The notes under the pieces: model-generated | What the model was told of the DNA's origin: nothing | Seen by the model: only the letters and a program-made list of their open reading frames with translations | Database searches by the model: none | Shown here: piece by piece, positions 1-64,000 of the stretch | Layout of the letters: each line of letters begins with the position of its first letter | Numbering within the stretch: the stretch's first letter is position 1 | Assembly: GCA_016180575.1 (NCBI GenBank) | Contig: JACPAY010000007.1 | Coordinates: 1,457 to 65,456, forward strand | Length of the DNA: 64,000 bases | From: Candidatus Omnitrophota bacterium | Lineage (GTDB): Bacteria > Omnitrophota > Gorgyraeia > Aquiviventales > Aquiviventaceae | Direction: 5' to 3' | Translations under genes and position numbers: made by a program

Positions 1-204
1 GTGGCGCCGGACGCGAACAAGGTGGAGATCCGCGAGGCGGTGGAGGGGCTGTTCAAGGTCAAGGTGCTGAAGGTCAACACGATGGTCACCCACGGCAAAT
101 GGCGGCGGCTGCAGGCCCGGTGGGGCCGCCGGACGGACCGCAAGAAGGCCATCGTCACGCTGGCCAAGGGCCAGAAGATCGACGTCAAGACGGAGAAGGC
201 CTGA
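1..204 (+). CDS. rplW: 50S ribosomal protein L23 (5' end outside window)
   Basis: Track ORF 1..204; L23-like C-terminal sequence (…[14 protein letters not shown]); sits immediately before rplB in S10-operon order. Confidence 0.9.
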
Positions 205-1049
205 TGGGGATCAAGACGCACAAGCCCTACACCCCGACGATGCGCTACCAGGTGACCGCGGATTTCGCCGAGGTCACCACCGCAACACCGCACAAGCCGC
301 TCCTCTCGCCCATGAAGAAGACGGGGGGGCGCAACGCCCACGGCCACATCACGAGCCGCTTCATGGGCGGCGGGCACAAGCAGATGTACCGCCACATCGA
401 CTTCTACCGCCGGGACAAGGCGGGCCTCTCCGCCACCGTGCGGTCGGTCGAGTACGACCCCAACCGCAGCGCGCGCATCTCGCTCGTCGAGTACCCGGAC
501 GGGGAGAAGCGCTACATCCTCTGGCCGGAGGGGCTCGCGGTCGGCGACACGGTGGTCGCCGGCGACGAGGCGGAGGTCAAGGTCGGCAACGCGATGCCGC
601 TGCGGCGCGTGCCGCCCGGCCAGATGATCCACAACCTCGAGATCCAGCAGCGCCACGGCGGACAGCTCGTCCGCTCGGCGGGGTCCTGGGCGATCATCCA
701 GGCCAAGGAGGGCGACGTCGCGCATGTGAAGTTCCCGTCCGGTGAGGTCCGGCTCGTGGGCCTCGACTGCTGGGCGACCATCGGGCAGGTGGGATTTTCG
801 GAGCACAAGTCGCTCATCCTCGGCAAGGCGGGCCGATCCCGCTGGCTGGGGCGCAAGCCGCACGTGCGGGGCGTCGCCATGAACCCGGTCAACCACCCGC
901 ACGGCGGAGGCGAGGGGAAGTCCGGCCAGGGCAATCCGCACCCGGTGTCCCCCTGGGGCTGGCACACGAAGGGGCGCAAGACGCGCAACCGGAACAAGTA
1001 TTCCGCCCGCCTCATCGTCAAGCGCAGGCCGTATGGAGTCCGCCACTAG
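204..1049 (+). CDS. rplB: 50S ribosomal protein L2
   Basis: In-frame ATG at 204 inside track ORF 99..1049, overlapping the rplW stop; [15 protein letters not shown]-terminus and HPHGGGEGK motif. Confidence 0.97.
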
Positions 1050-1064
1050 AGAGGACGGGAGCAG

Positions 1065-1415
1065 ATGGGACGTTCGGCCAAGAAGGGCGCATTCGTTGAT
1101 GAACCGCTGCTGCGCAAGGTGCAGACGGCCCAGCAGGCGAGAGACCGCAAGCCGATCAAGACGTGGTCGCGGCGCTCCACCGTGACGCCGGACTTCCTCG
1201 GGCTCAATTTCCTCGTGCACAACGGCAGGGCGTTCATGCCCGTCTTTGTCACCGAGAACATGGTCGGGCACAAGCTGGGGGAGTTCGCGCCCACGCGGGT
1301 GTTCCGCAAGCACGGCGGCGTGAGGAAAGAAACGGCCGGCCCGATGGGCGCGAAGCCAACCGCCGCCCCGGCCCCGGCGGCGCCCGCGGCCGAGCAGGGC
1401 AAGGAGAAGAAATAG
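1065..1415 (+). CDS. rpsS: 30S ribosomal protein S19 with A/P/K-rich C-terminal tail
   Basis: Track ORF; S19 core [46 protein letters not shown]; extra tail [26 protein letters not shown]. Confidence 0.96.
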
Positions 1416-1419
1416 GCCG

Positions 1420-1755
1420 ATGTTGTCGAAGGCGATCGCGCGCCACGTCCGCATGACCCCGAGGAAGGTGGGCTACGTCGCCACCCCGCTGCGCCGGCGC
1501 ACGGTCGCGGAGGCGCTGGCCCTCCTCTCGGCGACCAACCGGCGGGCAGCTCGTCCGGTGGCCAAGCTGATCGCCTCGGCGTTCGCCAACGCCCGCCAGC
1601 GCCACCCGGAACTGCGCGAGGAAGAGGTCGTCATCAGCCGGCTGGTGGCGGATGAGGGGCCGCGGTGGAAGCGGTTCCGCGCGGCGGCCTTCGGGCGCGC
1701 GGCGCGGATCCTGAAGCGCACCACCCACATCACCGTTGAATTGGAGAGGAAATGA
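1420..1755 (+). CDS. rplV: 50S ribosomal protein L22
   Basis: Track ORF; L22-like sequence (ARHVRMTPRKV…HITVELE) and operon position. Confidence 0.95.
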   Translation: MLSKAIARHVRMTPRKVGYVATPLRRRTVAEALALLSATNRRAARPVAKLIASAFANARQRHPELREEEVVISRLVADEGPRWKRFRAAAFGRAARILKRTTHITVELERK

Positions 1756-1773
1756 GCCACGAAAGGTGCGCCC

Positions 1774-2484
1774 ATGGGCCATAAGGTCAACCCGGAGTGC
1801 CTGCGGCTGCCGATCTCGCGCGATTGGCGCTCGCGCTGGTTCGCGCCGAACAAGAAGCTGTTCCTCCAGTACCTCCAGGAGGACCGGAAGGTCCGCGAGC
1901 TGCTGCAGCGGGAGCTGGCCTCGGCGGCGGTCGCGCGCGTGGTCATCGAGCGCTCGACGGACAAGGTGCGGATCGTCATCTCCACGGCGCGGCCCGGCAT
2001 CCTGATCGGCCGGCGGGGCGAGAACATCCAGCGGCTCCAGGACGCGGTCCAGAAGATCCTCGGGCCCCAGCAGCAGCTCAAGATGGACTACCTGGAGATC
2101 ACCAACCCGGCCATCGAGGCGCAGCTCATTGCGGATTCGCTCGCCTTCCAGCTCCAGAAACGGATTGCGTTCCGCCGGGCCATGAAACGGGCCCTCCAGC
2201 AGGCGATGGAGTCCAAAGACTGCAAGGGGATCAAGGTGGTCTGCGATGGTCGGCTCGCCGGTTCCGAGATGACCCGGCGCGAGGTCTATCGGACGGGGAA
2301 GGTGCCGCTGAGCACCCTGCGCTCCAACATCCAGTTCGGCTCGGCCACCGCGCACACGACGGCAGGCTGCATCGGGACGAAGGTCTGGGTCTGCCGCGGG
2401 GACCTCGTGTCGATGGAGCGCGAGAAGAAGCCGCCCCGCCCGCGCCTCGCCCGCCAGGCGCCGGCGGCCGCGGACTCGGCGTGA
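1774..2484 (+). CDS. rpsC: 30S ribosomal protein S3
   Basis: Track ORF; MGHKVNP start, KH-domain region and GRLAGSEMTRRE block typical of S3. Confidence 0.97.
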   Translation: MGHKVNPECLRLPISRDWRSRWFAPNKKLFLQYLQEDRKVRELLQRELASAAVARVVIERSTDKVRIVISTARPGILIGRRGENIQRLQDAVQKILGPQQQLKMDYLEITNPAIEAQLIADSLAFQLQKRIAFRRAMKRALQQAMESKDCKGIKVVCDGRLAGSEMTRREVYRTGKVPLSTLRSNIQFGSATAHTTAGCIGTKVWVCRGDLVSMEREKKPPRPRLARQAPAAADSA

Positions 2485-2496
2485 CGAGGCCAGCCG

Positions 2497-2919
2497 ATGG
2501 CGCTCCTGCTGCCCAAACGCGTGAAATATCGGAAGGCCTTCCGCGGCAAGCGCCGCGGGGCCGCGAAGGGGGGCGTGCGCCTCGCCTTCGGGGAGTTCGG
2601 GTTGAAGGCGCTGGGGAACGGGTGGGTGACCGCGGCCCAAATCGAGGCCTGCCGGGTCACCATCAGCCGGTCCCTGACCCGCGGCGGCAAGGTGTGGCTG
2701 CGCGTGTTCCCGGACAAGCCGGTCACCACCCACGGGCAGGAGAAGCCGATGGGCGCCGGGAAGGGGCTGGTGGACCACTGGGTGGCCGTCGTGAAGCGGG
2801 GGCGCATCCTCTTCGAGGTGAGCGGCATCCCCGAGCTGGTGGCGCGAGAGACGTTCCGCATGACCGCCTGCAAGCTGCCGCTCCCGAGCCGGATGGTCAC
2901 TCGGAAGGATGAGGGCTGA
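2497..2919 (+). CDS. rplP: 50S ribosomal protein L16
   Basis: Track ORF; [19 protein letters not shown]-terminus typical of L16. Confidence 0.97.
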
Positions 2920-2924
2920 GCGAG

Positions 2925-3131
2925 ATGGCAGGGAAGCAATCGACAGCGAAGGCGCTGCGGGAGCTGCCGCGCGCGGATCTCCTCGCGGAGCTCTCGCGGC
3001 TCCGGCAGGAGCTGTGGCAGCACCGGATCAAAATCAGGGAAGGCGCGCAGCAGCAAATGCATCAGATCCCCGTGCTCCGGCGGCAGATCGCCCGGATCCA
3101 CACCGTGCTCAAGGAGAGCCGCACGCCATGA
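2925..3131 (+). CDS. rpmC: 50S ribosomal protein L29
   Basis: Track ORF, 68 aa, helical L29-like sequence between rplP and rpsQ. Confidence 0.9.
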
Positions 3132-3478
3132 CCCGAGCTCGTCGCAAGATCCGCATTGGCCTGGTGACGAGCAACAAGATGACCAAGACCATCGTGGTCC
3201 GGGTCGTCCGCCTGGTCCGGCACCCGCAGTATAACCGCGTCATCAAGCAGGTGAACTCCTTCAAGGCGCACGATGAGACGAACAGCGCCTCGATCGGCGA
3301 CTGGGTCAAAATCATGGAGACCCGTCCCATCTCCAAGGACAAGCGGTGGCGGCTGGTTGAGATCCTCAAGCGCGCCTCGACCGCGCCGCCGGTCCCCGGC
3401 GAGGAACCCGCCGAAGCGGCGCCGCCGGCGCCGAAGCAGGCGAAGCAGACGGCGGAACCGAGCCAGGTCGCGGGATGA
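3128..3478 (+). CDS. rpsQ: 30S ribosomal protein S17 with A/P-rich C-terminal tail
   Basis: In-frame ATG 3128 overlapping the rpmC stop (ATGA); S17 core [16 protein letters not shown]…HPQYNRVIK…KAHDE; tail [26 protein letters not shown]. Confidence 0.95.
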
Positions 3479-3843
3479 TCGGCCTACGGACGCAGCTTGA
3501 GGTCGCCGACAACACCGGGGCGAAGAAGGTGTGGGCCATCGGCGTCATCGGGCGGGCCAACAAGCGCATGGCCGACGTCGGCGACGTGCTCACCGGCCAC
3601 GTCCGCGAGGCGGACCCCGACGCGCTGGCGAAAAAAGGGGAGATCGTCCGCTGCGTGGTCGTGCGCACGAGCGCCCCGATCAGGCGGCAGGACGGCACGA
3701 CGCTGAAGTTCGACTCAAACGCGGTCGTGCTGATCGACACCCAGAACAACCCGAAGGGCACCCGGGTCTTCGGCCCCGTGGCCCGCGAGCTGCGCGAGAA
3801 GCGGTTCATGAAGATCATCTCGCTGGCGCCCGAGGTCGTGTAA
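3475..3843 (+). CDS. rplN: 50S ribosomal protein L14
   Basis: Track ORF; [18 protein letters not shown]… typical L14. Confidence 0.97.
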
Positions 3844-3860
3844 TGGGGCAGGCGCGTCGC

Positions 3861-3917
3861 ATGAGACAGGGGACAAGGGACAGGGGACATGTCTCCCGTC
3901 TCCTGTCTCATGTCTCC
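3861..3917 (+). repeat. R1 palindromic element, intergenic copy (rplN-rplX spacer)
   Basis: ATGAGACAGGGGACAAGGGACAGGGGAC / ATGTCTCCCGTCTCCTGTCTCATGTCTCC; arms built from 7-nt units GGGGACA and TGTCTCC. Confidence 0.85.
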
Positions 3918-3927
3918 AGAGGGGCGG

Positions 3928-4239
3928 ATGGCTCGCATTAAGAAGGGAGATACGGTCACGGTCTTGAGCGGCAAGGACCGCGGCAAATCAGGCAAGGTGC
4001 TGCAGGTGTGGCCGGCGCGCGGCCGGGCCCTGGTGGAGCACGTCAACCTCGTGACCCACTTTGAGCGGCGCAGCCAGCAGCACCAAGCCGGCGGCGTGGT
4101 CCAGCGGGAGGGCGCCGTGGCGCTCTCGAAGCTCTCGCTGACCTGCCCGAAGTGCCGGCGGCCGTCCCGGCCGGGCTGGACGGCCTCGGTTCAGGGAGCG
4201 AAGCAGCGGGTGTGCCGCCGCTGCCAGGAACCGATCTGA
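3928..4239 (+). CDS. rplX: 50S ribosomal protein L24
   Basis: ATG 3928 gives MARIKKGDTVTVLSGKDRGKSGKV (KOW motif). The track ORF starts 39 nt earlier at an ATG inside repeat R1. C-terminal CPKC…CRRC. Confidence 0.93.
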   Translation: MARIKKGDTVTVLSGKDRGKSGKVLQVWPARGRALVEHVNLVTHFERRSQQHQAGGVVQREGAVALSKLSLTCPKCRRPSRPGWTASVQGAKQRVCRRCQEPI

Positions 4240-4835
4240 TGCCCGCGCCCGCGCCGACGACGAAAGCCCGGCCCGCCCCGCGCCTGCTGGAGCGCTACCG
4301 CAAGGAGCTGGCGCCGGCGCTGGCCAAGCAGTTCCATCACCGCAACCCCATGGCGGCGGCGCGCCTGGAGAAGATCGTGCTCAACATGGGCTGCGGCGAG
4401 GCCGCCCACGACGCGAAGATCCTCGAGGCGGCGCAGCGGGACCTGGGCCTGATCGCCGGCCAGCGGCCGGTGGTGACGCGGGCGAAGAAGGCGATCTCCA
4501 ACTTCAAGATCAAGGAACAGGATCCGGTCGGCTGCAAGGTGACGCTGCGCCGGGCGCGGATGTACGAGTTCCTGGATCGCCTCGTCCACATCGCGCTGCC
4601 GCGGATCCGGGACTTCCGGGGGCTGAACCCGAACAGCCTGGATCAAGGCGGCAGCTACAGCTTCGGGATCAAGGAGCACATGATTTTCCCCGAGATCCCG
4701 CCGGACCAGGTGCCGTACACGCTGGGGATGGACATTGTGTTGGTCACACGCGCCGCGACGCGCGAGGAGGCGTTCGCCCTGCTGAAGGGGTTCGGCCTGC
4801 CGTTCGCGGTGAAAGCCTCGAAGGAAGCGGAGTGA
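4239..4835 (+). CDS. rplE: 50S ribosomal protein L5
   Basis: In-frame ATG 4239 overlapping the rplX stop; L5 blocks [14 protein letters not shown] and [22 protein letters not shown]. Confidence 0.96.
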
Positions 4836-4836
4836 G

Positions 4837-5022
4837 ATGGCGAGAACCTCCTGGATTGAACGGGCCAAGCGGAAACCGAAGTTCAAGGTGCGGGCGGTGA
4901 ACCGGTGCCAGCGCTGCGCCCGCCGGCGCGGCTTCTACCGGCGGTTCGGCCTGTGCCGGATGTGCTTCCGCGAGATGGCCTGGCGCGGAGAGATCCCCGG
5001 CCTGACCAAGGCGAGCTGGTGA
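4837..5022 (+). CDS. rpsN: 30S ribosomal protein S14, zinc-binding short type
   Basis: Track ORF, 61 aa, CQRC…CRMC zinc ribbon, ends KASW. Confidence 0.96.
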
Positions 5023-5023
5023 A

Positions 5024-5452
5024 ATGGCGATCAGCGACCCCATCGGAGACGGGCTGACGAAAATCCGGAATGCCTCGCGGGCCCACCACCCCGCCGTGGA
5101 CATCCGCTTCTCGCGCGTCTTCTTCGCGCACGTCCTGGACGTCCTCAAACAAGAGGGCTTCATCCGGACGTACAAGGTCCTGGGCGATCGGCCGAGCCAG
5201 CGCACGCTGCGCGTGTACCTGAAGTACGCCCCGGCCCCGTCGGAGGGCGGGCGGGCGCGGATCACGCCGGCGATCACGTCGCTCATCCGGGCCTCCAAGC
5301 CCGGGGTCCGGATGTATCGGAAGGCGCGCGCGCTGCCCCGGGTGCTGGGCGGCCTCGGCGCGGCCATCGTCACGACCTCGAAGGGCATCATGACGGAGCG
5401 CGACGCCTACCACCAGCGCATCGGCGGCGAGGTCATCTGCTATGTATGGTAG
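5024..5452 (+). CDS. rpsH: 30S ribosomal protein S8
   Basis: Track ORF; MAISDPIGDGLTKIRNA… typical S8. Confidence 0.96.
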   Translation: MAISDPIGDGLTKIRNASRAHHPAVDIRFSRVFFAHVLDVLKQEGFIRTYKVLGDRPSQRTLRVYLKYAPAPSEGGRARITPAITSLIRASKPGVRMYRKARALPRVLGGLGAAIVTTSKGIMTERDAYHQRIGGEVICYVW

Positions 5453-5459
5453 CCAGTCT

Positions 5460-5553
5460 TGTGTAATGCGTAACGCGGAATGCGTAATGGGAAGATGCCA
5501 GACAGAGATTTCGGCGTTTCCATTACGCATTACGCATTCCACATTACGCAAAC
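5460..5553 (+). repeat. R5 imperfect palindrome built from TAATGCG/CGCATTA units (rpsH-rplF spacer)
   Basis: TGTAATGCGTAACGCGGAATGCGTAATGGGAA … TTTCCATTACGCATTACGCATTCCACATTACGCA; loop of about 23 nt. Confidence 0.75.
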
Positions 5554-5572
5554 GATGGGTGGTTGACGCGTG

Positions 5573-6136
5573 ATGTCCCGCATCGGACGCGCCCCCATCC
5601 CGATGCCGACCGGCGTCAAGGTGACGCAGGAGGGTCCGCGGCTGCTCGTCGAGGGGCCGAAGGGGAAGCTGTCGCTCGCCATCCCCGCGGCGATCTCGGT
5701 CAGCGTGGACGGCCAGACGGTCCGGGTGCAGCGCGCCGGCGACGAGGCGCGCCAGCGGGCGCTGCACGGGCTGACCCGCGCCCTGGTCGCCAACATGGTC
5801 CACGGCGTCTCCGCCGGGTTTTCGAAAGAGCTGGAGATCGCGGGCGTCGGCTACCGGGCGCAGCTGCAGGGCAAACAGCTCTCGCTCCAGGTCGGGTTCT
5901 CGCATCCGGTCGTGGTCCCCATCCCCGAGGGGCTGACCGTGGAGGTGCCCAAGCCCACCTCGGTGGTGGTCAAGGGGTCCGACAAGCACCTCGTCGGGCA
6001 GTTCGCGGCCAACATCCGCCGCATCGCCCCGCCGGAGCCGTATAAGGGCAAGGGGATCAAGTACGCGGGAGAGATCATCCGCCGGAAAGCGGGGAAGGCC
6101 GCGACCGGCGCGGGCGCCAAGGCGCAAGCGGGATGA
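5573..6136 (+). CDS. rplF: 50S ribosomal protein L6
   Basis: Track ORF 5570..6136; ATG at 5573 gives [12 protein letters not shown]… typical L6. Confidence 0.95.
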
Positions 6137-6207
6137 TCCTTCGACTCGCTTCGCTCGCTCAGGATCATGGTGAGCAAGGCTCCGGCAGGAGCCGCGTCGA
6201 ACCATGA
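6132..6207 (+). repeat. R2 gene-junction element (rplF stop to rplR start)
   Basis: GATGATCCTTCGACTCGCTTCGCTCGCTCAGGATCATGGTGAGCAAG-GGCTCCGGCAGGAGCC-GCGTCGAACCATGA. Confidence 0.9.
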
Positions 6208-6569
6208 ACCCGGCCATCGATCGGGCGGTGGGGCGGCGGATCCGGCACCGACGACTCCGCAAGAAGGTCGCGGGGCTGCCGGACCGCCCCCGGCTGTGCG
6301 TCTTCCGCAGCCACAAGCACCTGTACGCCCAGCTCATCGATGATCTGGCCGGCAAGACGCTCCTGGGGTGGTCCACGAAGGACGAGCGGCTCAAGCGGCT
6401 GCGGAGCGGCGGCACGGTGGCGGCCGCCAAGGAGCTGGGCGCCCTCGTCGCCACCGACATCGCCCAGAAGGGCCTCAAACGAATCGTGTTCGATCGCGGA
6501 GGGTATCGCTACCACGGGCGGGTCCAGGCGCTCGCCGAGTCGCTCCGAGCGGGGGGCGTGGAGGTCTGA
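6204..6569 (+). CDS. rplR: 50S ribosomal protein L18
   Basis: Track ORF; [12 protein letters not shown]…[20 protein letters not shown]… typical L18; the start ATG lies inside repeat R2. Confidence 0.95.
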
Positions 6570-7108
6570 TGGCGCGAGAGGGACAGCGGTTTCGGCCGCG
6601 GGACCAGGCGGCCAGGGGCGACGGGCCGCAGCTGACCGAAAAGCTCATCGGCATCAACCGGGTCGCCAAGGTGCACAAGGGCGGCAAGCGCCTGGCGTTC
6701 AGCGCGCTCGCGGTGGTCGGCGACGGCAAGGGACGGGTGGGGATGGCCCTCGGCAAGTCGAACGAGGCGGCGGACGCCATCCGCAAAGGGTTCCAGCAGG
6801 CGCAGCGGGACATGGTCGCCATCATCCTGAAGGGCGCGACGATCCCCCATGAGGTGATCGGCAGCTTCGATGCGTGCCGCGTGCTGCTCAAACCGGCCAG
6901 CCCCGGCACCGGGATCATCGCCGGCGGGCCGGTCCGCGCCGTGTGCGAAGCGGCCGGGATCCGGGACATCCTGACCAAGCGCCTCGGCTCCAGCAACGCG
7001 ATCAACCTCGTCAAGGCCACCCTGATCGGGCTGCGGTCGCTCGAGAGCCCCGAGGCCATCCGCGACCGGCGCCGGCTGGTCGTGGATGTGCCCCCGGACG
7101 GGACCTGA
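6569..7108 (+). CDS. rpsE: 30S ribosomal protein S5
   Basis: In-frame ATG 6569 overlapping the rplR stop; [30 protein letters not shown] block typical of S5. Confidence 0.96.
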
Positions 7109-7575
7109 TGGACGTCTCCACGATCCCCGCCATGCCGGGCGCCCGCCACCGGCGCAAACGCGTGGGGCGGGGCATCGGATCGGGCCACGGGAAGACCTCG
7201 ACGCGCGGCCAGAAGGGTCAGCGGGCCCGGACCGGCGAGGGCAAGCGGCCCGGGTTCGAGGGGGGGCGCACCCCGCTCATCCGCCGCCTGCCCAAGCGGG
7301 GGATGCGCTACAAGGCGACGGGGCATACGTCCGCCGTTGAAATCGTCAACGTGAGCCAGCTCAACCGCTGCGAAGGGGGAGAGCGGGTCACCCCGGAGCG
7401 CCTGAAGGCGCTCGGCCTCATCAACGATCCGGCCCGGCGGGTCAAGCTGCTGGGCGACGGGACGCTGACCAAGCCGCTGACGATCGTCGTGCACGAGATC
7501 AGCGCCTCCGCGAAGGACAAGGTGCTCAAGGCGGGCGGCGCGGTCGAGCTCATTGACAAGCCACCCACGCGGTGA
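7108..7575 (+). CDS. rplO: 50S ribosomal protein L15
   Basis: In-frame ATG 7108 overlapping the rpsE stop; RKRVGRGIGSGHGKTSTRGQKGQ block typical of L15. Confidence 0.95.
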   Translation: MDVSTIPAMPGARHRRKRVGRGIGSGHGKTSTRGQKGQRARTGEGKRPGFEGGRTPLIRRLPKRGMRYKATGHTSAVEIVNVSQLNRCEGGERVTPERLKALGLINDPARRVKLLGDGTLTKPLTIVVHEISASAKDKVLKAGGAVELIDKPPTR

Positions 7576-8933
7576 TGTTCCGGCTCCTGAGCGCGCTCGT
7601 CAACGCCTGGAGCATCCCCGAGCTGCGGCGGAAGCTCTCCTTCACGCTGGGGATGCTGGCCATCTACGAGGTCGGCATCTTCATCCCGGTCCCCGGGATC
7701 AACGGGAAGGAGCTGGGGCGCATCTTCGACCAGCTGGCGGCGACGAGCGGCGGCGGGCTGCTCAACCTGCTGGACATGTTCACCGGCGGGGCGCTCTCCC
7801 GGGCGACCGTCTTCGCGCTGGGGATCATGCCGTACATCAGCGCGACGATCATCGTGGAGACGCTGCTGGCCACGGCGATCCCGGCGCTGGAGAAGCTGCG
7901 CAAGGAGGGCATGACCGGGTACCGCAAGCTCCACCAGTACTCGCGCTACGCGACGGTGCTGCTGGCGGTGGTCAACTCGTTCATGTACGCGATCCTGCTC
8001 GAGAAGGCGATCCCGGCGCAGTTTCACACCCAGATCGTGCTCTCGCCGGGCCTGGGCTTTCGCCTCCTGACCGTGCTCACGATGACCGGCGGGATGGCGC
8101 TCATCATGTGGCTCGCCGAGCAGATCACCGAGCGCGGGATCGGCAACGGGATGAGCCTCCTGATGACCGCCTCGATCGTCGGCCGGATCCCGCTGGCGGT
8201 CCGGGATATCGCGGTCCAGCTGGGGCCCGGGGGCATGAACCAGTCGCCGATCGCCCCGCTGGCGTTCGCCTTCATGGGGGCGTTCCTCGTCGTCATCGTC
8301 ATGGCGGTCATCTTCGTCGAGCAGGGCCAGCGGCGCATCCCGGTCCAGTATGCCCGGCGTGTGGTCGGCCGGAAGATCTACGGCGGGCAGAGCACCTACC
8401 TGCCGCTGCGGGTGAACAGCGGGGGGGTGCTGCCGATCATCTTCGCGGTGTCGCTGCTGTACTTCCCGATCCAGGTGGCCGGGTTCGTGCCGCAGCTCTC
8501 CGGGCTGATGGAGTGGTTCTCGCGGACGTCGCTCGCGTTCAACCTGCTGTATGCGGTGCTCATCGTCTTCTTCACGTACTTCAGCACCGCGCTGACGGCG
8601 CACCAGTTCCTGGACGCGGCCGACCAGATGAAGAAGGTGGGGGCGTTCATCCCCGGCATCCGGCCCGGGCAGCCGACCGTCGAGTACCTCGACCAGACGC
8701 TGACCCGGGTGACGTTCGTGGCGGCGATCTACCTCGTGGCGATCGCGATCCTGCCGGACGTCATCATGGCGTGGATGAAGATCCCGGCGCGCGTGGCGGG
8801 GTTCTTCGGCGGCACGAGCCTGTTGATCGTCGTCGGCGTCACCCTGGACACCATGAAGCAGATCGAGTCGCACCTGCTCATGCGCCACTATGAGGGGTTC
8901 TTCAAAACCGGCCGGATGAAGGGCCGGCGGTAG
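7575..8933 (+). CDS. secY: protein translocase subunit SecY
   Basis: Track ORF 7572..8933 (GTG 7572, ATG 7575); multi-pass membrane protein with IPELRRKLSFTLGMLAIYEVG… and spc-operon position. Confidence 0.96.
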   Translation: MFRLLSALVNAWSIPELRRKLSFTLGMLAIYEVGIFIPVPGINGKELGRIFDQLAATSGGGLLNLLDMFTGGALSRATVFALGIMPYISATIIVETLLATAIPALEKLRKEGMTGYRKLHQYSRYATVLLAVVNSFMYAILLEKAIPAQFHTQIVLSPGLGFRLLTVLTMTGGMALIMWLAEQITERGIGNGMSLLMTASIVGRIPLAVRDIAVQLGPGGMNQSPIAPLAFAFMGAFLVVIVMAVIFVEQGQRRIPVQYARRVVGRKIYGGQSTYLPLRVNSGGVLPIIFAVSLLYFPIQVAGFVPQLSGLMEWFSRTSLAFNLLYAVLIVFFTYFSTALTAHQFLDAADQMKKVGAFIPGIRPGQPTVEYLDQTLTRVTFVAAIYLVAIAILPDVIMAWMKIPARVAGFFGGTSLLIVVGVTLDTMKQIESHLLMRHYEGFFKTGRMKGRR

Positions 8934-8935
8934 CC

Positions 8936-9595
8936 GTGCGCATCGTCCTCCTCGGCCCCCCGGGGGCGGGCAAGGGGTCGTTGGCGTCGCTCTATGACAT
9001 CCGTCTGGGGATCGCGCACCTCTCGACCGGGGAGATCTTCCGGCAGGAGATCGCGCGCCGCAGCGCCCTCGGACGCCGGGTGCGGCGCTACGTCCTGAGC
9101 GGCCGCCTGGTGCCTGATGCCCTGGTGGTCGAGGTGATGGCGGCCAGGCTTCGGCGCGCGCGGGCTGCGGGGTTCGTCCTGGACGGCTTCCCCCGGACCG
9201 CGGGACAGGCGCAGGGGCTGGACCGGGTCCTCGCGCGGCAGTGGCGGCGGCTCGACGCGGCCGTCTATCTGATCTCGCCGCAGCCGCTGCTGGTCAAGCG
9301 GCTCTCCGGGCGCCGGGTGTGCAGCCGGTGCGGAGCCAACTACCACCTGCGCACCATGCGGCCCAAGCGGGCGGGCCGCTGCGACCGCTGCGGCGGGCGG
9401 CTGACGGTCCGGAAGGACGACCAGCCCCGCATGATCCGCAAGCGGCTGGCGGTGGACCGGAAGGCGGCCGCGCCGCTTGTGGCCTATTACCGGCGCCGCG
9501 GGCTGCTCCATCGGGTCAACGGGGTCGGCAACGTGGAGACGGTGTATCGCCGGACGCTGGCGCTCTTTCGCCGTCATCGCTGGCTGCCATCATGA
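8936..9595 (+). CDS. adk: adenylate kinase (Cys4 lid)
   Basis: Track ORF; GPPGAGKG P-loop; lid CSRCG…CDRCGG. Confidence 0.94.
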   Translation: MRIVLLGPPGAGKGSLASLYDIRLGIAHLSTGEIFRQEIARRSALGRRVRRYVLSGRLVPDALVVEVMAARLRRARAAGFVLDGFPRTAGQAQGLDRVLARQWRRLDAAVYLISPQPLLVKRLSGRRVCSRCGANYHLRTMRPKRAGRCDRCGGRLTVRKDDQPRMIRKRLAVDRKAAAPLVAYYRRRGLLHRVNGVGNVETVYRRTLALFRRHRWLPS

Positions 9596-9598
9596 GGC

Positions 9599-10372
9599 AT
9601 GATCGAGCTCAAAACCCCGAACGAACTTGACGCCATGCGGCGGATCGGACGGATCGTGGCGGGATTGCTTGCGCACCTGGCCGGCTTGGTGCGCCCGGGC
9701 CTGAAGACGAAGGCGCTGGACGAGGCGGCGGCGGCGTACCTCGCGCGCGCCGGGGCCCGCCCGGCCTTCCTGGGCTACCGCGGATTCCCGGCGACCATCT
9801 GCGTCTCGGTGAATGAAGAAGTGGTCCACGGGATCCCGGGGCCGCGGACGATCCGCGACGGCGACCTGGTGAGCCTCGATGTCGGCGGGATCCTCGACGG
9901 CTGGTACGGGGATGCCGCCACCACGGTGCCGGTGGGCTCGCCGTCGCCGCAGGCGCTGCGTCTGACCCGGACCGCCCGGCGGGCGCTCGAGGCGGGCATC
10001 GCTCGCGCCGTCGTCGGCAACCGGGTGTCGGACATCTCGCATGCCGTGCAGAAGGTCGTGGAGGGGGAGGGGTTCCACGTCGTCCGGGAGTTCGTGGGGC
10101 ACGGGATCGGACACGCCCTGCATGAGGATCCGCCGATCCCCAACTTCGGACCGCCGCACATCGGGCCGCGCCTGGCGGCGGGGATGTGCCTTGCGATCGA
10201 ACCGATGGTGACGGTCGGCCGCTCCGAGGTCGAGATTCTGCGCGACGGCTGGACCGCCGTGACCCGGGACCGCTCGCTCGCCGCCCATTTCGAGCACACG
10301 GTCGCGGTGACCGAGCGGGGCCCGGAGGTGCTCACCGCGACGGGGCACGATGCCGAAGGAAGACCTGATTGA
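9599..10372 (+). CDS. map: type I methionine aminopeptidase
   Basis: Track ORF; MetAP-like sequence (…[23 protein letters not shown]…[12 protein letters not shown]…FVGHGIG…HFEHTVAVT). Confidence 0.95.
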
Positions 10373-10565
10373 AGTCGAAGGCACGGTCGTGGAGGCCTTG
10401 CCGAATACCTTGTTCAAGGTGGAGATCCAGGAGGGCCACCAGGTCTTGGCCCACCTGGGCGGCAAGCTGCGCAAGCACTACATCCGGATCCTCCCCGGGG
10501 ACAAGGTGAAGCTGGAGCTGTCGCCCTACGACCTCACGCGTGGGCGGATCACGTTTCGCTTTTAG
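10350..10565 (+). CDS. infA: translation initiation factor IF-1
   Basis: Track ORF, 71 aa, [23 protein letters not shown]… typical IF-1. Confidence 0.96.
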
Positions 10566-10572
10566 GGGGCAG

Positions 10573-10686
10573 ATGAAAGTCCGAGCGTCGGTCAAGCGGG
10601 TGTGCAGCAAGTGCAAGATCGTGCGGCGGCAGCGGGTCGTGCGCGTCATCTGCTCGAACCCGAAGCATAAACAACGCCAGGGATAA
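10573..10686 (+). CDS. rpmJ: 50S ribosomal protein L36
   Basis: Not in the track (37 aa). Hand translation [37 protein letters not shown] between infA and rpsM. Confidence 0.95.
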
Positions 10687-10688
10687 CG

Positions 10689-11090
10689 ATGCCGAGAATC
10701 GTCGGGGTGGATGTGCCGAAAGAGAAACGGATCGAAGTCGCGCTGACCTACCTCTTCGGGGTGGGGCGGCCCCTGTCCCGCAAGGTCCTGGCGGCCGCCC
10801 AGGTCGACCCGAACAAGCGGGCCAAGGACCTGACCGACGAGGAGGTCGGCAAGCTGACGCAGACGATCCAGGCCACGACCAAGGTGGAGGGGGACCTGCG
10901 CCGGGAAGTGTCCGGCAACATCAAGCGGCTGATCGACATCGGCTCATACCGGGGGCTGCGCCACAAGAAGGGGCTGCCGGTCCGCGGCCAACAGACCCGC
11001 ACCAACGCCCGCACCCGGAAGGGGCCGCGGCCGCGTGTGGGCGTCCGCAAGCGGACCCGGGCCGCCCCCCCGCCGGGCCGTACATCATAA
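10689..11090 (+). CDS. rpsM: 30S ribosomal protein S13
   Basis: Track ORF; [26 protein letters not shown]… typical S13. Confidence 0.96.
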
Positions 11091-11091
11091 C

Positions 11092-11122
11092 GGTATCAGA
11101 TACCAGGCTGGTATCTGATACC
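11092..11122 (+). promoter_or_regulatory. 13-bp perfect hairpin / tandem palindromes between rpsM and rpsK
   Basis: GGTATCAGATACC-AGGCT-GGTATCTGATACC; each arm is itself palindromic; followed by AAGGAGG and the rpsK ATG. Confidence 0.45.
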
Positions 11123-11138
11123 GAAAAGGAGGAGAGGG

Positions 11139-11651
11139 ATGCCGGAAGCACCACGCGAACCGCACGAGCAGAAGGAGCCGCCGAAACCGCCCGCGCAGGC
11201 CGGCGCAGCGGCGCCCAAGGGCGATGCCGCCCCGGCGGCTGGCAGCGGCCAGGCGCCCCCGGCCGCCAAGCCGGCCCCGAAGCCCCGCGCGAGAAAGAAG
11301 CTCCAAACCACGCAGGGCATCGCGCATATCCTGGCGACGTTCAACAACACGATCGTCACGATCACCGACCGGGCAGGGAGCACCATCTGCTGGAGCACCG
11401 CCGGCTCCAGCGGCTACCACGGCTCCCGCAAGTCCACGCCGTACGCCGCGCAGATCGCGGCCATGAACGCCGCCAAGAAGGCGCTGGAGGCCGGACTGAA
11501 GGAAGTCGAGGTGTTCGTCAAGGGGCCCGGCCAGGGGCGGGAATCGGCCATCCGCTCGCTCTCGCAGGCGGGCCTCACGATCACCGCGATCAAGGACGTC
11601 ACCCCGATCCCCCACAACGGGTGCCGGCCGCCGAAACGGAGACGCGTATGA
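11139..11651 (+). CDS. rpsK: 30S ribosomal protein S11 with ~50-aa A/P/K-rich N-terminal extension
   Basis: Track ORF; S11 core [30 protein letters not shown]…CRPPKRRRV preceded by a low-complexity extension. Confidence 0.95.
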
Positions 11652-11664
11652 TGAGGCAACGGTG

Positions 11665-12294
11665 ATGGCGCGGTACACGGGTCCGGCCGCCCGGCTCTGC
11701 CGGCGGGAGGGGACGCACCTCTTTCTCAAGGGCACCAAGTGCGACCGGGGCAAGTGCTCGAGCGACAAGCGCTCCTACCCGCCCGGCCAGCACGGGCAGC
11801 TGCGCGTGAAGCTCTCCGATTACGGCATCCAGCTGCGCGAGAAGCAGAAGGTCAAGCGGATGTACGGCATGCTGGAGCGCCAGTTCCGCCGCTACTTCAG
11901 CATCGCGCAGAAAGCCAAAGGCGTGACCGGCCAGCAGCTGCTCGAAATGCTGGAGCGCCGCCTGGATAACGTCTGCTACCGGCTGGGATTCGCCACCTCG
12001 CGGCGCGAAGGCCGGCAGCTGGTGGCGCACGGGGCGCTGACGGTGAACGGGCGGGCGGTCAACATCCCCTCCTACCAGGTCAAGCCTGGGGACGTCATCC
12101 AGCTCCTCCCGCAGCGGAAGGGCCAGGCCGCGCGGGTCAAGGAGAACCTGGAGCGCACCAAGACCCGGCCGGTCCCCGCCTGGCTGCAGGTGGACACGGA
12201 CGCCTTGAAAGGCGTGGTCGCTCGGACCCCGGCGCGGGATGACATCGGCGCCGCGATCCAGGAACAGCTGATCGTCGAACTCTACTCCAAATAA
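11665..12294 (+). CDS. rpsD: 30S ribosomal protein S4
   Basis: Track ORF 11662..12294; ATG 11665 gives [16 protein letters not shown]… typical S4. Confidence 0.96.
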
Positions 12295-12306
12295 CCGGGA
12301 GGCCTC

Positions 12307-13296
12307 ATGGGAACACTGTGGCGTGATTTTGCGATTCCCAAGCGCTTGACGTGCGATGAGGAGTCGCTCACCGACACCTACGGGAAGTTCGTCGCGGAGC
12401 CGTTTGAGCGCGGCTACGGCATGACGATCGGCAACGGCCTGCGGCGCGTGCTGCTCTCCTCGATCGAGGGCGCCGCGGTGACCTCCCTGCGGATCGACGG
12501 GGTCCTCCACGAGTTCAGCACCATCCCCGGGGTGCTGGAGGACATCACGCAGGTCGTCCTGAACGTGAAGCAGCTCGTCCTGCGCGCCCACTCCCGCCAG
12601 CCCAAGGTCCTGGTCATCGAGAAGGAGAAGAAGGGGCCGGTCACGGCCGGCGACATCAAGGGCGACGACACCATCGAGGTCGTCAACAGCGACCTGCACC
12701 TCTGCACGCTCACCAAGGCGGGGAAGTTCCGCATGGAGCTTGAGGCGAGCCGTGGGCGGGGCTACGTGCCGGCGGAGCGCCACAAGAAGGAGGGCCAGCC
12801 GATCGGCGTGATCCCGGTGGACGCGCTCTTCTCGCCGGTCACGCGCGTGAACTTCGCCGTCGAGGACACCCGCGTCGGGCAGGTGACAGACTACGACCGG
12901 CTGCTCCTGGAGATCTGGACGAACGGGGCGATGGGCCCGAAGGACGCGCTCCTGTACGCCTCCAACATCTTCCAGCGGCACCTCGACCTCTTCGTGAACT
13001 ACGGGACGCTGCCCGAGGAGCCGGAGGACGAGGAACCGCCCGCCGTCAGCGAGGAGCTCCAGGAGAAGCTCAAGACGCCGATCTCGGAGCTGGAGCTGTC
13101 GGTCCGGTCGGCCAACTGCCTGCGGGAAGCCAAGATCCACACGATCGGCGAGCTGGTGGAGAAGACGCCGCAGGAGCTGCTCAAGTACCGCAACTTCGGC
13201 AAGAAGTCGCTGGCGGAGATCGATGAGCTCCTGCATGGGATGGGGCTCCAGCTCGGAGGCCCGACGGGGCAGCCGGCCGAACCGAAAAGCGCCTGA
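12307..13296 (+). CDS. rpoA: DNA-directed RNA polymerase subunit alpha
   Basis: Track ORF; N-terminal domain ([23 protein letters not shown]) and C-terminal domain ([23 protein letters not shown]). Confidence 0.97.
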
Positions 13297-13826
13297 TGCG
13301 CCACGCCACACGGACCCAACGGCTCTCGCTGCCGAGCGAGCACCGCGCTGCGGTGCTGCATGGGCTCGTGCGGGAACTCGTCATCCACGGCCAGATCCGG
13401 ACGACGTACGCGCGGGCCAAGGAAGCGCAGCGGCTCGCCGACCGGCTGGTCACGCTGGGCAAGGCAGGGGATGTCCCCGCGAGGCGCCGGGCCTTCCGCG
13501 TCCTGCAGGACCGCGCGCTCGTGAAGCAGCTCTTCGGCGAGATTGCGCCGCGCTACGTGGACCTCTCCGGCGGCTACACCCGCGTGCTGCGGCTGTCGAT
13601 CCGCCGCGGGGACGGCGCCCAGCGGGCGCTGCTGGCCTTCAGCCGGCTTCCGGCCGGCGTCCCCGCAGCCCCGCCGGGAGCCAAGCCCGCGCAGCCGCCC
13701 CAGGCCCCCGCGGCGCCCACGCGCCAGCCGGCGCAGCCCGCAGGAGAGGCGAAGAAATCCAAAGGCCTGTTTGAGGGGCTGCGGCACATCTGGACCCGGA
13801 AGAAGAAGGGAGCCGCCGCATCGTGA
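13296..13826 (+). CDS. rplQ: 50S ribosomal protein L17 with ~60-aa A/P/Q-rich C-terminal tail
   Basis: Track ORF; [17 protein letters not shown]… L17 core, then PAGVPAAPPGAKPAQPPQAPAAPTRQPAQPAGEAKK…. Confidence 0.94.
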   Translation: MRHATRTQRLSLPSEHRAAVLHGLVRELVIHGQIRTTYARAKEAQRLADRLVTLGKAGDVPARRRAFRVLQDRALVKQLFGEIAPRYVDLSGGYTRVLRLSIRRGDGAQRALLAFSRLPAGVPAAPPGAKPAQPPQAPAAPTRQPAQPAGEAKKSKGLFEGLRHIWTRKKKGAAAS

Positions 13827-13886
13827 CCCATCAGCCTGCGCCGGTCTGCGATCCCGCCGACCGGCCTCCCCAGGTCCGCCACGACC

Positions 13887-15077
13887 ATGCCCCAGACCGC
13901 TGACCGCACCGAGGGCATCACGGGCTCACCGACCCTGGCGCTCGCCGCCAAGGCCAAGGCGCTCGCGAAGGCGGGCAAGCCGGTCCTCGATTTCACCGCC
14001 GGCGAACCGGATTTTCCCACCCCGCAGGCCGTCAAGGCCGCCGCCGTCAAGGCGATTGAGCAGAACTGTACGAAATACACGCCGGTGGCCGGCATCCCCG
14101 AGCTCCGCCAGGCGATCGCCAACGATCTCCACCGGCGATTAGGCGATCCTATCAAGTACGCTGCCGCCGAGGTGATGGTCTCCTGCGGCGCCAAGCACGC
14201 GCTCTACAACGCGCTGCAAGTCCTCTGCGATCCCGGCGATGAGGTCATCGTCCTGGCCCCGTACTGGGTCAGCTACGAACCGCTCGTGCGGCTGGCCGGT
14301 GCCGCGCCGGTGTTCGTCGAGACACGCGAGGCGGACGGGTTTCAGCCTGACCCGGCCGCGGTGAAGCGGACGATCACCTCGAAGACGAGGGCGATCATCC
14401 TCAACAGCCCGTCCAATCCGACCGGGGCGGTCATCGAGGAGTCCAGACTGAAAGCGCTGGCGGCCGCGCTGAAGGGGGCGCGCGCCGACGACAGTCTCTG
14501 CATCATCAGCGATGAGATCTACGACCAGATCGTCTTCCCGCCGGCCCGGGCTCGCTCGATCGTTCAGGTCGACCCAACCCTGATCGACCGGACCATTCTG
14601 GTCAATGGGGTCTCCAAGAGCTACAGCATGACCGGCTGGCGCATCGGCTACGCGGCCGGCCCCAAGAACGTGATTGACGCCATGATCAACCTGCAGAGCC
14701 ATTCGACGTCGAACCCGGCGTCCATCAGCCAGTACGCCGCGCTCGAGGCGATCACCGGCGACCAGCGGGAGGTCCAGCGCATGGCTGGGGAGTTTCAGCG
14801 CCGGCGGGATGCGCTGGTCGGCGGCCTCAATGAGATCCCGGGCCTCTCCTGTTTCAATCCGCAAGGCGCCTTCTATGCGTGGTGCAACATCAGCGGGCTG
14901 AAGCAGCCGGCTGACGCGATCGCCGCGCGATGGCTGGAAGACGCGTTGATCGCGACCGTGCCTGGCGAGGGGTTCGGCTCGCGCGAGCATGTCCGGTTCA
15001 GCTTTGCAACCTCGCTTCCCACCATCGAGGAAGCGCTCCAGCGGCTGGCGAAATGGGCGGGGGAGCGCCGCCGATGA
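13887..15077 (+). CDS. class I pyridoxal-phosphate aminotransferase (aspartate aminotransferase-like)
   Basis: Track ORF; SKSYSMTGWRIGY PLP-lysine motif and overall AspC/AspB-like sequence. Confidence 0.85.
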   Translation: MPQTADRTEGITGSPTLALAAKAKALAKAGKPVLDFTAGEPDFPTPQAVKAAAVKAIEQNCTKYTPVAGIPELRQAIANDLHRRLGDPIKYAAAEVMVSCGAKHALYNALQVLCDPGDEVIVLAPYWVSYEPLVRLAGAAPVFVETREADGFQPDPAAVKRTITSKTRAIILNSPSNPTGAVIEESRLKALAAALKGARADDSLCIISDEIYDQIVFPPARARSIVQVDPTLIDRTILVNGVSKSYSMTGWRIGYAAGPKNVIDAMINLQSHSTSNPASISQYAALEAITGDQREVQRMAGEFQRRRDALVGGLNEIPGLSCFNPQGAFYAWCNISGLKQPADAIAARWLEDALIATVPGEGFGSREHVRFSFATSLPTIEEALQRLAKWAGERRR

Positions 15078-16177
15078 GCCGCCGCGTGACGTTCATTCCG
15101 GGGGACGGGATCGGGCCGGAGGTGGCCTGGGCGGCCCGGCGCTGCCTCGAGGCAACCGGGGTGGCGTTCCAGTGGGACGAGCGGATCGCCGGCGAGGCGG
15201 CCATCGCGCGGTTTCAGACGCCGCTGCCGGAGGAGACGCTCCAGTCCATCCGCGATAACCGCGTGGCGATCAAGGGCCCCATCACGACCCCCATCGGCAA
15301 GGGATTCCGGTCCGTGAACGTCGCGCTGCGCAAGCAGCTGAACCTGTTCGCCTGCGTGCGGCCCTGCCGGACGTACGCGGGCGTGCGCGCGCCGGTCCCC
15401 CAGGTCGATCTCATCATCGTCCGCGAGAACACCGAAGACCTCTACGCGGGCATCGAGTTCGCCGCGGGCGAGCCCCGCACCCGCCAGCTGATCGCCCAGC
15501 TGCGGGACTGGTCCCAGCAGGCCATCCAGGAGGACGCGGCGATCAGCATCAAGCCCATCTCCGCGGCCGCGACGGAGCGCATCGTGCGGTTCGCCTGCGA
15601 GTACGCGCTCGCGCGCGGCCGGAAAAAGGTGACGGCGGTCCACAAAGCGAATATCATGAAATGCACGGACGGCCTCTTCATGGAGACCGCCCGCCGCGTG
15701 GCGGGGGCCTACGCCGGGCGCCTCGCCTTCGAGGACCGGCTGGTGGACGCCACATGCATGCAGCTCCTCCTCCGGCCCGGGGACTTCGACGTGCTCGTGC
15801 TGCCGAACCTCTACGGCGACATCCTCTCGGACCTGTGCGCCGGCCTCATCGGGGGGCTCGGCATCGCGCCGGGGGCCAACATCGGGGAGGAGGCGGCGGT
15901 GTTCGAGGCGGTCCACGGCAGCGCCCCGAAGTACGCCGGGCAGAACAAGGTGAACCCGACCGCGATGATCCTCTCCGGCGTCATGCTGCTGCGCCACATC
16001 GGGGAGCCCGAGGCGGCGGACCGGCTGGACGGGGCGGTCGCGGCGGTGCTGCGGGAGGGCCGCGACGTGACGTACGACCTGAAGCCGGACCGCAACGACC
16101 CGACCGCGGTCGGCACGAAGGAGATGGCCGCCGCGATCATCGAGCGGATGAAAACGGTCAAGGTGAGAGTCCCATGA
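15074..16177 (+). CDS. icd: isocitrate/isopropylmalate dehydrogenase family, NAD-IDH-like
   Basis: In-frame ATG 15074 overlapping the previous stop; VTFIPGDGIGPEV…, VALRKQLNLFACVRPC…, IVRENTEDLYAG blocks. Confidence 0.85.
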   Translation: MSRRVTFIPGDGIGPEVAWAARRCLEATGVAFQWDERIAGEAAIARFQTPLPEETLQSIRDNRVAIKGPITTPIGKGFRSVNVALRKQLNLFACVRPCRTYAGVRAPVPQVDLIIVRENTEDLYAGIEFAAGEPRTRQLIAQLRDWSQQAIQEDAAISIKPISAAATERIVRFACEYALARGRKKVTAVHKANIMKCTDGLFMETARRVAGAYAGRLAFEDRLVDATCMQLLLRPGDFDVLVLPNLYGDILSDLCAGLIGGLGIAPGANIGEEAAVFEAVHGSAPKYAGQNKVNPTAMILSGVMLLRHIGEPEAADRLDGAVAAVLREGRDVTYDLKPDRNDPTAVGTKEMAAAIIERMKTVKVRVP

Positions 16178-16187
16178 TAGAGCGTTT

Positions 16188-16286
16188 GGCCGCGGGTCCT
16201 GCCGCGCCGCCACCCCGCCGGCTGTCCTCGGCCTCGTCGGCCTGCGGGCAGGCGGCGGGGGCCCCGGCTCCGCGTCACCCGCGGCC
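16188..16286 (+). repeat. R3 99-nt GC-rich element (icd-lipA junction)
   Basis: Termini GGCCGCGGGT…ACCCGCGGCC; near-identical to the copies at 25220 and 56515 (reverse complement). Confidence 0.9.
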
Positions 16287-17111
16287 GTCTGCGAGAGCGC
16301 GCGCTGTCCCAACTTGCACGAGTGCTGGTCCAAGCGGCAGCTCACGTTCATGATCCTGGGCGAGCGCTGCACCCGCAGCTGCCGCTTCTGCGCGGTGGCG
16401 CACGGCCGGCCCGAGCCGGTCGAGGCGGATGAGCCCTGGCGCGTGGCGGAGGCGGTGCGGCGGCTCGGCCTCGTGCACGTCGTCATCACGTCGGTGGCGC
16501 GGGACGACCTCCGGGATGAGGGCGCCGGCCACTTCATCGAGGTCATCCGGACGGTTCGCCGCGAGAACCCAGGCGTGACGGTGGAGATTCTTATCCCGGA
16601 CTTCCACGGCCGGGAGGAGCTGGTGCAGGCGGTCGTCGGGGACGGGCGGCCCGACGTCTTCGCCCACAACGTGGAAACGGTCGAGCGGCTCTCCGGCCTC
16701 CTGCGGCCGCAGGCGGCCTACCGACGGTCGCTGCGCGTGCTCGGCCTCGCCGCCTCGCAGGGCGGGGAGTGCCTGATCAAGTCCGGCCTGATGCTGGGCC
16801 TGGGCGAAACCGCTGAGGAGATGGAACGGACCTTCGAAGACCTGCGCGCGGCCGGCGCCACCCACCTGACCATCGGGCAGTACCTCCGGCCGGACGCCGA
16901 CCACCTGCCGGTGCAGGAGTACGTCAGCCCGGAGCGGTTCGCGGAGTACGAGGCGCTCGCCTACCGCGCGGGGTTTGCGTGGGTGCGGTCCGGCCCATTC
17001 GTCCGCAGCTCCTACCACGCCGCCGAAGGCGTACACATGAGGAGTCCGGTTCCCGCTTTCCTATCGGAGAACTCTGGGAAACCGGGAACCGGACCCGGGA
17101 CTATCGCATGA
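16287..17111 (+). CDS. lipA: lipoyl synthase; initiation codon unresolved, C-terminus runs into repeat R4
   Basis: Track ORF starts at TTG 16314, but the in-frame conserved CESARCPNLHEC (CX4CX5C) begins at 16290. Radical-SAM CTRSCRFC motif present. Frame is open back to 16167 with no ATG/GTG/TTG. Confidence 0.8.
   Translation, partial: VCESARCPNLHECWSKRQLTFMILGERCTRSCRFCAVAHGRPEPVEADEPWRVAEAVRRLGLVHVVITSVARDDLRDEGAGHFIEVIRTVRRENPGVTVEILIPDFHGREELVQAVVGDGRPDVFAHNVETVERLSGLLRPQAAYRRSLRVLGLAASQGGECLIKSGLMLGLGETAEEMERTFEDLRAAGATHLTIGQYLRPDADHLPVQEYVSPERFAEYEALAYRAGFAWVRSGPFVRSSYHAAEGVHMRSPVPAFLSENSGKPGTGPGTIA
17037..17106 (+). repeat. R4 70-nt hairpin element (lipA 3' end / aminotransferase start)
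   Basis: ATGAGGAGTCCGGTTCCCGCTTTCCTATCGGAGAACTCTGGGAAACCGGGAACCGGACCCGGGACTATCG; 12-bp perfect stem GTCCGGTTCCCG/CGGGAACCGGAC. Confidence 0.9.
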
Positions 17112-18385
17112 CACGCCGCATGCCGCTCTCCATCCGCCGCATCCAGCGGCAGCTGCGCGAGCGGACCCGGAGGGAACTGGCGCGGAGCAACCGCCGGCTG
17201 TTCCACGAGGCGAACCGGCTCAAGCGGCTGCCTCTCTACCTCTTCACCATCCTGGATGAGCTCAAGGCCCAAGCGGCGGCGCGCGGGACCGATGTGATCG
17301 ACTTGGGGATGGGCAACCCGGACCTGCCGCCGCCGGCGCACGTCGTCGCCGAGCTGGTCAAGCAGGCGAGGAAGCCGGCGAACCACCGCTACTCCCGGAA
17401 GGGCGGGGATGTCGAGCAGAAGCTGCTGGAGACCATCGCGGCCTGGTACCACCGCAAGTTCCGCGTCTCGCTGGACCCGGGCGCCGAGGTGCTGCCGCTC
17501 ATCGGGTCGAAGGAGGGCATCTCGCACCTCTCGCTGGCATTCCTCAACCACGACGATATCGCGCTCGTGCCGAACCCGACCTACCCGGTGCACTTCAACG
17601 GGGTGGTCATGGCGGGCGGCATCCTGTACAACCTGCCGATCCACGCCGAGACGCACTGGCTGCCGGACCTGCGCGCCATCCCCAAGAGCGTCCTGCGCCA
17701 GTCCAAGCTGCTCTTCCTGAGCTACCCCCATAACCCGACGACGGCGGTGGCGGACCTGCGCTTCTTCAGGGAGGCGGTGGCGTGGGCCCGGGCGCACCGG
17801 ATCATGATCATCCATGACTTCGCGTACTCCGACATCACCTTCGATGGGCTCCGGGCGCCGAGCATCCTCGAGGTCCCGGGGGCGAAAGAGGTGTGCGTGG
17901 AGTTCCACACGCTCTCGAAGTCCTACAGCCTGCCGGGGCTGCGCCTCGGCTTCGGGGTGGGGAACCGGGACGTCCTGGCCTCCCTCGCGAAGACGAAGAG
18001 CTACATCGACTTCGGCATCTTCCGGGCCGTGCAGTGGGCCGCCATCGCCGCCCTGGCCGGCCCCCAGCAGTACGTCCACCGCGCGGTCGCCACGTATGCG
18101 CGGCGGCGCGACCTGGTCGTGGACGGGCTCGCGGGGATCGGCTGGCACGTCCCGAAGCCGAAAGGCACCTTCTACATCTGGACGAAGATCCCGCTCAAGT
18201 TCAACGCCCTGACCTCGCTTGAGTTCGCCACGCTCCTCATGCAGGAAGCCGGCGTGGTCGTCTCCCCCGGCAGCGGGTTCGGGGAGTACGGGGAAGGGTT
18301 TGTCCGCTTCGCGCTCGTCGAGCCCGAGCCCAGATTGCGGGAGGCGATCAAGCGCATCGCGAGGGTCCTGCAGATGGAAGATTGA
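17108..18385 (+). CDS. class I/II aminotransferase (DapL/alanine aminotransferase-like)
   Basis: In-frame ATG 17108 in track ORF 16979..18385; DLGMGNPD…, SYPHNPT…, LSKSYSLPGLRLGF motifs. Confidence 0.8.
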   Translation: MTRRMPLSIRRIQRQLRERTRRELARSNRRLFHEANRLKRLPLYLFTILDELKAQAAARGTDVIDLGMGNPDLPPPAHVVAELVKQARKPANHRYSRKGGDVEQKLLETIAAWYHRKFRVSLDPGAEVLPLIGSKEGISHLSLAFLNHDDIALVPNPTYPVHFNGVVMAGGILYNLPIHAETHWLPDLRAIPKSVLRQSKLLFLSYPHNPTTAVADLRFFREAVAWARAHRIMIIHDFAYSDITFDGLRAPSILEVPGAKEVCVEFHTLSKSYSLPGLRLGFGVGNRDVLASLAKTKSYIDFGIFRAVQWAAIAALAGPQQYVHRAVATYARRRDLVVDGLAGIGWHVPKPKGTFYIWTKIPLKFNALTSLEFATLLMQEAGVVVSPGSGFGEYGEGFVRFALVEPEPRLREAIKRIARVLQMED

Positions 18386-18412
18386 GCGCGGCCTGCGAGA
18401 GGCTGCTGAGCC

Positions 18413-19591
18413 ATGAACGGACGACGGATCCTCTTGATGCACATCACCACCAGCTCCGGCCACCATCGCGCCAGCTGCGCCATCGAGCGGACCGTCAGGG
18501 CGCTCGACCCCTCCGCGACGATCGTCAACCTCGACGCCTTCCAGTTCACCAGCCGCTTCGTCCGCTGGGCGATCACCCGCACCTACACCTCGCTGATCCA
18601 CCACCAACCGGACGTCTGGGAGTACCTCTACGACAACCCCTCGGTCCACCGCCGGCTGCAGTATTTCCGGGCGCTGCTCCACCGCTACCACGCCGCCAAG
18701 CTCCAGCAGGTCATGGAGACGGTGCGGCCCGACGCCATCGCCTGCACCCAGGCCTACCCTTGCGGGGTGGTCGCGGATTTCAAAAAGCAGCACCGCCTGC
18801 GCGTGCCGCTCATCGGCGTGCTGACGGACTACGCGCCGCACCTCTATTGGTTCCATGACACCGTCGACGTGTACGTCGTCCCCTCCGAGCAGGTGAAGCG
18901 GCGCTTCGCCACCCGGGGGGTCGACCCGGCCCGGGTGCGGGCGCTCGGCATCCCCATCGACCCCCGCTTCCATGACCCCGTCGACCGGCAGGCGGCCGCC
19001 AGGCGATTCGGCCTGAACCCCGAGCAGCCGGTGCTCCTCATCATGGGCGGCGGCAGCGGGTTCGGCCAGATGCGGGAGATCGTCCTCAGCCTCGATACGC
19101 TGCCGCATCCCTGCCAGCTCGTCGTCCTCGCCGGGACCAACCGTCCGCTCCTCGCCTGGCTGCAGGGCCAGCGGTTCCGGCACCGAGTGCTGGCCGTCGG
19201 CTACACCGAGGAGGTGCCCGAGCTCATGTCCGTCGCCACGCTGCTCGTCAGCAAGCCGGGCGGCCTGACGACCTCCGAAGCGCTGGCCAAGCACCTGCCG
19301 CTCGTCATCGTCAATCCCATCCCGGGCCAGGAAGCATACAATGCCCGCTTCCTGCTGTCCCAGGGGGCGGCGGTCCAGGCCGCGTCGGCCGCGGCGGTCC
19401 GGCAGCCCGTGCGCGATCTCCTCGACGACCCGGAACAGCTCGAGACGCTGAAGCGGCGGAACGCGGAGCTCGCCCACCCCCGCGCGGCGCCCGCCATCGC
19501 GCGCCTGCTGTGCGAGCTCGCCGACCAGTACCGGGACCGCCCGCGGCCCGAAGCGGACCGCCCGCGGCCCACCGCGGAGGTGCTCTCCTGA
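18413..19591 (+). CDS. GT28-family glycosyltransferase (monogalactosyl/glucosyl-diacylglycerol synthase-like)
   Basis: Track ORF; N-terminal ILLMHITTSSGHHRAS… and C-terminal LVSKPGGLTTSEALAKHLPLVIVNPIPGQE resemble MGDG-synthase/UgtP family. Confidence 0.7.
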   Translation: MNGRRILLMHITTSSGHHRASCAIERTVRALDPSATIVNLDAFQFTSRFVRWAITRTYTSLIHHQPDVWEYLYDNPSVHRRLQYFRALLHRYHAAKLQQVMETVRPDAIACTQAYPCGVVADFKKQHRLRVPLIGVLTDYAPHLYWFHDTVDVYVVPSEQVKRRFATRGVDPARVRALGIPIDPRFHDPVDRQAAARRFGLNPEQPVLLIMGGGSGFGQMREIVLSLDTLPHPCQLVVLAGTNRPLLAWLQGQRFRHRVLAVGYTEEVPELMSVATLLVSKPGGLTTSEALAKHLPLVIVNPIPGQEAYNARFLLSQGAAVQAASAAAVRQPVRDLLDDPEQLETLKRRNAELAHPRAAPAIARLLCELADQYRDRPRPEADRPRPTAEVLS

Positions 19592-20427
19592 GCGCGAAGT
19601 ACGCCGCCTATCGAACGGCGCAATGGCTCAGCCAGCGCCTGCCGTCGCCGGCGGCATTCGGCTGCGCCGAGCGCGTGGCCGACCTGTGGATCCGGGGCGC
19701 CCGCCGCGAGCGCGCCGCGATCCGCGCCAACCTCGCCCTGGCGCTGGAGGCTGCCGCGCCGGAGGCCACACTCGTCCGGGAGGTGTTCCGCAACTTCGGC
19801 CGCTACCTGGTGGAGTTCTTCACCATCCATCAGACCCCGAAGCCCGCGGTGTCGGTCGAGGGCTACGACCATCTCCTGAACGCCAGGCGCCGGGGAAGCG
19901 GCGCCGTGCTCCTGACCGGCCACCTCGGCAACTGGGAGGTCGGGGCGGTCCTCCTGCGCCGCATGGGCCTGCCCGTCGCGGTGATCGCCCTGCCGCATGA
20001 CGATGCCGGGACGAACCGGCTCTTCAACCGCCAACGGCACCGCTGCGGCCTCGAGGTGATCCCGGTGGGCGAGGACGCGGCGCAGCGCAGCCTGCAGCGG
20101 CTCCGGGAAGGGTGCCTCCTCGGCGTCCTCGGCGACCGGGAGTTCGGCGGGCACGGCGTGCCGGTCCGCATCTTCCGCCGCGAGCTCCTCCTGCCGAGCG
20201 GCCCGGCCATCCTGAGCCTCCGGGCCCGCGTGCCGGTCATCCCCACGTTCCTCATCCGGGAAGGCCCCTGGCGCTTCCGCCTGTGCCTGGAGCCGGCCAT
20301 CCAGCCCGACGGGCAGGAGGGGGCCGCGTTGGTCCCTCGATTGACCCAGCGCTACGCGCAGGTCCTCGAGCGATACGTGCGGCGGACGCCGACGCAGTGG
20401 CTGCTCTTCGAGCCGGCCATGGGATGA
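19510..20427 (+). CDS. lysophospholipid/lipid A acyltransferase family protein (start uncertain)
   Basis: Track ORF; LLTGHLGNWEV (HX4D/E acyltransferase motif). GTG 19510 overlaps the upstream gene by 82 nt; CTG 19588 is an alternative start. Confidence 0.7.
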   Translation: MRARRPVPGPPAARSGPPAAHRGGALLSAKYAAYRTAQWLSQRLPSPAAFGCAERVADLWIRGARRERAAIRANLALALEAAAPEATLVREVFRNFGRYLVEFFTIHQTPKPAVSVEGYDHLLNARRRGSGAVLLTGHLGNWEVGAVLLRRMGLPVAVIALPHDDAGTNRLFNRQRHRCGLEVIPVGEDAAQRSLQRLREGCLLGVLGDREFGGHGVPVRIFRRELLLPSGPAILSLRARVPVIPTFLIREGPWRFRLCLEPAIQPDGQEGAALVPRLTQRYAQVLERYVRRTPTQWLLFEPAMG

Positions 20428-20948
20428 GGGCGCTCGTCATCAGCCACCTGCGCAACCAGGGGAAGGGCTGCGCCCTGCGGACCGGCTTCATGCATGCGCT
20501 GCGGGAGCACTTCGAGGGCATCGTCACCCTGGACAGCGACGGGCAGCACGACCCGGCCGACATCCCGCAGCTCATCGCCGAAGGCGAGCGGCAGCACGCG
20601 AGCCTGGTGCTCGGCAACCGGATGGCGAACGGCGCGCGGATGCCCACGGCGAGGCGGTGGACCAACGCCGCCATGTCGCGCCTCGTCTCGACGCGCATCC
20701 GGCAGCCCATCCCGGATTCCCAGTGCGGCTTCCGGTTCATCCACAAGGAACTGTTGGACACCCTCCCCCTGCGGGCGAAGCGGTTCGAAGGCGAGACCGA
20801 GCTGGTCATCTGGGCGGCTGTGCGGCGCTGGAAGATCATCTCCGTGCCGGTGCGCAGCACCGACCAGCGCCATCCCAGCCACATCCGCCCCGTGCGGGAC
20901 GCGGTCCGGTTCCTGGGCGTGCTGATCCGGTCGCTGGCCTGGCGATGA
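20424..20948 (+). CDS. glycosyltransferase family 2, N-terminally truncated (possible remnant)
   Basis: ATG 20424 overlapping the previous stop. NQGKGCALRTGF and LDSDGQHDP motifs present, but the usual N-terminal ~80 aa are absent in every frame upstream. Confidence 0.55.
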   Translation: MRALVISHLRNQGKGCALRTGFMHALREHFEGIVTLDSDGQHDPADIPQLIAEGERQHASLVLGNRMANGARMPTARRWTNAAMSRLVSTRIRQPIPDSQCGFRFIHKELLDTLPLRAKRFEGETELVIWAAVRRWKIISVPVRSTDQRHPSHIRPVRDAVRFLGVLIRSLAWR

Positions 20949-20984
20949 TCCAATGGTGAGCGAGTGAAACGAGTCGAACCATGA
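20944..20984 (+). repeat. R2 gene-junction element, short variant (GT2 stop to pcm start)
   Basis: GATGATCC-AATGGTGAGCGAG-TGAAA-CGAGTCGAACCATGA. Confidence 0.7.
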
Positions 20985-21619
20985 GCTTCGAGGAGCAGCG
21001 TGAGCAGATGGTCCTGGAGCAGCTCCTGGCTCGGGGGCTGACGGACGAACGGCTGCTGGCTGCCTTCCGCAAGGTCCCGCGCCACCGCTTCGTCCCGCCG
21101 GAGCTCGAGGCGCAAGCGTATACGGACCATCCGCTGCCGATCGGCGCCGGCCAGACGATCAGCCAGCCCTACATGGTGGCCCTGATGACCAGCCGCCTCG
21201 TCCTGCAGGGCCATGAGCGCGTCCTGGAAATCGGCGCGGGCTCCGGCTACCAGGCGGCCATCCTCGCGGAGCTGGCGCTGGAGGTCTTCTCCGTGGAGCG
21301 GATCCCGGAGCTGTTGCGCGCCGCGGCCGAGCGTCTGGGCGCCCTCGGGTACCTCAACGTCCACTTCACGGCCGGCAACGGATCGCTCGGATGGGCTGCG
21401 CATGCGCCCTACGACGCCATCGTGGTCACCGCAGCCGCCCCGGAGATCCCGGAACCGCTCCTCGCGCAACTGGCGGACGGCGGCACGATGGTCCTGCCCA
21501 TTGGCCCCCCCGAGGGCCAGATGCTCGTGGAGGCGCGCAAGCGGCATGGGACCGTCACGCAGCGCGAGATCGCCAGCTGCGTCTTCGTGCCGCTCCTCGG
21601 CCGATACGGCTGGACATGA
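20981..21619 (+). CDS. pcm: protein-L-isoaspartate O-methyltransferase
   Basis: Track ORF; ISQPYMVALMT…, VLEIGAGSGYQAAILAEL SAM motif; start ATG lies inside the short R2 repeat. Confidence 0.92.
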   Translation: MSFEEQREQMVLEQLLARGLTDERLLAAFRKVPRHRFVPPELEAQAYTDHPLPIGAGQTISQPYMVALMTSRLVLQGHERVLEIGAGSGYQAAILAELALEVFSVERIPELLRAAAERLGALGYLNVHFTAGNGSLGWAAHAPYDAIVVTAAAPEIPEPLLAQLADGGTMVLPIGPPEGQMLVEARKRHGTVTQREIASCVFVPLLGRYGWT

Positions 21620-22275
21620 GCGACCGGATGTTCCTCATCTCGTTCAGCGCCTCGGTGGGGCTCCACCTGCTGCTCGTCATCGGGCAGTTCCTCTCCTGGA
21701 GGTGGTTCGACCTGCCGAGGCAGCGCCTCGCCCTGGAGGTCATCTACGAGACGCTGGACGATCCGGCTGACGAGCTGCAGCTCCTCAAGGAGCAGCTCAC
21801 CCGCGCCACGCGCGAGACATCCGCCTCGCCGGCGCCGAGCGTCTCCGGCGCGCACACGCAGATCCGCATCCCGGACCGGCCCCTGCTGGCCGCCGAGCAG
21901 CCGCTGGCCGCGCTCATGCCGGACCGCGGGCCCATCGTGGACCTGACCAACCTCGTGGACGCCGCGCGCGGCGATCCGGTGCTGCTGAGCTACTTCGGCG
22001 CGATCCGCGAGCAGATCCAGCGGAAGGCCAACGAGCAGGCCTGGCTGGCGGGGGAGACCCACCAGGGGCTCGTGTACGTCTCCTTCCTCCTCACCGCAAG
22101 CGGCCGGCTCCAGGAAGTGGGGGTCGTGACGGAGCGGTCTGCCGGCGCCCGCCCGCTGTGGGAGGCGGCGCTGCGGATCATCAGGAGCTCGGCGCCGTTC
22201 CCGCCGTTCCCCCCCTCCATGGCCGACCCCAGCAAGACCATCATCGTGCCCCTCGAGTTCCTCGTCGATTCGTAG
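21616..22275 (+). CDS. TonB C-terminal-domain protein
   Basis: In-frame ATG 21616 overlapping the pcm stop; N-terminal TM helix; C-terminal GLVYVSFLLTASGRLQEV…APFPPFPP…IIVPLEF resembles the TonB_C fold. Confidence 0.65.
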   Translation: MSDRMFLISFSASVGLHLLLVIGQFLSWRWFDLPRQRLALEVIYETLDDPADELQLLKEQLTRATRETSASPAPSVSGAHTQIRIPDRPLLAAEQPLAALMPDRGPIVDLTNLVDAARGDPVLLSYFGAIREQIQRKANEQAWLAGETHQGLVYVSFLLTASGRLQEVGVVTERSAGARPLWEAALRIIRSSAPFPPFPPSMADPSKTIIVPLEFLVDS

Positions 22276-22279
22276 CGAA

Positions 22280-22308
22280 TTGACACCGTGAGGGCGGTAT
22301 CGTATAAT
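22280..22308 (+). promoter_or_regulatory. sigma70-type promoter upstream of rpsU (TTGACA-17 nt-TATAAT)
   Basis: Exact consensus hexamers at 22280-22285 and 22303-22308 with a 17-nt spacer; GAGGAG Shine-Dalgarno at 22321-22326 and ATG at 22332. Confidence 0.65.
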
Positions 22309-22331
22309 GCGCTCTGACGCGAGGAGATGCG

Positions 22332-22514
22332 ATGCCCCGGGTTGAAGTTCGAGACGATGAATCGCTGGAAAAGGCGCTGAGGCGATTCAAGCGCATGCTT
22401 GAGCGCGAAGGGACCCTCAAAGCGCTCAAGGCCAAGAAGCACTACGAGAAGCCGAGCGAGCGCAAGCGTCGGGAGCTCCGGCAGGCGATCAGCCGGCGCG
22501 CCCGCTCGGCGTAG
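22332..22514 (+). CDS. rpsU: 30S ribosomal protein S21
   Basis: Track ORF, 60 aa, MPRVEVRDDESLEKALRRFKRMLEREG… typical S21. Confidence 0.95.
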   Translation: MPRVEVRDDESLEKALRRFKRMLEREGTLKALKAKKHYEKPSERKRRELRQAISRRARSA

Positions 22515-25204
22515 TGTCCGTTCGCGTGCCCATCCCCCCTGCCGGCCAAACAACTCGGCTTCGCCGCCTCGATGAGAGGCCGTCCCCCCGGCACCGCGCC
22601 GGGGTCGTCGTGGCCGCCACAACCGCGCTCAGCATGCTGATGATGTCTCACAGTGCAAAGGCCGCCGTCCCGTCCCGCGCATCGGTGCATCACCTGGTGC
22701 TGGACAACGGCCTCCAGGCGGTCTGGGAAGAGGACCGCCGCCAGCCGCTGGTGGCCGTCGAGGTCCGCATCCAAGGCGGCCTGCGGGGCGAGGGCCGGTG
22801 GCTCGGCACCGGCATCACCCACTTCATCGAGCACATGCTCTTCAAAGGGACCCCCTCGCGCCCGCCCGGCACGATCGAGCAAGAGGTGCGCCGCTACGGC
22901 GGGACGATCAACGCCTTCACCTCGTTCGACGCCACCGGGGTCTCGCTGTTCGTGGAATCCCCCCACCTGCGCGACGCCCTCGTCATGCTGGCGGATATCC
23001 TGCAGCATGCCGTGTTCGACCAGGTCGAGTTCGAGAAGGAGCGGGCCGTCATCGTCTCCGAGATTCAGATGAACCGGGACGACCCCAACCGGCGCCTCCA
23101 CGAGTTGTTTTGGTCCCGCCATATGCTGGTACACCCCTACCGGCACCCCACCATCGGCTACCAGCCGCTCCTCGAGCGGCTGACGGTCCAGGACTTGACC
23201 GCCTTCTATGCCTCGCAGTACCAACCGCAGCACATCACCATCGCCTGCGTCGGCGACCTCGATGGCGCCGCCTTTCCGGCGCTGGTGCGGGAGCTCTTCG
23301 GGCCCTGGGCCCGGGGGACGACGGATCCCCTGCAGGAACTCGTCCCGGCGGAGCCGCCGAGCGCCAGCACGAAGCGCATCGAGATCGAGCTCCCCGTCCA
23401 GACCGCCTATGCGATGCTCGGGTTCTCCTCGGTGCGCCTCTCCGACCCGGACCTCTACCCGCTCGACGTGCTGGCCACCATCGTCGGGCAGGGGCGCAGC
23501 TCGCGGCTCTATGAAACCGTCGTCCGGACGCGGCGCCTGGCGCATGCCATCACCGCCTGGAACTACACCCCCTATGACCCGGGCGTCTTCGCCGTCCAGT
23601 GGCAGACCGACCCCGAGCAGCTCGACGCTTCGGCGGAGGCCATCCTCGACGTGCTGGACGATATCAAGCAGCGCGGGGCGAGCGAGGCCGAGCTCGAGAA
23701 GGCGAAGAAGGCGGTCACCGCCGCGTACCTCTTCGGCCTCCAGACGGTGGAGGCGAAGGCGGGCGACCTGGCTTCCTCCTTTGCCGAAACCGGGGACCCC
23801 CTGTTTTCGAGGCGCTACGTCGAGGGGATCGACCAGGTGACGGGTCCGCAGGTCAAGGCCGCCGCCCGGCGCTACTGCGACCGGTCCGCGATGACCCTGG
23901 CCGTCATCCGCCCCGCCGCGGCAGCCGCCGCACCGGCGGCTCCCGAGGCGCAGGCGGCGCCGGTCCCGGTCACGAAGACCGTCCTCGGCAACGGCGCCAC
24001 CGCGCTCATCGGCGTCGACCCCGGCCTGCCGATCGCGGCGATCGTCGTGGCGTTCCGCGGCGGGGTCCGCGTCGAGACGGACGACACCCAAGGCCTGTCC
24101 AACCTGGTCGCCCAGCTGCTCATCAAGGGGACGAAGCAGAAGAGCGCCCTCGAGATCGCCCAGGCGGTCGAATCACTGGGCGGGTCCATCGAACCGTTCA
24201 GCGGGCGGGACGGCTTCGGGGTCGTGCTGCAGCTCCTGGCCGCTGATGCGGCAACCGGCGTTGCGCTCCTGCATGAGCTGGTCACGCAGTCCACATTCCC
24301 TGAGGAGGAGCTGGCCATCCAGCGGAGGCTCATCACCAAGCAGCTGGCGGCCGAGGAGGACGAGCTGTTCGACGTCGGCGGGCGGCTGCTCCGGCAGACG
24401 CTCTTCGAGCGCCACCCCTACCGCTTCCATCCGCTCGGGGATGAGGACACCCTCAAGGTCCTGACGCGCGAGCAGTGCCTGGCGTTCGCCAGGCGCTGGC
24501 TCGTGCCGTCGAACGCCGTCGTCGCGGTCTTCGGCGACGTCGATGCGGCCGCCGTGGGCCGCCAGCTTGAGCGGTCATTCGGCGCCATCAAGCCGGGCGC
24601 GTCCGAGTGGCCGGACCGGCTGGCCGCCGAGCCGCTGGAGGACGTGCGCGAGGCCGCCCGCGCCATGGAGAAGGAGCAGGCGCTCATCATGCTCGGGTTC
24701 CGCGGCAGCACCTACGCGGCCGACGATCGCTATGCGCTCGATCTCCTGACGGCGGTGCTCTCCGGGATGTCCGGCCGGCTCTTCCAGGCGGTCCGCGAGC
24801 AGCACGGCCTCTCCTACACGCTGGGCGCCGTGCACGTCCCGGGCTGGGACCCCGGCTACCTGCTGGTGTACGCCGCGACGCGCCCCGAGGAAACGGCGCG
24901 GGTGCAGGCGGCGCTGCGGGACCAGCTCGCACTCGCCGCCGCCAAGGGGGTCGACGCGGAGGAACTCGAGCAGGCCAAGCGCTATCTCATCGGCCAGCAC
25001 CGGATGGAGCTCCAGCACCTGATCGGCCTGGCCAAGCGCTCCGCGCTGGATGAGCTCTACGGCATCGGCTACGATGCGTGGCGGAGCTATGAGGACAAGA
25101 TCAATGCCCTCACCGTGCCCGTGGTGAATGAGGCGGCGGCGCGCTACCTCACGATGCCACAGCATGCGGAAGTGGTGATTGCGCCCAATGGAAAAGCACC
25201 ATAG
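22514..25204 (+). CDS. fused double M16 (pitrilysin/insulinase) zinc peptidase
   Basis: Track ORF, 896 aa; HFIEH inverted zinc motif near the N-terminus; two M16/M16_C-like halves; hydrophobic signal-like segment. Start (GTG 22514) uncertain. Confidence 0.8.
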   Translation: MSVRVPIPPAGQTTRLRRLDERPSPRHRAGVVVAATTALSMLMMSHSAKAAVPSRASVHHLVLDNGLQAVWEEDRRQPLVAVEVRIQGGLRGEGRWLGTGITHFIEHMLFKGTPSRPPGTIEQEVRRYGGTINAFTSFDATGVSLFVESPHLRDALVMLADILQHAVFDQVEFEKERAVIVSEIQMNRDDPNRRLHELFWSRHMLVHPYRHPTIGYQPLLERLTVQDLTAFYASQYQPQHITIACVGDLDGAAFPALVRELFGPWARGTTDPLQELVPAEPPSASTKRIEIELPVQTAYAMLGFSSVRLSDPDLYPLDVLATIVGQGRSSRLYETVVRTRRLAHAITAWNYTPYDPGVFAVQWQTDPEQLDASAEAILDVLDDIKQRGASEAELEKAKKAVTAAYLFGLQTVEAKAGDLASSFAETGDPLFSRRYVEGIDQVTGPQVKAAARRYCDRSAMTLAVIRPAAAAAAPAAPEAQAAPVPVTKTVLGNGATALIGVDPGLPIAAIVVAFRGGVRVETDDTQGLSNLVAQLLIKGTKQKSALEIAQAVESLGGSIEPFSGRDGFGVVLQLLAADAATGVALLHELVTQSTFPEEELAIQRRLITKQLAAEEDELFDVGGRLLRQTLFERHPYRFHPLGDEDTLKVLTREQCLAFARRWLVPSNAVVAVFGDVDAAAVGRQLERSFGAIKPGASEWPDRLAAEPLEDVREAARAMEKEQALIMLGFRGSTYAADDRYALDLLTAVLSGMSGRLFQAVREQHGLSYTLGAVHVPGWDPGYLLVYAATRPEETARVQAALRDQLALAAAKGVDAEELEQAKRYLIGQHRMELQHLIGLAKRSALDELYGIGYDAWRSYEDKINALTVPVVNEAAARYLTMPQHAEVVIAPNGKAP

Positions 25205-25219
25205 TCCCTGGACCTGCGT

Positions 25220-25348
25220 GGCCGCGGGTCCTGCCGCGCCGCCACCCCGCCGGCTGTCCTCGGCCTGGTCGGCCTGCGGGCAGGCGGCGGGGGCCCCGGC
25301 TCCCCCGGCCCGCTCCGGCGTGCCGGGGCGGGCGCGTCACCCGCGGCC
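25220..25348 (+). repeat. R3 element, 129-nt variant with nested 30-nt insert
   Basis: Same termini; extra CCCCGGCCCGCTCCGGCGTGCCGGGGCGGG segment (itself a CCCCGGC/GCCGGGG hairpin). Confidence 0.9.
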
Positions 25349-25415
25349 CAGCGAGGTATTCGACACAGCACCTGGGATCGCTTCTGCGCCTGAGCCGAGG
25401 GTCCACCGACCGGCT

Positions 25416-26204
25416 GTGGCCGGCTATTACTACCCGGCGGAGCCGGACGCGCTGCGGGATGCGGTCGATGCCTGGAGCCGGCGGGAGGCGCCGCCCCTGC
25501 CGGCGCGCGCCGTGATCGTGCCGCATAGCAGTTTCGCCCGCTCCGGCGCCATCGCGGGGGCGATGTGCGCGCGAGTGGCGATCCCGCGCCGGTGCCTCCT
25601 CATCGGCCCCTCGCACACCGGCAGCCGGATGCGCTGGAGCCTGATGGCCGCCGGCGCCTATCAGACGCCGCTCGGCGAGGTGCCGGTCGATGAGGCCAGC
25701 GCGGAGGCGCTGCGCCTCCGATGCCCGTTCCTCGAGGTCGATGGCTCGGCGCAGCGCGGGGAGCATGCGCTCGAGGTCGTGCTCCCGTTCTTCCAGCGCC
25801 TCGGCCCGGCGGACCTGACGGCTCTCCCCATCGTGATGGGGGCGGAAGACGGGGGAGAGATCAGCCGGCTCGCCGACGCGATCGCCCAGACAGTCCGGAT
25901 GTCCGAGGAGCCCTGGCTGCTCATCGCCAGCGCCGACCTCTCGCAGCATGAGCCGCGCGACCGTGCCGTTCGGCTCGACCGCGCGGTCATCGAACGGATC
26001 GCCGCCCTGGACGGGGCGGGCCTGCTGCGCCTGGCGCGGGAGCGTCCCGCCCGGATGTGCGGCGCGGGCGCGGCCGCCTGCGTGCTCCAGGCCGCTGCGG
26101 CGCTGGGGGCGTCCCGCGGGACGCTCGTGCGATACGGCACCAGCGCCGACGCCGAGGGCGACCCGCACGCCGTCACCGGCTACGCCGGCTTCCTCATCGA
26201 GTGA
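25416..26204 (+). CDS. MEMO1/AmmeMemoRadiSam-system protein B family (start uncertain)
   Basis: Track ORF 25179..26204. Conserved domain begins AGYYYPAEPDALRDAV. GTG 25416 is the nearest start; ATG 25179 would read through repeat R3. Confidence 0.7.
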   Translation: MAGYYYPAEPDALRDAVDAWSRREAPPLPARAVIVPHSSFARSGAIAGAMCARVAIPRRCLLIGPSHTGSRMRWSLMAAGAYQTPLGEVPVDEASAEALRLRCPFLEVDGSAQRGEHALEVVLPFFQRLGPADLTALPIVMGAEDGGEISRLADAIAQTVRMSEEPWLLIASADLSQHEPRDRAVRLDRAVIERIAALDGAGLLRLARERPARMCGAGAAACVLQAAAALGASRGTLVRYGTSADAEGDPHAVTGYAGFLIE

Positions 26205-26207
26205 CGC

Positions 26208-26627
26208 ATGGACGAGCCGATCAAGAAGCGGGTGGATGAATCCTGGAAAGAGCAGGCCGAGCGGGAGAAGCATGCCGCGGCCGGAGCCGCCGCCTCGCCC
26301 GCCGGCCAGTCACCCGCTGCCAGACCGGCTGCCGCGGCGGGACCCGCCCCGGAGGAGCGCGGAAGCGCCGAGGAGCTGCCGGAGGCGCGCTTTGACCTCT
26401 TCCTCTCGGGCCTGGCGATGGAAGCGCTCATCGCCCTCGGCGACATGCCCCATCCAGCCACGCGGAAGCAGGCGGTGAACCTGCCCCACGCCAAGTACCT
26501 CGTTGACCTCCTCGGCGTGCTGGAAGAGAAGACGAAAGGCAACCTCACGGCGGACGAAGACAAGCTGTTCAAGGACACGCTCTACCAGCTCCGGATGCGG
26601 TACCTCGCGAAGGCGGGCGGGCCATGA
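26208..26627 (+). CDS. DUF1844-like protein
   Basis: Track ORF; C-terminal FDLFLSGLAMEALIALGDMPHP…AKYLVDLLGVLEEKTKGNL resembles DUF1844. Confidence 0.6.
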   Translation: MDEPIKKRVDESWKEQAEREKHAAAGAAASPAGQSPAARPAAAAGPAPEERGSAEELPEARFDLFLSGLAMEALIALGDMPHPATRKQAVNLPHAKYLVDLLGVLEEKTKGNLTADEDKLFKDTLYQLRMRYLAKAGGP

Positions 26628-27622
26628 CGCTGCTGACCGCGCTGCTCGCCGGGGGTGTCGTGCTCGCGCTGGCGGTGTACATCCTGCGGCAGGCGGCGCA
26701 GATGATCCGGCACCGGCTCGAGGCGCTCGAGCAGGCCGCCCGGAGGCAGGTGGAGGAGCGCGAGGCGCTGATCCGGCAGCGGAGCGAGGAGCTGCTCCAG
26801 CAGCGCCGGGAGACCATCGAGCAGATCGCCGCGATCCACGAACGGTTCGGGCAGGTCCAGACCCAGATCCAGGGGCTGCACGAGCTGCAGGGCAAGGTCG
26901 GAGAGCTCAACGACCTGCTCAAACCGCAGCAGCTGCGGGGCGAGCTGGGGGAGGTCATCGTGCGGAACCTCCTGGCCGACAAGCTGCCCAAGCAGTACGA
27001 AGAGGAGCACACGTTTTCGGATGGCAAGAAGGTCGAGTTCGCGATCCGGCTGAACGACAAGCTGATCCCGGTCGATTCCAAGCTCCAGCTCGAAGACTAC
27101 AAGCGGCTGCGGGACGCCGATGAGCGGCAGCGTCCGGCGCTGCGGACCGAGTTCAAACGGAAGGTGCGGCAGAAGATCGACGAGGTGAAGCAGTACATCC
27201 GCCCGCAGGAGGGGACGACGAACTTCGCCTTGATGGTGATCCCCTCCGAGGCGGTGTTCTACGAGCTGGTGGCGAGCAAGGATTTCACGGAGGACGGCGG
27301 CCTCTACGACTACGCGCAGATGCAGCGCGTGTTCCTGACCTCGCCGCTGACGTTCTGGGCGTACCTCACGACCATCGCCCAGGGGCTGAAGGGCCTCGAG
27401 ATCGAGCACCGGGCCGAAGAGGTGCTCGCCTCGCTGCAGCACCTCGCCGCCCAGGTGCGCAGCTTCGTGCAGGAGGAGTTCCGGAAGCTCGGCGGCCACC
27501 TGCGCAACGCCACCAGCCAGTACGATCAGGCCGAGAAGGCGCTGAAAGACGTGGAGCAGGCCCTGACGGACCTGGAGCGGATCGGCGCCCCCCACCAGCC
27601 GCACGAGGGCGCGATTCCATGA
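26624..27622 (+). CDS. rmuC: DNA recombination protein RmuC
   Basis: Track ORF; N-terminal TM helix, long coiled coil, then LRGELGEVIVRNLLADKLP…FAIRLNDKLIPVDSK RmuC-like nuclease region. Confidence 0.8.
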   Translation: MTLLTALLAGGVVLALAVYILRQAAQMIRHRLEALEQAARRQVEEREALIRQRSEELLQQRRETIEQIAAIHERFGQVQTQIQGLHELQGKVGELNDLLKPQQLRGELGEVIVRNLLADKLPKQYEEEHTFSDGKKVEFAIRLNDKLIPVDSKLQLEDYKRLRDADERQRPALRTEFKRKVRQKIDEVKQYIRPQEGTTNFALMVIPSEAVFYELVASKDFTEDGGLYDYAQMQRVFLTSPLTFWAYLTTIAQGLKGLEIEHRAEEVLASLQHLAAQVRSFVQEEFRKLGGHLRNATSQYDQAEKALKDVEQALTDLERIGAPHQPHEGAIP

Positions 27623-27789
27623 TCGACCCGAAGCTGCTGGAGATCCTGATCTGCCCGGCCTGCAAGGCCGAGGTGAAGCTGGAGCAGGACCGCCTCGTCT
27701 GCACTCGATGCGGGCGGCGCTATCCCATCCGCGACGGGATCCCCGTCATGCTGATCGGCGAGGCCGAGCCGGGCCCGGCGGGCAGATGA
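27619..27789 (+). CDS. Trm112/UPF0434 (YcaR)-family small zinc-ribbon protein
   Basis: Not in the track (56 aa). Hand translation MIDPKLLEILICPACKAEVKLEQDRLVCTRCGRRYPIRDGIPVMLIGEAEPGPAGR; ATGA overlaps at both ends. Confidence 0.85.
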   Translation: MIDPKLLEILICPACKAEVKLEQDRLVCTRCGRRYPIRDGIPVMLIGEAEPGPAGR

Positions 27790-28220
27790 AGATCCTGGTG
27801 ATCCACGGGCCGAACCTCCAGCTCCTGGGCAAGCGCCAACCCTCCATCTACGGGCACGCGGACCTGGCGTCGATCAACCGGGACCTCAAGCGGCGGGCGG
27901 CGGCGCGGCGGGCGGCGCTGACCATCGTGCAGTCCAACCATGAGGGCGAGATCGTGGAGCGGATCGGCGCGGCCAAGGACCGCTATGACGCGATCCTCAT
28001 CAACCCGGCCGCCTACACGCACACCAGCGTCGCCATCCGCGACGCGATCGAGGCCGCCGGCGTGCCCGCGGTGGAGGTCCACCTCTCCAACATCTACGCG
28101 CGCGAGCCGTTCCGGCACCAGTCGCTGATCGCCCCGGTCTGCCGGGGCCAGGTCTGCGGGTTCGGCGCCGCCAGCTACCGCTTGGGGCTCGAAGCGGCCC
28201 TCGCGCTGGGGAAGCATTGA
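27786..28220 (+). CDS. aroQ: type II 3-dehydroquinate dehydratase
   Basis: In-frame ATG 27786 in track ORF 27708..28220; MKILVIHGPNLQLLGKRQPSIYG… and HLSNIYAREPFRH motifs. Confidence 0.95.
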   Translation: MKILVIHGPNLQLLGKRQPSIYGHADLASINRDLKRRAAARRAALTIVQSNHEGEIVERIGAAKDRYDAILINPAAYTHTSVAIRDAIEAAGVPAVEVHLSNIYAREPFRHQSLIAPVCRGQVCGFGAASYRLGLEAALALGKH

Positions 28221-28777
28221 TGATCTCGACGACCGAGTTCCGCAGCGGCGTCGCGGTCGTCCTCGACGGCCAGCTCTGGACCATCGTGGAGTTCCAGCAC
28301 GTCAAGCCCGGCAAGGGGGGCGCCTTCGTCCGCACGAAGCTGCGGCGAATGCGGGATGGGTCCGTCATCGAGCGCACCTTCCGGGCCGGCGAGAAGTTCC
28401 AGGAGGCCTATGTCGAGAAGCGGACGTTCCAATACCTCTATCGGACCGCCGACGCCTTCCACCTGATGGACACCGCGTCGTACGAGCAGCTCCAGGTCCC
28501 GGCGTCCGCGCTGGGGCAGGCGGCGGGCTTCCTCAAGGAGAACATGGAGCTGGAAGGCCAGTTCCACGAGGGGCAGCTCATCGGCATCCAGCCGCCCATG
28601 TTCGTCGACGTCCACGTGCAGTCCACCGAGCCCGGCGTGCGGGGCGACACCTCCAAGGGCGGCATGAAGCCAGCGACCTTGGAAACCGGCGCCACCATCC
28701 AGGTGCCGCTCTTCATTGAACCGGGCGACCTGATCCGGGTCGACACGAGGACCAGCTCCTACGTCTCCCGCGTGTAA
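28220..28777 (+). CDS. efp: elongation factor P
   Basis: Track ORF 28217..28777 (ATG 28220); FQHVKPGKGGAFVRTKLR loop with conserved Lys. Confidence 0.95.
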   Translation: MISTTEFRSGVAVVLDGQLWTIVEFQHVKPGKGGAFVRTKLRRMRDGSVIERTFRAGEKFQEAYVEKRTFQYLYRTADAFHLMDTASYEQLQVPASALGQAAGFLKENMELEGQFHEGQLIGIQPPMFVDVHVQSTEPGVRGDTSKGGMKPATLETGATIQVPLFIEPGDLIRVDTRTSSYVSRV

Positions 28778-28804
28778 GGGCCGCGGCAACCGAGCGAGGG
28801 CAAC

Positions 28805-29284
28805 GTGGAAAAGCGACTGAAGGCGTCCGAACGGGAAGCGTTCCGGCTCATTGAGGAGATGCTCCAGCTCATGGAAAGCCGCGGCCTCGTGGAGCTGGAG
28901 ATGGAGCATCAGGGCCTGCGGATCCGCCTCAAGAAGGCCGCCACGGGCCAGGCCCCGCAGGTGGTCGAGTATGTCACGGGCGTGCCCCATCCGGTCGCCC
29001 CGGGGCCCGGCCAGCCGCCGGCGACCGCTGAAGAGGGGCATCGCATCGTCATCAAGTCGCCGATGGTCGGCACGTTCTACCGCGCCCCGGCGCCCGACGC
29101 GCCCCCGTTTGCGGAGGTCGGACAGGACATCGAGGTCGGCCAGGTCGTCTGCATCCTGGAGGCGATGAAGCTGATGAACGAGATCAAATCCGAGGTCGCC
29201 GGCCGCATCAGCGAGATCCTGGTTGAGAGCGGTTCGCCGGTGGAGTTCGGCCAGCCCCTCTTCGTGGTCGAGCCGCGCGAGTAG
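28805..29284 (+). CDS. accB: acetyl-CoA carboxylase biotin carboxyl carrier protein
   Basis: Track ORF; biotinyl-lysine motif EAMKLMNEI. Confidence 0.95.
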   Translation: MEKRLKASEREAFRLIEEMLQLMESRGLVELEMEHQGLRIRLKKAATGQAPQVVEYVTGVPHPVAPGPGQPPATAEEGHRIVIKSPMVGTFYRAPAPDAPPFAEVGQDIEVGQVVCILEAMKLMNEIKSEVAGRISEILVESGSPVEFGQPLFVVEPRE

Positions 29285-29305
29285 CCCCGCGGGCGCCCCC
29301 GGCCG

Positions 29306-30661
29306 ATGTTTTCGAAGATCCTGATCGCCAACCGGGGAGAGATCGCCGTCCGCGTCATCCGGGCCTGCAAGGAGATGGGCATCCGGACGGTCGCGGTCTA
29401 CTCCGAGGCGGACCGGAGCAGCCTCCACGTCCGCCTGGCCGACGAGGCGATCTGCATCGGGGGCCCGAAGCCTGAGCAGAGCTACCTCAATATCCCGGCG
29501 ATCATCAGCGCCGCCGAGATCACGGATGTCGAGGGGATCCACCCGGGCTACGGCTTCCTCTCCCAGAACGCCCACTTCGCGGAGATCTGCGAATCCTGCA
29601 ACATCACCTTCATCGGGCCGCCCCCGCAGGCGATGCAGCTCATGGGCGACAAGCTCGCGGCGAAGGACCTCATGCGGAAGGCCGGCATCCCGATCATCCC
29701 CGGGAGCATGGCCGCGGTCCGCAACAAGGAGGACGCCCTGAAGACCGCCCGGCGCATCCAGTACCCGGTCATCGTCAAGGCGGCGGCGGGCGGGGGCGGG
29801 CGGGGGATGCGGGTGTGCCACAATGACGTCCGGCTCATCAGCGCCCTCATGACCTGCCAGGCGGAGGCCGAGGCCAGCTTCGGCAACCGGGACGTCTTCG
29901 TCGAGAAGTACCTCCCGGAGCCCCGGCACATCGAGTTCCAGATCCTCGCGGACAGGTTCGGCCACACGATCCACCTGGGGGAGCGGGATTGCACGATCCA
30001 GCGGCGCCACCAGAAGCTCGTGGAGGAATCGCCCTCCCCGGCGGTCGACGCGAAGCTCCGGCGGAAGATGGGCGAGCTGTCGGTCCGGGCGGCCAAGGCG
30101 GCCGGGTACGTCTCCGCGGGGACGGTGGAGTTCCTCCTCAGCCGGGACGGGACGTTCTACTTCATCGAGATGAACACCCGCATCCAGGTCGAGCACCCGG
30201 TCACGGAGATGGTGACGGGGCTCGACCTCGTCAAGGAGCAGATCCGGATCGCGGCGGGCGAATCGCTCGGCTATAAACAGGACGACATCGCCCTGGAGGG
30301 GTGGGCGATCGAATGCCGGGTCAACGCGGAAGACCCCTCGAACGGGTTCTCGCCCTGTCCGGGCCGCATCACGGAGTACCAGCCCCCGGGCGGGCGCGGC
30401 ATCCGCGTGGACACGCATGTCTTCGCCGGCTACGACGTGCCCCCGTTCTACGACTCCCTGCTCGCCAAGGTCATCAGCGTCGGGACCTCGCGCGAGGACG
30501 CCATCCGGATCATGCAGCGCGCGCTGGACGAGTTTCTCATCGAGCCGATCCGGACCACGATCCCCCTCCACCGGCAGATCTTCAGCGACCCGACATTCTG
30601 GCGCGGGCAGCTGGCCACCAACTACCTCGATCGGCAACTGCAACTTGGGGAGGCTGAATGA
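29306..30661 (+). CDS. accC: acetyl-CoA carboxylase biotin carboxylase
   Basis: Track ORF; [21 protein letters not shown]… and ATP-grasp blocks. Confidence 0.97.
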
Positions 30662-30735
30662 TCCTTCGACTCGCTTCGCTCGCTCAGGATCATGGTGAGC
30701 AAGTCCCGCCATTGGCGGGACGCGTCGAACCATGA
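30657..30735 (+). repeat. R2 gene-junction element (accC stop to pfk start)
   Basis: AATGATCCTTCGACTCGCTTCGCTCGCTCAGGATCATGGTGAGCAA-GTCCCGCCATTGGCGGGAC-GCGTCGAACCATGA. Confidence 0.9.
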
Positions 30736-31772
30736 GCGCTTCTGCGCGGCACCTGGGCGTGCTGACCGGCGGCGGCGACTGCCCCGGGCTCAACCCGGTC
30801 ATCCGGGCCGTCACGCGGCGGGCGATCCAGGGGGGGTTCGCGGTCATCGGCATCCGCAACGGCTGGAAGGGCCTCATCGAGGGCGACACGATGGCCCTGG
30901 ACCTCCAATCAGTCTCCGGCATCCTGCCGAAGGGCGGGACGATCCTGGGGACCTCCCGGACAAACCCCTACAAGCGGCCGGAGCAGCTCGCCCAGCTCCA
31001 TGAGACGGTCAAGCGCCTCAAGCTGGACGCCCTCATCGCGATCGGAGGTGAGGACACGCTCGGCGTCGCCACGAAGCTCGTGAAAGACGGTCTCAGGATC
31101 GTGGGGGTGCCCAAGACCATCGACAACGACCTGGCGATGACCGACTACACCTTCGGGTTCGACACGGCGGTCAACATCGCCATGGAGGCGATCGACCGGC
31201 TCCATACGACCGCCGAGAGCCACCACCGCATCATGGTGGCCGAGGTGATGGGGCGCCACGCCGGCTGGATCGCGACGTGCGCCGGCATCGCCGGCGGAGC
31301 GGACATCATCCTCATCCCGGAGGAGCCGATCGATCTGGACGCCGTCTGCGCCCTCATCAAGAAGCGCCACGCCCGCGGCAAGGACTTCAGCATCGTCGTG
31401 GTCGCGGAAGGCGCTCGGTTCAAGCAGGACGCCAACGTCACCGTCGAAGAAAAGCTGGACGAGTTCGGCCATGTCCGCCTGGGCGGAATCGGGCATGTCC
31501 TCGGGAGCCACATCGAGCAGCGAACCGGCTACGAGACGCGGGTGACGGTCCTGGGCCACCTCCAGCGCGGCGGCAGCCCGACCGCCTTCGACCGCATCCT
31601 GGGCACCCGGTTCGGCATCAAGGCGGTGGAGCTCGTCCTGGCGGGGCAGTTCGGCTCCATGGTGAGCCTCCAGGGCAACAAGATCGTCGCCGTCCCCATC
31701 GAGCAGGCCACCGGGTCGCTCAAGACGGTTGACCCGGAGCTCTACGAGATCGCAAAGATCTTCTTCGGATGA
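30732..31772 (+). CDS. 6-phosphofructokinase, residue pattern suggests pyrophosphate dependence
   Basis: Track ORF; GGGDCPGLN, IGGEDT (Asp where E. coli PfkA has Gly104) and PKTIDND (Lys where PfkA has Gly124); start ATG lies inside repeat R2. Confidence 0.85.
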   Translation: MSASARHLGVLTGGGDCPGLNPVIRAVTRRAIQGGFAVIGIRNGWKGLIEGDTMALDLQSVSGILPKGGTILGTSRTNPYKRPEQLAQLHETVKRLKLDALIAIGGEDTLGVATKLVKDGLRIVGVPKTIDNDLAMTDYTFGFDTAVNIAMEAIDRLHTTAESHHRIMVAEVMGRHAGWIATCAGIAGGADIILIPEEPIDLDAVCALIKKRHARGKDFSIVVVAEGARFKQDANVTVEEKLDEFGHVRLGGIGHVLGSHIEQRTGYETRVTVLGHLQRGGSPTAFDRILGTRFGIKAVELVLAGQFGSMVSLQGNKIVAVPIEQATGSLKTVDPELYEIAKIFFG

Positions 31773-32341
31773 GCGCCGAGGACACGATCCGGGCGAGCCT
31801 CCGGGAGACCGCCCGGCTCCTGGCGGAGTTCCCGGATGCCCAGACCGCCCGGGTCGCCAAGGCCGCCTCACTCATGGCGGAAGCGGTCCGCTCCGGCCGG
31901 AAGGTCATCTGGTTCGGCAACGGCGGCTCGGCGACGCAGGGCCAGCACATGGCGGCGGAGTTCGTGGGGCGGTTCCGGAAGGAGCGCCGCGCCCTGCCAT
32001 CGATCTCGCTGACCGAGAACATGGCCAGCGTCACCGCGATCGGCAACGACTACGCCTTCGAGCGGATCTTCGCGCGGCAGCTCGAAGGCCTGGGGCAGGC
32101 CGGGGACGCGGCGGTGGGGCTCTCAACCTCAGGGAACTCGCCCAACGTCCTCGAGGGGCTCCGCCAGGCCAAGGCGCTGGGCCTCTCCGCCATCGGCCTC
32201 ACCGGCGGCGACGGTGGGCGCATGGAAGCGCTGTGCGACGTCTGCATCTGCGTGCCCTCGACGGTCACGGCGCACGTCCAGGAAGCCCACCTCGCCATCG
32301 GGCACATCCTCTGCGGGCTGGTGGAAGATGCCATCAAATGA
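31769..32341 (+). CDS. gmhA: phosphoheptose isomerase (SIS domain)
   Basis: Track ORF; [17 protein letters not shown]…, [11 protein letters not shown]…, [12 protein letters not shown] blocks. Confidence 0.9.
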
Positions 32342-32407
32342 GGAGTCCGGTTCCCGCTTTCCCATCGGAGAACTCTGGGAAACCGGGAACCGGACCCGGG
32401 ACTATCG
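32338..32407 (+). repeat. R4 70-nt hairpin element (gmhA stop / hldC start)
   Basis: One substitution relative to the 17037 copy by eye; the gmhA TGA is nt 2-4 of the element. Confidence 0.9.
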
Positions 32408-32411
32408 GAGA

Positions 32412-32900
32412 CTGAAGGGACTTTCGCGCAAGATCAAATCAGCGGCCGCGCTCGCGCGCCTCGTGCGCGCGGCGCAGGCCCGCGGGCGGACCGTCGTCTT
32501 CACGAACGGCTGCTTCGACCTCCTCCACGCCGGCCATGTCACGCTCCTTGAGCGGGCCAGGCGGTGCGGTGACCTCCTCATCATCGGCCTCAACAGCGAC
32601 CGCTCGGTCCGGGCGCTCAAGGGGCCGCACCGCCCCCTCGTGGGCCAGCGGGACCGCGCGCGGTGCCTCGCGGCGCTGGAGAGCGTGGACTACGTCACCG
32701 TCTTCCACGACCGCACGCCCCGCCGGCTGATCGAGCGGCTGCGCCCGGACGTGCTGATCAAGGGCGCCGATTGGGGGCGCGCCGCGATCGTCGGCCGCGA
32801 CGCGGTCGAATCGCGCGGCGGCCGGGTCATCCGGCTGCCGCTCCTCAAGGGCTACTCCACCTCGCAGCTCATCGCCCGCATCCGACGGCATGGCAGCTAG
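32412..32900 (+). CDS. hldC: D-glycero-beta-D-manno-heptose-1-phosphate adenylyltransferase (RfaE domain II type); start codon unresolved
   Basis: Frame of track ORF 32214..32900; [19 protein letters not shown] cytidylyltransferase motif. No ATG after gmhA; candidate starts are CTG 32412 or GTG 32463. Confidence 0.75.
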
Positions 32901-33318
32901 AACCTCGCTGCTTCGCCTCATCGACGCCAACGCCAACCGCGCGCTCGAGGGGCTGCGCGTCTGCGAGGACATCGCCCGCTTCCATCTGAGATCCCCCAAC
33001 GTCTTCCGGCGCTCCCGCGCCCTGCGGCATGCCGTGGCGCAGGCCATCCGGCGGCTGCCCGCGACCCCCGCGGACTTTGCGCGGGCGCGCGAGAGCCGAC
33101 GCGACGTCGGCCGGCGGGCGCCGGCCGCGCGCATCGCCTCCCTGGAGCAGCTGCTCCTCATCAACTTCCAGCGCGCCAAAGAAGCGCTCCGGGCGCTGGA
33201 AGAGAGCGCGCGCCTCTTAGCGCCGCGCGAGGCGGCGACCTTTCAGCGGCTGCGGTTCCGCGCCTACGAGGTGGAACGTGCGCTCCTGCTCGCGCTGGAC
33301 GCTCTACGTCATCGTTGA
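32890..33318 (+). CDS. ThiE-associated N-terminal domain protein (ThiD2-like)
   Basis: Track ORF; [25 protein letters not shown] resembles the domain fused to the N-terminus of ThiE in some lineages. Overlaps thiE by 41 nt in another frame. Confidence 0.55.
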
Positions 33319-33919
33319 CCGCGCGGCCGCCGGATCCCGGCCGCTCGATGAGCTCGCCGCCGGCGCGATCCGCGGCGGAGCCGACGCCCTCCAGCTGCGG
33401 GATAAGGCCGCCTCCGCCCGCCAGCTCCTGGAAGAGGCGCGGCGTCTCTTGGCGATCACCCGACGCGCCCGCATCCCCCTGATCATCAATGACCGGGCCG
33501 ATGTGGCGGCGGCGGCCGGGGCCGACGGGGTCCACCTCGGCCAGGATGACCTGCCGCTCCCCGAGGCGCGGCGGCTGCTGGGCCCCCGTAGGCTGATCGG
33601 CCAGTCCACGCACAGCCTCGAGCAGGCGGCGGCGGCCGAGGCGGCCGGGGCGGACTACATCGGGTTCGGTCCCATCTTTCCCACGCCGACGAAGCCCGAC
33701 TACGAGCCCATCGGCACCGGCCTCATCGGCCCGGTGGCCTCGCGCGTGCGGCGGCCCGTCGTGTGCATCGGCGGCATCGACCGGGGGAACCTCGAGCAGG
33801 TCATCGACGCGGGGGCCACGCGGGTCGCGGTGGTGCGGGCGGTGTGCGCCGCGGCGGACCCGGAAGCGGCCGCCCGCGACCTCAAGGCGCTCCTGACGCG
33901 GCACGCGGCGCGCCGATGA
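33278..33919 (+). CDS. thiE: thiamine-phosphate synthase
   Basis: Track ORF; LYVIVD…, ALQLRDK…, LIINDRADVAAAAGADGVHLGQDD…, IGGI… blocks. Confidence 0.9.
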   Translation: MRSCSRWTLYVIVDRAAAGSRPLDELAAGAIRGGADALQLRDKAASARQLLEEARRLLAITRRARIPLIINDRADVAAAAGADGVHLGQDDLPLPEARRLLGPRRLIGQSTHSLEQAAAAEAAGADYIGFGPIFPTPTKPDYEPIGTGLIGPVASRVRRPVVCIGGIDRGNLEQVIDAGATRVAVVRAVCAAADPEAAARDLKALLTRHAARR

Positions 33920-34073
33920 AACCAGCAGCCGCCCGATCAGGAAATTTCTTCCCCCACCTTTCACTCACCAACTATAATGCGTGGGGAGGGGGACCAGGGA
34001 GCCCCAAGTGTTCCGCGCAGGAAAGGGGAGACCAGCGACCCCGCGAGTGGATGTGCATGGCGGGGGAGCGATA

Positions 34074-34100
34074 GGAGGGGAAAACCACGTTTTCCCCTCC
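34074..34100 (+). other. perfect 12-bp stem / 3-nt loop hairpin in the untranslated tract upstream of tRNA-Gly
   Basis: GGAGGGGAAAAC-CAC-GTTTTCCCCTCC read directly; no U-tract follows. Confidence 0.5.
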
Positions 34101-34134
34101 TATGGAGGACCCCTCGGATTTCTATGGGTCCGAC

Positions 34135-34205
34135 GCGGGTATAGCACAGTGGTAGTGCGCTAGCTTCCCAAGCTAGTAACGCGGGTTCGATTCCCGCTAC
34201 CCGCT
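34135..34205 (+). tRNA. tRNA-Gly (anticodon CCC)
   Basis: Hand-folded cloverleaf: acceptor GCGGGTA/TACCCGC, D-arm GCAC/GTGC, anticodon arm CTAGC-TTCCCAA-GCTAG, T-arm GCGGG-TTCGATT-CCCGC; CCA not encoded. Confidence 0.9.
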
Positions 34206-34229
34206 TTTCCGTGCACCTCATCATCCATT

Positions 34230-34835
34230 ATGCGAGCAGCCCTACTCAGTGCGGTGTTATTGACCGGTCTTGCCGGCTGCGAGACCATCCCGGAGGCCAG
34301 CAGCGCGCCGCGCTCATCGCGGCCGGCCGCGCCCGCCTTCCAGGGGTCCTACCACTACGTCCAGCGGGGAGAGACGCTCTGGCGCATCGCCCGCTCCTAC
34401 GGCCTCGAGGTCAATGCCCTGGCTCGGGCCAATCGGCTGCGCGATGCGAGTGCGCTCCGTGTCGGCCAGAAGCTCTTTATCCCGGTCCCGGCGGAATCGC
34501 AGGCGTTCTTCTGGCCGGCGAGGGGACGGGTGGGGCGGTCGGGCTCAAGCGGCGTCTCCATCTCGGCCCCGCCCGGCAGCCTGGTGCGCGCCTCCCGCAG
34601 CGGGAGGGTGGCGGTCGCCACCCACCGGCTGTCCGGCTGGGGCAAGGCGGTCGTGCTCGACCACCTGGACGGCTATCTCACCGTGTACGCGGGGCTGGAC
34701 CAGCTCCTCGCGGCGCCGGGCGCCAACCTCCGGCAGGGCGTTCCGCTGGGCAGCCTCGGCAACCGAGCCCTGCATTTTGAAATTCGCTACGGCACCACCT
34801 CGAGAGACACCTTAGCCCTGCTGCCAGGCGAATGA
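34230..34835 (+). CDS. NlpD-like lipoprotein: LysM domain plus degenerate LytM (M23) domain
   Basis: Track ORF; lipobox LLTGLAGC; LysM YHYVQRGETLWRIARSYGLEVNALARAN. In the M23-like part the HxxxD and HxH zinc-ligand positions read SGVSIS, YAGL and ALHFE. Confidence 0.75.
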   Translation: MRAALLSAVLLTGLAGCETIPEASSAPRSSRPAAPAFQGSYHYVQRGETLWRIARSYGLEVNALARANRLRDASALRVGQKLFIPVPAESQAFFWPARGRVGRSGSSGVSISAPPGSLVRASRSGRVAVATHRLSGWGKAVVLDHLDGYLTVYAGLDQLLAAPGANLRQGVPLGSLGNRALHFEIRYGTTSRDTLALLPGE

Positions 34836-36436
34836 CCGTCACCAACCTGCGCCCTGATCTGACGCGCCACCTGAGCCAGCGGCTCGCCGCGTTCGGCGAG
34901 GGGTTCCGTCACAACCTGGCGCTCATCGGCCCGCCGGGGAGCGGCAAGACGTTCCAGCTGCACCAGCTCCTGGCGCGCTCGCCCGGCCTGACCCTCATCT
35001 ACTGCCCCCTCTACCGCGAGTCCTGCCGCAGCTTCCTCCAGCGCTTCCTCTCAGCCATCCTCCAGGCCGGCCTCCCCTCTCTCTTCCAGGCGGCCGACGG
35101 CCAGGCGAGCCACCCTCTGGACGCGCTCCTTGCGCGCGCCGAGCCCATCCTGCCGAAGACCGCGGCGGCGGTCCGCCAGGTGGAGAGCCTCCTGAGCCGC
35201 CGGCTCCACGGGGAAGCCTTCGCCCGCGCGCTGGACACGATCCCGGTGCTCCTGGAGGAGCGGCGGCAGCCGTGCCTGCTCATCCTGGATGAGTTCCTCT
35301 TCCTCGATGAGCTGGGGCTCGGACACGCCTTCCACGAGCTGGGCAAGCGCGTGATGACGTGGCCGACGACCCTCTTCATCCTGTCCAGCTCCTCGGTGCA
35401 CCGGGCGCGCATCATCCTCCGGGAGCGGCTCCAGCTCCTCTTCGGCCAGTTCGAGCTGATGCGGCTCGAGGCGCTCGACCCGAAGCAGGCCGCCGCGTGG
35501 GCGCAGCAGGAGCTGCGCGGGATCCGGGGGGCCAAGGCGATGGCCCCGTTCCTCCTCCAGTGGCTGGACGGGTATCCCTGGTACCTCACCGTGTTCCTCA
35601 AGCGCCTGAAGGAGCTGGCCGCGCTGGGCAAGACCGCGGAGCTCACCGAACCGCTGTTCCTCCAGACCGCCTGGGACCTCCTGGGCAGCGCCGAGGGGAC
35701 GCTCCACCACTGGTGCGCTTCGCGCATGGAGGCGCTGGCCGCCGGCCGATTCGGGGCGCGGGCCGCCGATGCGCTGATTCAAATCGCCGAGGGCGCCCGC
35801 ACGACCACGGAGCTCGGCAAGCGGGTGGGGCGCGGGGGGCTGTCCGAGGCGCTCGAGCTGCTGCTGGAGCATGACGCGGCCCAGCGCAACGGCACCTGCT
35901 GGATCGTCCCGGATCCCATCCTCCGCTGCTGGCTGTCCACGATCCTCTCCCCGCAGCGCGCCGACGCCCGGCCGGACGGGGCGGACATCCGCCAGCGGTT
36001 CGAGCACCACCTGCGCGCGCTCTGGACCCGCTGGATGCAGGCGCACCAGCTCTCGTTCCCGGAGCGGATCGTGGAGCTGTTCGGCAGGTTTGCCGACGAC
36101 ACGGTCTCGCTCGACTCAAAGACGGGCCGGCTGCCGAAGTTCGACGCCATCCAGACCGTGCGCCCCGACGATGCGGGATCGGATGTGTACCTCATCGCGG
36201 ACGGGCAGGGCAAGCGGTGGTGCGCCGCCGTGCGGAGCGAGCCGGCGGACGAGCGCGCCATCGCCAGTTTCGAAACGTTCTGCCACGCGCAGACCCCGAA
36301 GCCGTCCCGCAAGGTCGTCGTCATGAAGGCGGGCATGGACCAGCACATCCGGCTGCTCGCGAAGGCGGCCAACATGTGGGTCTGGGAGCCCGCCGAGCTG
36401 CACCTCCTCATGGAGCTCTATGGCCAGCACGCCTGA
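34832..36436 (+). CDS. AAA-type ATPase of unknown function (Arch_ATPase/DUF234-like)
   Basis: Track ORF, 534 aa; Walker A GPPGSGKT, Walker B LLILDEF, WIVPDPILRCWL motif and a C-terminal nuclease-fold-like region; ATGA overlap with the upstream gene. Confidence 0.5.
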   Translation: MTVTNLRPDLTRHLSQRLAAFGEGFRHNLALIGPPGSGKTFQLHQLLARSPGLTLIYCPLYRESCRSFLQRFLSAILQAGLPSLFQAADGQASHPLDALLARAEPILPKTAAAVRQVESLLSRRLHGEAFARALDTIPVLLEERRQPCLLILDEFLFLDELGLGHAFHELGKRVMTWPTTLFILSSSSVHRARIILRERLQLLFGQFELMRLEALDPKQAAAWAQQELRGIRGAKAMAPFLLQWLDGYPWYLTVFLKRLKELAALGKTAELTEPLFLQTAWDLLGSAEGTLHHWCASRMEALAAGRFGARAADALIQIAEGARTTTELGKRVGRGGLSEALELLLEHDAAQRNGTCWIVPDPILRCWLSTILSPQRADARPDGADIRQRFEHHLRALWTRWMQAHQLSFPERIVELFGRFADDTVSLDSKTGRLPKFDAIQTVRPDDAGSDVYLIADGQGKRWCAAVRSEPADERAIASFETFCHAQTPKPSRKVVVMKAGMDQHIRLLAKAANMWVWEPAELHLLMELYGQHA

Positions 36437-36914
36437 CCTCGAGCGGCTCTGGGCGCCGTGGCGCCATCAGTACCTCGTCCAGCGGGGGCCGCGCCGGTGC
36501 TTCTTCTGCGCCGCCAGGCGCTCGGCGGCCGACCGCCGGCACCGCGTGATCGCCCGCAGCCGCACGGCGTTCGCGCTGCTGAACCTGTACCCCTACAACA
36601 ACGGCCACGTCCTGATCGCGCCCTCCCGGCACGTCGCGCGCCTCGAGGGGCTGACCGTCCAGGAATGGACCGACATCCTGCGCCTGAGCCAGCGGCTCGT
36701 GCGGCGCCTGCGCGATGCCCTCGGCGCCCAGGGCTTCAACCTCGGCGCCAACCTCGGCCGGACCGCGGGCGCCGGCGTCCCCGGCCACTTCCACCTGCAC
36801 CTCGTCCCCCGGTGGCGCGGCGACACGAACTTCATGCCCGTCGTCGGAAAGACCAAGATCGTCTCCCAGTCGCTCGATGAACTCTACCGTCTCCTCACGA
36901 CTCGTCCAGCGTGA
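36420..36914 (+). CDS. HIT-family nucleotide hydrolase/transferase (Ap4A phosphorylase-like)
   Basis: Track ORF; histidine triad HFHLHLVPRW, LLNLYPYNNGHVLI. Confidence 0.8.
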   Translation: MASTPDLERLWAPWRHQYLVQRGPRRCFFCAARRSAADRRHRVIARSRTAFALLNLYPYNNGHVLIAPSRHVARLEGLTVQEWTDILRLSQRLVRRLRDALGAQGFNLGANLGRTAGAGVPGHFHLHLVPRWRGDTNFMPVVGKTKIVSQSLDELYRLLTTRPA

Positions 36915-38058
36915 CGCGCTCGAGGCCAGGGAAGAGCAGTGGCTCGCGCCCTGGGCCATGAAGAGCCGCCGCACCCGGGGGCGGCAGCACCCGGAGCCGG
37001 AGGACCCCTACCGGACGGTGTACCGACGGGACCGGGACCGCATCATCCACACGACGGCGTTCAGGCGCCTGGAGTACAAGACCCAGGTCTTCGTCAACCA
37101 CGAAGGCGACCACTACCGGACCCGGCTCACCCACACGCTGGAGGTGGCGCAGATCGCGGCCTCGATCGCCCGGATCCTCCGGCTCAACGAAGACCTCGTG
37201 GAGGCGGTCGCGCTGGCCCATGACATCGGCCACCCGCCGTTCGGCCACGCCGGCGAGGACGCCCTGCACGAGCTGATGAGCTCTCACGGCGGGTTCGACC
37301 ACAACCTCCAGGGGCTGCGCGTGGTGGACCTGCTCGAGGCGAGGTACGCCGGGTTTCCCGGCCTGAACCTGACGTGGGAGGTGCGGGAGAGCATCAACAA
37401 GCACCGCACCCCCTACGACCAGCCCGGCGTGCAGGCGGCCCTCGATCCGTCCGCATCCCCGCTCCTGGAGAGCCAGATCGCCGACGTGGCCGATGAGATC
37501 GCGTACGACAACCACGACCTTGACGACGGCCTGGCATCGGGTATCCTTAAAGAAGACGACCTGGCCGGCATCGAGCTGTGGCGGCGCGCCTGCGAGGCGG
37601 TGGACTCGCAGGGCGCGCGGCTGGACCCTGAGGTCCGGCGCTACCAGGTCATCCGGCGGCTGATCAACGAGGAGATCACGGACCTGATCCAGGCGACCGC
37701 CGAGCAGTTGAGCCGGCACGGCATCGCGTCCGTGGAGGATGTCCGGGCCTGCCCGGACCGGCTGGTCGTGTTCAGCGAGGCGATGCGGCGGCTGCGCACG
37801 CCGCTCAAGCGGCTGCTCTGGACGCAGCTCTACCACCACTACCGGGTCGCGCGGATGGCGGACAAGGCGAAGCGGTTCATCACCGAGCTCTTCCACCTCT
37901 ACCTCAAGAAGCCGGAGCAGCTCCCGAACACGACCCGTTTGCGCATCGCCCATGGCGAGGAACCGTCCCGGGTGGTCTGCGACTACATCGCGGGGATGAC
38001 CGACCGCTACTGCCTCGAGGAATACAAGAAGCTGTTCGATCCCTTTGAGCGGGTCTAA
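36877..38058 (+). CDS. dgt: dGTP triphosphohydrolase-like HD-domain protein
   Basis: In-frame ATG 36877 in track ORF 36715..38058; RRDRDRIIHTTAFRRLEYKTQVF, HYRTRLTHTLEV, HDIGHPPFGH. Confidence 0.88.
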   Translation: MNSTVSSRLVQRDALEAREEQWLAPWAMKSRRTRGRQHPEPEDPYRTVYRRDRDRIIHTTAFRRLEYKTQVFVNHEGDHYRTRLTHTLEVAQIAASIARILRLNEDLVEAVALAHDIGHPPFGHAGEDALHELMSSHGGFDHNLQGLRVVDLLEARYAGFPGLNLTWEVRESINKHRTPYDQPGVQAALDPSASPLLESQIADVADEIAYDNHDLDDGLASGILKEDDLAGIELWRRACEAVDSQGARLDPEVRRYQVIRRLINEEITDLIQATAEQLSRHGIASVEDVRACPDRLVVFSEAMRRLRTPLKRLLWTQLYHHYRVARMADKAKRFITELFHLYLKKPEQLPNTTRLRIAHGEEPSRVVCDYIAGMTDRYCLEEYKKLFDPFERV

Positions 38059-38079
38059 AAACCACTGGAGAGGCGCAGA

Positions 38080-38850
38080 ATGACCACAGAAGCACAGGGG
38101 ACCGCCAGGTTGATGCCGTGGGCGGCGCTTGCGGCGGCCGGGCTGCTGGCCATGGCGGGCTGCGCGCGCAAAAGCTCGCTCCTGCTGGAGCGCCAGGCGG
38201 TCGGCCCGATCGCCGAGGAGCCGCTGGTGGCCATGCGGGCGGCGTGGCGCCTCGAGCCCGTCATGCAGACCGAGGAGGAGCAGGGCGTCGAGGTCAACGT
38301 CAACCACGCCTCGCAGGAATACCTGACCAACTTCTTCGGCAACCGCAGCCTCTTCGGCAGCTTCGCCGGTCCAAGCCCCTACTACCCGGAGCACCTCGTG
38401 TTCTACGTGCAGATCGCCAACCGGAGCAACAAGAAGATCTATATCAACCCCGGCGAGTTCACCGTCGTCGATGACCGGGGCAACCAGTACGCCACCATCG
38501 GCGTGGACTACGTGACCGCCTTCGCGGAATCCCGCAAACCGGTCTCGAGCGCCACCCGGGGGGTCATCGAGGAGGCCCGGCCCGGCTACTTCGGCTTCAG
38601 CCTCCCGGTCGGCAGGATGTTCGCGCCCAAGTCCCAGGCCGAGTTCGCCCGCCTGAAGCAGGCGTCGCTGCAGAGCGGCTACCTCTACCCGGGTGTCATC
38701 CACGACGGCCTCATCGCGTTCTGGAACCCGGCGGAGCCGGCCACGCGCGTGCGCCTCCTGATCACCAACGTCAAGACAGACTTTGACGCCAAGGACGAGC
38801 CGCGGACAGCGCTGGAGTTCGCGTTCGACTTCACGGCGGCGCGCCAGTAG
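38080..38850 (+). CDS. hypothetical lipoprotein
   Basis: Track ORF; lipobox LLAMAGC; no family recognised (possibly a beta-sandwich domain). Confidence 0.5.
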   Translation: MTTEAQGTARLMPWAALAAAGLLAMAGCARKSSLLLERQAVGPIAEEPLVAMRAAWRLEPVMQTEEEQGVEVNVNHASQEYLTNFFGNRSLFGSFAGPSPYYPEHLVFYVQIANRSNKKIYINPGEFTVVDDRGNQYATIGVDYVTAFAESRKPVSSATRGVIEEARPGYFGFSLPVGRMFAPKSQAEFARLKQASLQSGYLYPGVIHDGLIAFWNPAEPATRVRLLITNVKTDFDAKDEPRTALEFAFDFTAARQ

Positions 38851-38885
38851 GCGCGGGCCCCGCGACACCGGTCTCCATCCTCATC

Positions 38886-41813
38886 ATGCCGCATACCGCC
38901 ACGTCCGAAGCGCTGCTCCTCGACGACCTCACCCAGGCGCAGCGCGATGCGGTCGTCCATGAGGGGGGCCCCCTCCTCATCGTGGCGGGCGCCGGGTCCG
39001 GCAAGACCACCGTCATCGCCAGGCGGATCGCCTGGCTCATCGCGGCCAAGCGGGTTCGCCCCGACGAGCTCCTCGGCCTGACCTTCACCGACAAGGCCGC
39101 CGAGGAGATGGAGGAGCGGGTCGACCTGCTGGTGCCGTACGGCTACGTCGATATCGCCCTCCACACCTTCCACGCCTTCGGCGATCAGCTCCTGCGCGAC
39201 CACGCGCTCAAGCTGGGCCTGAGCCCCCACTTCCGCGTCCTCTCGCGCGCCGAGCAGCTCGTGTTCCTGCGGCAGCACGTCTTCGAGCTGCCCCTGCGCC
39301 TCTTCCGCCCGCTCAACGACCCCGCGCGGTTCCTGGAGGCGCTCGCCGCTGTCTTCGCCAGGGCCAAGGACGAGGCGGCCGGCCCCGAGGAGTTCCTGGC
39401 CTGCGCCGAGGAGCTCACCCGCCTGGCCGGGGACTCGCCCGCGGACGACCCGCGGCGCGCGGAGGCCACCCGCGTTCGCGAGCTGGCCGAGGCCTACGCC
39501 GCCTACCAGCGGCTCCTCCGGCAGGCCGATGCGGTGGATTTCGGCGACCAGGTCTTGCTCGCCGTGCAGCTCCTCGAGCGGCACCCCGACGTCCTGGCCG
39601 CGACGCAGCGGCGCTTCCGGCACCTGCTGGTCGATGAGTTCCAGGACACGAACTACGCGCAGTTCCGCCTGCTGCAGCTGCTCGCGCCGCCGGATGCCCA
39701 TATCACCGTCGTCGCCGACGATGACCAGAGCATCTACAAGTGGCGCGGAGCCGCCATCAGCAACGTCCTGAAGTTCCTGGACCACTACGCCGGCGTGCGG
39801 ACCGTCGTGCTCACCGAGAACTTCCGCTCGAGCCAGCGCATCCTCGACTGCGCCTACCGGCTCATCCGGTTCAACGATCCCGACCGGCTCGAGGTCCGGC
39901 AGGGCATCGACAAGCGGCTCATTGCCCGCGCCGGCCGCGCGGAGGAGGAGCCCCACCTGCACGTCTTCGACACCGTCTCCGGCGAGGCGGACTGGGTGGC
40001 GCAGACGATCCGCCAGGCCATCGAAGCGGGCGCGCGGCGAGCGGCGGACTTCGCCATCCTCGTGCGCTCCAACCGGGAAGCGGACCTCTTTCTCCGCGCG
40101 CTGAACGTCGCCGGCGTGCCGTGGCAGTTCAGCGGCGCGAGCGGGCTCTTCGCGCGGGAAGAGAGCAAGCTGCTCGTCTCCTGCCTGAAGACGCTCGCCG
40201 ACCCTGACGATAGCCTGAGCTGGTACCACGTCGCCAGCTCGCCGCTCTACCGCTGCCCCATGCCCGACCTCGCGCGGGTCCTGGCCCTGGCGAGCCGGAC
40301 CAACCAGAGCTTCCGCGCCGTCCTCCGCCAGGCAGAGCAGGAGGCGGCGCCAGGCGAGGCGCTCTCCGAGGCAGGGAAGCGTCGCCTCGGCGAGCTCGCC
40401 GGCGACGTCGAACGGCTCCTGGAGCGTTCCCGCACGCTCTCCGGCGGCCAGCTGCTCTACCAATGGCTGACGGACCGAGGCTTCCTCGCCGCCTTGAGCC
40501 GCGGCGAGCGCGCCGAAGAGGCCGCCCAGCTCCAGACCGTCGCGAGGTTCTTCGACCGGCTGCGCCGGGTGGAGGAGCTGGCCGGCGGCCGCCTGCCGGA
40601 GCTCATGGCGCACCTGGAGCTCTTCCAGGCGATGGGGAACGAGCCGATCGACGAGGATGACGCGTGGGCCGACCGCGTCAACGTCCTGACGCTCCACAAG
40701 GCGAAGGGGCTGGAGTTTCCCGTCATCTTCCTCGTCGGTCTCGTCCAGGGCCGGTTCCCCACGCCGCAGCGGCACGACCCGATCGAGCTGCCGGAGGCGC
40801 TGATCAAGGACATCCTGCCGTCGGGGAACTACCACCTCCAGGAGGAGCGGCGGCTGTTCTACGTCGGGATGACGCGGGCCAAGGAGCAGCTGTACCTGAC
40901 CTGCTCGTACGATTATGGCGGCAAGACCGCCCGGAAGGTGAGCCAGTTCGTCCTGGAGGCGCTGGACCTGTCGAGCCAGAGCCCGCCCGCCAAGAAGGCG
41001 AGCGCCCGGGAACTCATCGACCGCTCAGAGACCCGCCCGCCCCTGCCGCTGGCCCCGGCGGCGCCGGGGCGTGGGCCCCTGCGCCTTGACCCGCATGGCG
41101 TGGACGATTACCTCACCTGCCCGCTCAAGTACCGCTACAGCCACATCCTGAAGATCCCGGTCCTGCGGCATCACCTGGTCGTCTACGGGGCCGCGCTGCA
41201 CAAGGCGGTGGAGACGTTCTTCAAGCGCCAGCTCCAGGGGTCCCCCATGGACGAGGCCGAGCTGCTGCGCGCGTTCGAGGCCCACTGGCGCTCCGAGGGG
41301 TTCCTGACCCGGGAGCACGAAGAGTTGCGCCTCGCCCAGGGGCGCGAGACGCTGCGGCGGTTTTTCGCCCAGCAGCGGGAAACGCCCGAGCGGCCGACGC
41401 TGATTGAGGAGCGGTTCCGGTTCCAGTTCGAGGACCTGCTGGTCGTCGGCCGCTGGGACCGGGTGGACCGGCGCGGCGATGAGGTCGTCATCATCGATTA
41501 CAAGTCGTCGGAGGTCAACGACCAGGGGGCGGCGGACCGGCGCACGCGCGAGTCGCTGCAGCTTGCCCTCTACGCCCTCGCCTGGCGCGCCCTCCACGGC
41601 CAGCCGCCGACCCGGGTCGAGCTGCGGTTCCTGGAAACCGGCGTCGTCGGACGGGCCCAGTTCTCCGACGCGGACCTGGAGCGGGCCGCCTCGCGCCTCC
41701 GGGACGCGGCCCGGGGCATCCGGGCCCAGGACTTCCATGCCCAGCCCCAGGAGTTCGCCTGCCGCTGGTGCGCCTTCCAACCGATCTGCCCGTTCGCCTT
41801 CCAGTCCCCCTGA
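38886..41813 (+). CDS. UvrD/PcrA-type superfamily 1 helicase fused to a C-terminal PD-(D/E)xK nuclease with Fe-S cysteines
   Basis: Track ORF, 975 aa; Walker A AGAGSGKT, DEFQDTN, C-terminal CPLKY…GRWDRVD…IIDYKS…QLALYA…CRWCAFQPIC. Confidence 0.85.
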   Translation: MPHTATSEALLLDDLTQAQRDAVVHEGGPLLIVAGAGSGKTTVIARRIAWLIAAKRVRPDELLGLTFTDKAAEEMEERVDLLVPYGYVDIALHTFHAFGDQLLRDHALKLGLSPHFRVLSRAEQLVFLRQHVFELPLRLFRPLNDPARFLEALAAVFARAKDEAAGPEEFLACAEELTRLAGDSPADDPRRAEATRVRELAEAYAAYQRLLRQADAVDFGDQVLLAVQLLERHPDVLAATQRRFRHLLVDEFQDTNYAQFRLLQLLAPPDAHITVVADDDQSIYKWRGAAISNVLKFLDHYAGVRTVVLTENFRSSQRILDCAYRLIRFNDPDRLEVRQGIDKRLIARAGRAEEEPHLHVFDTVSGEADWVAQTIRQAIEAGARRAADFAILVRSNREADLFLRALNVAGVPWQFSGASGLFAREESKLLVSCLKTLADPDDSLSWYHVASSPLYRCPMPDLARVLALASRTNQSFRAVLRQAEQEAAPGEALSEAGKRRLGELAGDVERLLERSRTLSGGQLLYQWLTDRGFLAALSRGERAEEAAQLQTVARFFDRLRRVEELAGGRLPELMAHLELFQAMGNEPIDEDDAWADRVNVLTLHKAKGLEFPVIFLVGLVQGRFPTPQRHDPIELPEALIKDILPSGNYHLQEERRLFYVGMTRAKEQLYLTCSYDYGGKTARKVSQFVLEALDLSSQSPPAKKASARELIDRSETRPPLPLAPAAPGRGPLRLDPHGVDDYLTCPLKYRYSHILKIPVLRHHLVVYGAALHKAVETFFKRQLQGSPMDEAELLRAFEAHWRSEGFLTREHEELRLAQGRETLRRFFAQQRETPERPTLIEERFRFQFEDLLVVGRWDRVDRRGDEVVIIDYKSSEVNDQGAADRRTRESLQLALYALAWRALHGQPPTRVELRFLETGVVGRAQFSDADLERAASRLRDAARGIRAQDFHAQPQEFACRWCAFQPICPFAFQSP

Positions 41814-41839
41814 CCGCCTAAAAATCTTTCCACGGGCTC

Positions 41840-41869
41840 TTGACGGACAGAGAAGAGGTCGGGTAATTT
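41840..41869 (+). promoter_or_regulatory. possible promoter in AT-rich island (TTGACG-17/18 nt-GTAATT/TAATTT)
   Basis: TTGACG at 41840-41845 and a weak -10 around 41863-41869, upstream of the two orphan genes. Confidence 0.3.
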
Positions 41870-41986
41870 TAAGTTGTAAGTTAAAGGTTATATGAAGTAA
41901 GTAAGAAGTTAACACGGGTCCCTCAGCCCGGATGGCCAGCCGAGCTGCCAAGGATTTGGTGGTTCGGCTATTTGTTGGAGGAAACG

Positions 41987-42268
41987 GTGGAGAGCGCATC
42001 AATGTTCCAGCGGCCGTTTTCGCATCTGAAGGGATCGCCGACTTCGCTTGAGGTCTCCGAGGCGAGGTTCAAACGGTTCCTGAAGGACCTGGAAACCTAC
42101 GAGCGGCGGTTCGTCTATGAGCGGACCCTGGATGCGTTCCTCGACCTCTACTCCTCTTGGAAAAAGCGCCATGACCCTGAGGTGAAGCTGCGCCTGGTCA
42201 TGCTCGCCTTCGAGCTGCACCGGCTGGACGGGGCCTTCCTGTGCGACCTGTCGTTCGACGACCGCTGA
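41987..42268 (+). CDS. hypothetical protein (start uncertain: TTG 41972, GTG 41987 or ATG 42002)
   Basis: Track ORF 41972..42268; GGAGG at 41977-41981 precedes GTG 41987; predicted helical; no family recognised. Confidence 0.5.
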   Translation: MESASMFQRPFSHLKGSPTSLEVSEARFKRFLKDLETYERRFVYERTLDAFLDLYSSWKKRHDPEVKLRLVMLAFELHRLDGAFLCDLSFDDR

Positions 42269-42275
42269 GCCCCTG

Positions 42276-42647
42276 ATGCGGGAAATCCTCGTGCGCAACC
42301 TCACCTCGGCCGACTGGCTCAAGCGCGATTGCGTCGTGAGCGAGCTCATGCGGCAGGGAGACTACGCCACGCGGGTGATCCGCCGCTGCACCTACCGCGT
42401 CGAGTCCCAGACCGAGCTGCCCTCGACGCACGATTCCATCCCCTGGGCGCGGAACCTGGACCCGCTCCCGCCCCGCCAGGTGTTCGTGACGAAGGACATG
42501 GATCCCGAGACGGGAGGGGAACGGGTCGTCTACAAGGTCCTCGGCCACTTCTACGTGGTCTGGGGGCGCTCGGTCTTCTGCGTCGGCTACCGCCACATCC
42601 TCGCGATGGACATCGACGCCACCGAGGAGTCAGCCTCCCTCGAGTAG
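42276..42647 (+). CDS. hypothetical protein
   Basis: Track ORF, 123 aa; no family recognised. Confidence 0.5.
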   Translation: MREILVRNLTSADWLKRDCVVSELMRQGDYATRVIRRCTYRVESQTELPSTHDSIPWARNLDPLPPRQVFVTKDMDPETGGERVVYKVLGHFYVVWGRSVFCVGYRHILAMDIDATEESASLE

Positions 42648-42664
42648 TGGTCGTGTCTCAATTT

Positions 42665-42746
42665 GGCGGGTCCTGCCGCGCCGCCACCCCGTCGGCTGTC
42701 CTCGGCCTTCGCCTGCGGGCAGGCGACGGGGTCCCCGGCTCTGCGT
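42665..42746 (+). repeat. R3 element, degenerate copy lacking intact termini
   Basis: GGCGGGTCCTGCCGCGCCGCCACCCCGTCGGCTGTCCTCGGCCTTCGCCTGCGGGCAGGCGACGGGGTCCCCGGCTCTGCGT. Confidence 0.8.
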
Positions 42747-42763
42747 TCTGTTAGATTCTCGCC

Positions 42764-43774
42764 ATGGCTCATGACCGCCTATCCGTCGCCGTCCTGGGGG
42801 ACGGCGGGTGGGGCACCACGCTCGCCATTCACCTCCACCGCCTCGGCCACCGCGTGCAGCTCTGGGGCGCGTTTCCGGACTACGTCCGGACGCTCGCGCG
42901 GCGGCGCGAGAATGTGAAGTTTCTCCCCGGCATCCCCATCCCGCGCTCCCTGCCGATCACGGCCGACCTCCCGGACGCCGTCGCGGAGGCCCGGCTCGTC
43001 ATCCTCGCCGTCCCTTCCCAATACCTCCGGCGGGTCGCCAGGCGCCTCCGGCCGTCCCTCCGGCCTGCGGCGGCCCTCCTCAGCGTGGCCAAAGGCCTGG
43101 AGCGGGGCAGCCTGAAGCGGATGTCGCAGGTCATCCATGAGGAGCTCGGCCCTGTTCGGCTCGCCGCCTTGTCCGGGCCGAACATCGCCTCGGAGATCGC
43201 CACCGGACACCCGGCCAGCTCCGTCGTCGCGTCCCACGACCCCGCGCTCGCGGCCGCCGTGCAGCGCATGCTGATGAACGAGCGGTTCCGCATCTACACC
43301 GCCGCCGATGTCGCCGGCGTGGAGCTCGGAGGGGCGCTGAAGAACCCGATTGCGATCGCCGCCGGGATTGGAGACGGACTGGGGTTCGGCGCCAACGCCA
43401 AGGCGGCCCTCATCACGCGAGGGGTGGTGGAGATGGCGCGGCTCGGCCAGGCGCTCGGCGCCAGGGAAGCGACGTTCTGGGGCTTGAGCGGTCTCGGCGA
43501 CCTCGTAACCACGTGCCTGGCCGGCCGGAACCGCTGGCTGGGCGAGCAGCTGGGACGGGGACGCCCGCTGCGTGTGGTCCTGCGTTCCACCCCGATGGTT
43601 ATCGAGGGGGTGGAGACCGCCAGGGCCGCCGCGACCCTGGGCCGCCGCCACGGCATCGAGCTGCCCATCATCGAGCAGGTGAACGCCATCCTCTTCCGCC
43701 GCCGGGCCCCCCGGCAGGCGCTCCAAGCGCTGATGCGCCGCAGCGGCAAGGCCGAGTCCGCCACCCCGCGTTGA
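42764..43774 (+). CDS. gpsA: NAD(P)H-dependent glycerol-3-phosphate dehydrogenase
   Basis: Track ORF; VAVLGDGGWGTTLA Rossmann start, LSGPNIASEIA, GALKNPIAIAAGI blocks. Confidence 0.94.
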   Translation: MAHDRLSVAVLGDGGWGTTLAIHLHRLGHRVQLWGAFPDYVRTLARRRENVKFLPGIPIPRSLPITADLPDAVAEARLVILAVPSQYLRRVARRLRPSLRPAAALLSVAKGLERGSLKRMSQVIHEELGPVRLAALSGPNIASEIATGHPASSVVASHDPALAAAVQRMLMNERFRIYTAADVAGVELGGALKNPIAIAAGIGDGLGFGANAKAALITRGVVEMARLGQALGAREATFWGLSGLGDLVTTCLAGRNRWLGEQLGRGRPLRVVLRSTPMVIEGVETARAAATLGRRHGIELPIIEQVNAILFRRRAPRQALQALMRRSGKAESATPR

Positions 43775-43800
43775 CCCTCCCGGCATCGCCCTGCTACAAT
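43771..43800 (+). promoter_or_regulatory. sigma70-type promoter for tRNA-Pro (TTGACC-18 nt-TACAAT)
   Basis: Hexamers at 43771-43776 and 43795-43800; the tRNA starts about 11 nt downstream. Confidence 0.5.
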
Positions 43801-43810
43801 GATACGCTCT

Positions 43811-43887
43811 CGGGGCGTAGCGTAGCTTGGTAGCGCGCCTGAATGGGGTTCAGGAGGTCGGGAGTTCAAATCTCCCCGCCCCGACCA
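43811..43887 (+). tRNA. tRNA-Pro (anticodon GGG), CCA encoded
   Basis: Hand-folded cloverleaf: acceptor CGGGGCG/CGCCCCG, anticodon arm CCTGA-ATGGGGT-TCAGG, T-arm GGGAG-TTCAAAT-CTCCC, discriminator A plus CCA. Confidence 0.9.
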
Positions 43888-43895
43888 ACAACTCA

Positions 43896-45212
43896 ATGCC
43901 ACAGACCACCACCATCAACGTCGGGCTCATCGGCGTCGGCACGGTCGGCGCCGGCGTGGCGCGCGCGCTCCTCGAGAAGAGACGGATGCTCGAGCAGCGC
44001 ATCGGCGCCCGCCTGGTGCTGCGCCGGGCCTGCGACAAGGAGTTCCGCCGCCGGCGGGGCGTCCGCCTGCCCCCCTCGGTGACCACCACCGACGCGTCCA
44101 AGGTCCTGCGCGACCCGGACATCCACGTCGTCGTGGAGCTCATCGGCGGGATCGAGCCGGCGCGGACGCTCATCCTGGAGGCGCTGCGCCGCGGCAAGCA
44201 CGTGGTGACCGCGAACAAGGCGCTCCTGGCGCACGCGGGCCGGGAGCTGTTCGCGGCCGCGCGGCGGGCGAACGTGGACCTCTACTTCGAAGCGGCGGTG
44301 GGCGGCGGCATCCCCATCATCAAGGCGCTCCGGGAAGGGCTCATCGCCAACGAGCTGGACGCCATCCTGGGCATCGTCAACGGCACGTCGAACTACGTGC
44401 TCACCCAGATGCGCGAGAAGCGGCTGAGCTTCCACGAGGCGCTGCTGGAGGCCAAGCACCACGGCTACGCGGAACGCAACCCGGCGCTCGATATCAGCGG
44501 AGGCGACGCAGCGCACAAGCTCGCGATCCTCACGCTGCTCGGCTTCGGCGTGCAGGTGCGCCTCTCTGACATCCACGTGGAGGGCATCAGCAGCATCTCC
44601 CAGGCGGACATCCAGTACGCGGACGAGCTGGGCTACTGCATCAAGCCGCTCGCCATCGCCAAGCAGGTGGACCACGAGCTGGAGCTCCGGGTCCACCCCA
44701 CGCTGCTGGCCAAGACCCACCTCCTCGCCAATGTCAACGGGGTCTACAATGCCGTCTACGTGCACGGCGATATGGTCGGGGCGGAGCTGTTCTACGGCCG
44801 CGGGGCGGGGCAGGGCCCGGCCGCGAGCTCCGTGGTCTCCGACATCGCCGATATCGCCCGGAACATCGTCACCGGGATAGCCCCGCGCATGCCGCTCCTG
44901 CCCCACCGGCACCGCGGCATCCGCCGGTTGCGGCGGATGGGCGCGGTGGAAACCCGCTACTACATGCGCTTCATGGCGACGGACAAGCCCGGCGTGCTGG
45001 CCCGCATCGCCGGGGTGCTCGGCCGTCACCACATCTCCATCGCGAGCGTCCACCAGAAGGAGCGCCGGGCGGCGCGGATCGTGCCGGTCGTCATGATGAC
45101 CCACGAGGCCCGGGAGGCCGACATGCGCCGCGCGCTCCAGGCCATCGACCGCCTGGGGTTCGTGAAGCACCCCACCGTCGCGATCCGGACCGAAGCCCCG
45201 CGCTACAAATGA
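43896..45212 (+). CDS. hom: homoserine dehydrogenase
   Basis: In-frame ATG 43896 (the track ORF extension 43827 overlaps the tRNA); GLIGVGTVGAGV…, ANKALLA…, C-terminal ACT-like domain. Confidence 0.94.
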   Translation: MPQTTTINVGLIGVGTVGAGVARALLEKRRMLEQRIGARLVLRRACDKEFRRRRGVRLPPSVTTTDASKVLRDPDIHVVVELIGGIEPARTLILEALRRGKHVVTANKALLAHAGRELFAAARRANVDLYFEAAVGGGIPIIKALREGLIANELDAILGIVNGTSNYVLTQMREKRLSFHEALLEAKHHGYAERNPALDISGGDAAHKLAILTLLGFGVQVRLSDIHVEGISSISQADIQYADELGYCIKPLAIAKQVDHELELRVHPTLLAKTHLLANVNGVYNAVYVHGDMVGAELFYGRGAGQGPAASSVVSDIADIARNIVTGIAPRMPLLPHRHRGIRRLRRMGAVETRYYMRFMATDKPGVLARIAGVLGRHHISIASVHQKERRAARIVPVVMMTHEAREADMRRALQAIDRLGFVKHPTVAIRTEAPRYK

Positions 45213-45249
45213 GGAGCAGGAAACAGGGAACCGGACCCGGGACTATTGG
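45209..45249 (+). repeat. R4 element, truncated copy (hom stop / thrC start)
   Basis: ATGAGGAGCAGGAAACAGGGAACCGGACCCGGGACTATTGG; left stem arm missing. Confidence 0.75.
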
Positions 45250-46312
45250 AAACCGGCAATGGCCCGGGGTGATTGAACGCTATCGCGCCTACCTTCCGGT
45301 CTCCCCCGCGACCCCCATCATCACGCTGCTGGAGGGGAACACCCCGCTCATCCACAGCCGCGCGCTGAGCCGCCGGTTGGGGCGGGGGATGTCGGTGTAC
45401 CTCAAGTACGAGGGGATGAACCCCACCGGCTCGTTCAAGGACCGCGGGATGACCGTGGCGATCTCGAAGGCGGTCGAGGCGAAGTCGGTCGCGGTCCTGT
45501 GCGCCTCCACCGGCAACACCTCCGCCTCGGCCAGCGCCTATGCGGCGCGGGCGGGGCTGCGCTCCATCGTCCTCATCCCGAGCGGCGCCGTGGCGCTGGG
45601 CAAGCTCTCGCAGGCGCTCATCCACGGGGCGCGCGTGGTGGTCGTGGACGCGAACTTCGACGCGTGCCTGGCGCTCGTGAAGTCGCTGGCCCAGGGGCAC
45701 CCCGTCACGCTGGTCAACTCCATCAACCCGCACCGCATCGAGGGCCAGAAGACGTGCGCCTTCGAGATCTGCGACGCGCTCGGCCGGGCGCCGGACTACC
45801 ACGTGACGCCCGTGGGCAACGCGGGCAACATCACGGCGCAGTGGAAGGGCTACACGGAGTACCGGCGGCGCGGGCGCATCACGCAGCGGCCCGCCATGCT
45901 GGGCTTTCAGGCCGAGGGCGCCGCCCCCCTGGTGCAGGGCCGCGTCATTAAGCACCCGCGCACGATCGCCACCGCCATCCGGATCGGCAACCCGGCCAGC
46001 TGGCAGGGGGCGCTCGCCGCGGCCGAGGAATCGGGCGGCGCCATCCAGGCGGTGAGCGACCGGCAGATCCTGGAGGCCTACCGCCTCCTCGCGTCAGAGG
46101 ACGGGGTGTTCGTGGAGCCGGCGTCGGCCGCCTCGGTCGCCGGCCTGCTGCGCCTGGCGCAGGCGGGATATTTCAAGAAGCGGGCGACCATCGTCTGCAT
46201 CCTCACCGGACACGGGCTCAAGGACCCCGAGCGCGCCATCAAGAGCATCCGCCTGGCGCGTCCCCTCCCGCCGTCGCTCTCCGCCATCACCAAAGCCGCC
46301 GGCCTGAAGTAA
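45209..46312 (+). CDS. thrC: threonine synthase (start either ATG 45209 inside repeat R4 or GTG 45269)
   Basis: Track ORF; GVIERYRAYLPV…TLLEGNTPL…NPTGSFKDRGM PLP-lysine motif. Confidence 0.92.
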   Translation: MRSRKQGTGPGTIGNRQWPGVIERYRAYLPVSPATPIITLLEGNTPLIHSRALSRRLGRGMSVYLKYEGMNPTGSFKDRGMTVAISKAVEAKSVAVLCASTGNTSASASAYAARAGLRSIVLIPSGAVALGKLSQALIHGARVVVVDANFDACLALVKSLAQGHPVTLVNSINPHRIEGQKTCAFEICDALGRAPDYHVTPVGNAGNITAQWKGYTEYRRRGRITQRPAMLGFQAEGAAPLVQGRVIKHPRTIATAIRIGNPASWQGALAAAEESGGAIQAVSDRQILEAYRLLASEDGVFVEPASAASVAGLLRLAQAGYFKKRATIVCILTGHGLKDPERAIKSIRLARPLPPSLSAITKAAGLK

Positions 46313-46352
46313 CCCGCCGGCGCCCAAAAGGGTATATAATAAAACTTCTTGC

Positions 46353-47504
46353 ATGAAATACGTCATCTTGCGCTGTGAGGATGGCGCCCCCGCGAGCGAG
46401 CGAACCGCCGCGCTGCTGGAGGGCGCGAAAACCCTGCACCTGCACGAGCTCGCGCAGGCGGGCGCCGCCGGGCTCATCCGGCCGCACGACCGCGCCGCCC
46501 GCGGCTCGCCGCTTGACCGGGCGCGGGTCCATCGCGCCCTCCTCGGGCTGGATCCCCTTGACGCGGACGCGGCTCCCGGCTGCTGCTATGCGGACGCCGC
46601 GGGCCTCGCGCTCGAGCCCGACGAGACGGCCTGGTGCTGCGAGCTCATCACGCAGCGGGACGGCCGGGTCATCGACCCCACCGCAGGGCGCATCCCGACG
46701 AAAGAGAGCGCCCCGCTCCTCCAGGCGCTGGACGCCGAGCTGGGCTCTGACGCGCGGCGATGGAAGCCGGGGACCGGCTCGCACCACGTGTTCCTCGCCC
46801 GCGAGCCGGCGCTCGCCGCGGATGCGCGGCGCGCCGTCGGACCGCCTGAGCCGCTGGTGGGGCGGGCGTGGAAGCGGCACCTGCCTGCCGGCGCGACGGG
46901 CGAAGCCCTGCGGGCTCTCCTCGAACGGGCCTCCGCCGTGCTCGAGGCGCACCCGGTCAACCGGGTCCGGGTGGACCTCGGCGAGAACCCGGCGAACATG
47001 GTCTGGCTCTGGGGGGCGGGCGCCGCCGGGCCGTCGCGGCCGTTCGCCGAGCGCACCGGCCTCACCGGGACCATCGTCTCGAACAGCTTCTTGCTGCGAG
47101 GGCTCTCGCACCGTCTCGGCCTCGGGTGGGCGGAGGGCCCTGCCTCGTTCACAGAGGCGGCCCTCCAGCGGCTATGGAAAGCGGCAGCCCCCCTGCTCGA
47201 GCGCCAGGACCTGCTCTACGTGCACCTCCGGGTGGAGAGCGGCGACCCGGTCGAGCGGCTGTGCGCCATGGAGCGCATCGACCAGCTCCTGCTCAAGCCA
47301 TTGACCGACCTGCTGCCGCGCCTCGGCCCGTGGCGGCTGCTGGCGGCGGTCGATGACCGCGCGCTGCGCGCGGCGCCGTTCATCGCGATCGGCACCGGCC
47401 TGCCGCGGCAGCCGGCCGCCTCGCTCGACGCGGAGCGCCTCGCCGAGAGCCCGCTCGCGTTTCCGGAGGGCGCCGGCTCGTTCGCCTGGCTCACGCAGGC
47501 CTGA
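46353..47504 (+). CDS. divergent cofactor-independent phosphoglycerate mutase (ApgM)-like protein; candidate alternative homoserine kinase
   Basis: Track ORF; overall ApgM-like layout (MKYVIL…DG…, HPVNRVRVDLGENPANMVWLWGAG, LYVHL…) located between thrC and lysC. Confidence 0.5.
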   Translation: MKYVILRCEDGAPASERTAALLEGAKTLHLHELAQAGAAGLIRPHDRAARGSPLDRARVHRALLGLDPLDADAAPGCCYADAAGLALEPDETAWCCELITQRDGRVIDPTAGRIPTKESAPLLQALDAELGSDARRWKPGTGSHHVFLAREPALAADARRAVGPPEPLVGRAWKRHLPAGATGEALRALLERASAVLEAHPVNRVRVDLGENPANMVWLWGAGAAGPSRPFAERTGLTGTIVSNSFLLRGLSHRLGLGWAEGPASFTEAALQRLWKAAAPLLERQDLLYVHLRVESGDPVERLCAMERIDQLLLKPLTDLLPRLGPWRLLAAVDDRALRAAPFIAIGTGLPRQPAASLDAERLAESPLAFPEGAGSFAWLTQA

Positions 47505-47508
47505 CGCG

Positions 47509-48774
47509 ATGACGCGCAAGCTCGTCGTCCAGAAATACGGCGGCAGCTCCGTCGCCAACCCGGAGCGGATCACGCGGGTCGCGCAGCGGGTCGTGGACAC
47601 CAAGCGCGCCGGCGCGGACGTGGTCGTGGTGGTCTCCGCGCTGGGCGACACGACCGACGAGCTCGTCCAGCTTGCCGCCCAGGTCAGCCGCAACCCCGCC
47701 GAGCGGGAGCTCGACATGCTCATGGCGACCGGCGAGCAGGTGTCCGTCGCCCTGCTGGCGATGGCCATCCACGAGCTGGGCGAGGATGCGGTCTCGTTCA
47801 CCGGCGCCCAGGTCGGCATCCTGACGGACGGGACGCACACGCGGGCGAAGCTGGTGGACATCAACACCCAGCGCATCGTGCGGGAGCTGGCCAAAAGCCG
47901 CATCGTCATCGTCGCCGGGTTCCAGGGCGTGAACCTCAACCAGGACATCACGACGCTGGGGCGGGGCGGATCGGACCTCACTGCCGTGGCGCTCGCCAAG
48001 GCGCTGCAGGCGGACGTCTGCGAGATCTTCACGGACGTCGAGGGCATCTACACCGCGGACCCGCGCATCGTGCCGCAGGCGCGCAAGCTCCCGGCGATCA
48101 GCTACGACGAGATGCTGGAGATGGCGTCGCTCGGCGCCCAGGTGATGCAGGCGCGGTCCATCTTCGTCGCCAAGCGGTTCGACATCCCCATCCACGTCCG
48201 GTCGAGCTTCTCACTACGGGAGGGCACGATGATCCAGCGGTCGGTCAAGGCCATGGAAGACATCGTCGTCAGCGGCGTGACGCTGCAGAAGGACGAGGCC
48301 AAGGTCACGATCCGGGACGTGCCGGACCGGCCCGGCATGGCGGCGGAGATCTTCCGCGAGCTGGCGGCCAAGGGGATCAACGTGGACATGATTGTGCAGA
48401 ACGTCAGCCGCGAGGGCTCGACGGACCTCTCGTTCACCGTCGTCAAGAGCGACCTGCCGGGGACCCTGCGCGTCACCCGGAGCGTCTCGCACCGCATCGG
48501 GGCGGGCGAGGTCACCACCGACGAGGGGGTGGCCAAGCTCTCCATCGTCGGGATCGGGATGCGCAGCCACTCCGGGGTGGCGGCGAAGATGTTCGAGGCG
48601 ATGGCCCGCGAGCGCATCAACATCGAGATGATCTCCACCTCCGAGATCAAGATCTCCTGCGTCATCCGCAAGGCCCATGCCGAGCGGGCGGTCCGGGCGG
48701 TCCACCGCGCCTTCGGCCTCGGCCATGCCCCCGCCGCGGCCGCCAGGGCGCGCCGGGTCTCCGCCCGGGCCTGA
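47509..48774 (+). CDS. lysC: aspartate kinase
   Basis: In-frame ATG 47509 in track ORF 47353..48774; VVQKYGGSSV, VVVVSALGDTTDEL, two C-terminal ACT domains. Confidence 0.95.
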   Translation: MTRKLVVQKYGGSSVANPERITRVAQRVVDTKRAGADVVVVVSALGDTTDELVQLAAQVSRNPAERELDMLMATGEQVSVALLAMAIHELGEDAVSFTGAQVGILTDGTHTRAKLVDINTQRIVRELAKSRIVIVAGFQGVNLNQDITTLGRGGSDLTAVALAKALQADVCEIFTDVEGIYTADPRIVPQARKLPAISYDEMLEMASLGAQVMQARSIFVAKRFDIPIHVRSSFSLREGTMIQRSVKAMEDIVVSGVTLQKDEAKVTIRDVPDRPGMAAEIFRELAAKGINVDMIVQNVSREGSTDLSFTVVKSDLPGTLRVTRSVSHRIGAGEVTTDEGVAKLSIVGIGMRSHSGVAAKMFEAMARERINIEMISTSEIKISCVIRKAHAERAVRAVHRAFGLGHAPAAAARARRVSARA

Positions 48775-48813
48775 CGCGGGCACTGCACCCACGGCGCATC
48801 ACGGACAATTCCC

Positions 48814-50382
48814 ATGCCCCAGATTGAACTCTACGACACGACGCTCCGCGACGGGGCGCAGACCGAGGGGATCTCCTACTCGGTGCAGGACAAGCTGCGC
48901 ATCACGGAGCAGCTGGACGCCCTCGGCGTGCACACCATCGAGGGCGGCTGGCCGGGCTCCAACCCCAAGGACGCGGAGTTCTTCCGGAAGGCCAGGCGGC
49001 TCTCGCTGCGCTCGGCGAAGCTGGCCGCCTTCGGCTCAACCCGGCGCGCCTCCGCCGGCGCGGCGAAGGACCCCAATTTGCGCGCGCTGCTCGCCGCCGA
49101 GACGCCGGTCGTGACCATCTTCGGCAAGAGCTGGGACCTGCACGTGCGCGACGTGCTCCGGGTCAGCCTGGAGGAGAACCTCCGCCTCATCGAGGACTCG
49201 GTCGCCTGGCTTGCGCGGCACGGCCGCCGCGTCGTGTACGACGCCGAGCACTTCTTCGACGGCTACCGGGACAACCCGGAGTACGCGCTGCGCACCCTCC
49301 AGGCGGCGGTGGCCGGCGGCGCGGAGACGCTCGCCCTGTGCGACACCAACGGGGGCAGCCTCCCCAGCCAGATCACCGAGGGCATCAACGCGGTCCAGCG
49401 GCGGTTCTCGGCGCCGCTCGGCATCCACGCGCACAACGACAGCGACCTCGCAGCGGCCAACTCGGTGGCCGCGGTGCAGGCGGGCTGCCGCCAGGTGCAG
49501 GGGACGGTCAACGGCTATGGCGAGCGGTGCGGCAACGCCAACCTCGTCTCGCTCATCGCCATCCTCAAGCTGAAGCTGGGGATCGACTGCCTGCCGGACG
49601 CCAAGCTGCGCGAGCTGACCGAGGTCGCGCACTTCGTGGCCGAGGTCAGCAACATGGCGCACGACGCCCACCAGCCGTTCGTGGGCGAGACCGCCTTCGC
49701 GCACAAGGGCGGGGTGCACGTCAACGCCGTGATGAAGAACCCCCGCACCTACGAGCACATCGAGCCGGCGACGGTCGGCAACCAGCGCCGGATCCTCGTC
49801 TCGGAGCTCTCCGGGCGCTCCTCGCTCGTCTTCAAGGCGAAAGACCTGGCGCTGGACCTGACCCGCGACACCCCCCAGGCCAAGCGGATGCTCAGGCTGC
49901 TCCAGCAGCTCGAGCACCGGGGCTACCACTTCGAGGCGGCGGAGGGGTCGCTTGAGCTCCTGCTCAAGCGCCAGCTCAAACGGTTCAAGCCGTTCTTCAC
50001 CCTCGGCGGGTTCCGCATCATCATCGAGAAGCGGGACCACAAGCTGATGTCCGAGGCGACCATCAAGGTCCACGTCGGCAAGGTCACCGAGCAGACCGCG
50101 GCGGAGGGGGACGGGCCGGTGAACGCGCTCGACAACGCCATCCGCAAGGCGCTGCTGAAGTTCTACCCGTCGCTTGCGCGGATGCACCTGACCGACTTCA
50201 AGGTCCGCGTGCTCGACGAGAAGGCCGCCACCGCGGCCCGCGTGCGCGTGCTCATCCAATCGCAGGATGAGCACGAGTCCTGGGGCACGGTCGGCGTCTC
50301 CGAGAACATCATCGAGGCGAGCTGGCAGGCGCTCGTGGACTCGATCGAGTACAAGCTGCTCAAAGACCGGGCCCGTCGCTGA
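48814..50382 (+). CDS. cimA: (R)-citramalate synthase / 2-isopropylmalate synthase family
   Basis: Track ORF, 522 aa; [20 protein letters not shown]…, [13 protein letters not shown]…, C-terminal LeuA-dimer-like regulatory domain. Confidence 0.8.
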
Positions 50383-50399
50383 CGGGGCCTTCCACGCCC

Positions 50400-53219
50400 A
50401 TGTCTGCGCTCCCCCCCCAGTACAACCCCAAGGACGTCGAGGAAGCCCGCTACGCGTGGTGGGAATCCCAGGGCTTCTTCCGCGCCGACCCGGACCCCAA
50501 GCGGAAGCCCTACACCATCGTGATCCCGCCGCCCAACGTGACGGGCATCCTCCACATGGGCCACGCGCTCAACAACACCATCCAGGACATCCTCATCCGG
50601 TTTGCGCGCATGCAGGGGTTCAACGCCCTCTGGGTCCCGGGCACCGACCATGCCGGGATCGCCACCCAAAACGTCGTGGAGAAGGCGCTGGCCAAGGAAG
50701 GGAAGCGCCGGCAGGACCTGGGGCGCGAGGCGTTCCTCAAGCGCGTCTGGGAGTGGAAGGAGCAGTACGGCAACACGATCCTGTACCAGCTCAAGCGCCT
50801 CGGCGCCTCCTGCGACTGGCGGCGGACCCGGTTCACGATGGACGAGGGGCTCTCCGAAGCGGTCCTCGAGGTGTTCGTCCGGCTCTATGAGAAGGGGCTG
50901 ATCTACCGCGGGAACTACATCATCAACTGGTGCCCCCGGTGCCAGACCGCGCTCGCCGACGAGGAGGCGCCGCGCACCGAGACCCAGGGCAAGCTCTACC
51001 ACATCAAATACCCCATTTTGAGACAGGGGACAGGGGACAGGGGACAGGGGAAGACCACACCTGTCTCCCGTCCCATGTCTCCTGTCTCAGCTTTCATCGA
51101 GGTGGCCACGACCCGGCCGGAGACGATGCTGGGCGACACCGCCGTCGCCGTCCACCCGAAGGACAAGCGGTACAAAACGCTCATCGGAAAGCACGCCATC
51201 CTCCCGCTCGTGAACCGGAAGCTCGTCATCATCGCGGACGAGGCGGTGGACCGGGAGTTCGGCACCGGGGCGGTCAAGGTGACGCCGGCCCACGACCCGG
51301 TGGACTTCCAGCTCGGGAAGAAGCACAAGCTCGAGTTCATCAACGTGATGACCGACGACGCGAAGATGACCAATGTGCCGAAGCCCTACGAGGGGCTCGA
51401 CCGGCTCGACTGCCGCAGCAAGCTCATCGTGGACCTCGAGCAGCAGGGGTTCCTCGGCCGGATCGACGAGCACGTGCACAACGTCGGCCACTGCTACCGC
51501 TGCCACACGGCGGTGGAGCCGCGCCTCTCCCCGCAGTGGTTCGTGAAGATGAAGCCGCTCGCCGAGCCGGCGATCAAGGCGGTCAAGCAAGGGACGATTA
51601 AGTTCGTCCCGGCGCGGTGGACCAAGGTGTACCTCAACTGGATGGAGAACATCCAGGACTGGTGCATCAGCCGCCAGATCTGGTGGGGCCACCGGCTGCC
51701 CGTCTACTACTGCGAAAGCTGCCGGCGGAGACAGGAGACAGGAGACAGGAGACAAGCAAAGGCCCAACGTGTCTCCCGTCCCATGTCCCATGTCTCAGAA
51801 CCCGGTGTCATTGTTTCAAAGACGCGGCCGGAGCGGTGCCCAACCTGCGGCGGGACCGAGCTGGCGCAGGACGAGGACGTGCTGGACACGTGGTTCTCCT
51901 CCTGGCTGTGGCCGTTCTCGACGCTCGGCTGGCCGAAGAAGACTAAAGACCTCGCCTACTTCTATCCGACCGACACGCTCGTCACCGCGCAGGAGATCAT
52001 CTTCTTCTGGGTCGCCCGGATGGTCATGGCCGGCTACTTCTGCATGAAGCGGCCGCCGTTCACCACGGTCTCCATCCACGGCACGGTGCGCGACATCACC
52101 GGCAAGAAGATGTCGAAATCGCTCGGCAACATCATCGACCCGCTCGAGATGATCGGCCGCTACGGCACCGACGCGCTGCGCTACACGCTGGTGACCGCCA
52201 CCGCCATCGGCCAGGACATCTTCCTCTCGGAGGAGCGGTTCGCCGCCGGCCGCAACTTCGCCAACAAGCTCTGGAACGCCACCCGCTTCGTGCTCGCGCA
52301 GGACGGAATCGAAAAGTACCGGGTACTTCCCAAAGCGGGAAAAGTACCCGGTACTTTTTCAGTAGCGGACCGGTGGATCCTCTCGCGGCTCCAGCAGACC
52401 ACCGCCCGCGTCACGAAGTCGCTCGAGGCGTCCCTGTTCAATGACGCGGCCAGCGCGCTCTACGGCTTCCTCTGGCACGACTTCTGCGACTGGTACGTGG
52501 AGATCGCCAAGCACGTGCCGGCCGAGCAGCAGCCCGCCACCCGCGCGATCCTGCGGCACGTCCTTGAGCAGGCGCTGCGGCTGCTCCACCCGGTCATGCC
52601 CTTCGTGACCGAGGAGCTGTGGCAGCATCTGAGACAGGGAACCACCAAGCCACCTGTCTCTCGTCTCATGTCTCATGTCCCAATTTCGATTATGAAGGCG
52701 GAGTGGCCGAAGGTGGAGAAGCGTCTCATCGACCGCGAGGCGGAGCGGCTCTTCGAGCGGCTCCAGGCGGTCATCACCGCCATCCGGACCACGCGGTCTG
52801 AGCTCAACGTCCCGGTGGAGAGCCGGCCGCCGGTGCATCTGGCATCGCCGCAGGCCGAGGTCCGGATGTTTTTCGAGATCCACCGCCCGCTCCTCCAGCA
52901 GCTGGCCGCGCTGGGCGACATCAGCGTCGAGGCCAAGCGGCAGGCGGTGCGGCACGCGGCGGCCATGGTGGTGGACGGGGTCGAAGTCCTGATGCCGCTG
53001 GAAGGGCTCATCGACCCGGCGAAGGAGCGCGCGCGGCTCCAGCAGCGGCTCGACGACCTCACGCGGCAGAGGGCCCAGGCGGAGGCCAGGCTCAAGGACC
53101 GGCAGTTCACGACCAAAGCGCCCGCCGAGGTCGTGGAGCAGACCAAGACCCGGCGCGCCGAGCTCCAGGACACCGCCAAGAAGGTGTCCGAGCACCTGGC
53201 CGTGCTCCAGGGGATGTGA
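50400..53219 (+). CDS. valS: valine--tRNA ligase carrying four in-frame repeat insertions
   Basis: Track ORF, 939 aa; HIGH-type PPNVTGILHMGH, KMSKS, TTRPETMLGD, C-terminal coiled coil. Confidence 0.96.
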   Translation: MSALPPQYNPKDVEEARYAWWESQGFFRADPDPKRKPYTIVIPPPNVTGILHMGHALNNTIQDILIRFARMQGFNALWVPGTDHAGIATQNVVEKALAKEGKRRQDLGREAFLKRVWEWKEQYGNTILYQLKRLGASCDWRRTRFTMDEGLSEAVLEVFVRLYEKGLIYRGNYIINWCPRCQTALADEEAPRTETQGKLYHIKYPILRQGTGDRGQGKTTPVSRPMSPVSAFIEVATTRPETMLGDTAVAVHPKDKRYKTLIGKHAILPLVNRKLVIIADEAVDREFGTGAVKVTPAHDPVDFQLGKKHKLEFINVMTDDAKMTNVPKPYEGLDRLDCRSKLIVDLEQQGFLGRIDEHVHNVGHCYRCHTAVEPRLSPQWFVKMKPLAEPAIKAVKQGTIKFVPARWTKVYLNWMENIQDWCISRQIWWGHRLPVYYCESCRRRQETGDRRQAKAQRVSRPMSHVSEPGVIVSKTRPERCPTCGGTELAQDEDVLDTWFSSWLWPFSTLGWPKKTKDLAYFYPTDTLVTAQEIIFFWVARMVMAGYFCMKRPPFTTVSIHGTVRDITGKKMSKSLGNIIDPLEMIGRYGTDALRYTLVTATAIGQDIFLSEERFAAGRNFANKLWNATRFVLAQDGIEKYRVLPKAGKVPGTFSVADRWILSRLQQTTARVTKSLEASLFNDAASALYGFLWHDFCDWYVEIAKHVPAEQQPATRAILRHVLEQALRLLHPVMPFVTEELWQHLRQGTTKPPVSRLMSHVPISIMKAEWPKVEKRLIDREAERLFERLQAVITAIRTTRSELNVPVESRPPVHLASPQAEVRMFFEIHRPLLQQLAALGDISVEAKRQAVRHAAAMVVDGVEVLMPLEGLIDPAKERARLQQRLDDLTRQRAQAEARLKDRQFTTKAPAEVVEQTKTRRAELQDTAKKVSEHLAVLQGM
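51019..51089 (+). repeat. R1 palindromic element, in frame in valS (copy a)
   Basis: TGAGACAGGGGACAGGGGACAGGGGACAGGGGA-AGACCACAC-CTGTCTCCCGTCCCATGTCTCCTGTCTCA; translated LRQGTGDRGQGKTTPVSRPMSPVS. Confidence 0.9.
51727..51796 (+). repeat. R1 palindromic element, in frame in valS (copy b)
   Basis: GAGACAGGAGACAGGAGACAGGAGACA-AGCAAAGGCCCAAC-GTGTCTCCCGTCCCATGTCCCATGTCTCA; translated RQETGDRRQAKAQRVSRPMSHVS. Confidence 0.9.
52311..52360 (+). repeat. R6 palindrome in frame in valS
   Basis: GAAAAGTACCGGGTACTT-13 nt-AAGTACCCGGTACTTTTTC, about an 18-bp stem; translated EKYRVLPKAGKVPGTF. Confidence 0.75.
52630..52680 (+). repeat. R1 palindromic element, short copy in frame in valS (copy c)
   Basis: TGAGACAGGGA-ACCACCAAGCCAC-CTGTCTCTCGTCTCATGTCTCATGTCC; translated LRQGTTKPPVSRLMSHVP. 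Confidence 0.8.
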
Positions 53220-54100
53220 TGTCCGGCCTCAGCCGGGAGGCGGTCCTATCCCTCATCCGTCTCGCGCTGCGCGAGGATCAGGCCGGCCGCGACATCACCT
53301 CAACGGCCGTGCTGCCGGCAACCGCCCGCGCCCGGGCGCGGCTTATCGCGCGGGCGCCGGGCATCCTGGCCGGCGGCCAGGCGGCCGGGTGGGTGTTCCG
53401 CGCGGTGGACCGTCGGGTGCGATACCGCGTCAGACTGCATGACGGGACGGCGACGCGGCCAGGACAGGTGGTCGCGAACCTGGACGGGCCGGCTCGCTCC
53501 ATCTTCGCGGCGGAGCGGACCGCGCTGAACCTGCTGGGCCATCTCTCCGGCATCGCGACGCTCACCCACGCTTATGCCCGACGGGTCCGCGGCACCCGGG
53601 CCAAGGTCTACGACACCCGCAAGACGCTGCCGGGGCTGCGGGCCCTTGAAAAGCACGCGGTCCGCGCAGGCGGGGGGCGCAGCCACCGCGGCAGCCTGGC
53701 CGAGGCGGTCCTCATCAAGACGAACCATCTGAAGGCGCTGGGACAGGGGACAGGGGACAGGGGACAGGGGATCCAAAACGCCATTAAGCGGGCGAAACGC
53801 CGGTTCCCTGGCAAGTTCGTTGAAGTCGAAGTGAGAACGGTGCGCCAATTTCAATCGGCACTGACTGCGCAACCTGACGCCATTTTACTCGACAACATGT
53901 CTCTCCATGACGTCCGACGCGCCGTTCACCTGTCCCATGTCTCGCGTCCCTTGTCTCAAAAGCGGCCTCTGTTGGAGGTTTCAGGAGGCATTACCCTCAA
54001 AAATGTCCGGGCCTACGCCCGCGCGGGCGCGGACCGCATCTCCATCGGCCGGCTGACCCACTCGGCGCCTGCGCTGGACGTCTCGCTGGAAATCGTATGA
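53216..54100 (+). CDS. nadC: nicotinate-nucleotide diphosphorylase (carboxylating) carrying both R1 repeat arms in frame
   Basis: Track ORF; AERTALNLLGHLSGIAT, YDTRKTLPGLR, LIKTNH, EVEV, LLDNM, EVSGGI blocks. Confidence 0.92.
   Translation: MMSGLSREAVLSLIRLALREDQAGRDITSTAVLPATARARARLIARAPGILAGGQAAGWVFRAVDRRVRYRVRLHDGTATRPGQVVANLDGPARSIFAAERTALNLLGHLSGIATLTHAYARRVRGTRAKVYDTRKTLPGLRALEKHAVRAGGGRSHRGSLAEAVLIKTNHLKALGQGTGDRGQGIQNAIKRAKRRFPGKFVEVEVRTVRQFQSALTAQPDAILLDNMSLHDVRRAVHLSHVSRPLSQKRPLLEVSGGITLKNVRAYARAGADRISIGRLTHSAPALDVSLEIV
53741..53770 (+). repeat. R1 left arm alone, in frame in nadC
   Basis: GGACAGGGGACAGGGGACAGGGGACAGGGG; translated GQGTGDRGQG. Confidence 0.85.
53927..53958 (+). 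repeat. R1 right arm alone, in frame in nadC
   Basis: CACCTGTCCCATGTCTCGCGTCCCTTGTCTCA; translated HLSHVSRPLSQ. Confidence 0.8.
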
Positions 54101-56112
54101 TGGACCGTTTCGAGCTCGTCACCGACCTCACGCCGAAGGGCGACCAGCCGGAGGCGATCGAGACACTCACCCAGGGGCTCCGGGAAGGGAAGAAGTTCCA
54201 GACGCTCCTCGGCGTGACCGGCTCGGGCAAGACGTACACGGTCGCGCACGCCATCGCCAACCTCAACAAGCCCACGCTCGTCATCTCGCACAACAAGACG
54301 CTCGCCGCCCAGCTCTACAGCGAGTTCAAGAGCCTCTTCCCGCACAACGCCGTGGAGTACTTCGTGAGCTACTACGACTACTACCAGCCGGAGGCGTACG
54401 TGCCGCAGACCGACACGTACATCGAGAAGGACGCCTCCATCAACGACGACCTGGACCGGCTGCGGCTCTCCGCGACCAGCTCGCTCCTCACCCGTCGCGA
54501 CGTCCTCATCGTGGCGACCGTCTCCTGCATCTACAGCCTCGGCGACCCGGAGGAGTACAAGGAGCAGATGGTGTGGCTCGCGGCGGGCAAGCCCGCCCGG
54601 CGCGACGAGGTGCTCTCGTGGCTCGTGGGCATCCACTACAGCCGCAACGACGTGGACTTCCGGCGCGGCACCTTCCGCGCGCGGGGCGACGTCCTCGACA
54701 TCTTCCCGGCCTACCGGCAGACCGCCTACCGGGTCGAGCTGGCGGACGGGCGCATCGGCCGCATCCGGGAGATCGACCCGCTGACCGGCGACGCGCTGGC
54801 GGAACTCGAGCAGATCGCCATCTACCCGGCCAAGCACTTCGTGACCAACAAGGAGCGCATCGAGGCCGCCCACCAGGGCATCCTCCAGGAGATGGTGGAG
54901 TGCGTGCGCAACTTCCAGGCGCAGGGCCGGATCCTGGAGGCGCAGCGCCTGGAGTCGCGCACCAAGTACGACCTCGAGATGCTGAAGGAGCTGGGCTACT
55001 GCCACGGCGTCGAGAACTACGCGCGCCACCTCTCCGGCCGCGCCCCCGGCTCGCGGCCCAACTGCCTCATCGACTACTTCCCCAAGGACTACCTCGTGGT
55101 CATCGACGAGTCGCACGCCACCGTGCCCCAGATCCGCGGGATGTACGAGGGCGATCGCGCCAGGAAGGAGACGCTGGTCGAGTACGGCTTCCGCCTCCCC
55201 TCGGCGCTCGACAACCGCCCGCAGACGTTCGAGGAGTTCGAGACGCTGCTCAACCAGGTGGTCTTCATCTCGGCCACACCCGGCCCCTATGAATGGAAGC
55301 GCTGCGGCGGCCGGGTGGTCGAGCAGGTCATCCGCCCGACCGGCCTCGTGGACCCCGCCATCACCGTCAAGCCGACCGAAGGGCAGATCGATGACCTCAT
55401 CGCGCAGGTCAGGGGCCGCGCCGGGCGCAAGGAGCGGGTCCTCGTGACGACGCTGACGAAGCGGCTCGCGGAGGACCTGAGCCGGTATCTTGGCGAGGCG
55501 GGGCTGCGGGTCAAGTACCTCCACTCGGAGATCGACGCCATCGAGCGGGTCGAGATCCTGCGCGACCTGCGCAAGGGGGCGTTCGACTGCCTCGTCGGGA
55601 TCAACCTGCTGCGGGAGGGGCTCGACCTGCCCGAGGTGTCGCTCGTCGCCGTCCTCGATGCCGACAAGGAGGGGTTCCTGCGCTCGGCCACGTCGCTCAT
55701 CCAGGTCGCTGGGCGGGCCGCCCGCAACGTGAACGGCGAGGTCATCCTGTACGCGGACCACCAGACCGGCGCGATGCGCCAGATGCTCGAGGAGACCACC
55801 CGCCGCCGGGCGAGGCAGCTTGAGTACAACACGCGCCACCGCATCACCCCCACCACCATCGTCAAGGCGATCCGGGAGGGCATCGAGGTCATGCGGCAGG
55901 CGGAGGCGTTCGCCATCCAGCAGTCCGGCCAGTCGCCGGATGAGCACAACATCCGGCAGGTCCTCTCGGACCTTGAGGACGAGATGCTCGTCTGCGCCAA
56001 GGGGCTGCAGTTTGAGCGCGCCGCCGAGCTGCGCGATGAGATCGTGGCGCTCCGGGACAAATACCACTTGAGCGATGAGCCGAGCAAGCGTCCAGCGCGA
56101 TCCCGAGCTTGA
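54097..56112 (+). CDS. uvrB: excinuclease ABC subunit B
   Basis: Track ORF; GVTGSGKTYT, YFVSYYDYYQPEAY, C-terminal UVR motif (FERAAELRDEI). Confidence 0.97.
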   Translation: MMDRFELVTDLTPKGDQPEAIETLTQGLREGKKFQTLLGVTGSGKTYTVAHAIANLNKPTLVISHNKTLAAQLYSEFKSLFPHNAVEYFVSYYDYYQPEAYVPQTDTYIEKDASINDDLDRLRLSATSSLLTRRDVLIVATVSCIYSLGDPEEYKEQMVWLAAGKPARRDEVLSWLVGIHYSRNDVDFRRGTFRARGDVLDIFPAYRQTAYRVELADGRIGRIREIDPLTGDALAELEQIAIYPAKHFVTNKERIEAAHQGILQEMVECVRNFQAQGRILEAQRLESRTKYDLEMLKELGYCHGVENYARHLSGRAPGSRPNCLIDYFPKDYLVVIDESHATVPQIRGMYEGDRARKETLVEYGFRLPSALDNRPQTFEEFETLLNQVVFISATPGPYEWKRCGGRVVEQVIRPTGLVDPAITVKPTEGQIDDLIAQVRGRAGRKERVLVTTLTKRLAEDLSRYLGEAGLRVKYLHSEIDAIERVEILRDLRKGAFDCLVGINLLREGLDLPEVSLVAVLDADKEGFLRSATSLIQVAGRAARNVNGEVILYADHQTGAMRQMLEETTRRRARQLEYNTRHRITPTTIVKAIREGIEVMRQAEAFAIQQSGQSPDEHNIRQVLSDLEDEMLVCAKGLQFERAAELRDEIVALRDKYHLSDEPSKRPARSRA

Positions 56113-56974
56113 GGCTAGGCTCTCCCGGCACATCGGCGGACGGCCGGTTCACGCGTTCCAACAGGTCGGCTCGACGATGGAGGTGGCGCACCAGCTGGCG
56201 GCTGAGGGCGCGGCGGAGGGCACGCTGGTCGTCGCCGCGCGCCAGGAGCAGGGGAGAGGCCGTCAGGGGCGGACGTGGGCGTCCCCGGAGGGCGGGGCCT
56301 ACTGCTCGCTCATCCTCCGGCCCGCGCGGCCTCCGTCCGAAACCCCGCAGCTCTCGCTGGTCGCCGGACTGGCCGCGGCTGAAGCCATCCGGGACATGGC
56401 CTGCCTCTACCCCGCGATCCGCTGGCCCAACGACCTCCTGCTGAGGGAGAAGAAGGTGGCCGGCATCCTCACTGAACAAAAAGTGCCAGGCTGCTCCGTC
56501 GAACATCCCCGTATGGCCGCGGGTGACGCGGAGCCGGGGCCCCCGCCGCCTGCCCGCAGGCCGAGGAGGCCGAGGACAGCCGACGGGGTGGCGGCGCGGC
56601 AGGACCCGCGGCCCGGCGTGGTCATCATCGGCATCGGGATCAACGTGGCCACCAATCCGGCGCAGCTGCCGGAGGGCTCGACCTCGCTGGCGGCCGAGGG
56701 GGCCCCGCACGTGAGCCGCGAGGAGCTGCTCGCCGGCTGGTGCCGCCGCTTCAGCGCCTGGTACGAGGTGTGGACGCGCCAGGGCTTCGGCCCCATCCGC
56801 GAGGCGCTGCGCCCCTGGATCGGCCTCTTCGGCCACCCGGTGCAGCTCACCGCGGGCTCCGAGCAGCTCCAAGGCACCGCCCAGGATCTCGACGAGTCCG
56901 GCCGCCTCCTTGTGCGCCTCGACTCCGGTGTTCAGCGCGCGTTCGAGATGGGGGAGGTCGCGCTGCTCAGATGA
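56075..56974 (+). CDS. birA: biotin--[acetyl-CoA-carboxylase] ligase (no HTH domain) with in-frame R3 insertion
   Basis: Track ORF; QEQGRGRQGRTWASP motif, IRWPNDLLL…KKVAGIL, IGIGINV. Start ATG 56075 overlaps uvrB by 38 nt. Confidence 0.88.
   Translation: MSRASVQRDPELEARLSRHIGGRPVHAFQQVGSTMEVAHQLAAEGAAEGTLVVAARQEQGRGRQGRTWASPEGGAYCSLILRPARPPSETPQLSLVAGLAAAEAIRDMACLYPAIRWPNDLLLREKKVAGILTEQKVPGCSVEHPRMAAGDAEPGPPPPARRPRRPRTADGVAARQDPRPGVVIIGIGINVATNPAQLPEGSTSLAAEGAPHVSREELLAGWCRRFSAWYEVWTRQGFGPIREALRPWIGLFGHPVQLTAGSEQLQGTAQDLDESGRLLVRLDSGVQRAFEMGEVALLR
56515..56613 (-). repeat. R3 99-nt element, inverted orientation, in frame inside birA
   Basis: Reverse complement matches the 16188 copy; exactly 99 nt between GGCCGCGGGT and ACCCGCGGCC. 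Confidence 0.9.
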
Positions 56975-57732
56975 TCCTGGCCATCGACATCGGGAACACC
57001 ACCACGACCTTCGGCGTCTTCGAGGGCGGCAAGTTGAAGCCGCCGTTTGCCATCGCGACCCAGCCGTGGCGGACGGCGGACGAGATCACGCTGCAGCTCA
57101 AGGCGCTGGCCAAGACCCGCAAGCTGCACCTGGCGCGCGCCAAGCAGATCATCCTGTGCAGCGTCGTGCCCCGGATGTCCTTGGTGCTGGTCCAGGCGCT
57201 CAAGTCGCTTGAGGCGGTGCCGCTGCGGATCGTCGGGCAGGACGTCAAGGTCCCCCTCACGAACCGCTACGCCTACCCGGAGCAGGTCGGCCAGGATCGG
57301 CTCGTGGGCGCCTTTGCCGCCTGGCGCGCCTTCAAGCGGGACTGCATCGTGGCTGACTTCGGCACCGCCATCACGATTGACGTCGTCACCGCCAAGGGGG
57401 AGTACCTGGGCGGGGTGATCGCCCCGGGCCTGGACATCTCCCTGGAGGCGCTGGCCTCCCGGACCGCCCTCTTGCCCAAGGTGGAGCTGAAGGAGCCGCC
57501 CGAGCTCCTGGGCCGGGACACCGCCAACAGCATCCGCTCAGGGGTCCTCTACGGCTGCGCCGCCCTGTGCGACGGCCTGGTCGGCCAGCTCAAGCGGCAG
57601 TACGTCCCCAAGGCCACCGTGGTGGCCACAGGGGGGGCCAGCAGCCTCGTCGCCAAGCATGCCCGCTCCATTGACCACCTGAGACCCCACCTGGTCCTGG
57701 AAGGCCTCCATAAGCTTACTGCTGCGTCCTAG
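56971..57732 (+). CDS. coaX: type III pantothenate kinase
   Basis: In-frame ATG 56971 overlapping the birA stop; MILAIDIGNTTTTFGVF…, DFGTAITIDVV…, TGG…. Confidence 0.93.
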   Translation: MILAIDIGNTTTTFGVFEGGKLKPPFAIATQPWRTADEITLQLKALAKTRKLHLARAKQIILCSVVPRMSLVLVQALKSLEAVPLRIVGQDVKVPLTNRYAYPEQVGQDRLVGAFAAWRAFKRDCIVADFGTAITIDVVTAKGEYLGGVIAPGLDISLEALASRTALLPKVELKEPPELLGRDTANSIRSGVLYGCAALCDGLVGQLKRQYVPKATVVATGGASSLVAKHARSIDHLRPHLVLEGLHKLTAAS

Positions 57733-57797
57733 CCTGTTTTAGTTCGATATAACACGAAAAATAGGCTATAGTTCAATAAAATGAGCTATAATAGGGC

Positions 57798-57825
57798 TTG
57801 AAATCGGCTATCCACCAGCTATAAT
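57798..57825 (+). promoter_or_regulatory. sigma70-type promoter of the groES-groEL-groES operon (TTGAAA-16 nt-TATAAT)
   Basis: Hexamers at about 57798-57803 and 57820-57825 in an AT-rich spacer. Confidence 0.55.
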
Positions 57826-57835
57826 TGCCACTCAC

Positions 57836-57862
57836 TTAGCACTCTAAATACAGGATTGCTAA
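57836..57862 (+). promoter_or_regulatory. CIRCE operator (HrcA binding site)
   Basis: TTAGCACTC-N9-GATTGCTAA, one mismatch to the consensus TTAGCACTC-N9-GAGTGCTAA, between the promoter and groES. Confidence 0.8.
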
Positions 57863-57876
57863 CAGGAGGGAACGGG

Positions 57877-59825
<1,949 letters not shown>

Positions 59826-59843
59826 TCGGGGAGGAGACCCACA

Positions 59844-60161
59844 ATGGCCACCGCAACCGCAAGCGCAAGCAGCCTGAAGCTGAAGCCGATCGGCGACCGC
59901 GTGATTGTCCAGCGCCTGGGCTCGGCCGAGAAAACCAAGAGCGGCCTCTACCTGCCGGACTCGGCGCAGGAGAAGCCCCAGGAAGGGAAGGTCATCGCGG
60001 TCGGCTCCGGCAAGACGCTGAAGAACGGGAAGGTCATCCCGCTCTCGGTCAAGCCGGGCGACAAGATCATCTTCGGCAAGTACTCAGGCTCGGAGATCAA
60101 AGTTGACGACAAGGAGTACGTCTTCCTCAACGAGGACGACATCCTCGCCATCGTCACCTAG
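59844..60161 (+). CDS. co-chaperonin GroES (copy 2, downstream of groEL)
   Basis: Track ORF, 105 aa; LKPIGDRVIVQ…EKTKSGLYLPDSAQEKPQEGKVIAVG; about 55-60 % identical to copy 1 by eye; extra MATATASASS N-terminus. Confidence 0.9.
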   Translation: MATATASASSLKLKPIGDRVIVQRLGSAEKTKSGLYLPDSAQEKPQEGKVIAVGSGKTLKNGKVIPLSVKPGDKIIFGKYSGSEIKVDDKEYVFLNEDDILAIVT

Positions 60162-60189
60162 GTTTGCGACCGTTCGGTCGCGCTCGCAG

Positions 60190-60231
60190 ACCCCGCATGG
60201 CCCCTCGGCCGTGCGGGGTTTGTGGTTTTTT
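60190..60231 (+). terminator. rho-independent terminator after the second groES
   Basis: CCCCGCA…TGCGGGG stem followed by TTTGTGGTTTTTT. Confidence 0.7.
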
Positions 60232-60341
60232 AGCAGGGAAAAATCGGGGACAGCCACTAATTAAATAAGAGGGGAACGTAGTCCGCAGGGTGGAAACACC
60301 TGCCGCTTTCAGTTCCGCGCGCGCACCGCCGTAGAGTTGAA

Positions 60342-60370
60342 TTGACACTTGTATATACAAGTGTTACACT
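60342..60370 (+). promoter_or_regulatory. promoter (TTGACA-17 nt-TACACT) with embedded perfect 20-bp palindrome (putative antitoxin operator)
   Basis: TTGACA 60342-60347; palindrome ACACTTGTATATACAAGTGT 60345-60364; TACACT 60365-60370; AGGAGG 60371-60376. Confidence 0.6.
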
Positions 60371-60384
60371 AGGAGGTGCGCGGG

Positions 60385-60648
60385 ATGGAGGGACTCCGGT
60401 GGAATCCCTTAAAGAACGAGTGGCTGCGGATAGCGCGCGGGGCGTCGTTCAGCGATCTGACAGATAATGGCACGTTTCTCGGGACGAGGCATCATCCGAC
60501 GCGTCCGAACCAGCAGATTATGCTGTTTGAATATCAGGGACGGGTCTGGGCCGTGCCGTTTGTCAGAAGCCGGGAGGGGAACTTCCTCAAGACGCTCTAT
60601 CCGAGCAGAAAGTACACCAGGCTGCACAGGCGGGGGGAGCTGATATGA
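60385..60648 (+). CDS. BrnT-like (DUF497) type II toxin
   Basis: Track ORF 60376..60648. ATG 60385 sits 8 nt after AGGAGG. WNPLKNEWLRIARGASFSDL and C-terminal LKTLYPSRKYTRL resemble the BrnT pattern. Confidence 0.6.
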   Translation: MEGLRWNPLKNEWLRIARGASFSDLTDNGTFLGTRHHPTRPNQQIMLFEYQGRVWAVPFVRSREGNFLKTLYPSRKYTRLHRRGELI

Positions 60649-60902
60649 AACTTCGACGGGTGAAGCTGACGAAATATGAGCAAGAGATCGAGCGGTCTCT
60701 CAACAGTATTGAGTGGGTTCCGGGGAGCAAGGCGGAATTTGATGAGATCGCTCGGGCTATCGCCGAGCGCAAGAAAGACGCGGTGCTCAACATCAGGATC
60801 AACCAGGGCGACCTTGAAGAACTGAAAGCCCGGGCGAAGCGCCACGGTGTCAAGTACCAGACGTTCATTGCCGAGGTTCTGCACCGCGTGGCCCACAGTT
60901 GA
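60645..60902 (+). CDS. BrnA-like (CopG/RHH) antitoxin
   Basis: Track ORF; ATGA overlap with the toxin; LNIRINQGDLEELKARAKRHGVKYQTFIAEVLHRVA matches the BrnA-type C-terminal pattern. Confidence 0.65.
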   Translation: MKLRRVKLTKYEQEIERSLNSIEWVPGSKAEFDEIARAIAERKKDAVLNIRINQGDLEELKARAKRHGVKYQTFIAEVLHRVAHS

Positions 60903-60973
60903 CAGGGCGAGGGGCGACCGATAGAATATCGTATGGCTGTTGGACAAGCGCACAGAATAGGGCTTTTCTGCAG

Positions 60974-61005
60974 AGACCACGCGGGGGCGTGGTCTGTGTG
61001 TTTCT
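60974..61005 (+). terminator. possible terminator after the toxin-antitoxin pair
   Basis: AGACCACGC-GGGG-GCGTGGTCT stem-loop followed by GTGTGTTTCT (weak U-tract). Confidence 0.4.
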
Positions 61006-61024
61006 GGGGCTGATGAGGTGACCC

Positions 61025-62205
61025 ATGGCTGAGTGGATCGGTATCGGCAGGCGGGCGAGGCGGTGCTACGGGTTCGATGAGATCGCGCTCGTCCCGGGGA
61101 CGACGACCGTCAATCCGGCCGAGGTGGACGCGAGCTGGGAGATTGACGGCCTGAAGTTCCGCGTCCCCATCATCGCTTCGGCCATGGACGGGGTCGTGGA
61201 CGTGACCTTCGCCATCGCCATGGGCAAGCTGGGGGGACTGGCGGTGCTCAACCTCGACGGGGTGCAGACGTCGAGCAGACGACGGAGATCGTCCAGAAGC
61301 TCTACAAGGTGCCGATCCAGGAGAAGCTCATCGCCAAGCGGGTCGAGCAGATCAAGGCGGCCAAGGTCACGTGTGCGGTGAGCACCATCCCGCAGAACGC
61401 CGAGCGCTTCGGGGCCATCGCCCAGGCGGCCGGCGCAGACCTCTTCGTCGTCCAGTCCACGGTGACGACCGCCAAGCACGTTTCGAAAGCCTACAAGCCG
61501 CTCGATTTCCCCGCCTTCGTCAAGTCCATGAAGATCCCCGTCATCGCGGGCAACGTCGTCACCTATGAGCAGGGCGTCGAGCTGATGGAGACCGGGGTGC
61601 ACGCGCTGCTCGTCGGCGTGGGCCCGGGGGCGGCCTGCACAACCCGCGGGGTCCTGGGCGTGGGGGTGCCGCAGGTGACCGCCACGGTGGACTGCGCCTC
61701 GGCGCGGGACTTCTACTACAAGAAGAGCGGCCGCTACGTCCCCATCATCACGGACGGCGGGATGCGCAACGGCGGCGATGTCTGCAAGGCGTTTGCGTGC
61801 GGCTCGGACGCGGTGATGGTCGGCTCGGCCTTCGCCAAGGCCAAGGAGGCGCCTGGCCGCGGCTACCACTGGGGCATGGCCTACCCGCACTCCTCGCTGC
61901 CGCGCGGCACGCGCATCTTCGTCGGCACCACCGGGACGCTCGAGCAGATCCTCTTCGGCCCGGCCCAGACGGATGACGGCTCGCAGAACCTGATGGGCGC
62001 CATCACGACGTGCATGGGCACGATGGGTGCTGCGGACATCAAGGCGTTCCAGCTTGCCGAGATCATCATCGCCCCCTCCATCCAGACGGAAGGGAAGATC
62101 TTCCAGCAGGTCCAGCGCGTCGGCATGGCGCGCAAGGGCGCCGTGGAGCAGCCGTCGCGCAACCAAGCGGCCAGGCCGAAACCGGCGCGCTCCGCCGCCC
62201 GGTAG
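61025..62205 (+). pseudogene. IMP dehydrogenase-family protein without CBS pair (GuaB3-like), reading frame interrupted near 61262-61300
   Basis: Track ORFs 61025..61381 and 61309..62205 are two halves of one IMPDH-like protein: N-half …IIASAMDGVVDVTFAIAMGKLGGLAVLNLDG, C-half …VGVGPGAACTTR…ITDGGMRNGGD…. The downstream half is shifted by one nt. Confidence 0.7.
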
Positions 62206-62242
62206 CGGGCTCGCTCGTCGCACCTCGCACCTCGGTGACACC

Positions 62243-63793
62243 ATGGACGGCCAGCACGAACTCATCCTCATTGTCGATTATGGGTCGCAGTACACCCAGC
62301 TCATCGCCCGCCGCATCCGCGAAAGCCGCGTCTTCTGCCGCATCGTCCCCCCGCAGGAGCTGACCTCGGCGTTACTCCGCGAAATCCGCCCCAAGGGGCT
62401 CGTGCTGTCCGGCGGCCCGGCCAGCGTCTACCAGCAGGGCGCGCCGCTTCCGCCAGTGGACATCTTCGAGGCGGGCGTGCCGGTGCTTGGCATCTGCTAC
62501 GGGATGCAGGCGATGGCCCACCGGCTCGGCGGCACGGTGAGCCGCGCGGCGAAGCGCGAGTACGGCAAGGCGCCGGTCCGGGTGCGCGAGGCGGACGGCC
62601 TCTTCAAGGACGTCAAGACCGACTCGGTCTCCTGGATGAGCCACGGCGACTCGGTCGTCACGCCCCCGGCGGGGTTCGTCGTGAGCGCAAAGACCACCAA
62701 CACCGTCTCCGCGGCCATCGCCGACCCCAAGCGCCGGCTCTACGGCCTCCAGTTCCACCCCGAGGTCGCCCACACGGAAGAGGGCGGCAAGATCCTCAAG
62801 AACTTCCTCTTCGGCATCTGCGGCTGCGCCGGCGAGTGGACGATGACGTCGTTCATCGACGAAACCATCGAGGCCATCCGCCGGCGGGTCGGCCAGGCGC
62901 ACGTCGTGCTGGGCTTGAGCGGCGGCGTGGACTCCTCGGTCGCCGCGGCCCTGCTGCACCGGGCGATCGCCAAGCAGCTCACCTGCATCTTCGTGGACAA
63001 CGGCCTCCTGCGCCAGGGCGAGCGCTCCCAGGTGGAGGAGACCTTCGGCCGGCACTTCCAGATGGACCTGCGCGTCGTCGATGCGGCCGAGCGGTTCCTG
63101 GCGCGCCTGGCCGGCGTCACCGACCCGGAAGAGAAGCGCAAGCGCATCGGCGAGCAGTTCATCCGGGAGTTCGAGGCCGAAGCCAAGCGGATCCCCCGCG
63201 TGAAGTTCCTGGCCCAGGGCACGCTGTATCCGGACGTCATCGAGAGCGTCTCGGCCTGGGGCGGGCCCTCCGCGACCATCAAGACCCACCACAACGTCGG
63301 CGGCCTGCCCAAGGAGATGCGCCTGTCGCTCGTGGAGCCGCTGCGCGACCTGTTCAAGGACGAGGTCAGGGAAGTCGGCCGGCTCCTCGGCATCCCGGAG
63401 GAGGTGCTCCACCGGCACCCGTTCCCCGGGCCGGGCCTGGCCGTCCGCATCCTGGGCGAGGTCACCGAGGAGCGGCTGCGCATGGTGCGCGAGGCCGACG
63501 CCCGGGTCGAGGAGGAGATCCGCCGCGCCGGGCTCTACCGCAAGCTCTGGCAGGCGTTCGCCGTGCTGCTGCCGGTCAAGACGGTCGGCGTCATGGGGGA
63601 TGAGCGCACCTACGAGCACGTCATCGCGGTGCGGGCGGTGACGAGCCTGGATGCGATGACCGCGGACTGGGCCAAGCTGCCGCCCGAGGCGCTGGAGCGC
63701 ATTGCCAACCGGATCATCAACGAGGTCAAGGGGGTCAACCGGGTGGTCTACGACATCTCGTCGAAGCCGCCCGCGACCATTGAATGGGAGTGA
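62243..63793 (+). CDS. guaA: GMP synthase (glutamine-hydrolysing)
   Basis: In-frame ATG 62243 in track ORF 62027..63793; GATase part ([20 protein letters not shown]…GICYGMQ) and ATP-PPase SGGVDSSV motif. Confidence 0.96.
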
Positions 63794-63796
63794 GCC

Positions 63797-64000
63797 ATGA
63801 CTGATTGGACGGCCGTGCAGGAGCTGCTCGCCAAGGACTACTTCGGCAACACGGTGCAGAGCTACGTGATTGCCGCGGCGACGTTCTGCGCCCTGTTCAT
63901 CGGGCTGCCGATTCTGAAGGCGATTGCCCTGAAGCAGCTCGAAGGGCTCGCCAAGCGCACGCGCGGCGACCTCGATGACCTCGTCGTCGAGCTGACCCGG
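63797..64000 (+). CDS. membrane protein, possibly MscS-family channel (3' end outside window)
   Basis: ATG 63797, open to the window end; N-terminal pattern …DYFGNTVQSYVIAAATFCALFIGLPILK resembles MscS-family N-termini. Confidence 0.35.
   Translation, partial: MTDWTAVQELLAKDYFGNTVQSYVIAAATFCALFIGLPILKAIALKQLEGLAKRTRGDLDDLVVELTR

Follow-up and report, generated by a model that had tools for sequence, protein, structure and literature searches.

Bacterial MITEs that produce 3 bp TNA target duplications include those of the IS1031 group of the IS5 family and PIF/Harbinger-like ones. Cyanobacteria carry heptanucleotide tandem repeats known as STRR. The small dispersed repeats (SDR) of Nostoc, 21–27 nt in length, were reportedly described by Elhai and co-workers in 2008 as lying in genes, hairpins and heptamer arrays and as being nested, and the mycobacterial interspersed repetitive units (MIRU) are said to have been reported by Supply and co-workers in 1997. 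The TAACTGA repeats of Beggiatoaceae are also heptanucleotide tandem arrays (PMC4679880). Finally, the Rickettsia palindromic elements (RPE; Ogata et al. 2000) comprise, as outlined in PMC10969869, several short palindromic families of about 100–150 nt, many copies of which are in frame in housekeeping genes.

The window analysed here is a 64 kb stretch of DNA from a metagenome-assembled genome (MAG) of Candidatus Omnitrophota with a GC content of 69%. It contains 20 hairpin-forming repeats, whole or fragmentary, which fall into about seven families (A to G); this is close to the roughly 19 counted in a first-pass annotation of this DNA. Self-BLASTN comparisons between copies give E-values of 1e-5 to 1e-45, and a hairpin scan of the window gives 13 strong hairpins, compared with 0–3 per shuffle in ten trinucleotide shuffles. 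Profile searches of the window with nhmmer added no copy to this census. The copies are very similar to one another (B1/B4, 98% over 99 nt; B1/B2, 99% over 85 nt; C1/C2, 98.6% over 70 nt; D1/D2, 100% over 46 nt); between the host genes and those of the nearest relatives, identity is only about 80%. Nine of the 20 copies are read by ORFs: four in valS, two in nadC, one in birA and two at the ends of LipA. The host ORFs of all in-gene copies are open throughout, and alignment with homologues, solved structures among them, bore out the earlier claim of at least seven such copies in valS, nadC and birA. The placement of other copies on the stop or start codons at rplF/rplR, accC/pfk, GT2/pcm, both ends of lipA, gmhA/hldC and hom/thrC was likewise verified, as were the lengths of 99, 99 and 129 nt given for the intact copies of family B. 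In the families seen in ORFs (A, B and G), no frame has more than one stop and most are free of stops, whereas the intergenic-only families (E and F) are interrupted by stops in between two and four of the six frames. At gathering thresholds, Rfam matched the two tRNAs of the window and none of the repeats, and no transposase or other mobilising gene was found within the window. We consider it probable that the window has been colonised by short non-autonomous hairpin mobile elements (of the MITE, REPIN or RPE type), with selection sparing the copies that preserve genes.

Family A is a heptamer-array hairpin (GRGACAG..CTGTCYC) with arms made of tandem 7 nt units and terminal inverted repeats TGAGACAG and CTGTCTCA. 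Period-7 arrays of 2.4–4.6 copies were detected by TRF at all A and E arms, and of the three forward frames of the heptamer arrays two are stop-free, as are most of the reverse ones. The six A copies are all on the + strand, five of them in ORFs, with their units paired as inverted arms where they form hairpins. The exception, A1 (3861–3918), consists of (GRGACAG)n followed by (CTGTCYC)n in the rplN|rplX spacer, a spacer which is reduced to 8 nt or an overlap in the relatives L149 and L151. Three hairpins are in frame in valS: A2 (51019–51091; residues 207–231, site 1), A3 (51727–51798; residues 443–467, site 2, between two CxxC pairs) and A4 (52630–52682; residues 744–761, site 5), the last with a shortened left arm. 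The fourth valS insert (52312–52358; residues about 638–653, site 3) represents family G, in which AAGTACC[G/C]GGTACTT occurs twice around an AAAGCGG centre. Three of these four inserts correspond exactly to alignment gaps against the ValS of T. thermophilus (1GAX). An AlphaFold2 model of ValS (24 sequences, mean pLDDT of 62) returned the inserts as low-confidence coil, like much of the core, and provided no evidence for surface exposure.

The relatives show how these valS sites vary. In L001, whose ValS is 79% identical, every insert site is empty. L002 carries family A at the same three sites as the window, and in L003 these three sites are taken by a heptamer family with the unit GGGCTCR; at site 3, L003 has AGGTGTC[A/T]GACACCT around a centre identical to that of the G element. 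About 70 related ValS proteins carry inserts of this kind in five hot-spot loops, and the peptides encoded by these palindromes come from a limited set that recurs, scattered over the tree. The occurrence at the same sites of empty relatives, of a relative with the same family and of relatives with different families indicates that these are insertions, and not ancestral segments or artefacts. In L146, the valS copies of one heptamer family at sites 1 and 5 face opposite ways (about 88% identity over 74 nt), and the family retains its own asymmetric, non-complementary arms.

The two remaining A copies are half-arrays in nadC. A5 (53739–53771), which is (GGGACAG)4.6 of the left-arm type alone, is in frame in one loop, and A6 (53914–53957), a right-arm-type array resembling CTGTCCC, lies about 140 nt further downstream, in frame in another loop. 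Isolated one-arm arrays are seen at 53739–53771 and also at 62210–62234. The double insertion proposed earlier for nadC holds in that both arrays are in frame and add residues relative to distant NadC proteins; compared with the close relatives L002 and L003, it does not, as the arrays replace loops of about the same length. This agreement with the loop length of close relatives is more in keeping with sequence conversion than with simple insertion.

The heptamer hairpins (A, E and their counterparts in relatives) might instead have arisen and turned over in place, without transposition, through replication slippage that lengthens a 7 nt unit into an array, templated repair inside the hairpin that symmetrises the arms and gene conversion among dispersed arrays that makes the unit uniform in each genome, the shared sites then being old inherited arrays. 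The nadC loops and the isolated one-arm arrays are consistent with this, and so is the presence of different units at orthologous positions, namely valS sites 1, 2 and 5 and the spacer upstream of valS. In this spacer, heptamer hairpins from four relatives are built of GCAGAAG, TCAGAAG, AGCACAC and AGCGTNN units; that some units differ and yet are partly related (GCAGAAG versus TCAGAAG) hints at evolution in place. The contig of L004 ends at a heptamer array upstream of valS. A heptamer-pattern scan of a genome collection showed that the 7 nt unit itself is widespread: the matches listed covered many phyla and no Omnitrophota. GRGACAG-type arrays occur in cyanobacteria and many other phyla, where only 22 of the 124 arrays examined form part of a hairpin, a further point in favour of turnover in place. 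However, the L146 family, with its non-complementary arm pair, occurs in both orientations and at unrelated loci within that one genome, many close orthologues are cleanly empty, and peptides of one family reappear at separate sites on distant branches. Turnover in place also leaves families B, C and D unexplained, and we regard it as an unlikely origin for the heptamer hairpins as a whole. From genome to genome, the families found in the same few loops and junctions differ, and we infer mainly repeated insertion combined with a strong survivorship filter; homogenisation between copies may contribute, and different families in exactly the same loops could reflect turnover in place instead of new insertions. 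In family A and its relatives in sister genomes, array length may in addition change by slippage.

A bolder version of the mobile-hairpin reading would make the heptamer-array hairpins a distinct, clade-wide class of self-propagating elements, not derived from known insertion sequences, with arms made of a 7 nt unit specific to each family, homogenised within a genome by conversion and, throughout a large Omnitrophota clade, repeatedly occupying the same permissive loops of essential proteins such as ValS, BirA and NadC as a regular source of new loop sequence. At least one heptamer family folds on only one strand, whichever its insertion orientation, which on this view would speak for an intermediate of single-stranded DNA or RNA. 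We put this forward tentatively, as a possibility that we ourselves find rather unlikely.

Family B is a GC-rich hairpin of 99 nt with 10 nt terminal inverted repeats (GGCCGCGGGT/ACCCGCGGCC). B1 (16188–16286, + strand) follows the icd stop and precedes the first conserved motif of LipA, and no canonical in-frame start is left for lipA. A programmed frameshift in lipA at B1 was considered and rejected, there being no slippery site before the hairpin. B2 (25220–25348, + strand) measures 129 nt, being a B element with a nested 30 nt hairpin (25304–25333), and is intergenic, between genes for an M16 peptidase and a MEMO-like protein. A diverged copy, B3 (42664–42746, + strand, about 92% identical), lies upstream of gpsA. 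B4 (56515–56613) is on the − strand, 98% complementary to B1, and provides 33 in-frame codons of birA (residues 148–180), the reading frame being open despite the reversed orientation. Among 25 aligned BirA proteins, that of the window alone has the B peptide, and many are empty. A search of metagenomes with a 20 nt core of B returned 20 matches, all of which were chance 20-mers without a B element. No target-site duplication was found for A or B.

Unlike A and B, family D has such a duplication. The three D copies, like those of C, are placed exactly on stop/start junctions. D1 (6134–6207, + strand) is an intercistronic cassette, TGA-TCCTTCGAC...GTCGAACCA-TGA, at the rplF/rplR junction; it encodes a 24-residue mini-ORF, the ATG of which overlaps the rplF stop and the TGA of which overlaps the rplR ATG. 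D2 (30659–30735, + strand) is the same cassette with a 25-residue mini-ORF at the accC|pfk junction, and ATGA bounds both mini-ORFs at each end. D3 (20923–20984, + strand) is a diverged copy at the GT2|pcm junction, with the GT2 stop inside it and the pcm ATG in its terminal CCATGA. The D termini are inverted repeats (T..TTCGAC; TCCTTCGAC and GTCGAACCA), TGA flanks both sides in three of three copies, and each site holds a single unit with no tandem arrangement. The corresponding rplF|rplR site is empty in L149 and L150, where the genes meet in a bare ATGA overlap (GG-ATGA-GCC); in L151 it holds an unrelated 136 nt element with perfect terminal inverted repeats and, again, TGA on both sides. 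TGA duplicates around D at an empty ATGA site are a MITE-like signature. The flanking repeats and empty sites are directly observed, and from them we infer the transposition step.

Family C opens with a stop codon, directly after which comes GGAG. C1 (17038–17111, + strand) starts with TGAGGAG and forms an in-frame 24-residue C-terminal tail of LipA, its last TGA overlapping the dapL ATG. C2 (32339–32415, + strand; gmhA|hldC junction) supplies the gmhA stop with its TGA; at the position of the hldC start there is now CTG, while an ATG in the same frame lies upstream, at 32328, and reads through C2. C3 (45210–45253, + strand; hom|thrC junction) lacks the left arm, and its TGA is the hom stop. 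This junction has a complete C copy in L001 and none in L003, L145 and L148. A target-site duplication for C is ambiguous, as the TGA may be part of the element. Phage scans gave no match with the C core, and two further matches with a looser D pattern were both due to chance. Literature searches on in-frame hairpin repeats in Omnitrophota and on peptide motifs considered for the D core yielded nothing relevant.

Three further copies are intergenic. E1 (5459–5551) is a 93 nt hairpin with AATGCGT-type heptamer arms in the rpsH|rplF spacer, in which L149 and L151 have other hairpins and L150 has none. F1 (11091–11123), a double palindrome (GGTATC[A/T]GATACC twice) in the rpsM|rpsK spacer, is absent from L150, and F2 (34071–34103) is a perfect 15+3+15 hairpin 32 nt upstream of tRNA-Gly.

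Under the mobile-hairpin reading, the elements would propagate as DNA insertions, and purifying selection would remove the copies that break genes. The survivors within genes are stop-free, have a length that is a multiple of three and sit in permissive, probably surface-exposed loops of ValS, NadC and BirA, where they are read as extra loop peptides. At the junctions, the target would be the TGA of an ATGA overlap for D, and probably for C. Duplication of the TGA, together with an element ending in A, would rebuild both the upstream stop and the downstream ATG, leaving a small mini-ORF that bridges the two genes. The elements would thus sit on stop and start codons because they insert at ATGA/TGA junctions.

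The precise coupling of the D mini-ORF to both neighbours might alternatively reflect domestication, the elements serving as mRNA hairpins (in processing, stability, attenuation or translational coupling) or as useful surface-loop peptides. The inner hairpin differs on both strands between D2 (GCTCC..GGAGC) and D1 (TCCCGCC..GGCGGGA), the stop codon and GGAG that open C would suit the same explanation, and a hairpin directly 5′ of the valS start is kept in four relatives. A comparison of the window with L002 also shows the hairpin arms to be better conserved than neutral sites: at site 1 there are about four differences over the two arms together, with flanking third codon positions 66% identical. 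Against this, a folding test gave no consistent advantage to the sense strand, some copies folding much better on the antisense, and an mRNA role through sense-strand G·U folding was rejected for want of a consistent direction. Both orientations are represented among the copies, close relatives manage without the elements, no Rfam family matches and some insertions look harmful (lipA without a canonical in-frame start; hldC with CTG for ATG). Domestication appears improbable to us as a general explanation. That the segments are ancestral to the proteins, or artefacts of MAG assembly or a chimera (relatives' contigs do tend to break at such repeats, for example in L004), is extremely improbable, given that distant orthologues (Thermus, Pyrococcus) and several close relatives lack them, that independent assemblies (L002 and, jointly, L003 and L004) repeat the same elements at the same codons, that frames stay open through all in-gene copies and that further copies are present both in the window and in relatives.

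In-frame palindromic elements, mainly treated as a peculiarity of Rickettsia, are now found densely distributed among the core genes of an uncultivated lineage of high GC content. The approximately 70 related ValS proteins offer a second and much larger natural system in which to study the entry of selfish hairpin DNA into proteins and its possible seeding of new loops, and insertion into ATGA/TGA offers a concrete mechanism by which repeats may come to lie on stop/start codons without breaking operons. There are practical consequences too: the elements lie at contig ends in at least one related assembly and may fragment metagenome assemblies, they can mislead start-codon calling (lipA, hldC and thrC) and they add non-homologous blocks to phylogenomic marker genes.

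Among the described systems, REP, BIME and REPIN share with the window abundant short imperfect palindromes, and the 99 nt B element is about the size of a REPIN doublet; they are extragenic, whereas nine of the 20 copies here are read by ORFs, and no RAYT gene was seen in the window. STRR and the TAACTGA repeats share the 7 nt unit, the short arrays and the many copies per genome, but these are direct arrays, almost all intergenic, and TAACTGA carries stop codons, whereas the inverted arrays of the window form hairpins in frame in essential genes. SDR are likewise very small mobile repeats in genes, hairpins and heptamer arrays, nested in one another, though at 21–27 nt and in cyanobacteria. 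D and the L151 element resemble MITEs in their terminal inverted repeats, in encoding no transposase, in the duplicated TGA and in the empty site of relatives, and D occurs in multiple copies. They differ in that the target of D is specifically the TGA of an ATGA overlap, with both neighbouring genes surviving; A and B lack a duplication, and no parent insertion sequence sharing the ends of these elements turned up in the window. Like MIRU, D1 and D2 are intercistronic in operons, each with a small ORF that starts on the upstream stop and ends on the downstream start. MIRU, however, form tandem variable-number arrays and are unrelated in lineage and sequence, whereas D occurs as single units, for which the inverted repeats at the termini and the duplicated TGA suggest transposition. 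Elements at stop/start codons are more aptly described as MITE-like insertions into ATGA/TGA with MIRU-like mini-ORFs, and to that extent the multi-family, RPE-like picture drawn in the first-pass annotation needs amending. The core of that picture stands, with insertions absent from some close orthologues, near-identical unlinked copies and open ORFs. As with RPE, in-frame copies occupy tolerant positions in unrelated, open housekeeping genes and are absent from orthologues; here the elements are 47–129 nt, one major family consists of tandem 7 nt units and other families bridge junctions with a duplicated TGA. Homology with RPE is unlikely because of the host phylum and its 69% GC content, and the elements of the window may be regarded as a functional analogue of RPE and not as a member: the architecture differs and the lineage is unrelated to Rickettsia, yet the phenomenon resembles it.

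The GC content of the window is 69% and its + strand carries nearly all of the genes, which comprise a ribosomal protein cluster, icd-lipA-dapL, accC-pfk-gmhA-hldC, hom-thrC ... leuA-valS-nadC-uvrB-birA-coaX and groES-groEL-groES. The ValS proteins nearest to that of the window all come from Candidatus Omnitrophica/Omnitrophota MAGs, and its BirA is 100% identical to an NCBI protein from an Omnitrophota MAG (MBI2104643.1). We count 20 elements: six of family A, a heptamer-array hairpin (four hairpins and two single-arm arrays); four of family B, a 99-nt GC hairpin; three each of the stop/start-junction elements C and D; one and two, respectively, of the spacer hairpins E and F; and a single double palindrome in valS, G (end sequences of the families: TCCTTCGAC.., GGAGTCCGG.., GGCCGCGGGT.., TGAGACAG..). 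The repeats are real: in self-BLASTN of the window the copies match one another with E-values of 1e-5 to 1e-45, a repeat finder returns the same families, folding predicts a strong hairpin for each copy, scanning for hairpins gives 13 strong ones compared with 0–3 in ten trinucleotide shuffles, and the A and E arms contain arrays of period 7 according to TRF. Profile searches of the window with nhmmer gave no additional copies beyond the third D copy (D3), first located by pattern matching. The first-pass annotation had reported structured repeats in ORFs and on stop and start codons, which this census confirms; its placements are all borne out, including that at GT2/pcm (D3), and it correctly gave the B lengths as 99, 99 and 129 nt. 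The longest of these (B2) is a B element with a nested 30-nt GC hairpin (25304–25333, CCCGGCCCGCTCCGGCGTGCCGGGGCGGGC) that occurs only once in the window.

Inside valS, the A copies coincide exactly with gaps in the alignment with Thermus thermophilus ValS (1GAX) at residues 207–231, 443–467 and 744–761, and G occupies another gap. The three A copies share one reading frame and encode related peptides (..RQGTGDRGQG..VSRPMS.V..). In birA, a reversed B copy (B4) lengthens the gene by 33 codons at a point between two conserved strands. In nadC, a left-arm array occupies one loop and a right-arm array another, about 140 nt away; these loops are about the same size in close relatives, and the array sequence therefore replaces loop sequence rather than simply being added. 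The lipA gene is flanked on both sides, with B1 lying after the icd stop and before the first motif conserved in LipA, and C1 read as a 24-residue tail of LipA. No in-frame ATG, GTG or TTG is present between the preceding stop and this first motif (VCESARCPN, at about 16290; region 16161–16320), and the ATG at 16174, which forms an ATGA overlap with the icd stop, is in another frame, with the 99-nt B1 in between. A CTG start, a damaged gene and an assembly indel are all possible.

Synteny is kept in seven related contigs, and inserts in about 70 related ValS proteins fall at five hot-spot loops (sites 1–5, with A at sites 1, 2 and 5 of the window and G at site 3), many orthologues being empty. 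These inserts draw on a limited set of palindrome-encoded peptides, which recur at scattered places in the tree and at different sites. In the closest comparisons, the valS of L001 (protein 79% identical) is empty at all sites, that of L002 (81%) has family A at the same three sites as the window, and that of L003 (76%) has at these A sites another heptamer hairpin, GGGCTCR..YGAGCCC, together with a double palindrome at site 3 that shares the AAAGCGG centre of G, with different arms. Likewise, at the exact position of B4 the L003 birA holds an element of 21 codons that belongs to a further family, and among 25 aligned BirA proteins, many of them empty, the B peptide occurs in the window only. 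Directly 5′ of B4 (56480–56514; BirA alignment A2 columns 245–262), birA encodes KVPGCSVEHPR, where relatives have KVPGT.. or KVSDTF.., compatible with GTGCCAGGCAC or GGTGTCAGACACC double palindromes; B4 thus seems to have landed in or beside the remnant of an older element.

Heptamer-array hairpins of 83–93 nt end 8–18 nt before the valS start in four relatives, each with a different unit (L003, 9893–9982, GCAGAAG; L145, 9905–9992, AGCACAC; L146, 9908–9990, AGCGTNN; L148, 9901–9993, TCAGAAG), and several of these left arms are read as the C-terminal tail of LeuA/CimA. No hairpin lies directly upstream of valS in the window, L001, L002 or L147.

At gene junctions, D fills the spacer completely, running from the stop of one gene to the start of the next (TGA-TCCTTCGAC ... 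GTCGAACCA-TGA), and encodes a mini-ORF of 24–25 residues. This mini-ORF is overlapped at both ends, its ATG by the stop of the preceding gene and its TGA by the ATG of the following one. At rplF|rplR, the relatives L149 and L150 have nothing but an ATGA overlap, and at this ATGA L151 has an element of 136 nt that is unrelated to D, with TGA on both sides and perfect terminal inverted repeats. Because TGA flanks both D and the L151 element and the two other contigs have the bare ATGA, this arrangement bears the signature of transposition, which would have duplicated a 3-bp TGA. The elements end in A, which restores the downstream ATG, and the rarity of TNA triplets outside stop codons at 69% GC would explain why these families land on stop and start codons. 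C starts with TGA, which is the stop codon of gmhA and hom and is out of frame in lipA; a second TGA follows the element in C1 and C2, and these TGAs may have arisen by duplication or may belong to C itself. At the C2 insertion (32328–32415; ATGA overlap with gmhA), the original ATG of hldC is now CTG, and an ATG at 32328, in frame with hldC, reads through all of C2; a start there would give HldC an N-terminal extension of 28 residues. At hom|thrC, L001 has a complete C copy, the window a copy lacking the left arm (C3), and L003, L145 and L148 none. The 31-nt D core GATCCTTCGACTCGCTTCGCTCGCTCAGGAT is 100% identical to positions 4361–4391 of a 61% GC phage contig (L152; IMGVR_UViG_3300022661_003878), just 5′ of the large terminase gene, where it is one arm of a longer palindrome. 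Many spurious hypothetical proteins contain ‘..LRFAQDD..’-type motifs encoded by palindromes of this kind.

Arrays of 7-nt units form the arms of A, E and many elements in relatives. A run of three units spans 21 nt, so whichever frame is read, the peptide encoded by an array is the same seven-residue repeat, and neither GGGACAG nor its complement contains a stop codon. In the valS of L146, a family with (GAGTTCC)n and (GAAACCC)n arms, of which one strand only folds well, with about two G·U pairs per unit, occupies sites 1 and 5 (about 88% identical over 74 nt). These two copies lie in opposite orientations, which shows that a discrete element was inserted in either direction and that the copies are not local expansions. 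Folding of both strands gave no consistent sense-strand advantage over all elements, which speaks against a general function in mRNA. The arms differ less between the window and L002 than neutral sites do (about four differences over both arms at site 1, with flanking third codon positions 66% identical); either constraint or homogenization to the family consensus would account for this. Tandem GRGACAG arrays are found in many phyla (L005–L124; among them Okeania, Trichodesmium, Microcystis, Planctomycetota, Acidobacteriota, Chloroflexota and Verrucomicrobiota), and 22 of the 124 arrays examined among the matches listed, about one in six, are inverted-array hairpins (for example L056, L062, L019 and L111). 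The architecture is therefore widespread, and the unusual part is its in-frame residence in essential genes. A direct array without an inverted partner (CTCGCAC, 3.6 units) lies in the guaB|guaA spacer at 62210–62234.

Several other features of the region should be mentioned. Related contigs tend to end at or beside elements: the 5′ end of L004 is exactly the heptamer array upstream of valS, the 3′ end of L002 is about 20 nt short of the birA hot spot, and contigs with the ribosomal protein cluster are mostly only 1–7 kb. The repeats probably fragment assemblies. Between birA and coaX, L146 carries HicAB and Phd/ParE toxin–antitoxin pairs and an IS1595-family transposase (17899–21590), for which we saw no connection with the hairpin elements. 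The groES-groEL-groES order (57856–60232; its two Cpn10 genes share about 70% identity across 132 nt) is found in all relatives examined and is followed by a classic hairpin and T-run terminator (60185–60232). Between groES2 and guaB, a lower-GC island (60343–60902), absent at this place in L003, contains two small overlapping ORFs (60376–60648 and 60645–60902, the second with a borderline CopG-antitoxin match) with a palindromic operator-like sequence upstream (TTGACACTTGTATATACAAGTGTTACA), and looks like an inserted toxin–antitoxin cassette.

The best-supported interpretation is that the elements are several families of non-autonomous mobile hairpins, filtered by selection to frame-preserving positions. 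In its favour, unlinked loci hold near-identical copies, orthologues differ in whether a copy is present, copies occur in both orientations, terminal inverted repeats are found and, in the case of D, the flanks are duplicated and the corresponding sites in relatives are empty; selection would leave copies only at permissive loops and stop/start junctions, with reading frames kept. Against mobility, no mobilizing gene was seen in the window and A and B show no target-site duplications. For family A, a substantial rival is thus that heptamer arrays turn over or are converted in place, because the same sites hold different units among genomes, the nadC loops are equal in size to those of relatives, and the GCAGAAG and TCAGAAG units upstream of valS are related. 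Purely functional, domesticated elements are less likely: relatives do without them, they occur in either orientation and some insertions seem to carry a cost, with lipA lacking a canonical in-frame start and hldC its ATG. Ancestral protein segments are ruled out by ValS and BirA orthologues that are empty or hold other families, and an assembly chimera by the agreement between independent assemblies.

Our literature searches turned up no account of hairpin repeats lying in frame within genes of Omnitrophota. STRR are direct and almost all intergenic repeats. The heptamer arrays of the hairpins described here resemble both STRR and the TAACTGA repeats, the latter also being direct and almost all intergenic (PMC4679880). 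D fits the definition of a MITE and is like MIRU in its coupled mini-ORF. Finally, the first-pass reading of a multi-family system of palindromic elements akin to those of Rickettsia is supported, the likeness to Rickettsia palindromic elements (PMC10969869) being one of function, with no membership claimed.

Follow-up and report, generated by a model that had tools for sequence, protein, structure and literature searches.

Three gene junctions in the window analysed here (the whole stretch of Candidatus Omnitrophota DNA, 64,000 nucleotides long) carry copies of a short repeat, R2. They lie between rplF and rplR, between accC and pfk, and between a GT2 gene and pcm. All three copies start with ATGATCC and end with the 12-mer GTCGAACCATGA, which has exactly three exact occurrences in the window. 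The copies, their parts, and the codons at their ends are as follows.

6133-6207, plus strand: R2 copy 1, long form, from the 5′ ATGA through the 3′ ATGA; net insertion of 71 nt relative to the empty site
6134-6136, plus strand: TGA stop of rplF (ORF 5570-6136), at the position of the ancestral ATGA overlap
6133-6207, plus strand: mini-ORF of copy 1, 24 codons and a stop; it opens with the ATG at the ancestral start position and closes with a TGA lying across the new rplR ATG
6140-6161, minus strand: left hairpin module of copy 1, a minimal module (TGAGCGAGCGAAGCGAGTCGAA) closed by ATGATCC/GGATCAT
6165-6171, plus strand: central TCATGGT of copy 1, complementary to the 5′ ATGA(TCC) via GGATCAT and also to the 3′ ACCATGA
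6171-6201, plus strand: right hairpin module of copy 1, TGAGCAAG...GCGTCGAA; its variable hairpin, GCTCCGGCAGGAGC, spans 6179-6192
6204-6206, plus strand: ATG start of rplR (6204-6569), its A coming from the element and its TG from the duplicated TGA
20945-20984, plus strand: R2 copy 3, short form, at the GT2/pcm junction, with one hairpin module at 20957-20978
20946-20948, plus strand: stop of the GT2 gene, whose ORF ends at 20948
20981-20983, plus strand: start of pcm (20981-21619)
30658-30735, plus strand: R2 copy 2, long form, at the accC/pfk junction
30659-30661, plus strand: stop of accC (ORF 29306-30661)
30665-30686, bottom strand: left module of copy 2; its centre is at 30690-30696, its right module at 30696-30729, and its variable hairpin at 30703-30721
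30732-30734, plus strand: start of pfk (30732-31772)

Copy 1 reads ATGA TCC TTCGAC TCGCTTCGCTC GCTCA GGATCATGG TGAGCAAG (GCTCCGGCAGGAGC) CGC GTCGAA CC ATGA, with the variable hairpin in brackets, and copy 2 is the same except that its variable hairpin is GTCCCGCCATTGGCGGGAC. The left arm of both is the minimal module on the bottom strand. The short form, copy 3, reads ATGA TCCA ATGG TGAGCGAG TGAAA CGAGTCGAA CC ATGA. Allowing one mismatch in GTCGAACCATGA gives four matches in the window against 0.29 expected from shuffles; the fourth, at 27932, lies inside coding sequence and was rejected, as were loose matches at 40938 and 48415, which are chance matches in coding sequence. We found no true copies in the window beyond the three. 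Three independent Logan assemblies from the source organism (L119-L121) all begin 53 nt upstream of rplR, within the left arm of R2, and such breakage of short-read assemblies inside R2 is consistent with a multi-copy element.

The first-pass annotation of this DNA, whose coordinates for the copies were each one base off (the correct starts are 6133, 30658, and 20945), had proposed that the conserved 5′ end of R2 holds the TGA that closes rplF, accC, and the GT2 gene, and that the conserved 3′ end holds the ATG that opens rplR, pfk, and pcm. Both statements hold for all three copies, the first from the ORF ends and the second in agreement with homologues: L18 proteins of relatives are 121 aa long and share their N-terminal register with the window rplR, PFK relatives of 345-347 aa support the pfk start, and Pcm relatives begin MSFD or MTFD where the window protein begins MSFE. 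The complementarity noted at the same time is also correct, with CATGGT at 6166-6171 complementary to ACCATG at 6201-6206. The accompanying claim that no Shine-Dalgarno sequence lies within about 15 nt of the ATGs is not strictly true for copy 1, in which an AGGAG (6187-6191) sits 12 nt before the rplR ATG, inside the variable hairpin.

The GT2 gene (20424-20948) has a start that overlaps the preceding lipid A acyltransferase-like gene as ATGA (20424-20427). It is without about 55 N-terminal residues that are present in relatives (MSGRYCVVIPAFN...VVDDGSTD), and it may be truncated or inactive.

The window comes from a Candidatus Omnitrophica MAG, and its L18 matches an NCBI protein encoded on a 126-kb contig at 100% identity. 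In relatives, the three junctions are found without R2. The rplF/rplR junction is a plain ATGA overlap in three related Candidatus Omnitrophica loci (L122, L123, and L127), reading ...GCGGG ATGA GCC in GCA_023247155.1, whose L18 protein is 91% identical, and in L127, with the same string in L122. At the accC/pfk junction, L220 and L221 likewise have the plain ATGA overlap (...GAGGCTGA ATGA TCTC in GCA_023247155.1; ...GAGGGTGA ATGA GCGC in GCA_016196345.1), and so does L223 at the GT2/pcm junction (...TGGCG ATGA GCTTCGAT; GCA_016196345.1). Relatives have the bare ATGA where the window at all three junctions has ATGA-element-ATGA; R2 is therefore an insertion into a stop/start overlap, with one (A)TGA added. 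The closest relative, GCA_023247155.1, does contain R2 at a different locus (L077), so the family is present in that lineage and absent from the three window sites. A copy in a relative with 74% L18 identity (L043) was checked as a possible R2 at rplF/rplR and does not lie at that junction.

Three times in the window genome, R2 has entered the 4-nt ATGA in which a stop codon overlaps the next start. Each integration leaves a TGA on both sides, with the element supplying the terminal A. The stop of the upstream gene is kept, and the ATG of the downstream gene is restored from the element's A and the duplicated TGA.

The R2 family and its genomic locations

We scanned 185,579 species genomes with the pattern ATGGTGAGCRAG-N(5-30)-GTCGAACC, obtaining at least 118 loci, and scanned metagenomes with the centre only (GCTCAGGRYCATGGTGAGCRAG), obtaining 91 loci whose ends were unconstrained. 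The genome matches include some chance matches in coding sequence beside the conserved hairpin module. With no constraint on the ends, public genomes and metagenomes hold at least 79 unique full R2 copies, and GCTCAGGNNNNATGGTGAGC is the proposed R2 pattern with the centre unconstrained. Copies range from 40 to 125 nt in length, with three in the 64-kb window, and contain no transposase gene.

The unit common to these sequences is an irregular hairpin module, (TCA)TGG-TGAGCRAG-(variable hairpin or GAA-type loop)-CKMGTCGAA-CCA(TGA). The long form of R2 is an inverted doublet of two modules with a common central TCA, and the short form is a single module. The boxes of the two arms are inverted (TTCGAC...GCTCA versus TGAGC...GTCGAA), and terminal inverted repeats are present (YCC-TTCGAC...GTCGAA-CCA), in which just 6-7 of 9 terminal bases match. 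Folded by hand, the module forms a stem with two tandem G.A/A.G steps. The R of GAGCRAG covaries with the base before GTCGAACC (G/A in 44 copies, A/C in 25; p = 4e-17), and these positions, which switch from G.A to A.C, are non-Watson-Crick. The minimal module has the loop GCGAAGC, a very stable DNA mini-hairpin.

Among the matches listed, the module occurs in many Omnitrophota, in metagenome-assembled genomes (MAGs) labelled Planctomycetota, Ignavibacteriales, Holophagae, Bacteroidota, Elusimicrobia, and Synechococcus, and in the isolate Longimonas halophila, while the full inverted-pair form belongs mainly to Omnitrophota. The module, surrounded by GTC ATGG ... CC AT, is also embedded in other lineage-specific multi-copy repeats of distant phyla, mostly without ATGA flanks. 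Examples are L028 (the cultured Longimonas halophila KCTC 42399), L052 (a Synechococcus MAG), L015, L061, L067, and L113 (one Ignavibacteriales MAG), and L005, L024, and L042 (one Holophagae MAG). Nested insertions occur as well, with one R2-like unit inside the variable loop of another (L196, approximately 130-300; L129, minus strand).

The 79 unique full copies fall into the following types by 5′ flank, central triplet, and 3′ flank.

TGA/TCA/TGA: 44 copies
TGG/CCA/TGG: 17 copies
CGG/CCA/CGG: 1 copy (L160)
Other combinations of TGA and TGG, with discordant flanks or a mismatched centre: 4 copies

In the other 13 of 79, the 5′ triplet was not callable or the 3′ sequence was different. Among the 71 copies whose 5′ triplet could be called, 63 have two flanking triplets that agree, and the associations between flanks and centre have Fisher p values between 4e-14 and 4e-15. 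An A precedes the 3′ triplet in 74 of 76 scored copies and in 72 of 72 with a TGA or TGG 3′ flank, a constancy that indicates that this A is carried by the element. Before the 5′ TGA, the counts are A 36, G 12, C 4, and T 0, the bias toward A and G that is expected from ATGA and GTGA overlaps; the base before the 5′ TGG is unbiased.

We scored the 44 TGA-type copies for ORFs of at least 60 codons that end at the 5′ TGA or start at the 3′ ATG, using control frames for comparison. An upstream ORF ends at the 5′ TGA in 32 of 44 copies (control, 18 of 88) and a downstream ORF starts at the 3′ ATG in 39 of 44 (control, 16 of 88), with long ORFs on both sides in 31 of 44. The low-GC subset gives 11 of 18 against 1 of 36 upstream and 15 of 18 against 1 of 36 downstream. 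One copy (L141) lies directly upstream of rpoB. Treating the ends of R2 as gene boundaries is therefore borne out beyond the three copies on which the first-pass annotation had based it, at rates to be set against approximately 20% in control frames, and its picture of a portable intergenic element stands insofar as the ends of 44 TGA-type copies match real boundaries far outside the window. The further claim that R2 brings its own termination and initiation signals needs revision, in that the ancestral junction was already a stop/start ATGA, although the terminal A does rebuild the ATG.

The TGG-type copies have another location. On the 3′ side they are flanked by a tRNA 3′ end in reverse complement, TGG corresponding to CCA, and ARAGORN confirmed an adjacent tRNA at 12 of 21 loci tested. 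Where the centre is CCA, R2 lies antisense and immediately against the tRNA CCA end, for example in L138, L145, L156, L177, L194, L195, L197, L202, L211, and L216. The variable hairpin of the TGG type is an A-tract/T-tract hairpin that, from its sequence, looks like a (bidirectional) terminator.

Several other repeats were observed in these genomes. A second, unrelated miniature element with ends TCCCACCACCTGCG...CGCAGGTGGTGGG occurs in other Omnitrophota, including at the same rplF/rplR and accC/pfk junctions (L125:8205-8343; L222:5892-6000; L124:5396-5504, 9113-9245, and 16293-16434; L127:1379-1514), and has several copies within one ribosomal-protein operon. Its flanks, ATGA..ATGA and once GTGA..GTGA, point to a 4-bp duplication. 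The closest relative has a third, small palindromic insert, GCCGCCCATCCACCCCATGGCTGGGGTGG..., at L224:2964-3000, again flanked by ATGA..ATGA; it occupies the GT2/pcm junction, which in the window contains the short R2. The window itself contains a repeat family ATGAGGAGTCCGGTTCCC...GGGACTATCG (17034-17111, 32335-32412, and 45219-45253), of which the copy at 17034 is bounded by ATGA..ATGA with 71 nt between the ATGs and the copy at 32335 starts at the TGA stop of the ORF 31769-32341. A palindromic family, (TGA)GACAGGGGACAGGGGACA...TGTCTCCCGTC..TGTCTCA, lies at 3862-3916, 51019-51090, 51727-51798, 52652-52681, and 53739-53957; several of its copies begin at TGA, and at 53739-53957 the arms are approximately 150 nt apart. 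An 85-nt GC-rich palindromic repeat, with up to 99% identity between copies, is present at 16187-16271, 25219-25303, 42661-42745, and, in reverse, 56510-56600.

Mini-ORFs and a proposed role in translational coupling

The 5′ ATGA of R2 occupies the ancestral junction position, and it was at the ATG within it that the downstream gene ancestrally started. From this ATG, copy 1 is open through to its 3′ ATGA, and copy 2 is open over its whole span as a mini-ORF of 25 codons, the products of both ending in ...RVEP*. The mini-ORF of copy 3 (ATG ATC CAA TGG TGA) has only 4 codons, stopping at the central TGA and ending at 20959. Across the TGA-type copies, the relay frame is held in 27 of 44 (naive p = 1.3e-4) and in 11 of 19 distinct element lengths (p = 0.024), the frame statistic being inflated because copies of the same subfamily have a common length. 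Of the 27 copies in frame, 26 have open mini-ORFs that end exactly at the 3′ ATGA, and 5 more copies are open in frame with the downstream gene. The relay frame is absent from 17 of 44 copies, including window copy 3, so such a relay is not obligatory.

According to the passages of PMC10666635 that treat it, termination-reinitiation coupling requires an overlap or a very short gap, and it is from this requirement that we infer a relay role for the mini-ORF. Ribosomes that formerly re-initiated at the overlap would now start at the same ATG, translate a mini-ORF of approximately 20-25 codons across R2, and terminate where its TGA overlaps the new ATG. The arrangement of the reading frames suggests that the mini-ORF relays translational coupling in this manner. 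Coupling, as raised in the first-pass annotation, is plausible, but through a relay mini-ORF that had been missed.

Base pairing, site choice, and alternative origins

We counted base pairs in a 66-row alignment of R2 copies, in which slid controls were 14-59% paired. Stem A, formed by the 5′ ATGRYCC with GGRYCAT, is 97% paired and has 2 covarying pairs, 7-19 (A-U 47, G-C 17) and 8-18 (C-G 53, U-A 11). The centre YCATGGT pairs with the 3′ ACCATGR in 99.4% of cells, with 1 covarying pair (U-A 45, C-G 18). The two pairings have the TCAT in common and are mutually exclusive. The covariation rests mainly on two subfamilies and may have only a few evolutionary events behind it; the TGG type is found with both module subtypes, which implies at least two switches. 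The predicted folding energies of the window copies only modestly beat those of shuffles, with z = -2.5 (copy 1), -1.6, and -0.1, and the short form has no significant fold relative to shuffles.

Taking these data with the empty sites, we consider it likely that R2 is a small mobile DNA element that has integrated into ATGA overlaps and rebuilds both stop and start, with a relay mini-ORF and with pairing as an aid to siting. The triplet at the insertion site matches a complementary internal triplet, TCA going with TGA sites and CCA with TGG sites at tRNA CCA ends. Base pairing would help to select or process the site, possibly on single-stranded DNA, with the enzyme supplied in trans. Strict orientation, which relative to TGA is 44 to 0 among the TGA/TGA copies, together with the complementarity of centre and flanks, favours a pairing-assisted, strand-specific step, and these features suggest, somewhat more weakly than in the case of the relay, that pairing aids the choice or processing of the insertion site. 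In L160 (CGG/CCA/CGG) and L039 (TGG/TCA/TGG), the two flanks agree with each other but not with the centre; these copies fit a true target duplication, favouring a real one of 3 bp, and indicate that the pairing is not strict.

Genes that might mobilize R2 were sought around the copies. Scanned against Pfam, 148 ORFs lying no more than 1.3 kb from module copies at 27 loci showed only housekeeping families, with no transposase or recombinase beside the modules. No Y1 or RAYT match below E = 0.3 came from tblastn searches of the 1.5 Mb of fetched loci with approximate IS200 and IS608 TnpA queries, and no pair of R2 ends in the same loci encloses an ORF as an autonomous copy would. Copies with a long variable loop were rejected as autonomous elements, being nested insertions or having degenerate ends (e.g., L141, upstream of rpoB). 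A viral carrier was likewise rejected, the 4 matches in viral contigs being chance coding matches, and a search of plasmids for R2 gave no match.

One alternative is that R2 belongs to the classical cut-and-paste MITEs, mobilized by a DDE transposase that makes a 3-bp TNA-like duplication; orientation and location would then reflect selection only, and the central complementarity would be a by-product of the terminal inverted repeats. The inverted arms (TTCGAC...GCTCA versus TGAGC...GTCGAA) are as expected of such an element, as are the flanks that agree even when mismatched to the centre in L160 and L039, and the second family in relatives, found at sites of this type, has perfect inverted ends of 14-16 bp with ATGA/ATGA or GTGA/GTGA duplications. 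We nonetheless think a MITE rather unlikely. A reversed element would likewise end in A and rebuild the ATG, yet orientation is 44 to 0; TGG is not a TNA target; the covariation of the central triplet with both flanks is unpredicted by target choice through protein only; and no autonomous partner with R2 ends was found among the fetched loci.

The covariation of the centre with both flanks and the strand-specific insertion at a tri- or tetranucleotide speak for a single-strand element of the IS200/IS605 or REP/RAYT type, in which an HUH tyrosine enzyme would recognise the hairpin, TCAT at the 5′ foot of the hairpin would be the guide for the cleavage and target site ATGA, and there would be no true duplication. 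R2 has a guide-like TCAT(GG) directly 5′ of the hairpin foot and ATGA 2 nt 3′ of the foot, and the conserved non-Watson-Crick hairpin positions and minimal GCGAAGC loop noted above also suit such an element. This comparison is based on the layout of IS608, in which a guide reportedly lies at the hairpin foot, as worked out by Barabas in 2008. Against it, neither the neighbouring ORFs nor the 1.5 Mb of loci yielded a Y1 or RAYT gene, the two arms are inverted and not on the same strand, L160 (CGG on both sides) and L039 resemble real duplications, and the GTAG and CGTC tags by which known REPs are marked are both missing from R2. We regard this origin as improbable.

A third alternative, closest to the emphasis of the first-pass annotation, is a host cis-regulatory RNA (such as a leader, thermosensor, or processing site) that would control translation of the downstream gene through a stem sequestering the start codon, which we judge very unlikely: ACCATGA does pair with TCATGGT in 99.4% of cells, gene-associated copies are all in sense orientation, and copy 1 folds with z = -2.5, but close relatives lack R2 at the orthologous junctions, and R2 precedes unrelated genes, has no Rfam match, keeps the same pairing in copies antisense beside tRNA genes, and in its short form has no significant fold. 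The start codon does pair with the upstream TCATGGT, in line with the stem that had been proposed; what does not stand is that the stem evolved as a translational switch. Because the same pairing covaries in TGG-type copies that have no start codon, it belongs to the hairpin architecture of the element.

If R2 is a mobile element as we propose, it illustrates how selfish DNA can colonise the most constrained regions of compact genomes without polar damage, using a 4-nt overlap as a landing pad and regenerating both codons. Its constrained sites include a ribosomal-protein operon, the junction immediately upstream of rpoB (L141), and accC/pfk. R2 would account for some of the spaced gene pairs and tiny ORFs found within operons, and it bears in practice on start-codon calling and on assembly breaks in Omnitrophota MAGs. 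A bolder extension, which we entertain as speculative and hold to be improbable, is that R2 represents a class of base-pair-programmed integrating elements with a 3-4 nt guide at the hairpin foot, whose lineages are retargetable and whose relay keeps essential operons coupled. Elements with TCAT would then land in ATGA stop/start overlaps, and those with CCAT at ATGG, where tRNA genes have their CCA end. Were the central triplet to direct target choice, R2 would be a very small, naturally reprogrammable DNA-insertion system, and lineages of one element could retarget to different safe sites.

Comparison with known elements

A search of the window with Rfam 15 gave only 2 tRNA matches at the gathering score, and copy 1, searched with E up to 10, reached at best 14 bits, where the threshold is 42. 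The module was also compared by eye with hammerhead, twister, and pistol cores, integron attC sites, and a tRNA acceptor/T-arm mimic, none of which fits. Literature searches with R2 sequence strings returned only unrelated primers, and those on Omnitrophota repeats and on MITEs with stop/start overlaps returned no description of R2.

Insertion of IS200/IS605 elements is reportedly orientation-specific and next to a short sequence complementary to a guide at the hairpin foot, as is said to be described by Barabas and colleagues in 2008 and by He and colleagues in 2015. R2 is similar in its strand-specific insertion (44 to 0) and in its internal complementary triplet at a hairpin foot. It differs in having inverted arms where those elements have subterminal hairpins on the same strand, in flanks that look truly duplicated, and in that no TnpA was detected in the 1.5 Mb of loci.

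In mode of residence, R2 resembles the mycobacterial MIRUs. According to the passages of PMC3184786 that summarize Supply et al. 1997, MIRUs are units of 40-100 bp lying between genes that belong to one operon; their sites occur empty as well as filled, with tetranucleotide direct repeats when filled, and the units have internal GC-rich inverted repeats and small ORFs whose ends overlap the flanking genes. As far as those passages go, R2 is alike in unit size, operon location, tetranucleotide repeats at filled sites, and internal inverted repeats, as well as in an ORF whose start and stop overlap the stop and start of its neighbours in window copies 1 and 2 and in 26 of 44 copies overall. The sequence of R2 is unrelated, and its hosts are Omnitrophota and others in place of mycobacteria. 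R2 is mostly single-copy per site, whereas MIRUs usually form tandem arrays. The inverted pair of hairpin modules, the TGG/CCA subfamily at tRNA ends, and an internal triplet that covaries with the flanks are further features that set R2 apart.

In form, R2 is closer to REP and REPIN sequences, short imperfect palindromes that often occur as inverted doublets between co-directional genes (PMC3116915; PMC3733652), the termini of which often give the stop codon of the flanking ORF and one class of which, CGTC, has no known transposase (PMC3733652). Copies 1 and 2 are likewise inverted doublets with one module per strand. R2 is nevertheless without the GTAG or CGTC tag, its module foot being (TC)ATGG, and the definition of the CGTC class (a stem starting AT and a loop of 4-5 nt) does not fit it. 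No RAYT gene was found near R2 in the 1.5 Mb of loci searched with approximate TnpA queries, and R2 sits at a defined tetranucleotide and rebuilds a start as well as a stop. Neisseria REP2 and related Borrelia repeats, as they are treated in the relevant part of PMC3184786, give the downstream gene its initiation signals including the ATG, as R2 does; they differ in carrying a promoter and a ribosome-binding site and, within that part, are not known in stop/start overlaps.

Judged on its sequence, R2 fails the sequence-defined membership of MIRU, REP/REPIN, and Neisseria REP2, and it is an analogue of MIRUs and not one of them. By analogy, it would work like a MIRU and looks like a REPIN. What appears new in R2 is that it uses the ATGA overlap precisely and regenerates both codons, together with its cross-phylum distribution, the tRNA-CCA subfamily, and the three-way covariation of both flanks and the centre.

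Follow-up and report, generated by a model that had tools for sequence, protein, structure and literature searches.

The locus described here lies in a 64-kb stretch of DNA (the window), taken from a groundwater Omnitrophota genome, and all its features are on the + strand. The icd gene (15074..16177) encodes a 367-aa protein of the isocitrate/isopropylmalate dehydrogenase family (Pfam Iso_dh, E 2e-104; exact match to GenBank MBI2104604.1) that aligns over residues 1-367 with Icd of two relatives, L001 and L004, and ends with the TGA codon at 16175-16177. It is followed by a 10-nt spacer, TAGAGCGTTT (16178..16187), and by a copy of a 99-nt imperfect palindrome, R3 (16188..16286). The conserved body of the lipoyl synthase gene lipA (16287..17033) starts directly after R3 and continues into a second palindromic repeat, D4 (17034..17106), which is read through as a LipA C-terminal tail of 24 residues. 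The lipA stop codon (17109-17111) overlaps the ATG at 17108 of the next gene, an intact class I/II aminotransferase (17108..18385) that is syntenic with its relatives.

The lipA frame is open from 16167, following the in-frame stop TGA 16164-16166, and the first canonical start codon in it is TTG 16314-16316. The 41 codons at 16167-16289 contain no ATG, GTG, or TTG and no ATH, ACG, AAG, or AGG; the sole in-frame near-cognate codon before the TTG is CTG 16242-16244. The CX4CX5C motif CESARCPNLHEC, with all three auxiliary-cluster cysteines, occupies 16290-16325. A single GTC (Val) codon separates the end of R3 from the first cysteine, and the TTG lies downstream of the first two. This N-terminal motif ligates the auxiliary 4Fe-4S cluster of lipoyl synthase (EC 2.8.1.8) and is needed for activity. 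The radical-SAM CX3CX2C motif (CTRSCRFC, 16368-16391; Pfam Radical_SAM, E 2.5e-18) and the RSSY motif with the C-terminal serine that ligates the auxiliary cluster (17004-17015) are also present. The feature of LipA that is lacking is the N-terminal segment with a canonical start, and we regard the sequence as lipA by descent, but incomplete. Codon-by-codon reading agrees with the original prediction on the open frame, on the TTG behind two of the three motif cysteines, on the R3 copy that begins 21 nt after the stop and ends one codon before the first cysteine, on the CTG within R3, and on an ATG at 16174 that overlaps the icd stop out of the lipA frame. A run of 41 codons with no canonical start has a 34% likelihood from base composition alone; the oddity is that a conserved gene lacks any start ahead of its catalytic motif, rather than the startless codons per se.

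Comparison with homologues indicates that the problem exceeds an absent start codon, as 32 conserved N-terminal codons are also gone and the repeat stands in their place. Exactly 32 residues (MQRYPRWLKQ...LET) precede Val33 (family numbering) in 108 of 119 close homologues (70-88% identical), and 15 of these 32 positions are 90-100% conserved in the set. Every relative starts lipA with an ATG 32 codons before Val33, and the CTG is absent from all of them. Homology of the window sequence to these genes begins abruptly at Val33, that is, exactly at 16287. A tblastn search of the 64-kb window with the 32 residues gave nothing better than E 0.1, so a split lipA with its N-terminus encoded elsewhere in the window is unsupported and was rejected. 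Since homology starts at Val33 and the 32 codons are found nowhere in the window, R3 appears to have taken the place of the lipA 5' end, including the native ATG.

The missing segment is near-universal in the family. The pattern P.W[LMIVF][KR] is found 28-32 residues before the first cysteine in 75 of 79 diverse LipA loci, none of the 79 is devoid of a canonical start, and no naturally short LipA was seen among the 119 close and 79 distant homologues. The segment (P-x-W-L-K ... L-x-T) is present in all solved LipA structures and aligns to residues 43-73 of MtLipA and about 73-104 of human LIAS. In the human enzyme, it contributes to the N-terminal domain and to the belt by which the lipoyl-carrier protein is bound; residues 66-110 make up this belt, which is in contact with the H protein (PMC12246082). 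A product initiated anywhere within R3 would still be devoid of this segment.

R3 is a true repeat. With three mismatches allowed, a search found a second copy where 0 matches are expected by chance, and the window contains four copies in total, 92-99% identical. The copy at lipA has 10-bp terminal inverted repeats (GGCCGCGGGT / ACCCGCGGCC) and is predicted to fold as a hairpin of -79.3 kcal/mol (z -3.1). Another copy (25220..25348, + strand) carries a 29-nt internal insert (25304-25332) and lies between an M16 peptidase gene, whose stop codon is 15 nt before it, and a Memo-like gene; from the peptidase stop up to the conserved Memo motif, the sole canonical in-frame start is in this insert. 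An older, 92% identical copy with eroded ends (42666..42746, + strand) is intergenic, 18 nt upstream of the gpsA ATG at 42764. These three copies lie 10-18 nt after the upstream stop codon, all on the + strand, within a total of only four, the fourth being intragenic. The latter, 98% identical, resides within birA (56075-56974) at 56515..56613 on the - strand, where it forms an in-frame insertion of 33 codons in a loop; the insertion keeps the host reading frame and is absent from orthologues. BirA here has 299 aa versus 251-278 aa in relatives, and its alignment to the PDB shows a break between residues 136 and 182.

The repeat is open in five of the six reading frames owing to its GC-richness, and its open frame is therefore no evidence of coding. 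The lipA and birA copies differ in the frame and orientation in which they are read, and so share no conserved peptide. When all R3 reading frames were compared with 5.8 billion proteins, BirA alone was returned, from which we conclude that in-frame residence is not a habit of this element. No Rfam family was assigned to R3, a promoter and terminator scan at the element gave nothing, and no direct repeat indicative of target-site duplication flanks any of the four copies. The invariant R3 24-mer had no match in a scan of JGI metagenomes or in a scan of viral contigs.

The comparison of icd-lipA junctions proposed in the original prediction shows lipA intact in all the siblings listed below, some of which carry one of two other palindromic elements at this site. 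In L004 and L085-87, the junction reads TGAATG, the icd stop directly preceding the lipA ATG. In L001-3, the two genes are separated by a 106-nt spacer with a different palindrome, and in L088/89, D4 occupies the junction. The junction thus appears to be a hot spot for palindromic elements. D4 also supplies the stop codon of gmhA in the window and that of icd in a relative from a German aquifer. The 10-nt spacer TAGAGCGTTT was considered as a remnant of the ancestral ATGCAGCGGT, and the match (6/9) was too weak. No closer relative was returned by a LipA search of genome contigs.

The remaining part of lipA is well preserved. Its body shows no deviation at the 124 columns with at least 95% conservation in homologues, and dN/dS on the window branch is about 0.25, versus 0.16-0.18 in siblings. 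As the remaining 274 codons show no decay, the lesion is likely to be recent, although a perfect remainder fits a very recent lesion and continued selection on a functional gene equally well. Every relative seen keeps lipA, which would make a null allele in the assembled consensus somewhat surprising. Within the 64-kb window, tblastn with approximate queries found no LipB, LplA, GcvH, or lipoyl domain, a result that applies to the window and says nothing on the rest of the genome.

Of the four readings offered by the original prediction, we favor inactivation. On balance, lipA here is probably a 5'-truncated allele with R3 in place of the native ATG and first 32 codons, recent and possibly not fixed in the population; it is most likely null or severely crippled, since there is no canonical start upstream of CX4CX5C and the near-universal segment is missing. 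Among 12 syntenic genes compared, the 5' end is absent from lipA and from one other only, a glycosyltransferase gene described below. In sibling genomes, the icd stop is followed directly by the lipA ATG or by a spacer with a different palindromic element. R3, a REP- or MITE-like element, would have inserted at this crowded junction with the loss of 96 nt of coding sequence, either in a single event or through deletion or recombination between R3 copies at a later stage. Such a history would leave the remaining lipA with neither a canonical start ahead of its first motif nor the P-x-W-L-K ... L-x-T segment.

The main alternative, which we consider unlikely but worth weighing, is that the true lipA 5' end is intact and the junction is an assembly artefact. 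Here two direct R3 copies, in the order icd-R3-[ATG + codons 1-32]-R3-Val33, would have been collapsed into one, or bubble merging would have placed a minority haplotype in the consensus. The genome is a MAG from a short-read metagenome, and the R3 copies are 98-99% identical over 99 nt, that is, below read length but above small k-mers. Further, the same contig carries a second 5'-lesioned gene, encoding a family-2 glycosyltransferase (GT2; 20424..20948, + strand), which lacks 147 nt (codons 2-50; breakpoint 20427|20428). The full-length GT2 product is encoded on four independent Logan contigs and the short one in the MAG only; a Logan contig that is otherwise 100% identical has the 147-nt segment. 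As the deletion is absent from these four contigs, the MAG contig can carry minority or erroneous structural states. However, the GT2 breakpoint coincides exactly with the end of a Logan contig from SRR12113431, which points to a deletion junction that is present in reads and to polymorphism rather than fabrication.

At lipA itself, synteny holds on either side of R3, with icd to its left and lipA to its right, and the contig crosses three other R3 copies without rearrangement. In relatives, the sequence upstream of Val33 shares no run of at least 21 nt with the R3 end, so a graph jump between them is not expected, and collapse of two R3 copies is the only version of the artefact compatible with the behaviour of de Bruijn assemblers. 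Strain chimerism at the junction was rejected, as sliding identity shows no shift across icd and lipA. The possibility of a local sequence error is thus narrowed to the collapsed repeat, and even then R3 would abut Val33 as a 33-residue insertion just before the first cysteine, leaving lipA abnormal. Independent assemblies are silent on this point: Logan contigs of the same strain stop at 15972 in icd and resume at 17078 in D4, with the icd|lipA junction uncovered, and the icd region where they stop is 93-97% identical to relatives. Exact-product look-ups of the GenBank LipA, the TTG-start LipA, Icd, the aminotransferase, and BirA found none on record in independent assemblies, and a strain-specific lipA 33-mer had 0 matches in a metagenome scan.

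It is rather improbable, in our view, that the truncated lipA is still expressed and useful, through a start at CUG 16242 or re-initiation after icd, as a protein with a short repeat-encoded N-terminus and all three cluster cysteines. LipA is required in small amounts only. The frame is open through R3, the catalytic motifs are all intact, none of the 124 conserved columns is changed, and the window branch has a dN/dS clearly below 1. In addition, birA accommodates another R3 copy within its frame. PGAP chose the same codon, the GenBank LipA (MBI2104605.1, 289 aa) starting at CTG 16242; we consider this start to be an annotation rescue that is no evidence of biology. The CTG is in frame, as the original prediction noted, but its case is weakened by its surroundings: it is base-paired in the apical stem of the predicted R3 hairpin, no Shine-Dalgarno sequence or purine-rich tract precedes it, and 65 nt separate it from the icd stop. 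In E. coli, CUG supports initiation at 1-2% of the AUG level even when the reporters are optimised. The openness of R3 is uninformative for the reason given above, and the product would be devoid of a segment that belongs to the interface with the substrate protein and is conserved in 75 of the 79 diverse LipA loci. A broader conjecture, which we put forward as a long shot, is that the R3-headed lipA may be translated from the CUG or by re-initiation and work with its neo-N-terminus, and that remodelling of gene ends by small palindromic elements may be routine in this Omnitrophota lineage, the D4-supplied stop codons and the start upstream of the Memo motif being examples. If so, these elements would act as exchangeable start and stop cassettes at tight operon junctions, in addition to being disruptors.

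Recoding, either from ATG 16174 with a -1 shift in R3 into the lipA frame or by a +1 shift at the icd stop giving an Icd-LipA fusion, is very improbable. The 59-codon reading frame (16174..16353, + strand) begins at an ATGA overlap with the icd stop, with AAGGTGAGAG upstream as the only Shine-Dalgarno-like context in the region; it meets no stop in R3, where a G5C4 run (16257-16266) offers single-tRNA re-pairing sites. However, no slippery heptamer X XXY YYZ occurs anywhere in 16174-16290, there is no indel relative to the sister R3 copy, and the hairpin is not downstream of the sole G/C run, as it would already be unwound once the ribosome had reached that run and could not act as a stimulator. 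The TGA of this frame overlaps ATG 16350, which encodes the Met of TFMILG and comes after the three auxiliary-cluster cysteines, and the frame has no Pfam match. The CCATGA ending is a plain Pro-stop of icd, shared with L001, in which lipA starts 106 nt further on. The +1 shift was rejected on codon context, since CCA-UGA re-pairs poorly and, in the icd frame, the TGA is followed by a TAG. Besides, the native N-terminal segment would still be missing from the product.

Several known systems resemble R3 in part. Rickettsia palindromic elements (RPEs), as far as they are described in the account of Ogata et al. (2000) given in PMC10969869, are likewise multi-copy palindromes, of about 100-150 bp, some of which lie in frame in housekeeping genes and are translated as an insert. 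The birA copy, with its 99 nt, 33 codons, and surface-loop position, fits this description. In contrast to RPEs as described there, R3 is mostly intergenic (three of four copies), encodes no conserved peptide, and at lipA replaces coding sequence rather than extending it. The phylum of origin is unrelated, and the likeness is one of description, with no sequence relationship expected. R3 resembles the REP/BIME elements of proteobacteria in being an imperfect palindrome. REP/BIME elements sit just past stop codons within operons and are oriented one way with respect to transcription; the three intergenic R3 copies, a small sample, all lie 10-18 nt after a stop codon on the + strand. However, R3 forms one 99-nt hairpin bounded by 10-bp terminal inverted repeats, whereas a REP unit has 20-40 nt, and it also invades coding sequence.

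MITEs (Correia, ERIC, RUP, BOX) are similar to R3 in size, terminal inverted repeats, multiple near-identical copies, and insertion at gene boundaries, and both can change gene ends or create fusions and are polymorphic between related genomes. R3 is short, non-coding, and multi-copy with perfect 10-bp terminal inverted repeats, as expected of a MITE, but no target-site duplication is seen at any of its four copies and no parent IS is known. The CTG start, for its part, may be compared with non-AUG starts such as that of infC and with other CTG starts assigned by PGAP, a near-cognate codon being annotated as the initiator in each case. The AUU start of infC is a conserved, regulatory non-AUG initiator in an accessible position, whereas the lipA CTG is part of a mobile repeat, does not occur in any relative, and is buried in a hairpin.

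The locus is a clean example of a known process and opens no long-standing question; its consequences concern annotation and operon structure. The CTG-start "lipoyl synthase" MBI2104605.1 should probably be flagged as 5'-truncated or as a possible pseudogene, and lipoate synthesis should not be counted as present in the metabolic reconstruction of this MAG prior to a check of the reads. Comparison of the MAG with independent Logan assemblies revealed a second 5'-deleted gene, and a MAG consensus may thus carry minority structural alleles. For the Omnitrophota, tight stop|start junctions in operons appear to be hit repeatedly by small palindromic elements, three families of which are found at icd|lipA, and such hits can deprive the downstream gene of its start.

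The reading frame of lipA, the gene downstream of icd, is closed upstream by a TGA (16164-16166) and open from 16167. As originally predicted, it contains no ATG, GTG, or TTG ahead of TTG 16314; the sequence, the ORF table, the frame translation, and the codon listing agree. These three codons are absent from all 41 codons up to 16289, the sole near-cognate being CTG 16242. The motif CESARCPNLHEC spans 16290-16325, so that TTG 16314 lies downstream of two of its three cysteines. The palindromic repeat R3 (16188-16286) begins 21 nt past the stop, with a single codon (GTC, Val) between its end and Cys1, the first cysteine of the CX4CX5C motif, and ATG 16174, which overlaps the icd stop codon (16175-16177), is in a frame other than that of lipA, both as described before. 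Starts at TTG 16314 or ATG 16350 would cost the protein cluster ligands. A 41-codon stretch without a canonical start is expected 34% of the time from composition, and the start-free stretch itself is not improbable; the anomaly is a conserved gene without a start ahead of its catalytic motif.

The upstream gene encodes an Iso_dh family dehydrogenase identical to GenBank MBI2104604.1, and the ORF after it codes for a lipoyl synthase, for which 8000 homologs score E below 1e-20. The 100% match to the latter is MBI2104605.1 ("MAG: lipoyl synthase, Candidatus Omnitrophica bacterium"), encoded on a 126,043-nt contig. Since this protein has 289 aa and the N-terminus MRAGGGGPGSASPAAVCES, its GenBank start is CTG 16242, read as Met, a choice best regarded as an annotation rescue.

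Close homologs (70-88% identical) all open with MQRYPRWLKQtFSPDGVARxVxxLVxDLxLeT, followed by VCESARCPN. In the 120-sequence alignment, exactly 32 residues precede this valine in 108 of the 119 homologs, those with other lengths being mostly shorter and possibly fragments, and positions M1, Y4, P5, W7, K9, F12, S13, P14, G16, A18, V21, L24, L28, L30, and T32 are 90-100% conserved. The homology of the window protein opens exactly at 16287, relatives aligning from residue 33, and nothing similar to the 32 N-terminal residues is encoded within the 64-kb window. R3 thus not merely adjoins the motif but occupies the site where the native ATG and the 32 conserved codons would otherwise be. The window gene lacks the complete LipA N-terminus, yet retains all catalytic motifs, and is lipA by descent. 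Among 79 phylogenetically diverse LipA loci taken from genomes, 75 have P.W[LMIVF][KR] 28-32 residues ahead of Cys1, and none is without a canonical start. The N-terminal segment aligns to residues 43-73 of Mycobacterium tuberculosis LipA and about 73-104 of human LIAS. In human LIAS, the three cysteines belong to the N-terminal domain, and a belt made up of residues 66-110 lies at the H-protein interface (PMC12246082).

We slightly favor, at somewhat better than even chances, a real and recent replacement of the lipA 5' end by R3, producing a null or crippled, maybe polymorphic, allele. The 96 nt of lipA could have been lost in a single insertion-with-deletion event, by a later deletion, or through recombination between two R3 copies, each of these routes being an inference. 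Past Val33 (encoded at 16287, family numbering), the window protein has no deviations at 124 columns conserved at 95% or more, the median of other sequences being 1. Three-taxon Nei-Gojobori estimates for lipA gave dN 0.040 and dS 0.162 (ratio about 0.25) on the window branch, 0.028 and 0.151 (about 0.18) on the branch of the relative L001, and 0.034 and 0.215 (about 0.16) on that of L004. The remainder shows no decay; either the lesion is very recent, in agreement with the 98-99% identity among R3 copies, or selection on the gene persists.

An artefact, that is, a collapsed repeat or a minority haplotype, has perhaps one chance in a handful. No independent assembly covering the icd-lipA junction was found. 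Over 12858-15972 and 17078-20427, Logan contigs from this strain match the window at 100% identity, with breaks inside icd and inside the repeat D4. One of them, L090, ends at 15972, within icd and 216 nt ahead of R3, where no 31-mer repeated in the window occurs; this end is likely caused by k-mers common to relatives in the same community, given the 93-97% nucleotide identity of icd to relatives, or may be explained by a structural variant beginning there. The Logan contig L091, of the same strain but from another run, has no mismatches to the window over 3653 nt, plus 147 nt (3125-3271 of L091) absent from the window at 20427/20428, in a family-2 glycosyltransferase gene (GT2; 20424-20948). 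The missing segment corresponds to codons 2-50, among them those of the DDGS motif. Four Logan contigs encode the full-length product of 223 aa, whereas the form of 174 aa, MBI2104609.1, is found in the MAG only. As a Logan contig of SRR12113431 terminates exactly at the breakpoint, both GT2 alleles seem to be present in the reads. The window contig thus holds structural states not shared by the whole population; lipA and GT2 are the only two of 12 syntenic genes with lost 5' ends. For lipA, the one artefact we could construct has two direct R3 copies around the true 5' end collapsing into one, which would still leave a 33-residue insert directly before Cys1. An assembler could not invent the icd-R3 and R3-Val33 junctions without reads, and the sequence of relatives has no long k-mer in common with the R3 ends.

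That a partly functional enzyme is weakly expressed from a non-canonical start is rather improbable: CTG 16242 lies within the apical stem of the R3 hairpin, preceded only by pyrimidine-rich sequence, and CUG supports 1-2% of AUG initiation in optimized Escherichia coli reporters (bioRxiv 10.1101/063800). The only Shine-Dalgarno-like context is that of ATG 16174, which opens a 59-codon out-of-frame ORF, CCATGA being simply the Pro-stop ending of icd, as in L001. Recoding is very improbable, and the frame change formerly proposed to link ATG 16174 to lipA is not upheld: 16174-16290 contains no X XXY YYZ slippery heptamer, and an indel in R3 is not hinted at, since its sister copy is also 99 nt.

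Besides the forward-strand copy at icd-lipA, R3 occurs at 56515-56613 (reverse strand, two mismatches), 25220-25348 (forward, with a 29-nt internal insert), and 42666-42746 (forward, 92% identical, ends eroded). Its terminal inverted repeats are perfect over 10 bp, and a folding computation gave a single long hairpin (-79.3 kcal/mol, z -3.1). R3 resembles MITE and REP-type palindromic elements in terminal inverted repeats and copy number; unlike MITEs, its copies have no visible target-site duplication. No Rfam family matches R3, a scan found neither promoter-like nor terminator-like consensus in it, and its invariant 24-mer has no exact matches in JGI metagenomes and viral contigs. The only window matches at the Rfam gathering score are two tRNA genes (34135-34205 and 43811-43884). 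Three R3 copies lie 10-18 nt past an upstream stop codon, of icd, an M16 peptidase gene, and a hypothetical gene before gpsA. The fourth is inserted in frame, in reverse orientation, within birA (56075-56974), adding 33 codons between GILTE and VVIGIGINV, a likeness to Rickettsia palindromic elements (PMC10969869). The window BirA has 299 aa, compared to 251-278 aa in relatives, and is annotated as intact in GenBank; its alignment to solved structures is interrupted between residues 136 and 182, and the R3-encoded residues occupy a loop variable among relatives. R3 is stop-free in five of six frames because it is GC-rich; residence in frame is the exception, since all its reading frames, compared with 5.8 billion proteins, matched only the window BirA. 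R3 is a new repeat family acting in a known way. In the region 25188-25416, no canonical start lies between the R3 copy and the conserved RPAVAG motif (25404) of a Memo-like (AmmeMemoRadiSam B) gene; the GenBank start, GTG 25416, is within this motif, and the closest in-frame start upstream of it, GTG 25320, is within the 29-nt insert. This may be a second gene with a 5' end disturbed by R3.

The original prediction also proposed comparing the icd-lipA junction in relatives, where it takes several forms; among the genomes compared, lipA has lost its 5' end in the window only. Synteny is kept (L17, aminotransferase, icd, lipA, aminotransferase, MGDG synthase, and so on). The junction is TGAATG, with no spacer, in L004 and L085-L087. 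In L001-L003, where lipA is intact, a 106-nt spacer contains a different palindromic repeat (L001 3040-3125), GCGGAATGCGGAGTGCGGAATGG ... CATTCCGAATTCCGCATTCCG. In L088 and L089, from a Hainich aquifer assembly, the 78-nt spacer is a D4 element (L088 1074-1142) that substitutes for the final icd codons and donates the icd stop. Two other repeats were observed in the window: D6 (6128-6178 and 30653-30703), a 51-nt repeat that contains a GATCCT...AGGATC palindrome, with copies 96-100% identical, at a gene junction in the ribosomal protein cluster and at another between accC and pfk; and D2 (51020-51090, 51728-51798, 53740-53810, and 3863-3889), a family of GGGGACA/GGAGACA heptamer runs followed by their complement. 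D4 itself is a 73-nt palindromic repeat with an internal TGA, found at 17034-17106, 32335-32407, and 45219-45246, and at 3999-4022 of L001. It forms the LipA C-terminal tail in the window and provides the gmhA stop (32339-32341). The L088/L089 element is 97% identical to the copy serving as the window lipA 3' tail, that is, between Californian and German groundwater genomes with a lipA dS of about 0.3. With R3, the L001-L003 repeat, and D4 each found there, three unrelated palindromic families occur at one junction. This recurrence at a single stop-start junction, together with stop donation by D4, is the more interesting by-product of the analysis.

Follow-up and report, generated by a model that had tools for sequence, protein, structure and literature searches.

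Repeats comparable to R4

The repeats to which R4, a short palindromic element of Omnitrophota, can best be compared are the mycobacterial MIRUs, the Rickettsia palindromic elements (RPEs) and the miniature inverted-repeat elements (MITEs). MIRUs (Supply et al. 1997) are described in PMC12548453 as repeats that insert at start codons, whereby their own ORF is coupled to the gene at -4 nt. As in R4, these short repeats lie between co-directional genes of operons, the start of their ORF overlaps the upstream stop codon (ATGA, -4), and they are thought to be tolerated through relayed translation; the end of the ORF is coupled to the downstream start, as it may be in some copies of R4. However, MIRUs are non-palindromic, form tandem arrays (VNTRs) and belong to Mycobacterium, whereas R4, present in Omnitrophota, consists of one hairpin unit whose arms covary and is often predicted to be fused in frame to a neighbouring protein; the two have no sequence similarity.

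RPEs are in-frame palindromic insertions, as far as they are presented in PMC10969869 (Ogata et al. 2000). They share with R4 the palindrome, a length that is a multiple of three and the in-frame location in unrelated housekeeping genes, to which a peptide segment is added; the corresponding cases for R4 are the insertions of 69 nt in lipA and 87 nt in rfaE2 and the fusions of its ATG frame to Era, a GT2 glycosyltransferase and thrC. RPEs are 100-150 bp long and reside inside the ORFs of an intracellular alphaproteobacterium, whereas R4 has 69 nt, occupies the extreme ends of genes and brings its own stop and start codons. Homology between the two is very unlikely, considering the different phylum, length and GC content.

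REP, BIME and REPIN sequences are extragenic GC-rich hairpins between co-transcribed genes, often within ~15 nt of the stop codon, and in this they resemble R4; REP elements can reportedly stabilise the upstream mRNA or stall terminating ribosomes (Newbury 1987; Liang, Rudd and Deutscher 2015). They differ from R4 in being 20-40 nt long and often arranged in inverted pairs, with a 5' GTAG that is absent from the consensus of 12 R4 copies; they are untranslated, and they are linked to a RAYT gene, none having been noticed in the 158 kb of sequence around R4 copies. The Correia/NEMIS elements of Neisseria and the ERIC/YPAL elements of enterobacteria are MITEs that, like R4, are dispersed small palindromes co-transcribed with their neighbours; their long RNA hairpins can reportedly be targets of RNase III or RNase E, and the consequences differ with the orientation of the element (De Gregorio et al. 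2003, 2005). In contrast to R4, they measure 100-160 bp, possess true terminal inverted repeats and do not systematically supply the stop or start codons of their neighbours; moreover, Correia elements generate a TA target duplication. R4 agrees with MITEs in being small, transposase-free, dispersed in near-identical copies and polymorphic for presence or absence at orthologous sites, but it shows neither terminal inverted repeats nor, in the one clean filled/empty pair, a target-site duplication. Integron attC sites are likewise structured (57-141 nt), placed after or overlapping a stop codon, with conserved ends, a variable centre and a maintained fold; R4 differs in having no integrase nearby, and an attC identity was discarded, the core sites RYYYAAC and GTTRRRY being absent from the consensus and the flanking genes being housekeeping operon genes and not cassettes.

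Rfam yielded only two tRNAs in the window, i.e., the whole 64-kb stretch of DNA analysed, with a best match on R4 of 15 bits (E=3.3); a plasmid collection returned no R4 match, and a metagenome scan with a gapped pattern of both conserved ends retrieved only two contigs, both carrying the same locus. In public data, members of the family are very rare and restricted to a few related groundwater Omnitrophota, and no description of repeats in Omnitrophota was found in the literature.

The R4 repeat family

The window contains two full copies on the forward strand, at 17037-17105 and 32338-32406, and a truncated forward-strand copy at 45209-45248; all three begin with (A/C)ATGAGGAG, and everything that the earlier note had stated about their coordinates and this start holds. 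Copy 1 (69 nt, from ATG to ATC) keeps the frame of lipA, in whose 3' end it lies, and scores 100.2 bits with the covariance model of the family, copy 2 scores 102.5 bits and copy 3, in which the 5' ATGAGGAG is joined directly to the right arm and the 3' tail with loss of the hairpin, 25.4 bits. The regions of the full copies (17034-17106 and 32335-32407, repeat family D8) are 97% identical. The right-hand 21-mer GGGAACCGGACCCGGGACTAT has exactly three matches in the window (17084, 32385 and 45226) versus 0.01 expected, and the left end ATGAGGAGTCCGGTTCCCG occurs twice. Downstream of copy 2, the sequence GGGACTTTCG (32417-32426, forward strand; pattern GGGACT.TCG) may be the leftover of the 3' end of a second R4.

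Further copies come from the MAG nzgw327 (L001-L007), the MAG GCA_016196345 (L010 and L017) and Hainich and JGI metagenome contigs (L008, L009 and L011); since the total is about 16 loci, several of them orthologous, all statistics on the family are thin. The comparison of 13 full copies, drawn from four genomes and metagenomes of related Omnitrophota, defines a unit of 69 nt, corresponding to 23 codons, within a size range of 69-74 nt. Its tails are conserved (5' CAMATGAGGAG and 3' CCCGGGACTATCG), GAGGAG being invariant in all 13 copies; an ATGA start/stop overlap lies at the 5' end, ...GGGACTATC at the 3' end, and the frame of the ATG is free of stops. The unit encodes no transposase and occurs three times in the 64-kb window and at least nine times in nzgw327, the full copies standing as single palindromes. 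Only truncated 3' remnants are found beside the full copies, stacked downstream of them, and tandem head-to-tail arrays are absent. Copies that share a genome resemble each other more closely than they resemble those of other genomes. Stem variants are genome-specific (for example CCCG/CGGG in the window versus CCCT/AGGG in nzgw327), and lipA is about 89-90% identical among all these genomes.

Filled and empty junctions

The clearest insertion is found between lipA and the downstream gene for a class I/II aminotransferase. The TGA of copy 1 (17038-17040) is out of phase with lipA, the ORF of which passes through the whole element and stops at 17109-17111, as the earlier note had read it, in a native ATGA overlap (17108-17111, forward strand) with the aminotransferase start codon (17108-17110). 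Relatives without R4 at this site have a gene end that reads ...CAC GGA TGA and share the ATGA overlap, as in L011 (GGATGACC), and the empty-site relatives L011-L015 lack exactly the 69 nt of copy 1. Because these relatives show the stop and the overlap intact, copy 1 is an in-frame insertion of 69 nt one codon before the native lipA stop. The view of lipA as a case of phase mismatch thus stands as regards the phase, but not as regards a lost stop codon, copy 1 being placed before an intact native stop. The expectation that LipA proteins of relatives would end near SSYHAAE was borne out: R4-free proteins terminate 5-6 residues after SSYHA (AEALHG, VEALS, GEALA), and a comparable tail is absent from all of them. 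When the tail was compared exhaustively by phmmer with 1.84 billion representative proteins, it gave a single weak, low-complexity match. The GenBank start of this LipA is a CTG located within another repeat.

The window and L011 form the only clean filled/empty pair at lipA, and no target-site duplication is present there. Duplications of ATGA or CATGA were considered and rejected because the native lipA would then have no stop codon, while a plain 69-nt in-frame insertion reproduces the empty-site layout exactly. In the empty site the flanks are already in place, a conserved CAC to the left and a G to the right, and the left ATGA belongs to R4 and not to the target. At this junction the window has a full copy, nzgw327 a truncated one and L011-L015 none; at gmhA|rfaE2 the window and L017 carry R4 whereas L016 does not; at icd|lipA only L011 carries it. 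Moreover, the same junctions are occupied repeatedly by different R4 subfamilies.

At gmhA|rfaE2, a comparison with the empty L016 site shows an insertion of 87 nt (29 codons) in rfaE2, of which copy 2 is a part. The heptose-1-phosphate adenylyltransferase gene (rfaE2/hldE-C) probably starts at the forward-strand ATG 32328-32330, which is also present in the empty-site relative, and R4 would then be read in the third frame of the element; no other in-frame ATG, GTG or TTG precedes the CTP_transf_like domain. A TCAAAT target-site duplication was rejected here, the native sequence resuming upstream of the second TCAAAT, and the likeness between the RfaE2 N-termini beginning MRSS and the MRSP of R4 is coincidental, since the codons differ. 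The RfaE2 of GCA_016196345 is annotated from a CTG start.

Stop codons and reading frames at R4 junctions

R4 is located almost solely at junctions of co-directional genes, co-oriented with them at 12 loci and reversed at one. The flanking genes are housekeeping operon genes with no function in common, and native junctions in these genomes are ATGA, TGATG or longer overlaps (7 of the 17 junctions in L010 are -4 overlaps). The use of stop codons was evaluated in the 11 co-oriented copies with a preserved ATGAGGAG end and a same-strand gene upstream (from the window, nzgw327, GCA_016196345 and Hainich metagenome contigs). In eight of them the TGA of the element, whose A is shared with the ATGA overlap, is the stop codon of the upstream gene (binomial P ~0.009 versus 1/3), namely GmhA (twice), Hom, PolX, a PilO-like protein, PurB, Icd and one unnamed ORF. 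Two others have a TAA 3-4 nt ahead of R4, and lipA is the sole upstream gene that reads through. In particular, the TGA at 32339-32341 of copy 2 ends the 190-aa SIS-domain GmhA ORF (31769-32341) and the TGA at 45210-45212 of copy 3 ends the homoserine dehydrogenase, both in agreement with the earlier assignment; the prediction under which that assignment would fail, copies elsewhere being mostly unrelated to stops, is contradicted by the eight and two copies just described.

Downstream, the ATG frame either enters the next gene (Era, GT2 glycosyltransferase, thrC) or ends at or beside its start codon. In the first case, at L001, L007, L002a and copy 3, an in-frame fusion would result: the domains of Era (L001) and GT2 (L007) begin 7-8 residues after R4 with no ATG, GTG or TTG other than the ATG of the element, the called start of Memo in L010 is the ATG of a variant R4, and the R4 ATG is in frame with both thrC and the L002 gene, thrC having an alternative GTG start at 45269. 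In the second case the ORF ends at an ATGA in copy 1 (-4), 4 nt ahead of the lipA ATG in L011 and possibly, at a CTGA, in copy 2; at the reversed locus rpmE|prfA (L008/L009) a 26-codon ORF extends from the ATGA of rpmE to the TGA-ATG of prfA. Some copies do not fit the relay: the ATG frame of L003 stops in the loop, that of L004 enters the next gene out of frame, L002b is not beside the end of a co-oriented gene, and the gene that follows the L017 copy lacks a canonical start. A stop-free ATG frame on its own is weak evidence, as open frames are common in DNA of 65-70% GC. The six reading frames of R4, concatenated and searched against a set of 5.8 billion proteins, gave no scoring match.

Taken as a whole, these features make it reasonably probable that R4 is a lineage-specific, non-autonomous palindromic repeat, mobile or recently mobile, which is tolerated because translation is relayed across it. 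On this proposal R4 would persist between tightly packed genes of the same direction: its TGA would terminate the upstream gene and ribosomes would restart at the overlapping ATG, with two possible outcomes. The 23-codon frame could give the downstream protein a short, flexible N-terminal leader rich in Pro, Gly and Ser, or it could end at a stop overlapping or abutting the downstream start codon, in what can be called a translational relay. If R4 instead lands in such a phase that the upstream gene reads it in the frame of its ATG, as in lipA, a C-terminal insertion would be produced. The insertion, probably translated, would in this way break neither neighbouring gene and may be nearly neutral. 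The best reading places R4 in the same general kind as MITEs, RPEs and MIRUs and involves no new mechanism. No transposase or other mobilising enzyme was identified, and no R4-like ends surround any long ORF, in 158 kb.

The hairpin and alternative explanations

The inverted repeat of R4 is internal (17041-17096 in copy 1), enclosed by the conserved and non-complementary tails CAMATGA (5') and GGGACTATCG (3'). The stem GTCCGGTTCCCG/CGGGAACCGGAC, extended by TTTCC/GGAAA, had been recognised earlier as a perfect 12-bp stem with an extension and is present as such, within a longer hairpin with GG/CC at its base; on the forward strand of copy 1 it comprises 20 pairs (GG, a bulged A, 12 bp, a C.C mismatch and 6 bp) and a loop of 13 nt. 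The predicted fold has an energy of -36.8 kcal/mol as RNA (z -3.9; reached by 0 of 200 shuffles) and -18.9 kcal/mol as DNA, and the antisense strand folds equally well. Five pairs are altered on both sides among the copies, 97.5% of the cells remain paired, the covariation score is reached by 0 of 500 shuffles and slid registers collapse. The loop varies while the stem is maintained by compensatory substitutions, and the single-stranded tails are highly conserved. The hairpin is the part of R4 under structural constraint and is most likely the substrate of an enzyme that mobilises the copies or keeps them alike; at the RNA level it probably also has an influence on coupling or mRNA processing. 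The compensatory changes could, however, stem from hairpin-templated repair at the DNA level instead of selection.

Alternatively, R4 could be primarily a selected cis-acting RNA structure of polycistronic mRNAs, setting the relative expression of its neighbours, with mobility as a secondary trait. Such a structure, a 20-bp hairpin that begins 3-4 nt after the stop, could stall terminating ribosomes, as a REP sequence near a stop codon reportedly does (Liang, Rudd and Deutscher 2015), protect the upstream cistron from 3' exonucleases or be cut by RNase III, which cleaves Correia/NEMIS and ERIC repeats. The compensatory changes around a variable loop, the conserved tails and the orientation bias (12 co-oriented loci versus one reversed) speak for this role, together with a stem about as long as an RNase III substrate and the presence of R4 at gmhA|rfaE2 in two genomes. 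Against it, the same housekeeping junctions are empty in close relatives, so that R4 is dispensable there; truncated copies persist without the hairpin (45209-45248, L006 and L005); the flanking genes are functionally unrelated; no Rfam family matches; and the antisense strand folds equally well. This explanation is regarded as unlikely, if worth keeping in mind.

A different question is whether R4 selects its junctions instead of inserting at random, with selection acting afterwards. A single-strand HUH/Y1 enzyme (IS200/IS605 TnpA or RAYT-like) could recognise the hairpin and insert the element beside (C)A(A/C)ATGA, G or a comparable short motif, new copies being placed next to old ones; since ATGA is the commonest stop/start overlap, copies would then accumulate at gene ends. 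The lack of a target-site duplication at lipA, where the CAC on the left and the G on the right pre-exist, is consistent with this, as are the conserved non-palindromic tails around a covarying hairpin, the repeated arrival of different subfamilies at the same junctions and the 3' remnants stacked behind full copies. However, an unsystematic look at 158 kb revealed no Y1 or RAYT gene, the GTAG hallmark of REP sequences is missing, the left ATGA at lipA is part of R4 itself, and just one clean filled/empty pair exists; sequence-specific targeting appears rather improbable. Equally doubtful is the broader idea that R4 is a mobile "stop-start adaptor" that homes to the ATGA junctions of coupled genes, probably through a hairpin-recognising single-strand enzyme, and rewires both the coupling and the protein termini. 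In that event the direct stop/start overlap would be replaced by a structured 23-codon relay or by an N- or C-terminal tag rich in Pro and Gly, the stoichiometry of neighbouring housekeeping proteins would be tuned, and the recurrent filling of the same junctions would reflect targeting and possibly selection.

The GGAG of R4 had been proposed to act, together with the stop, as a gene-end signal of the Shine-Dalgarno type; the stop part of this proposal is upheld by the eight of 11 upstream genes, while the GGAG part is not supported. In order to serve the downstream gene the motif would have to be brought close by the hairpin, as a split Shine-Dalgarno sequence of the type known from phage T4 genes 25 and 38. 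The invariance of GAGGAG in 13 of 13 copies and the 8-13 unpaired nt that a closed stem leaves before the start codons in L003, L002 and copy 1 would suit such a role. Conversely, G9, G10 and G12 are paired at the predicted base of the stem in all subfamilies, the motif lies 55-75 nt upstream of the downstream starts, the closed-stem spacing would be at or beyond the functional limit, and several downstream genes have no start near the 3' end of R4 and must use an ATG upstream of GGAG. A split site is highly improbable, and GGAG probably does not act as a Shine-Dalgarno sequence. Bypassing by ribosomes, as in T4 gene 60, was also set aside, no matching take-off and landing codons having been found conserved in R4.

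Finally, an intrinsic terminator, suggested by a stable GC-rich hairpin at gene ends, or an artefact of assembly or chance, is effectively refuted: the stem is followed by CCCGGGACUAUCG with no U tract, a scan of 16000-33000 found no terminator at either full copy, R4 lies within operons whose downstream genes start 0-15 nt later, and the same element, with 3 matches observed against 0.01 expected, recurs in independent assemblies (NCBI, ENA, Logan and JGI).

Implications for annotation and gene coupling

R4 is best regarded as a new family of "polite" selfish DNA, of a kind already known, and as a compact natural case of the colonisation of a gene-dense genome with overlapping genes by DNA that carries the very signals it disrupts, uniting two features known separately, i.e., the ATGA relay of MIRUs and the palindromic in-frame insertion of RPEs. 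Its bearing is confined to a rare lineage and it opens no long-standing question. In these MAGs many start and stop codons come from repeats, and repeat-encoded leaders are predicted for Era, GT2 and Memo; annotation pipelines that take no account of R4 will mis-call termini, and comparative proteomics will score spurious "lineage-specific" tails. If R4 is indeed translated, its copies would offer a natural series of hairpin-bearing stop/start junctions for the study of termination-reinitiation. Peptides such as MRSPVPSFPSEHSRK are predicted from the PolX-R4-Era and LipA-R4-aminotransferase junctions.

Copies, Structure, and Distribution of R4

R4 is a hairpin repeat that occurs in the window at the ends of lipA (17037–17105) and gmhA (32338–32406) and, as a truncated copy, at the end of hom (45209–45248); a repeat search and exact k-mer counts placed it where the earlier note, made from the sequence alone, had put it. 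The stretches 17034–17106 and 32335–32407 (repeat family D8 within the window) are 97% identical, the 21-mer GGGAACCGGACCCGGGACTAT is present three times (17084, 32385, and 45226) against 0.01 expected, and the left end ATGAGGAGTCCGGTTCCCG twice. The unit consists of 69 nt, i.e., 23 codons counted from ATG to ATC, in which the 5′ tail, (A/T)CA(A/C)ATGAGGAG, and the 3′ tail, CCCGGGACTATCG, are invariant among the aligned copies and enclose a 20-pair hairpin with a variable loop. The RNA is predicted to fold into a long hairpin of −36.8 kcal/mol (z = −3.9), and the DNA of either strand folds at about −19 to −21 kcal/mol. The stems fall into at least four subfamilies: TCCGGTTCCCG.. in the window, ..CCCT.. 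in the MAG nzgw327, ACCGCTTCCC.. in L017 (a locus of the MAG GCA_016196345) and L002b (nzgw327), and ACCGGGTCTA.. in L005 (nzgw327). They are separated by compensatory changes, with five pairs altered on both sides and 97.5% of cells paired; the observed covariation score was reached in none of 500 shuffles, and sliding the register makes the signal collapse.

When one genome of each species was scanned, the 21-mer turned up in a single MAG, that of Candidatus Omnitrophota nzgw327, which has it at seven loci; scanning metagenomes for the two conserved ends together added two contigs. The contigs of LipA (MBI2104605.1 in the window, which lies on a 126-kb contig of a GenBank MAG) and RfaE2 homologues yielded additional copies in GCA_016196345 (L010, L017) and in Hainich groundwater (L011, L012). 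A covariance model based on 12 copies detected no others in 158 kb (window and collected loci), and peptide-based searches of protein collections gave essentially no matches. The lipA genes of R4-bearing genomes share about 89–90% nucleotide identity, and the family is restricted to a narrow, rarely sampled clade.

Stop Codons and Orientation

The reading frames around R4 were assigned by the third-position GC signature and Pfam. The TGA of the element is the stop of gmhA (32339–32341), whose product is the 190-aa SIS-domain protein GmhA, and of the homoserine dehydrogenase gene (45210–45212); in lipA it is out of phase and the frame crosses the element as 24 residues to a TGA at 17109–17111, overlapping the aminotransferase ATG (17108). 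The earlier note is right on these stop codons. Eleven co-oriented copies have retained the 5′ end and are preceded by a gene of their own strand. The TGA is the stop of that gene in eight (GmhA in the window and in L017, Hom, PolX, a PilO-like protein, PurB, Icd, and one unnamed ORF); in two (Ugd and an epimerase) a TAA ends 3–4 nt ahead of the R4 ATG, and only lipA reads through. The description in the earlier note holds, and its reading of R4 as a gene-end signal stands for the TGA; it lacks support for the GGAG proposed as a Shine-Dalgarno site, which takes part in the pairing at the base of the stem and is distant from start codons. No terminator-like site was found at either full copy of the window.

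Twelve loci are co-oriented with the genes and one, between rpmE and prfA (L008/L009), is reversed, while the L002b copy lies away from any co-oriented gene end. The window copies alone are uninformative about orientation, since the + strand holds every one of the approximately 60 ORFs that show a coding GC3 signature. Many stops and starts of successive ORFs overlap or abut throughout the window.

Filled and Empty Sites

The empty sites between lipA and the aminotransferase gene (L011–L015) read ...TTG CAC GGA TGA CCC..., with the lipA TGA overlapping the downstream ATG, and the filled site of the window reads ...GTA CAC (69 nt) GCA TGA CAC...; the insertion of R4 is therefore clean, in frame, and one codon ahead of the native stop, with no flank duplication and with the ATGA overlap intact. 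None of the LipA relatives without R4 that were compared has an equivalent tail, a comparison proposed in the earlier note: their C-termini are SSYHA-AEALHG, -VEALS, or -GEALA, and others carry unrelated tails, the longest having 42 residues, a variation that points to a permissive C-terminus. In nzgw327 this site contains only a truncated right half of R4 (LipA tail ...EGVPRLSGTGPGTIAS). In L010 (5560–5600), a 13-residue LipA tail, IEAIQETTVETSS, is encoded by AGAAACGACAGTCGAGACATCG, which, with about 60% similarity to the right half GGGAACCGGACCCGGGACTATCG, is possibly what is left of a decayed copy.

At the empty site L016, gmhA and rfaE2 overlap by 23 nt, the rfaE2 ATG lying within gmhA. 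Relative to L016, 87 nt (29 codons) are inserted in the window, so that GmhA terminates three residues early, at the R4 TGA; RfaE2 most likely still begins at the ATG it has in L016 (32328 in the window), the only canonical start ahead of its domain, with R4 read in the third frame. In L017 (495–665) an 83-nt insertion of a different subfamily leaves rfaE2 without a canonical start (the PGAP start is CTG 607) and in the frame of gmhA; between the two genes lies only the element, whose frame is open apart from the R4 TGA, and reading through this codon would yield a GmhA-RfaE2 fusion. The empty L016 belongs to a closer relative.

Between icd and lipA, R4 is present in L011, a different hairpin family (D1) in the window, other palindromes in nzgw327, and no repeat in L010 and L013–L015; between the M16 peptidase and Memo genes, L010 (14150–14330) has a hairpin that is a variant of R4, together with the 3′ half of an R4 copy, and the window has D1. 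Stem variants are common to the copies of one genome whatever the locus, 3′ remnants are stacked 3′ of full copies, and 7 of 17 junctions in L010 are −4 overlaps. The content of orthologous junctions differs between genomes in these comparisons, and R4 appears to behave like a repeat that is mobile or actively homogenised and has come to occupy gene junctions again and again; here these are natively overlaps.

Probable Reading into Downstream Genes

The downstream side of R4 is probably translated as well, to judge from the frames. In nzgw327, the Era G-domain starts 7 residues past R4 and the GT2 domain about 5–10 residues past it, and the sole ATG, GTG, or TTG of both genes is that of R4; the called start of Memo in L010 is the ATG of the variant copy, and the R4 ATG is in frame with thrC in the window and with the gene after L002a. 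Elsewhere the ATG-frame mini-ORF ends in ATGA (lipA copy of the window), 4 nt ahead of the lipA ATG (L011), or in CTGA (gmhA copy of the window). Across the reversed copy, a 26-codon ORF spans from the rpmE ATGA to the TGA-ATG of prfA. L003, L004, and L017 are exceptions to this pattern of relay or fusion.

Nature of the Element

The best-supported interpretation is that R4 is a selfish palindromic repeat similar to MIRUs and RPEs, tolerated owing to its cargo of signals: it brings the upstream gene a stop codon, adds a start codon that overlaps this stop, and contains a stop-free frame, 3n long, through which ribosomes would be relayed to the downstream gene or into it. MIRUs are portrayed in the same translational-relay terms (carried stop, overlapping start, relay frame) in PMC12548453, and RPEs as palindromic insertions in frame in PMC10969869. 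R4 is a new family, with no match in Rfam, of a kind of element already known. Movement by a hairpin-recognising single-strand enzyme would fit the absence of target-site duplication, the conserved non-palindromic tails, and the covarying hairpin, although no candidate was noticed in the 158 kb of window and collected loci. A primary function at the RNA level, whether through ribosomes that stall at stop codons, processing by RNase III, or mRNA stabilisation, is possible but less likely because close relatives have empty sites and hairpin-less truncated copies persist. R4 matters chiefly as an annotation hazard, and it is a neat natural example of an insertion that brings the very signals it breaks.

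Other Repeats at Gene Junctions

D1 elements are GC-rich, 85–99 nt long, with inverted ends GGCCGCGGGT...ACCCGCGGCC; the three copies of the window (16187–16271, 25219–25303, and 42661–42745) are all at gene junctions and two are 99% identical. At the 5′ end of lipA (16175–16320), D1 (about 16188–16286) replaces the first ~32 codons (MQRYPRWLKQTFSPDG...LET in relatives), and the frame has no ATG, GTG, or TTG before TTG 16314, within the CX4CX5C auxiliary-cluster motif; the GenBank start is a CTG within D1. ATG 16175, which overlaps the icd stop as ATGA, reads D1 out of frame with lipA up to a stop at 16351–16353, on an in-frame lipA ATG. From its sequence, this lipA may be damaged or unconventionally started.

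Within 25189–25401, at the junction of the M16 and Memo genes, the D1 copy is read in the Memo frame, from ATG 25189 or a GTG near 25321, and the M16 stop TAG (25201–25203) lies within CCATAGTCCCTGGACC, the reverse complement of a motif resembling the R4 3′ end. Short palindromic repeats other than R4 fill the same kinds of junction in nzgw327, with gcggaat/attccgc arrays upstream of lipA (L006, about 3010–3090) and GGTAGCGCTACC palindromes adjoining an R4 copy (L002, 912–945). The window also contains D16, a 51-nt repeat (6128–6178 and 30653–30703, the latter immediately upstream of pfk; 96% identity) with an internal TGATCCT...AGGATCA palindrome, and the hairpin families D2, D3, and D6 (3862–3916, 51019–51090, 51727–51798, and 53739–53957), in which GGGGACA/GAGACAG heptamers stand opposite the complements TGTCTCC/TGTCCC.
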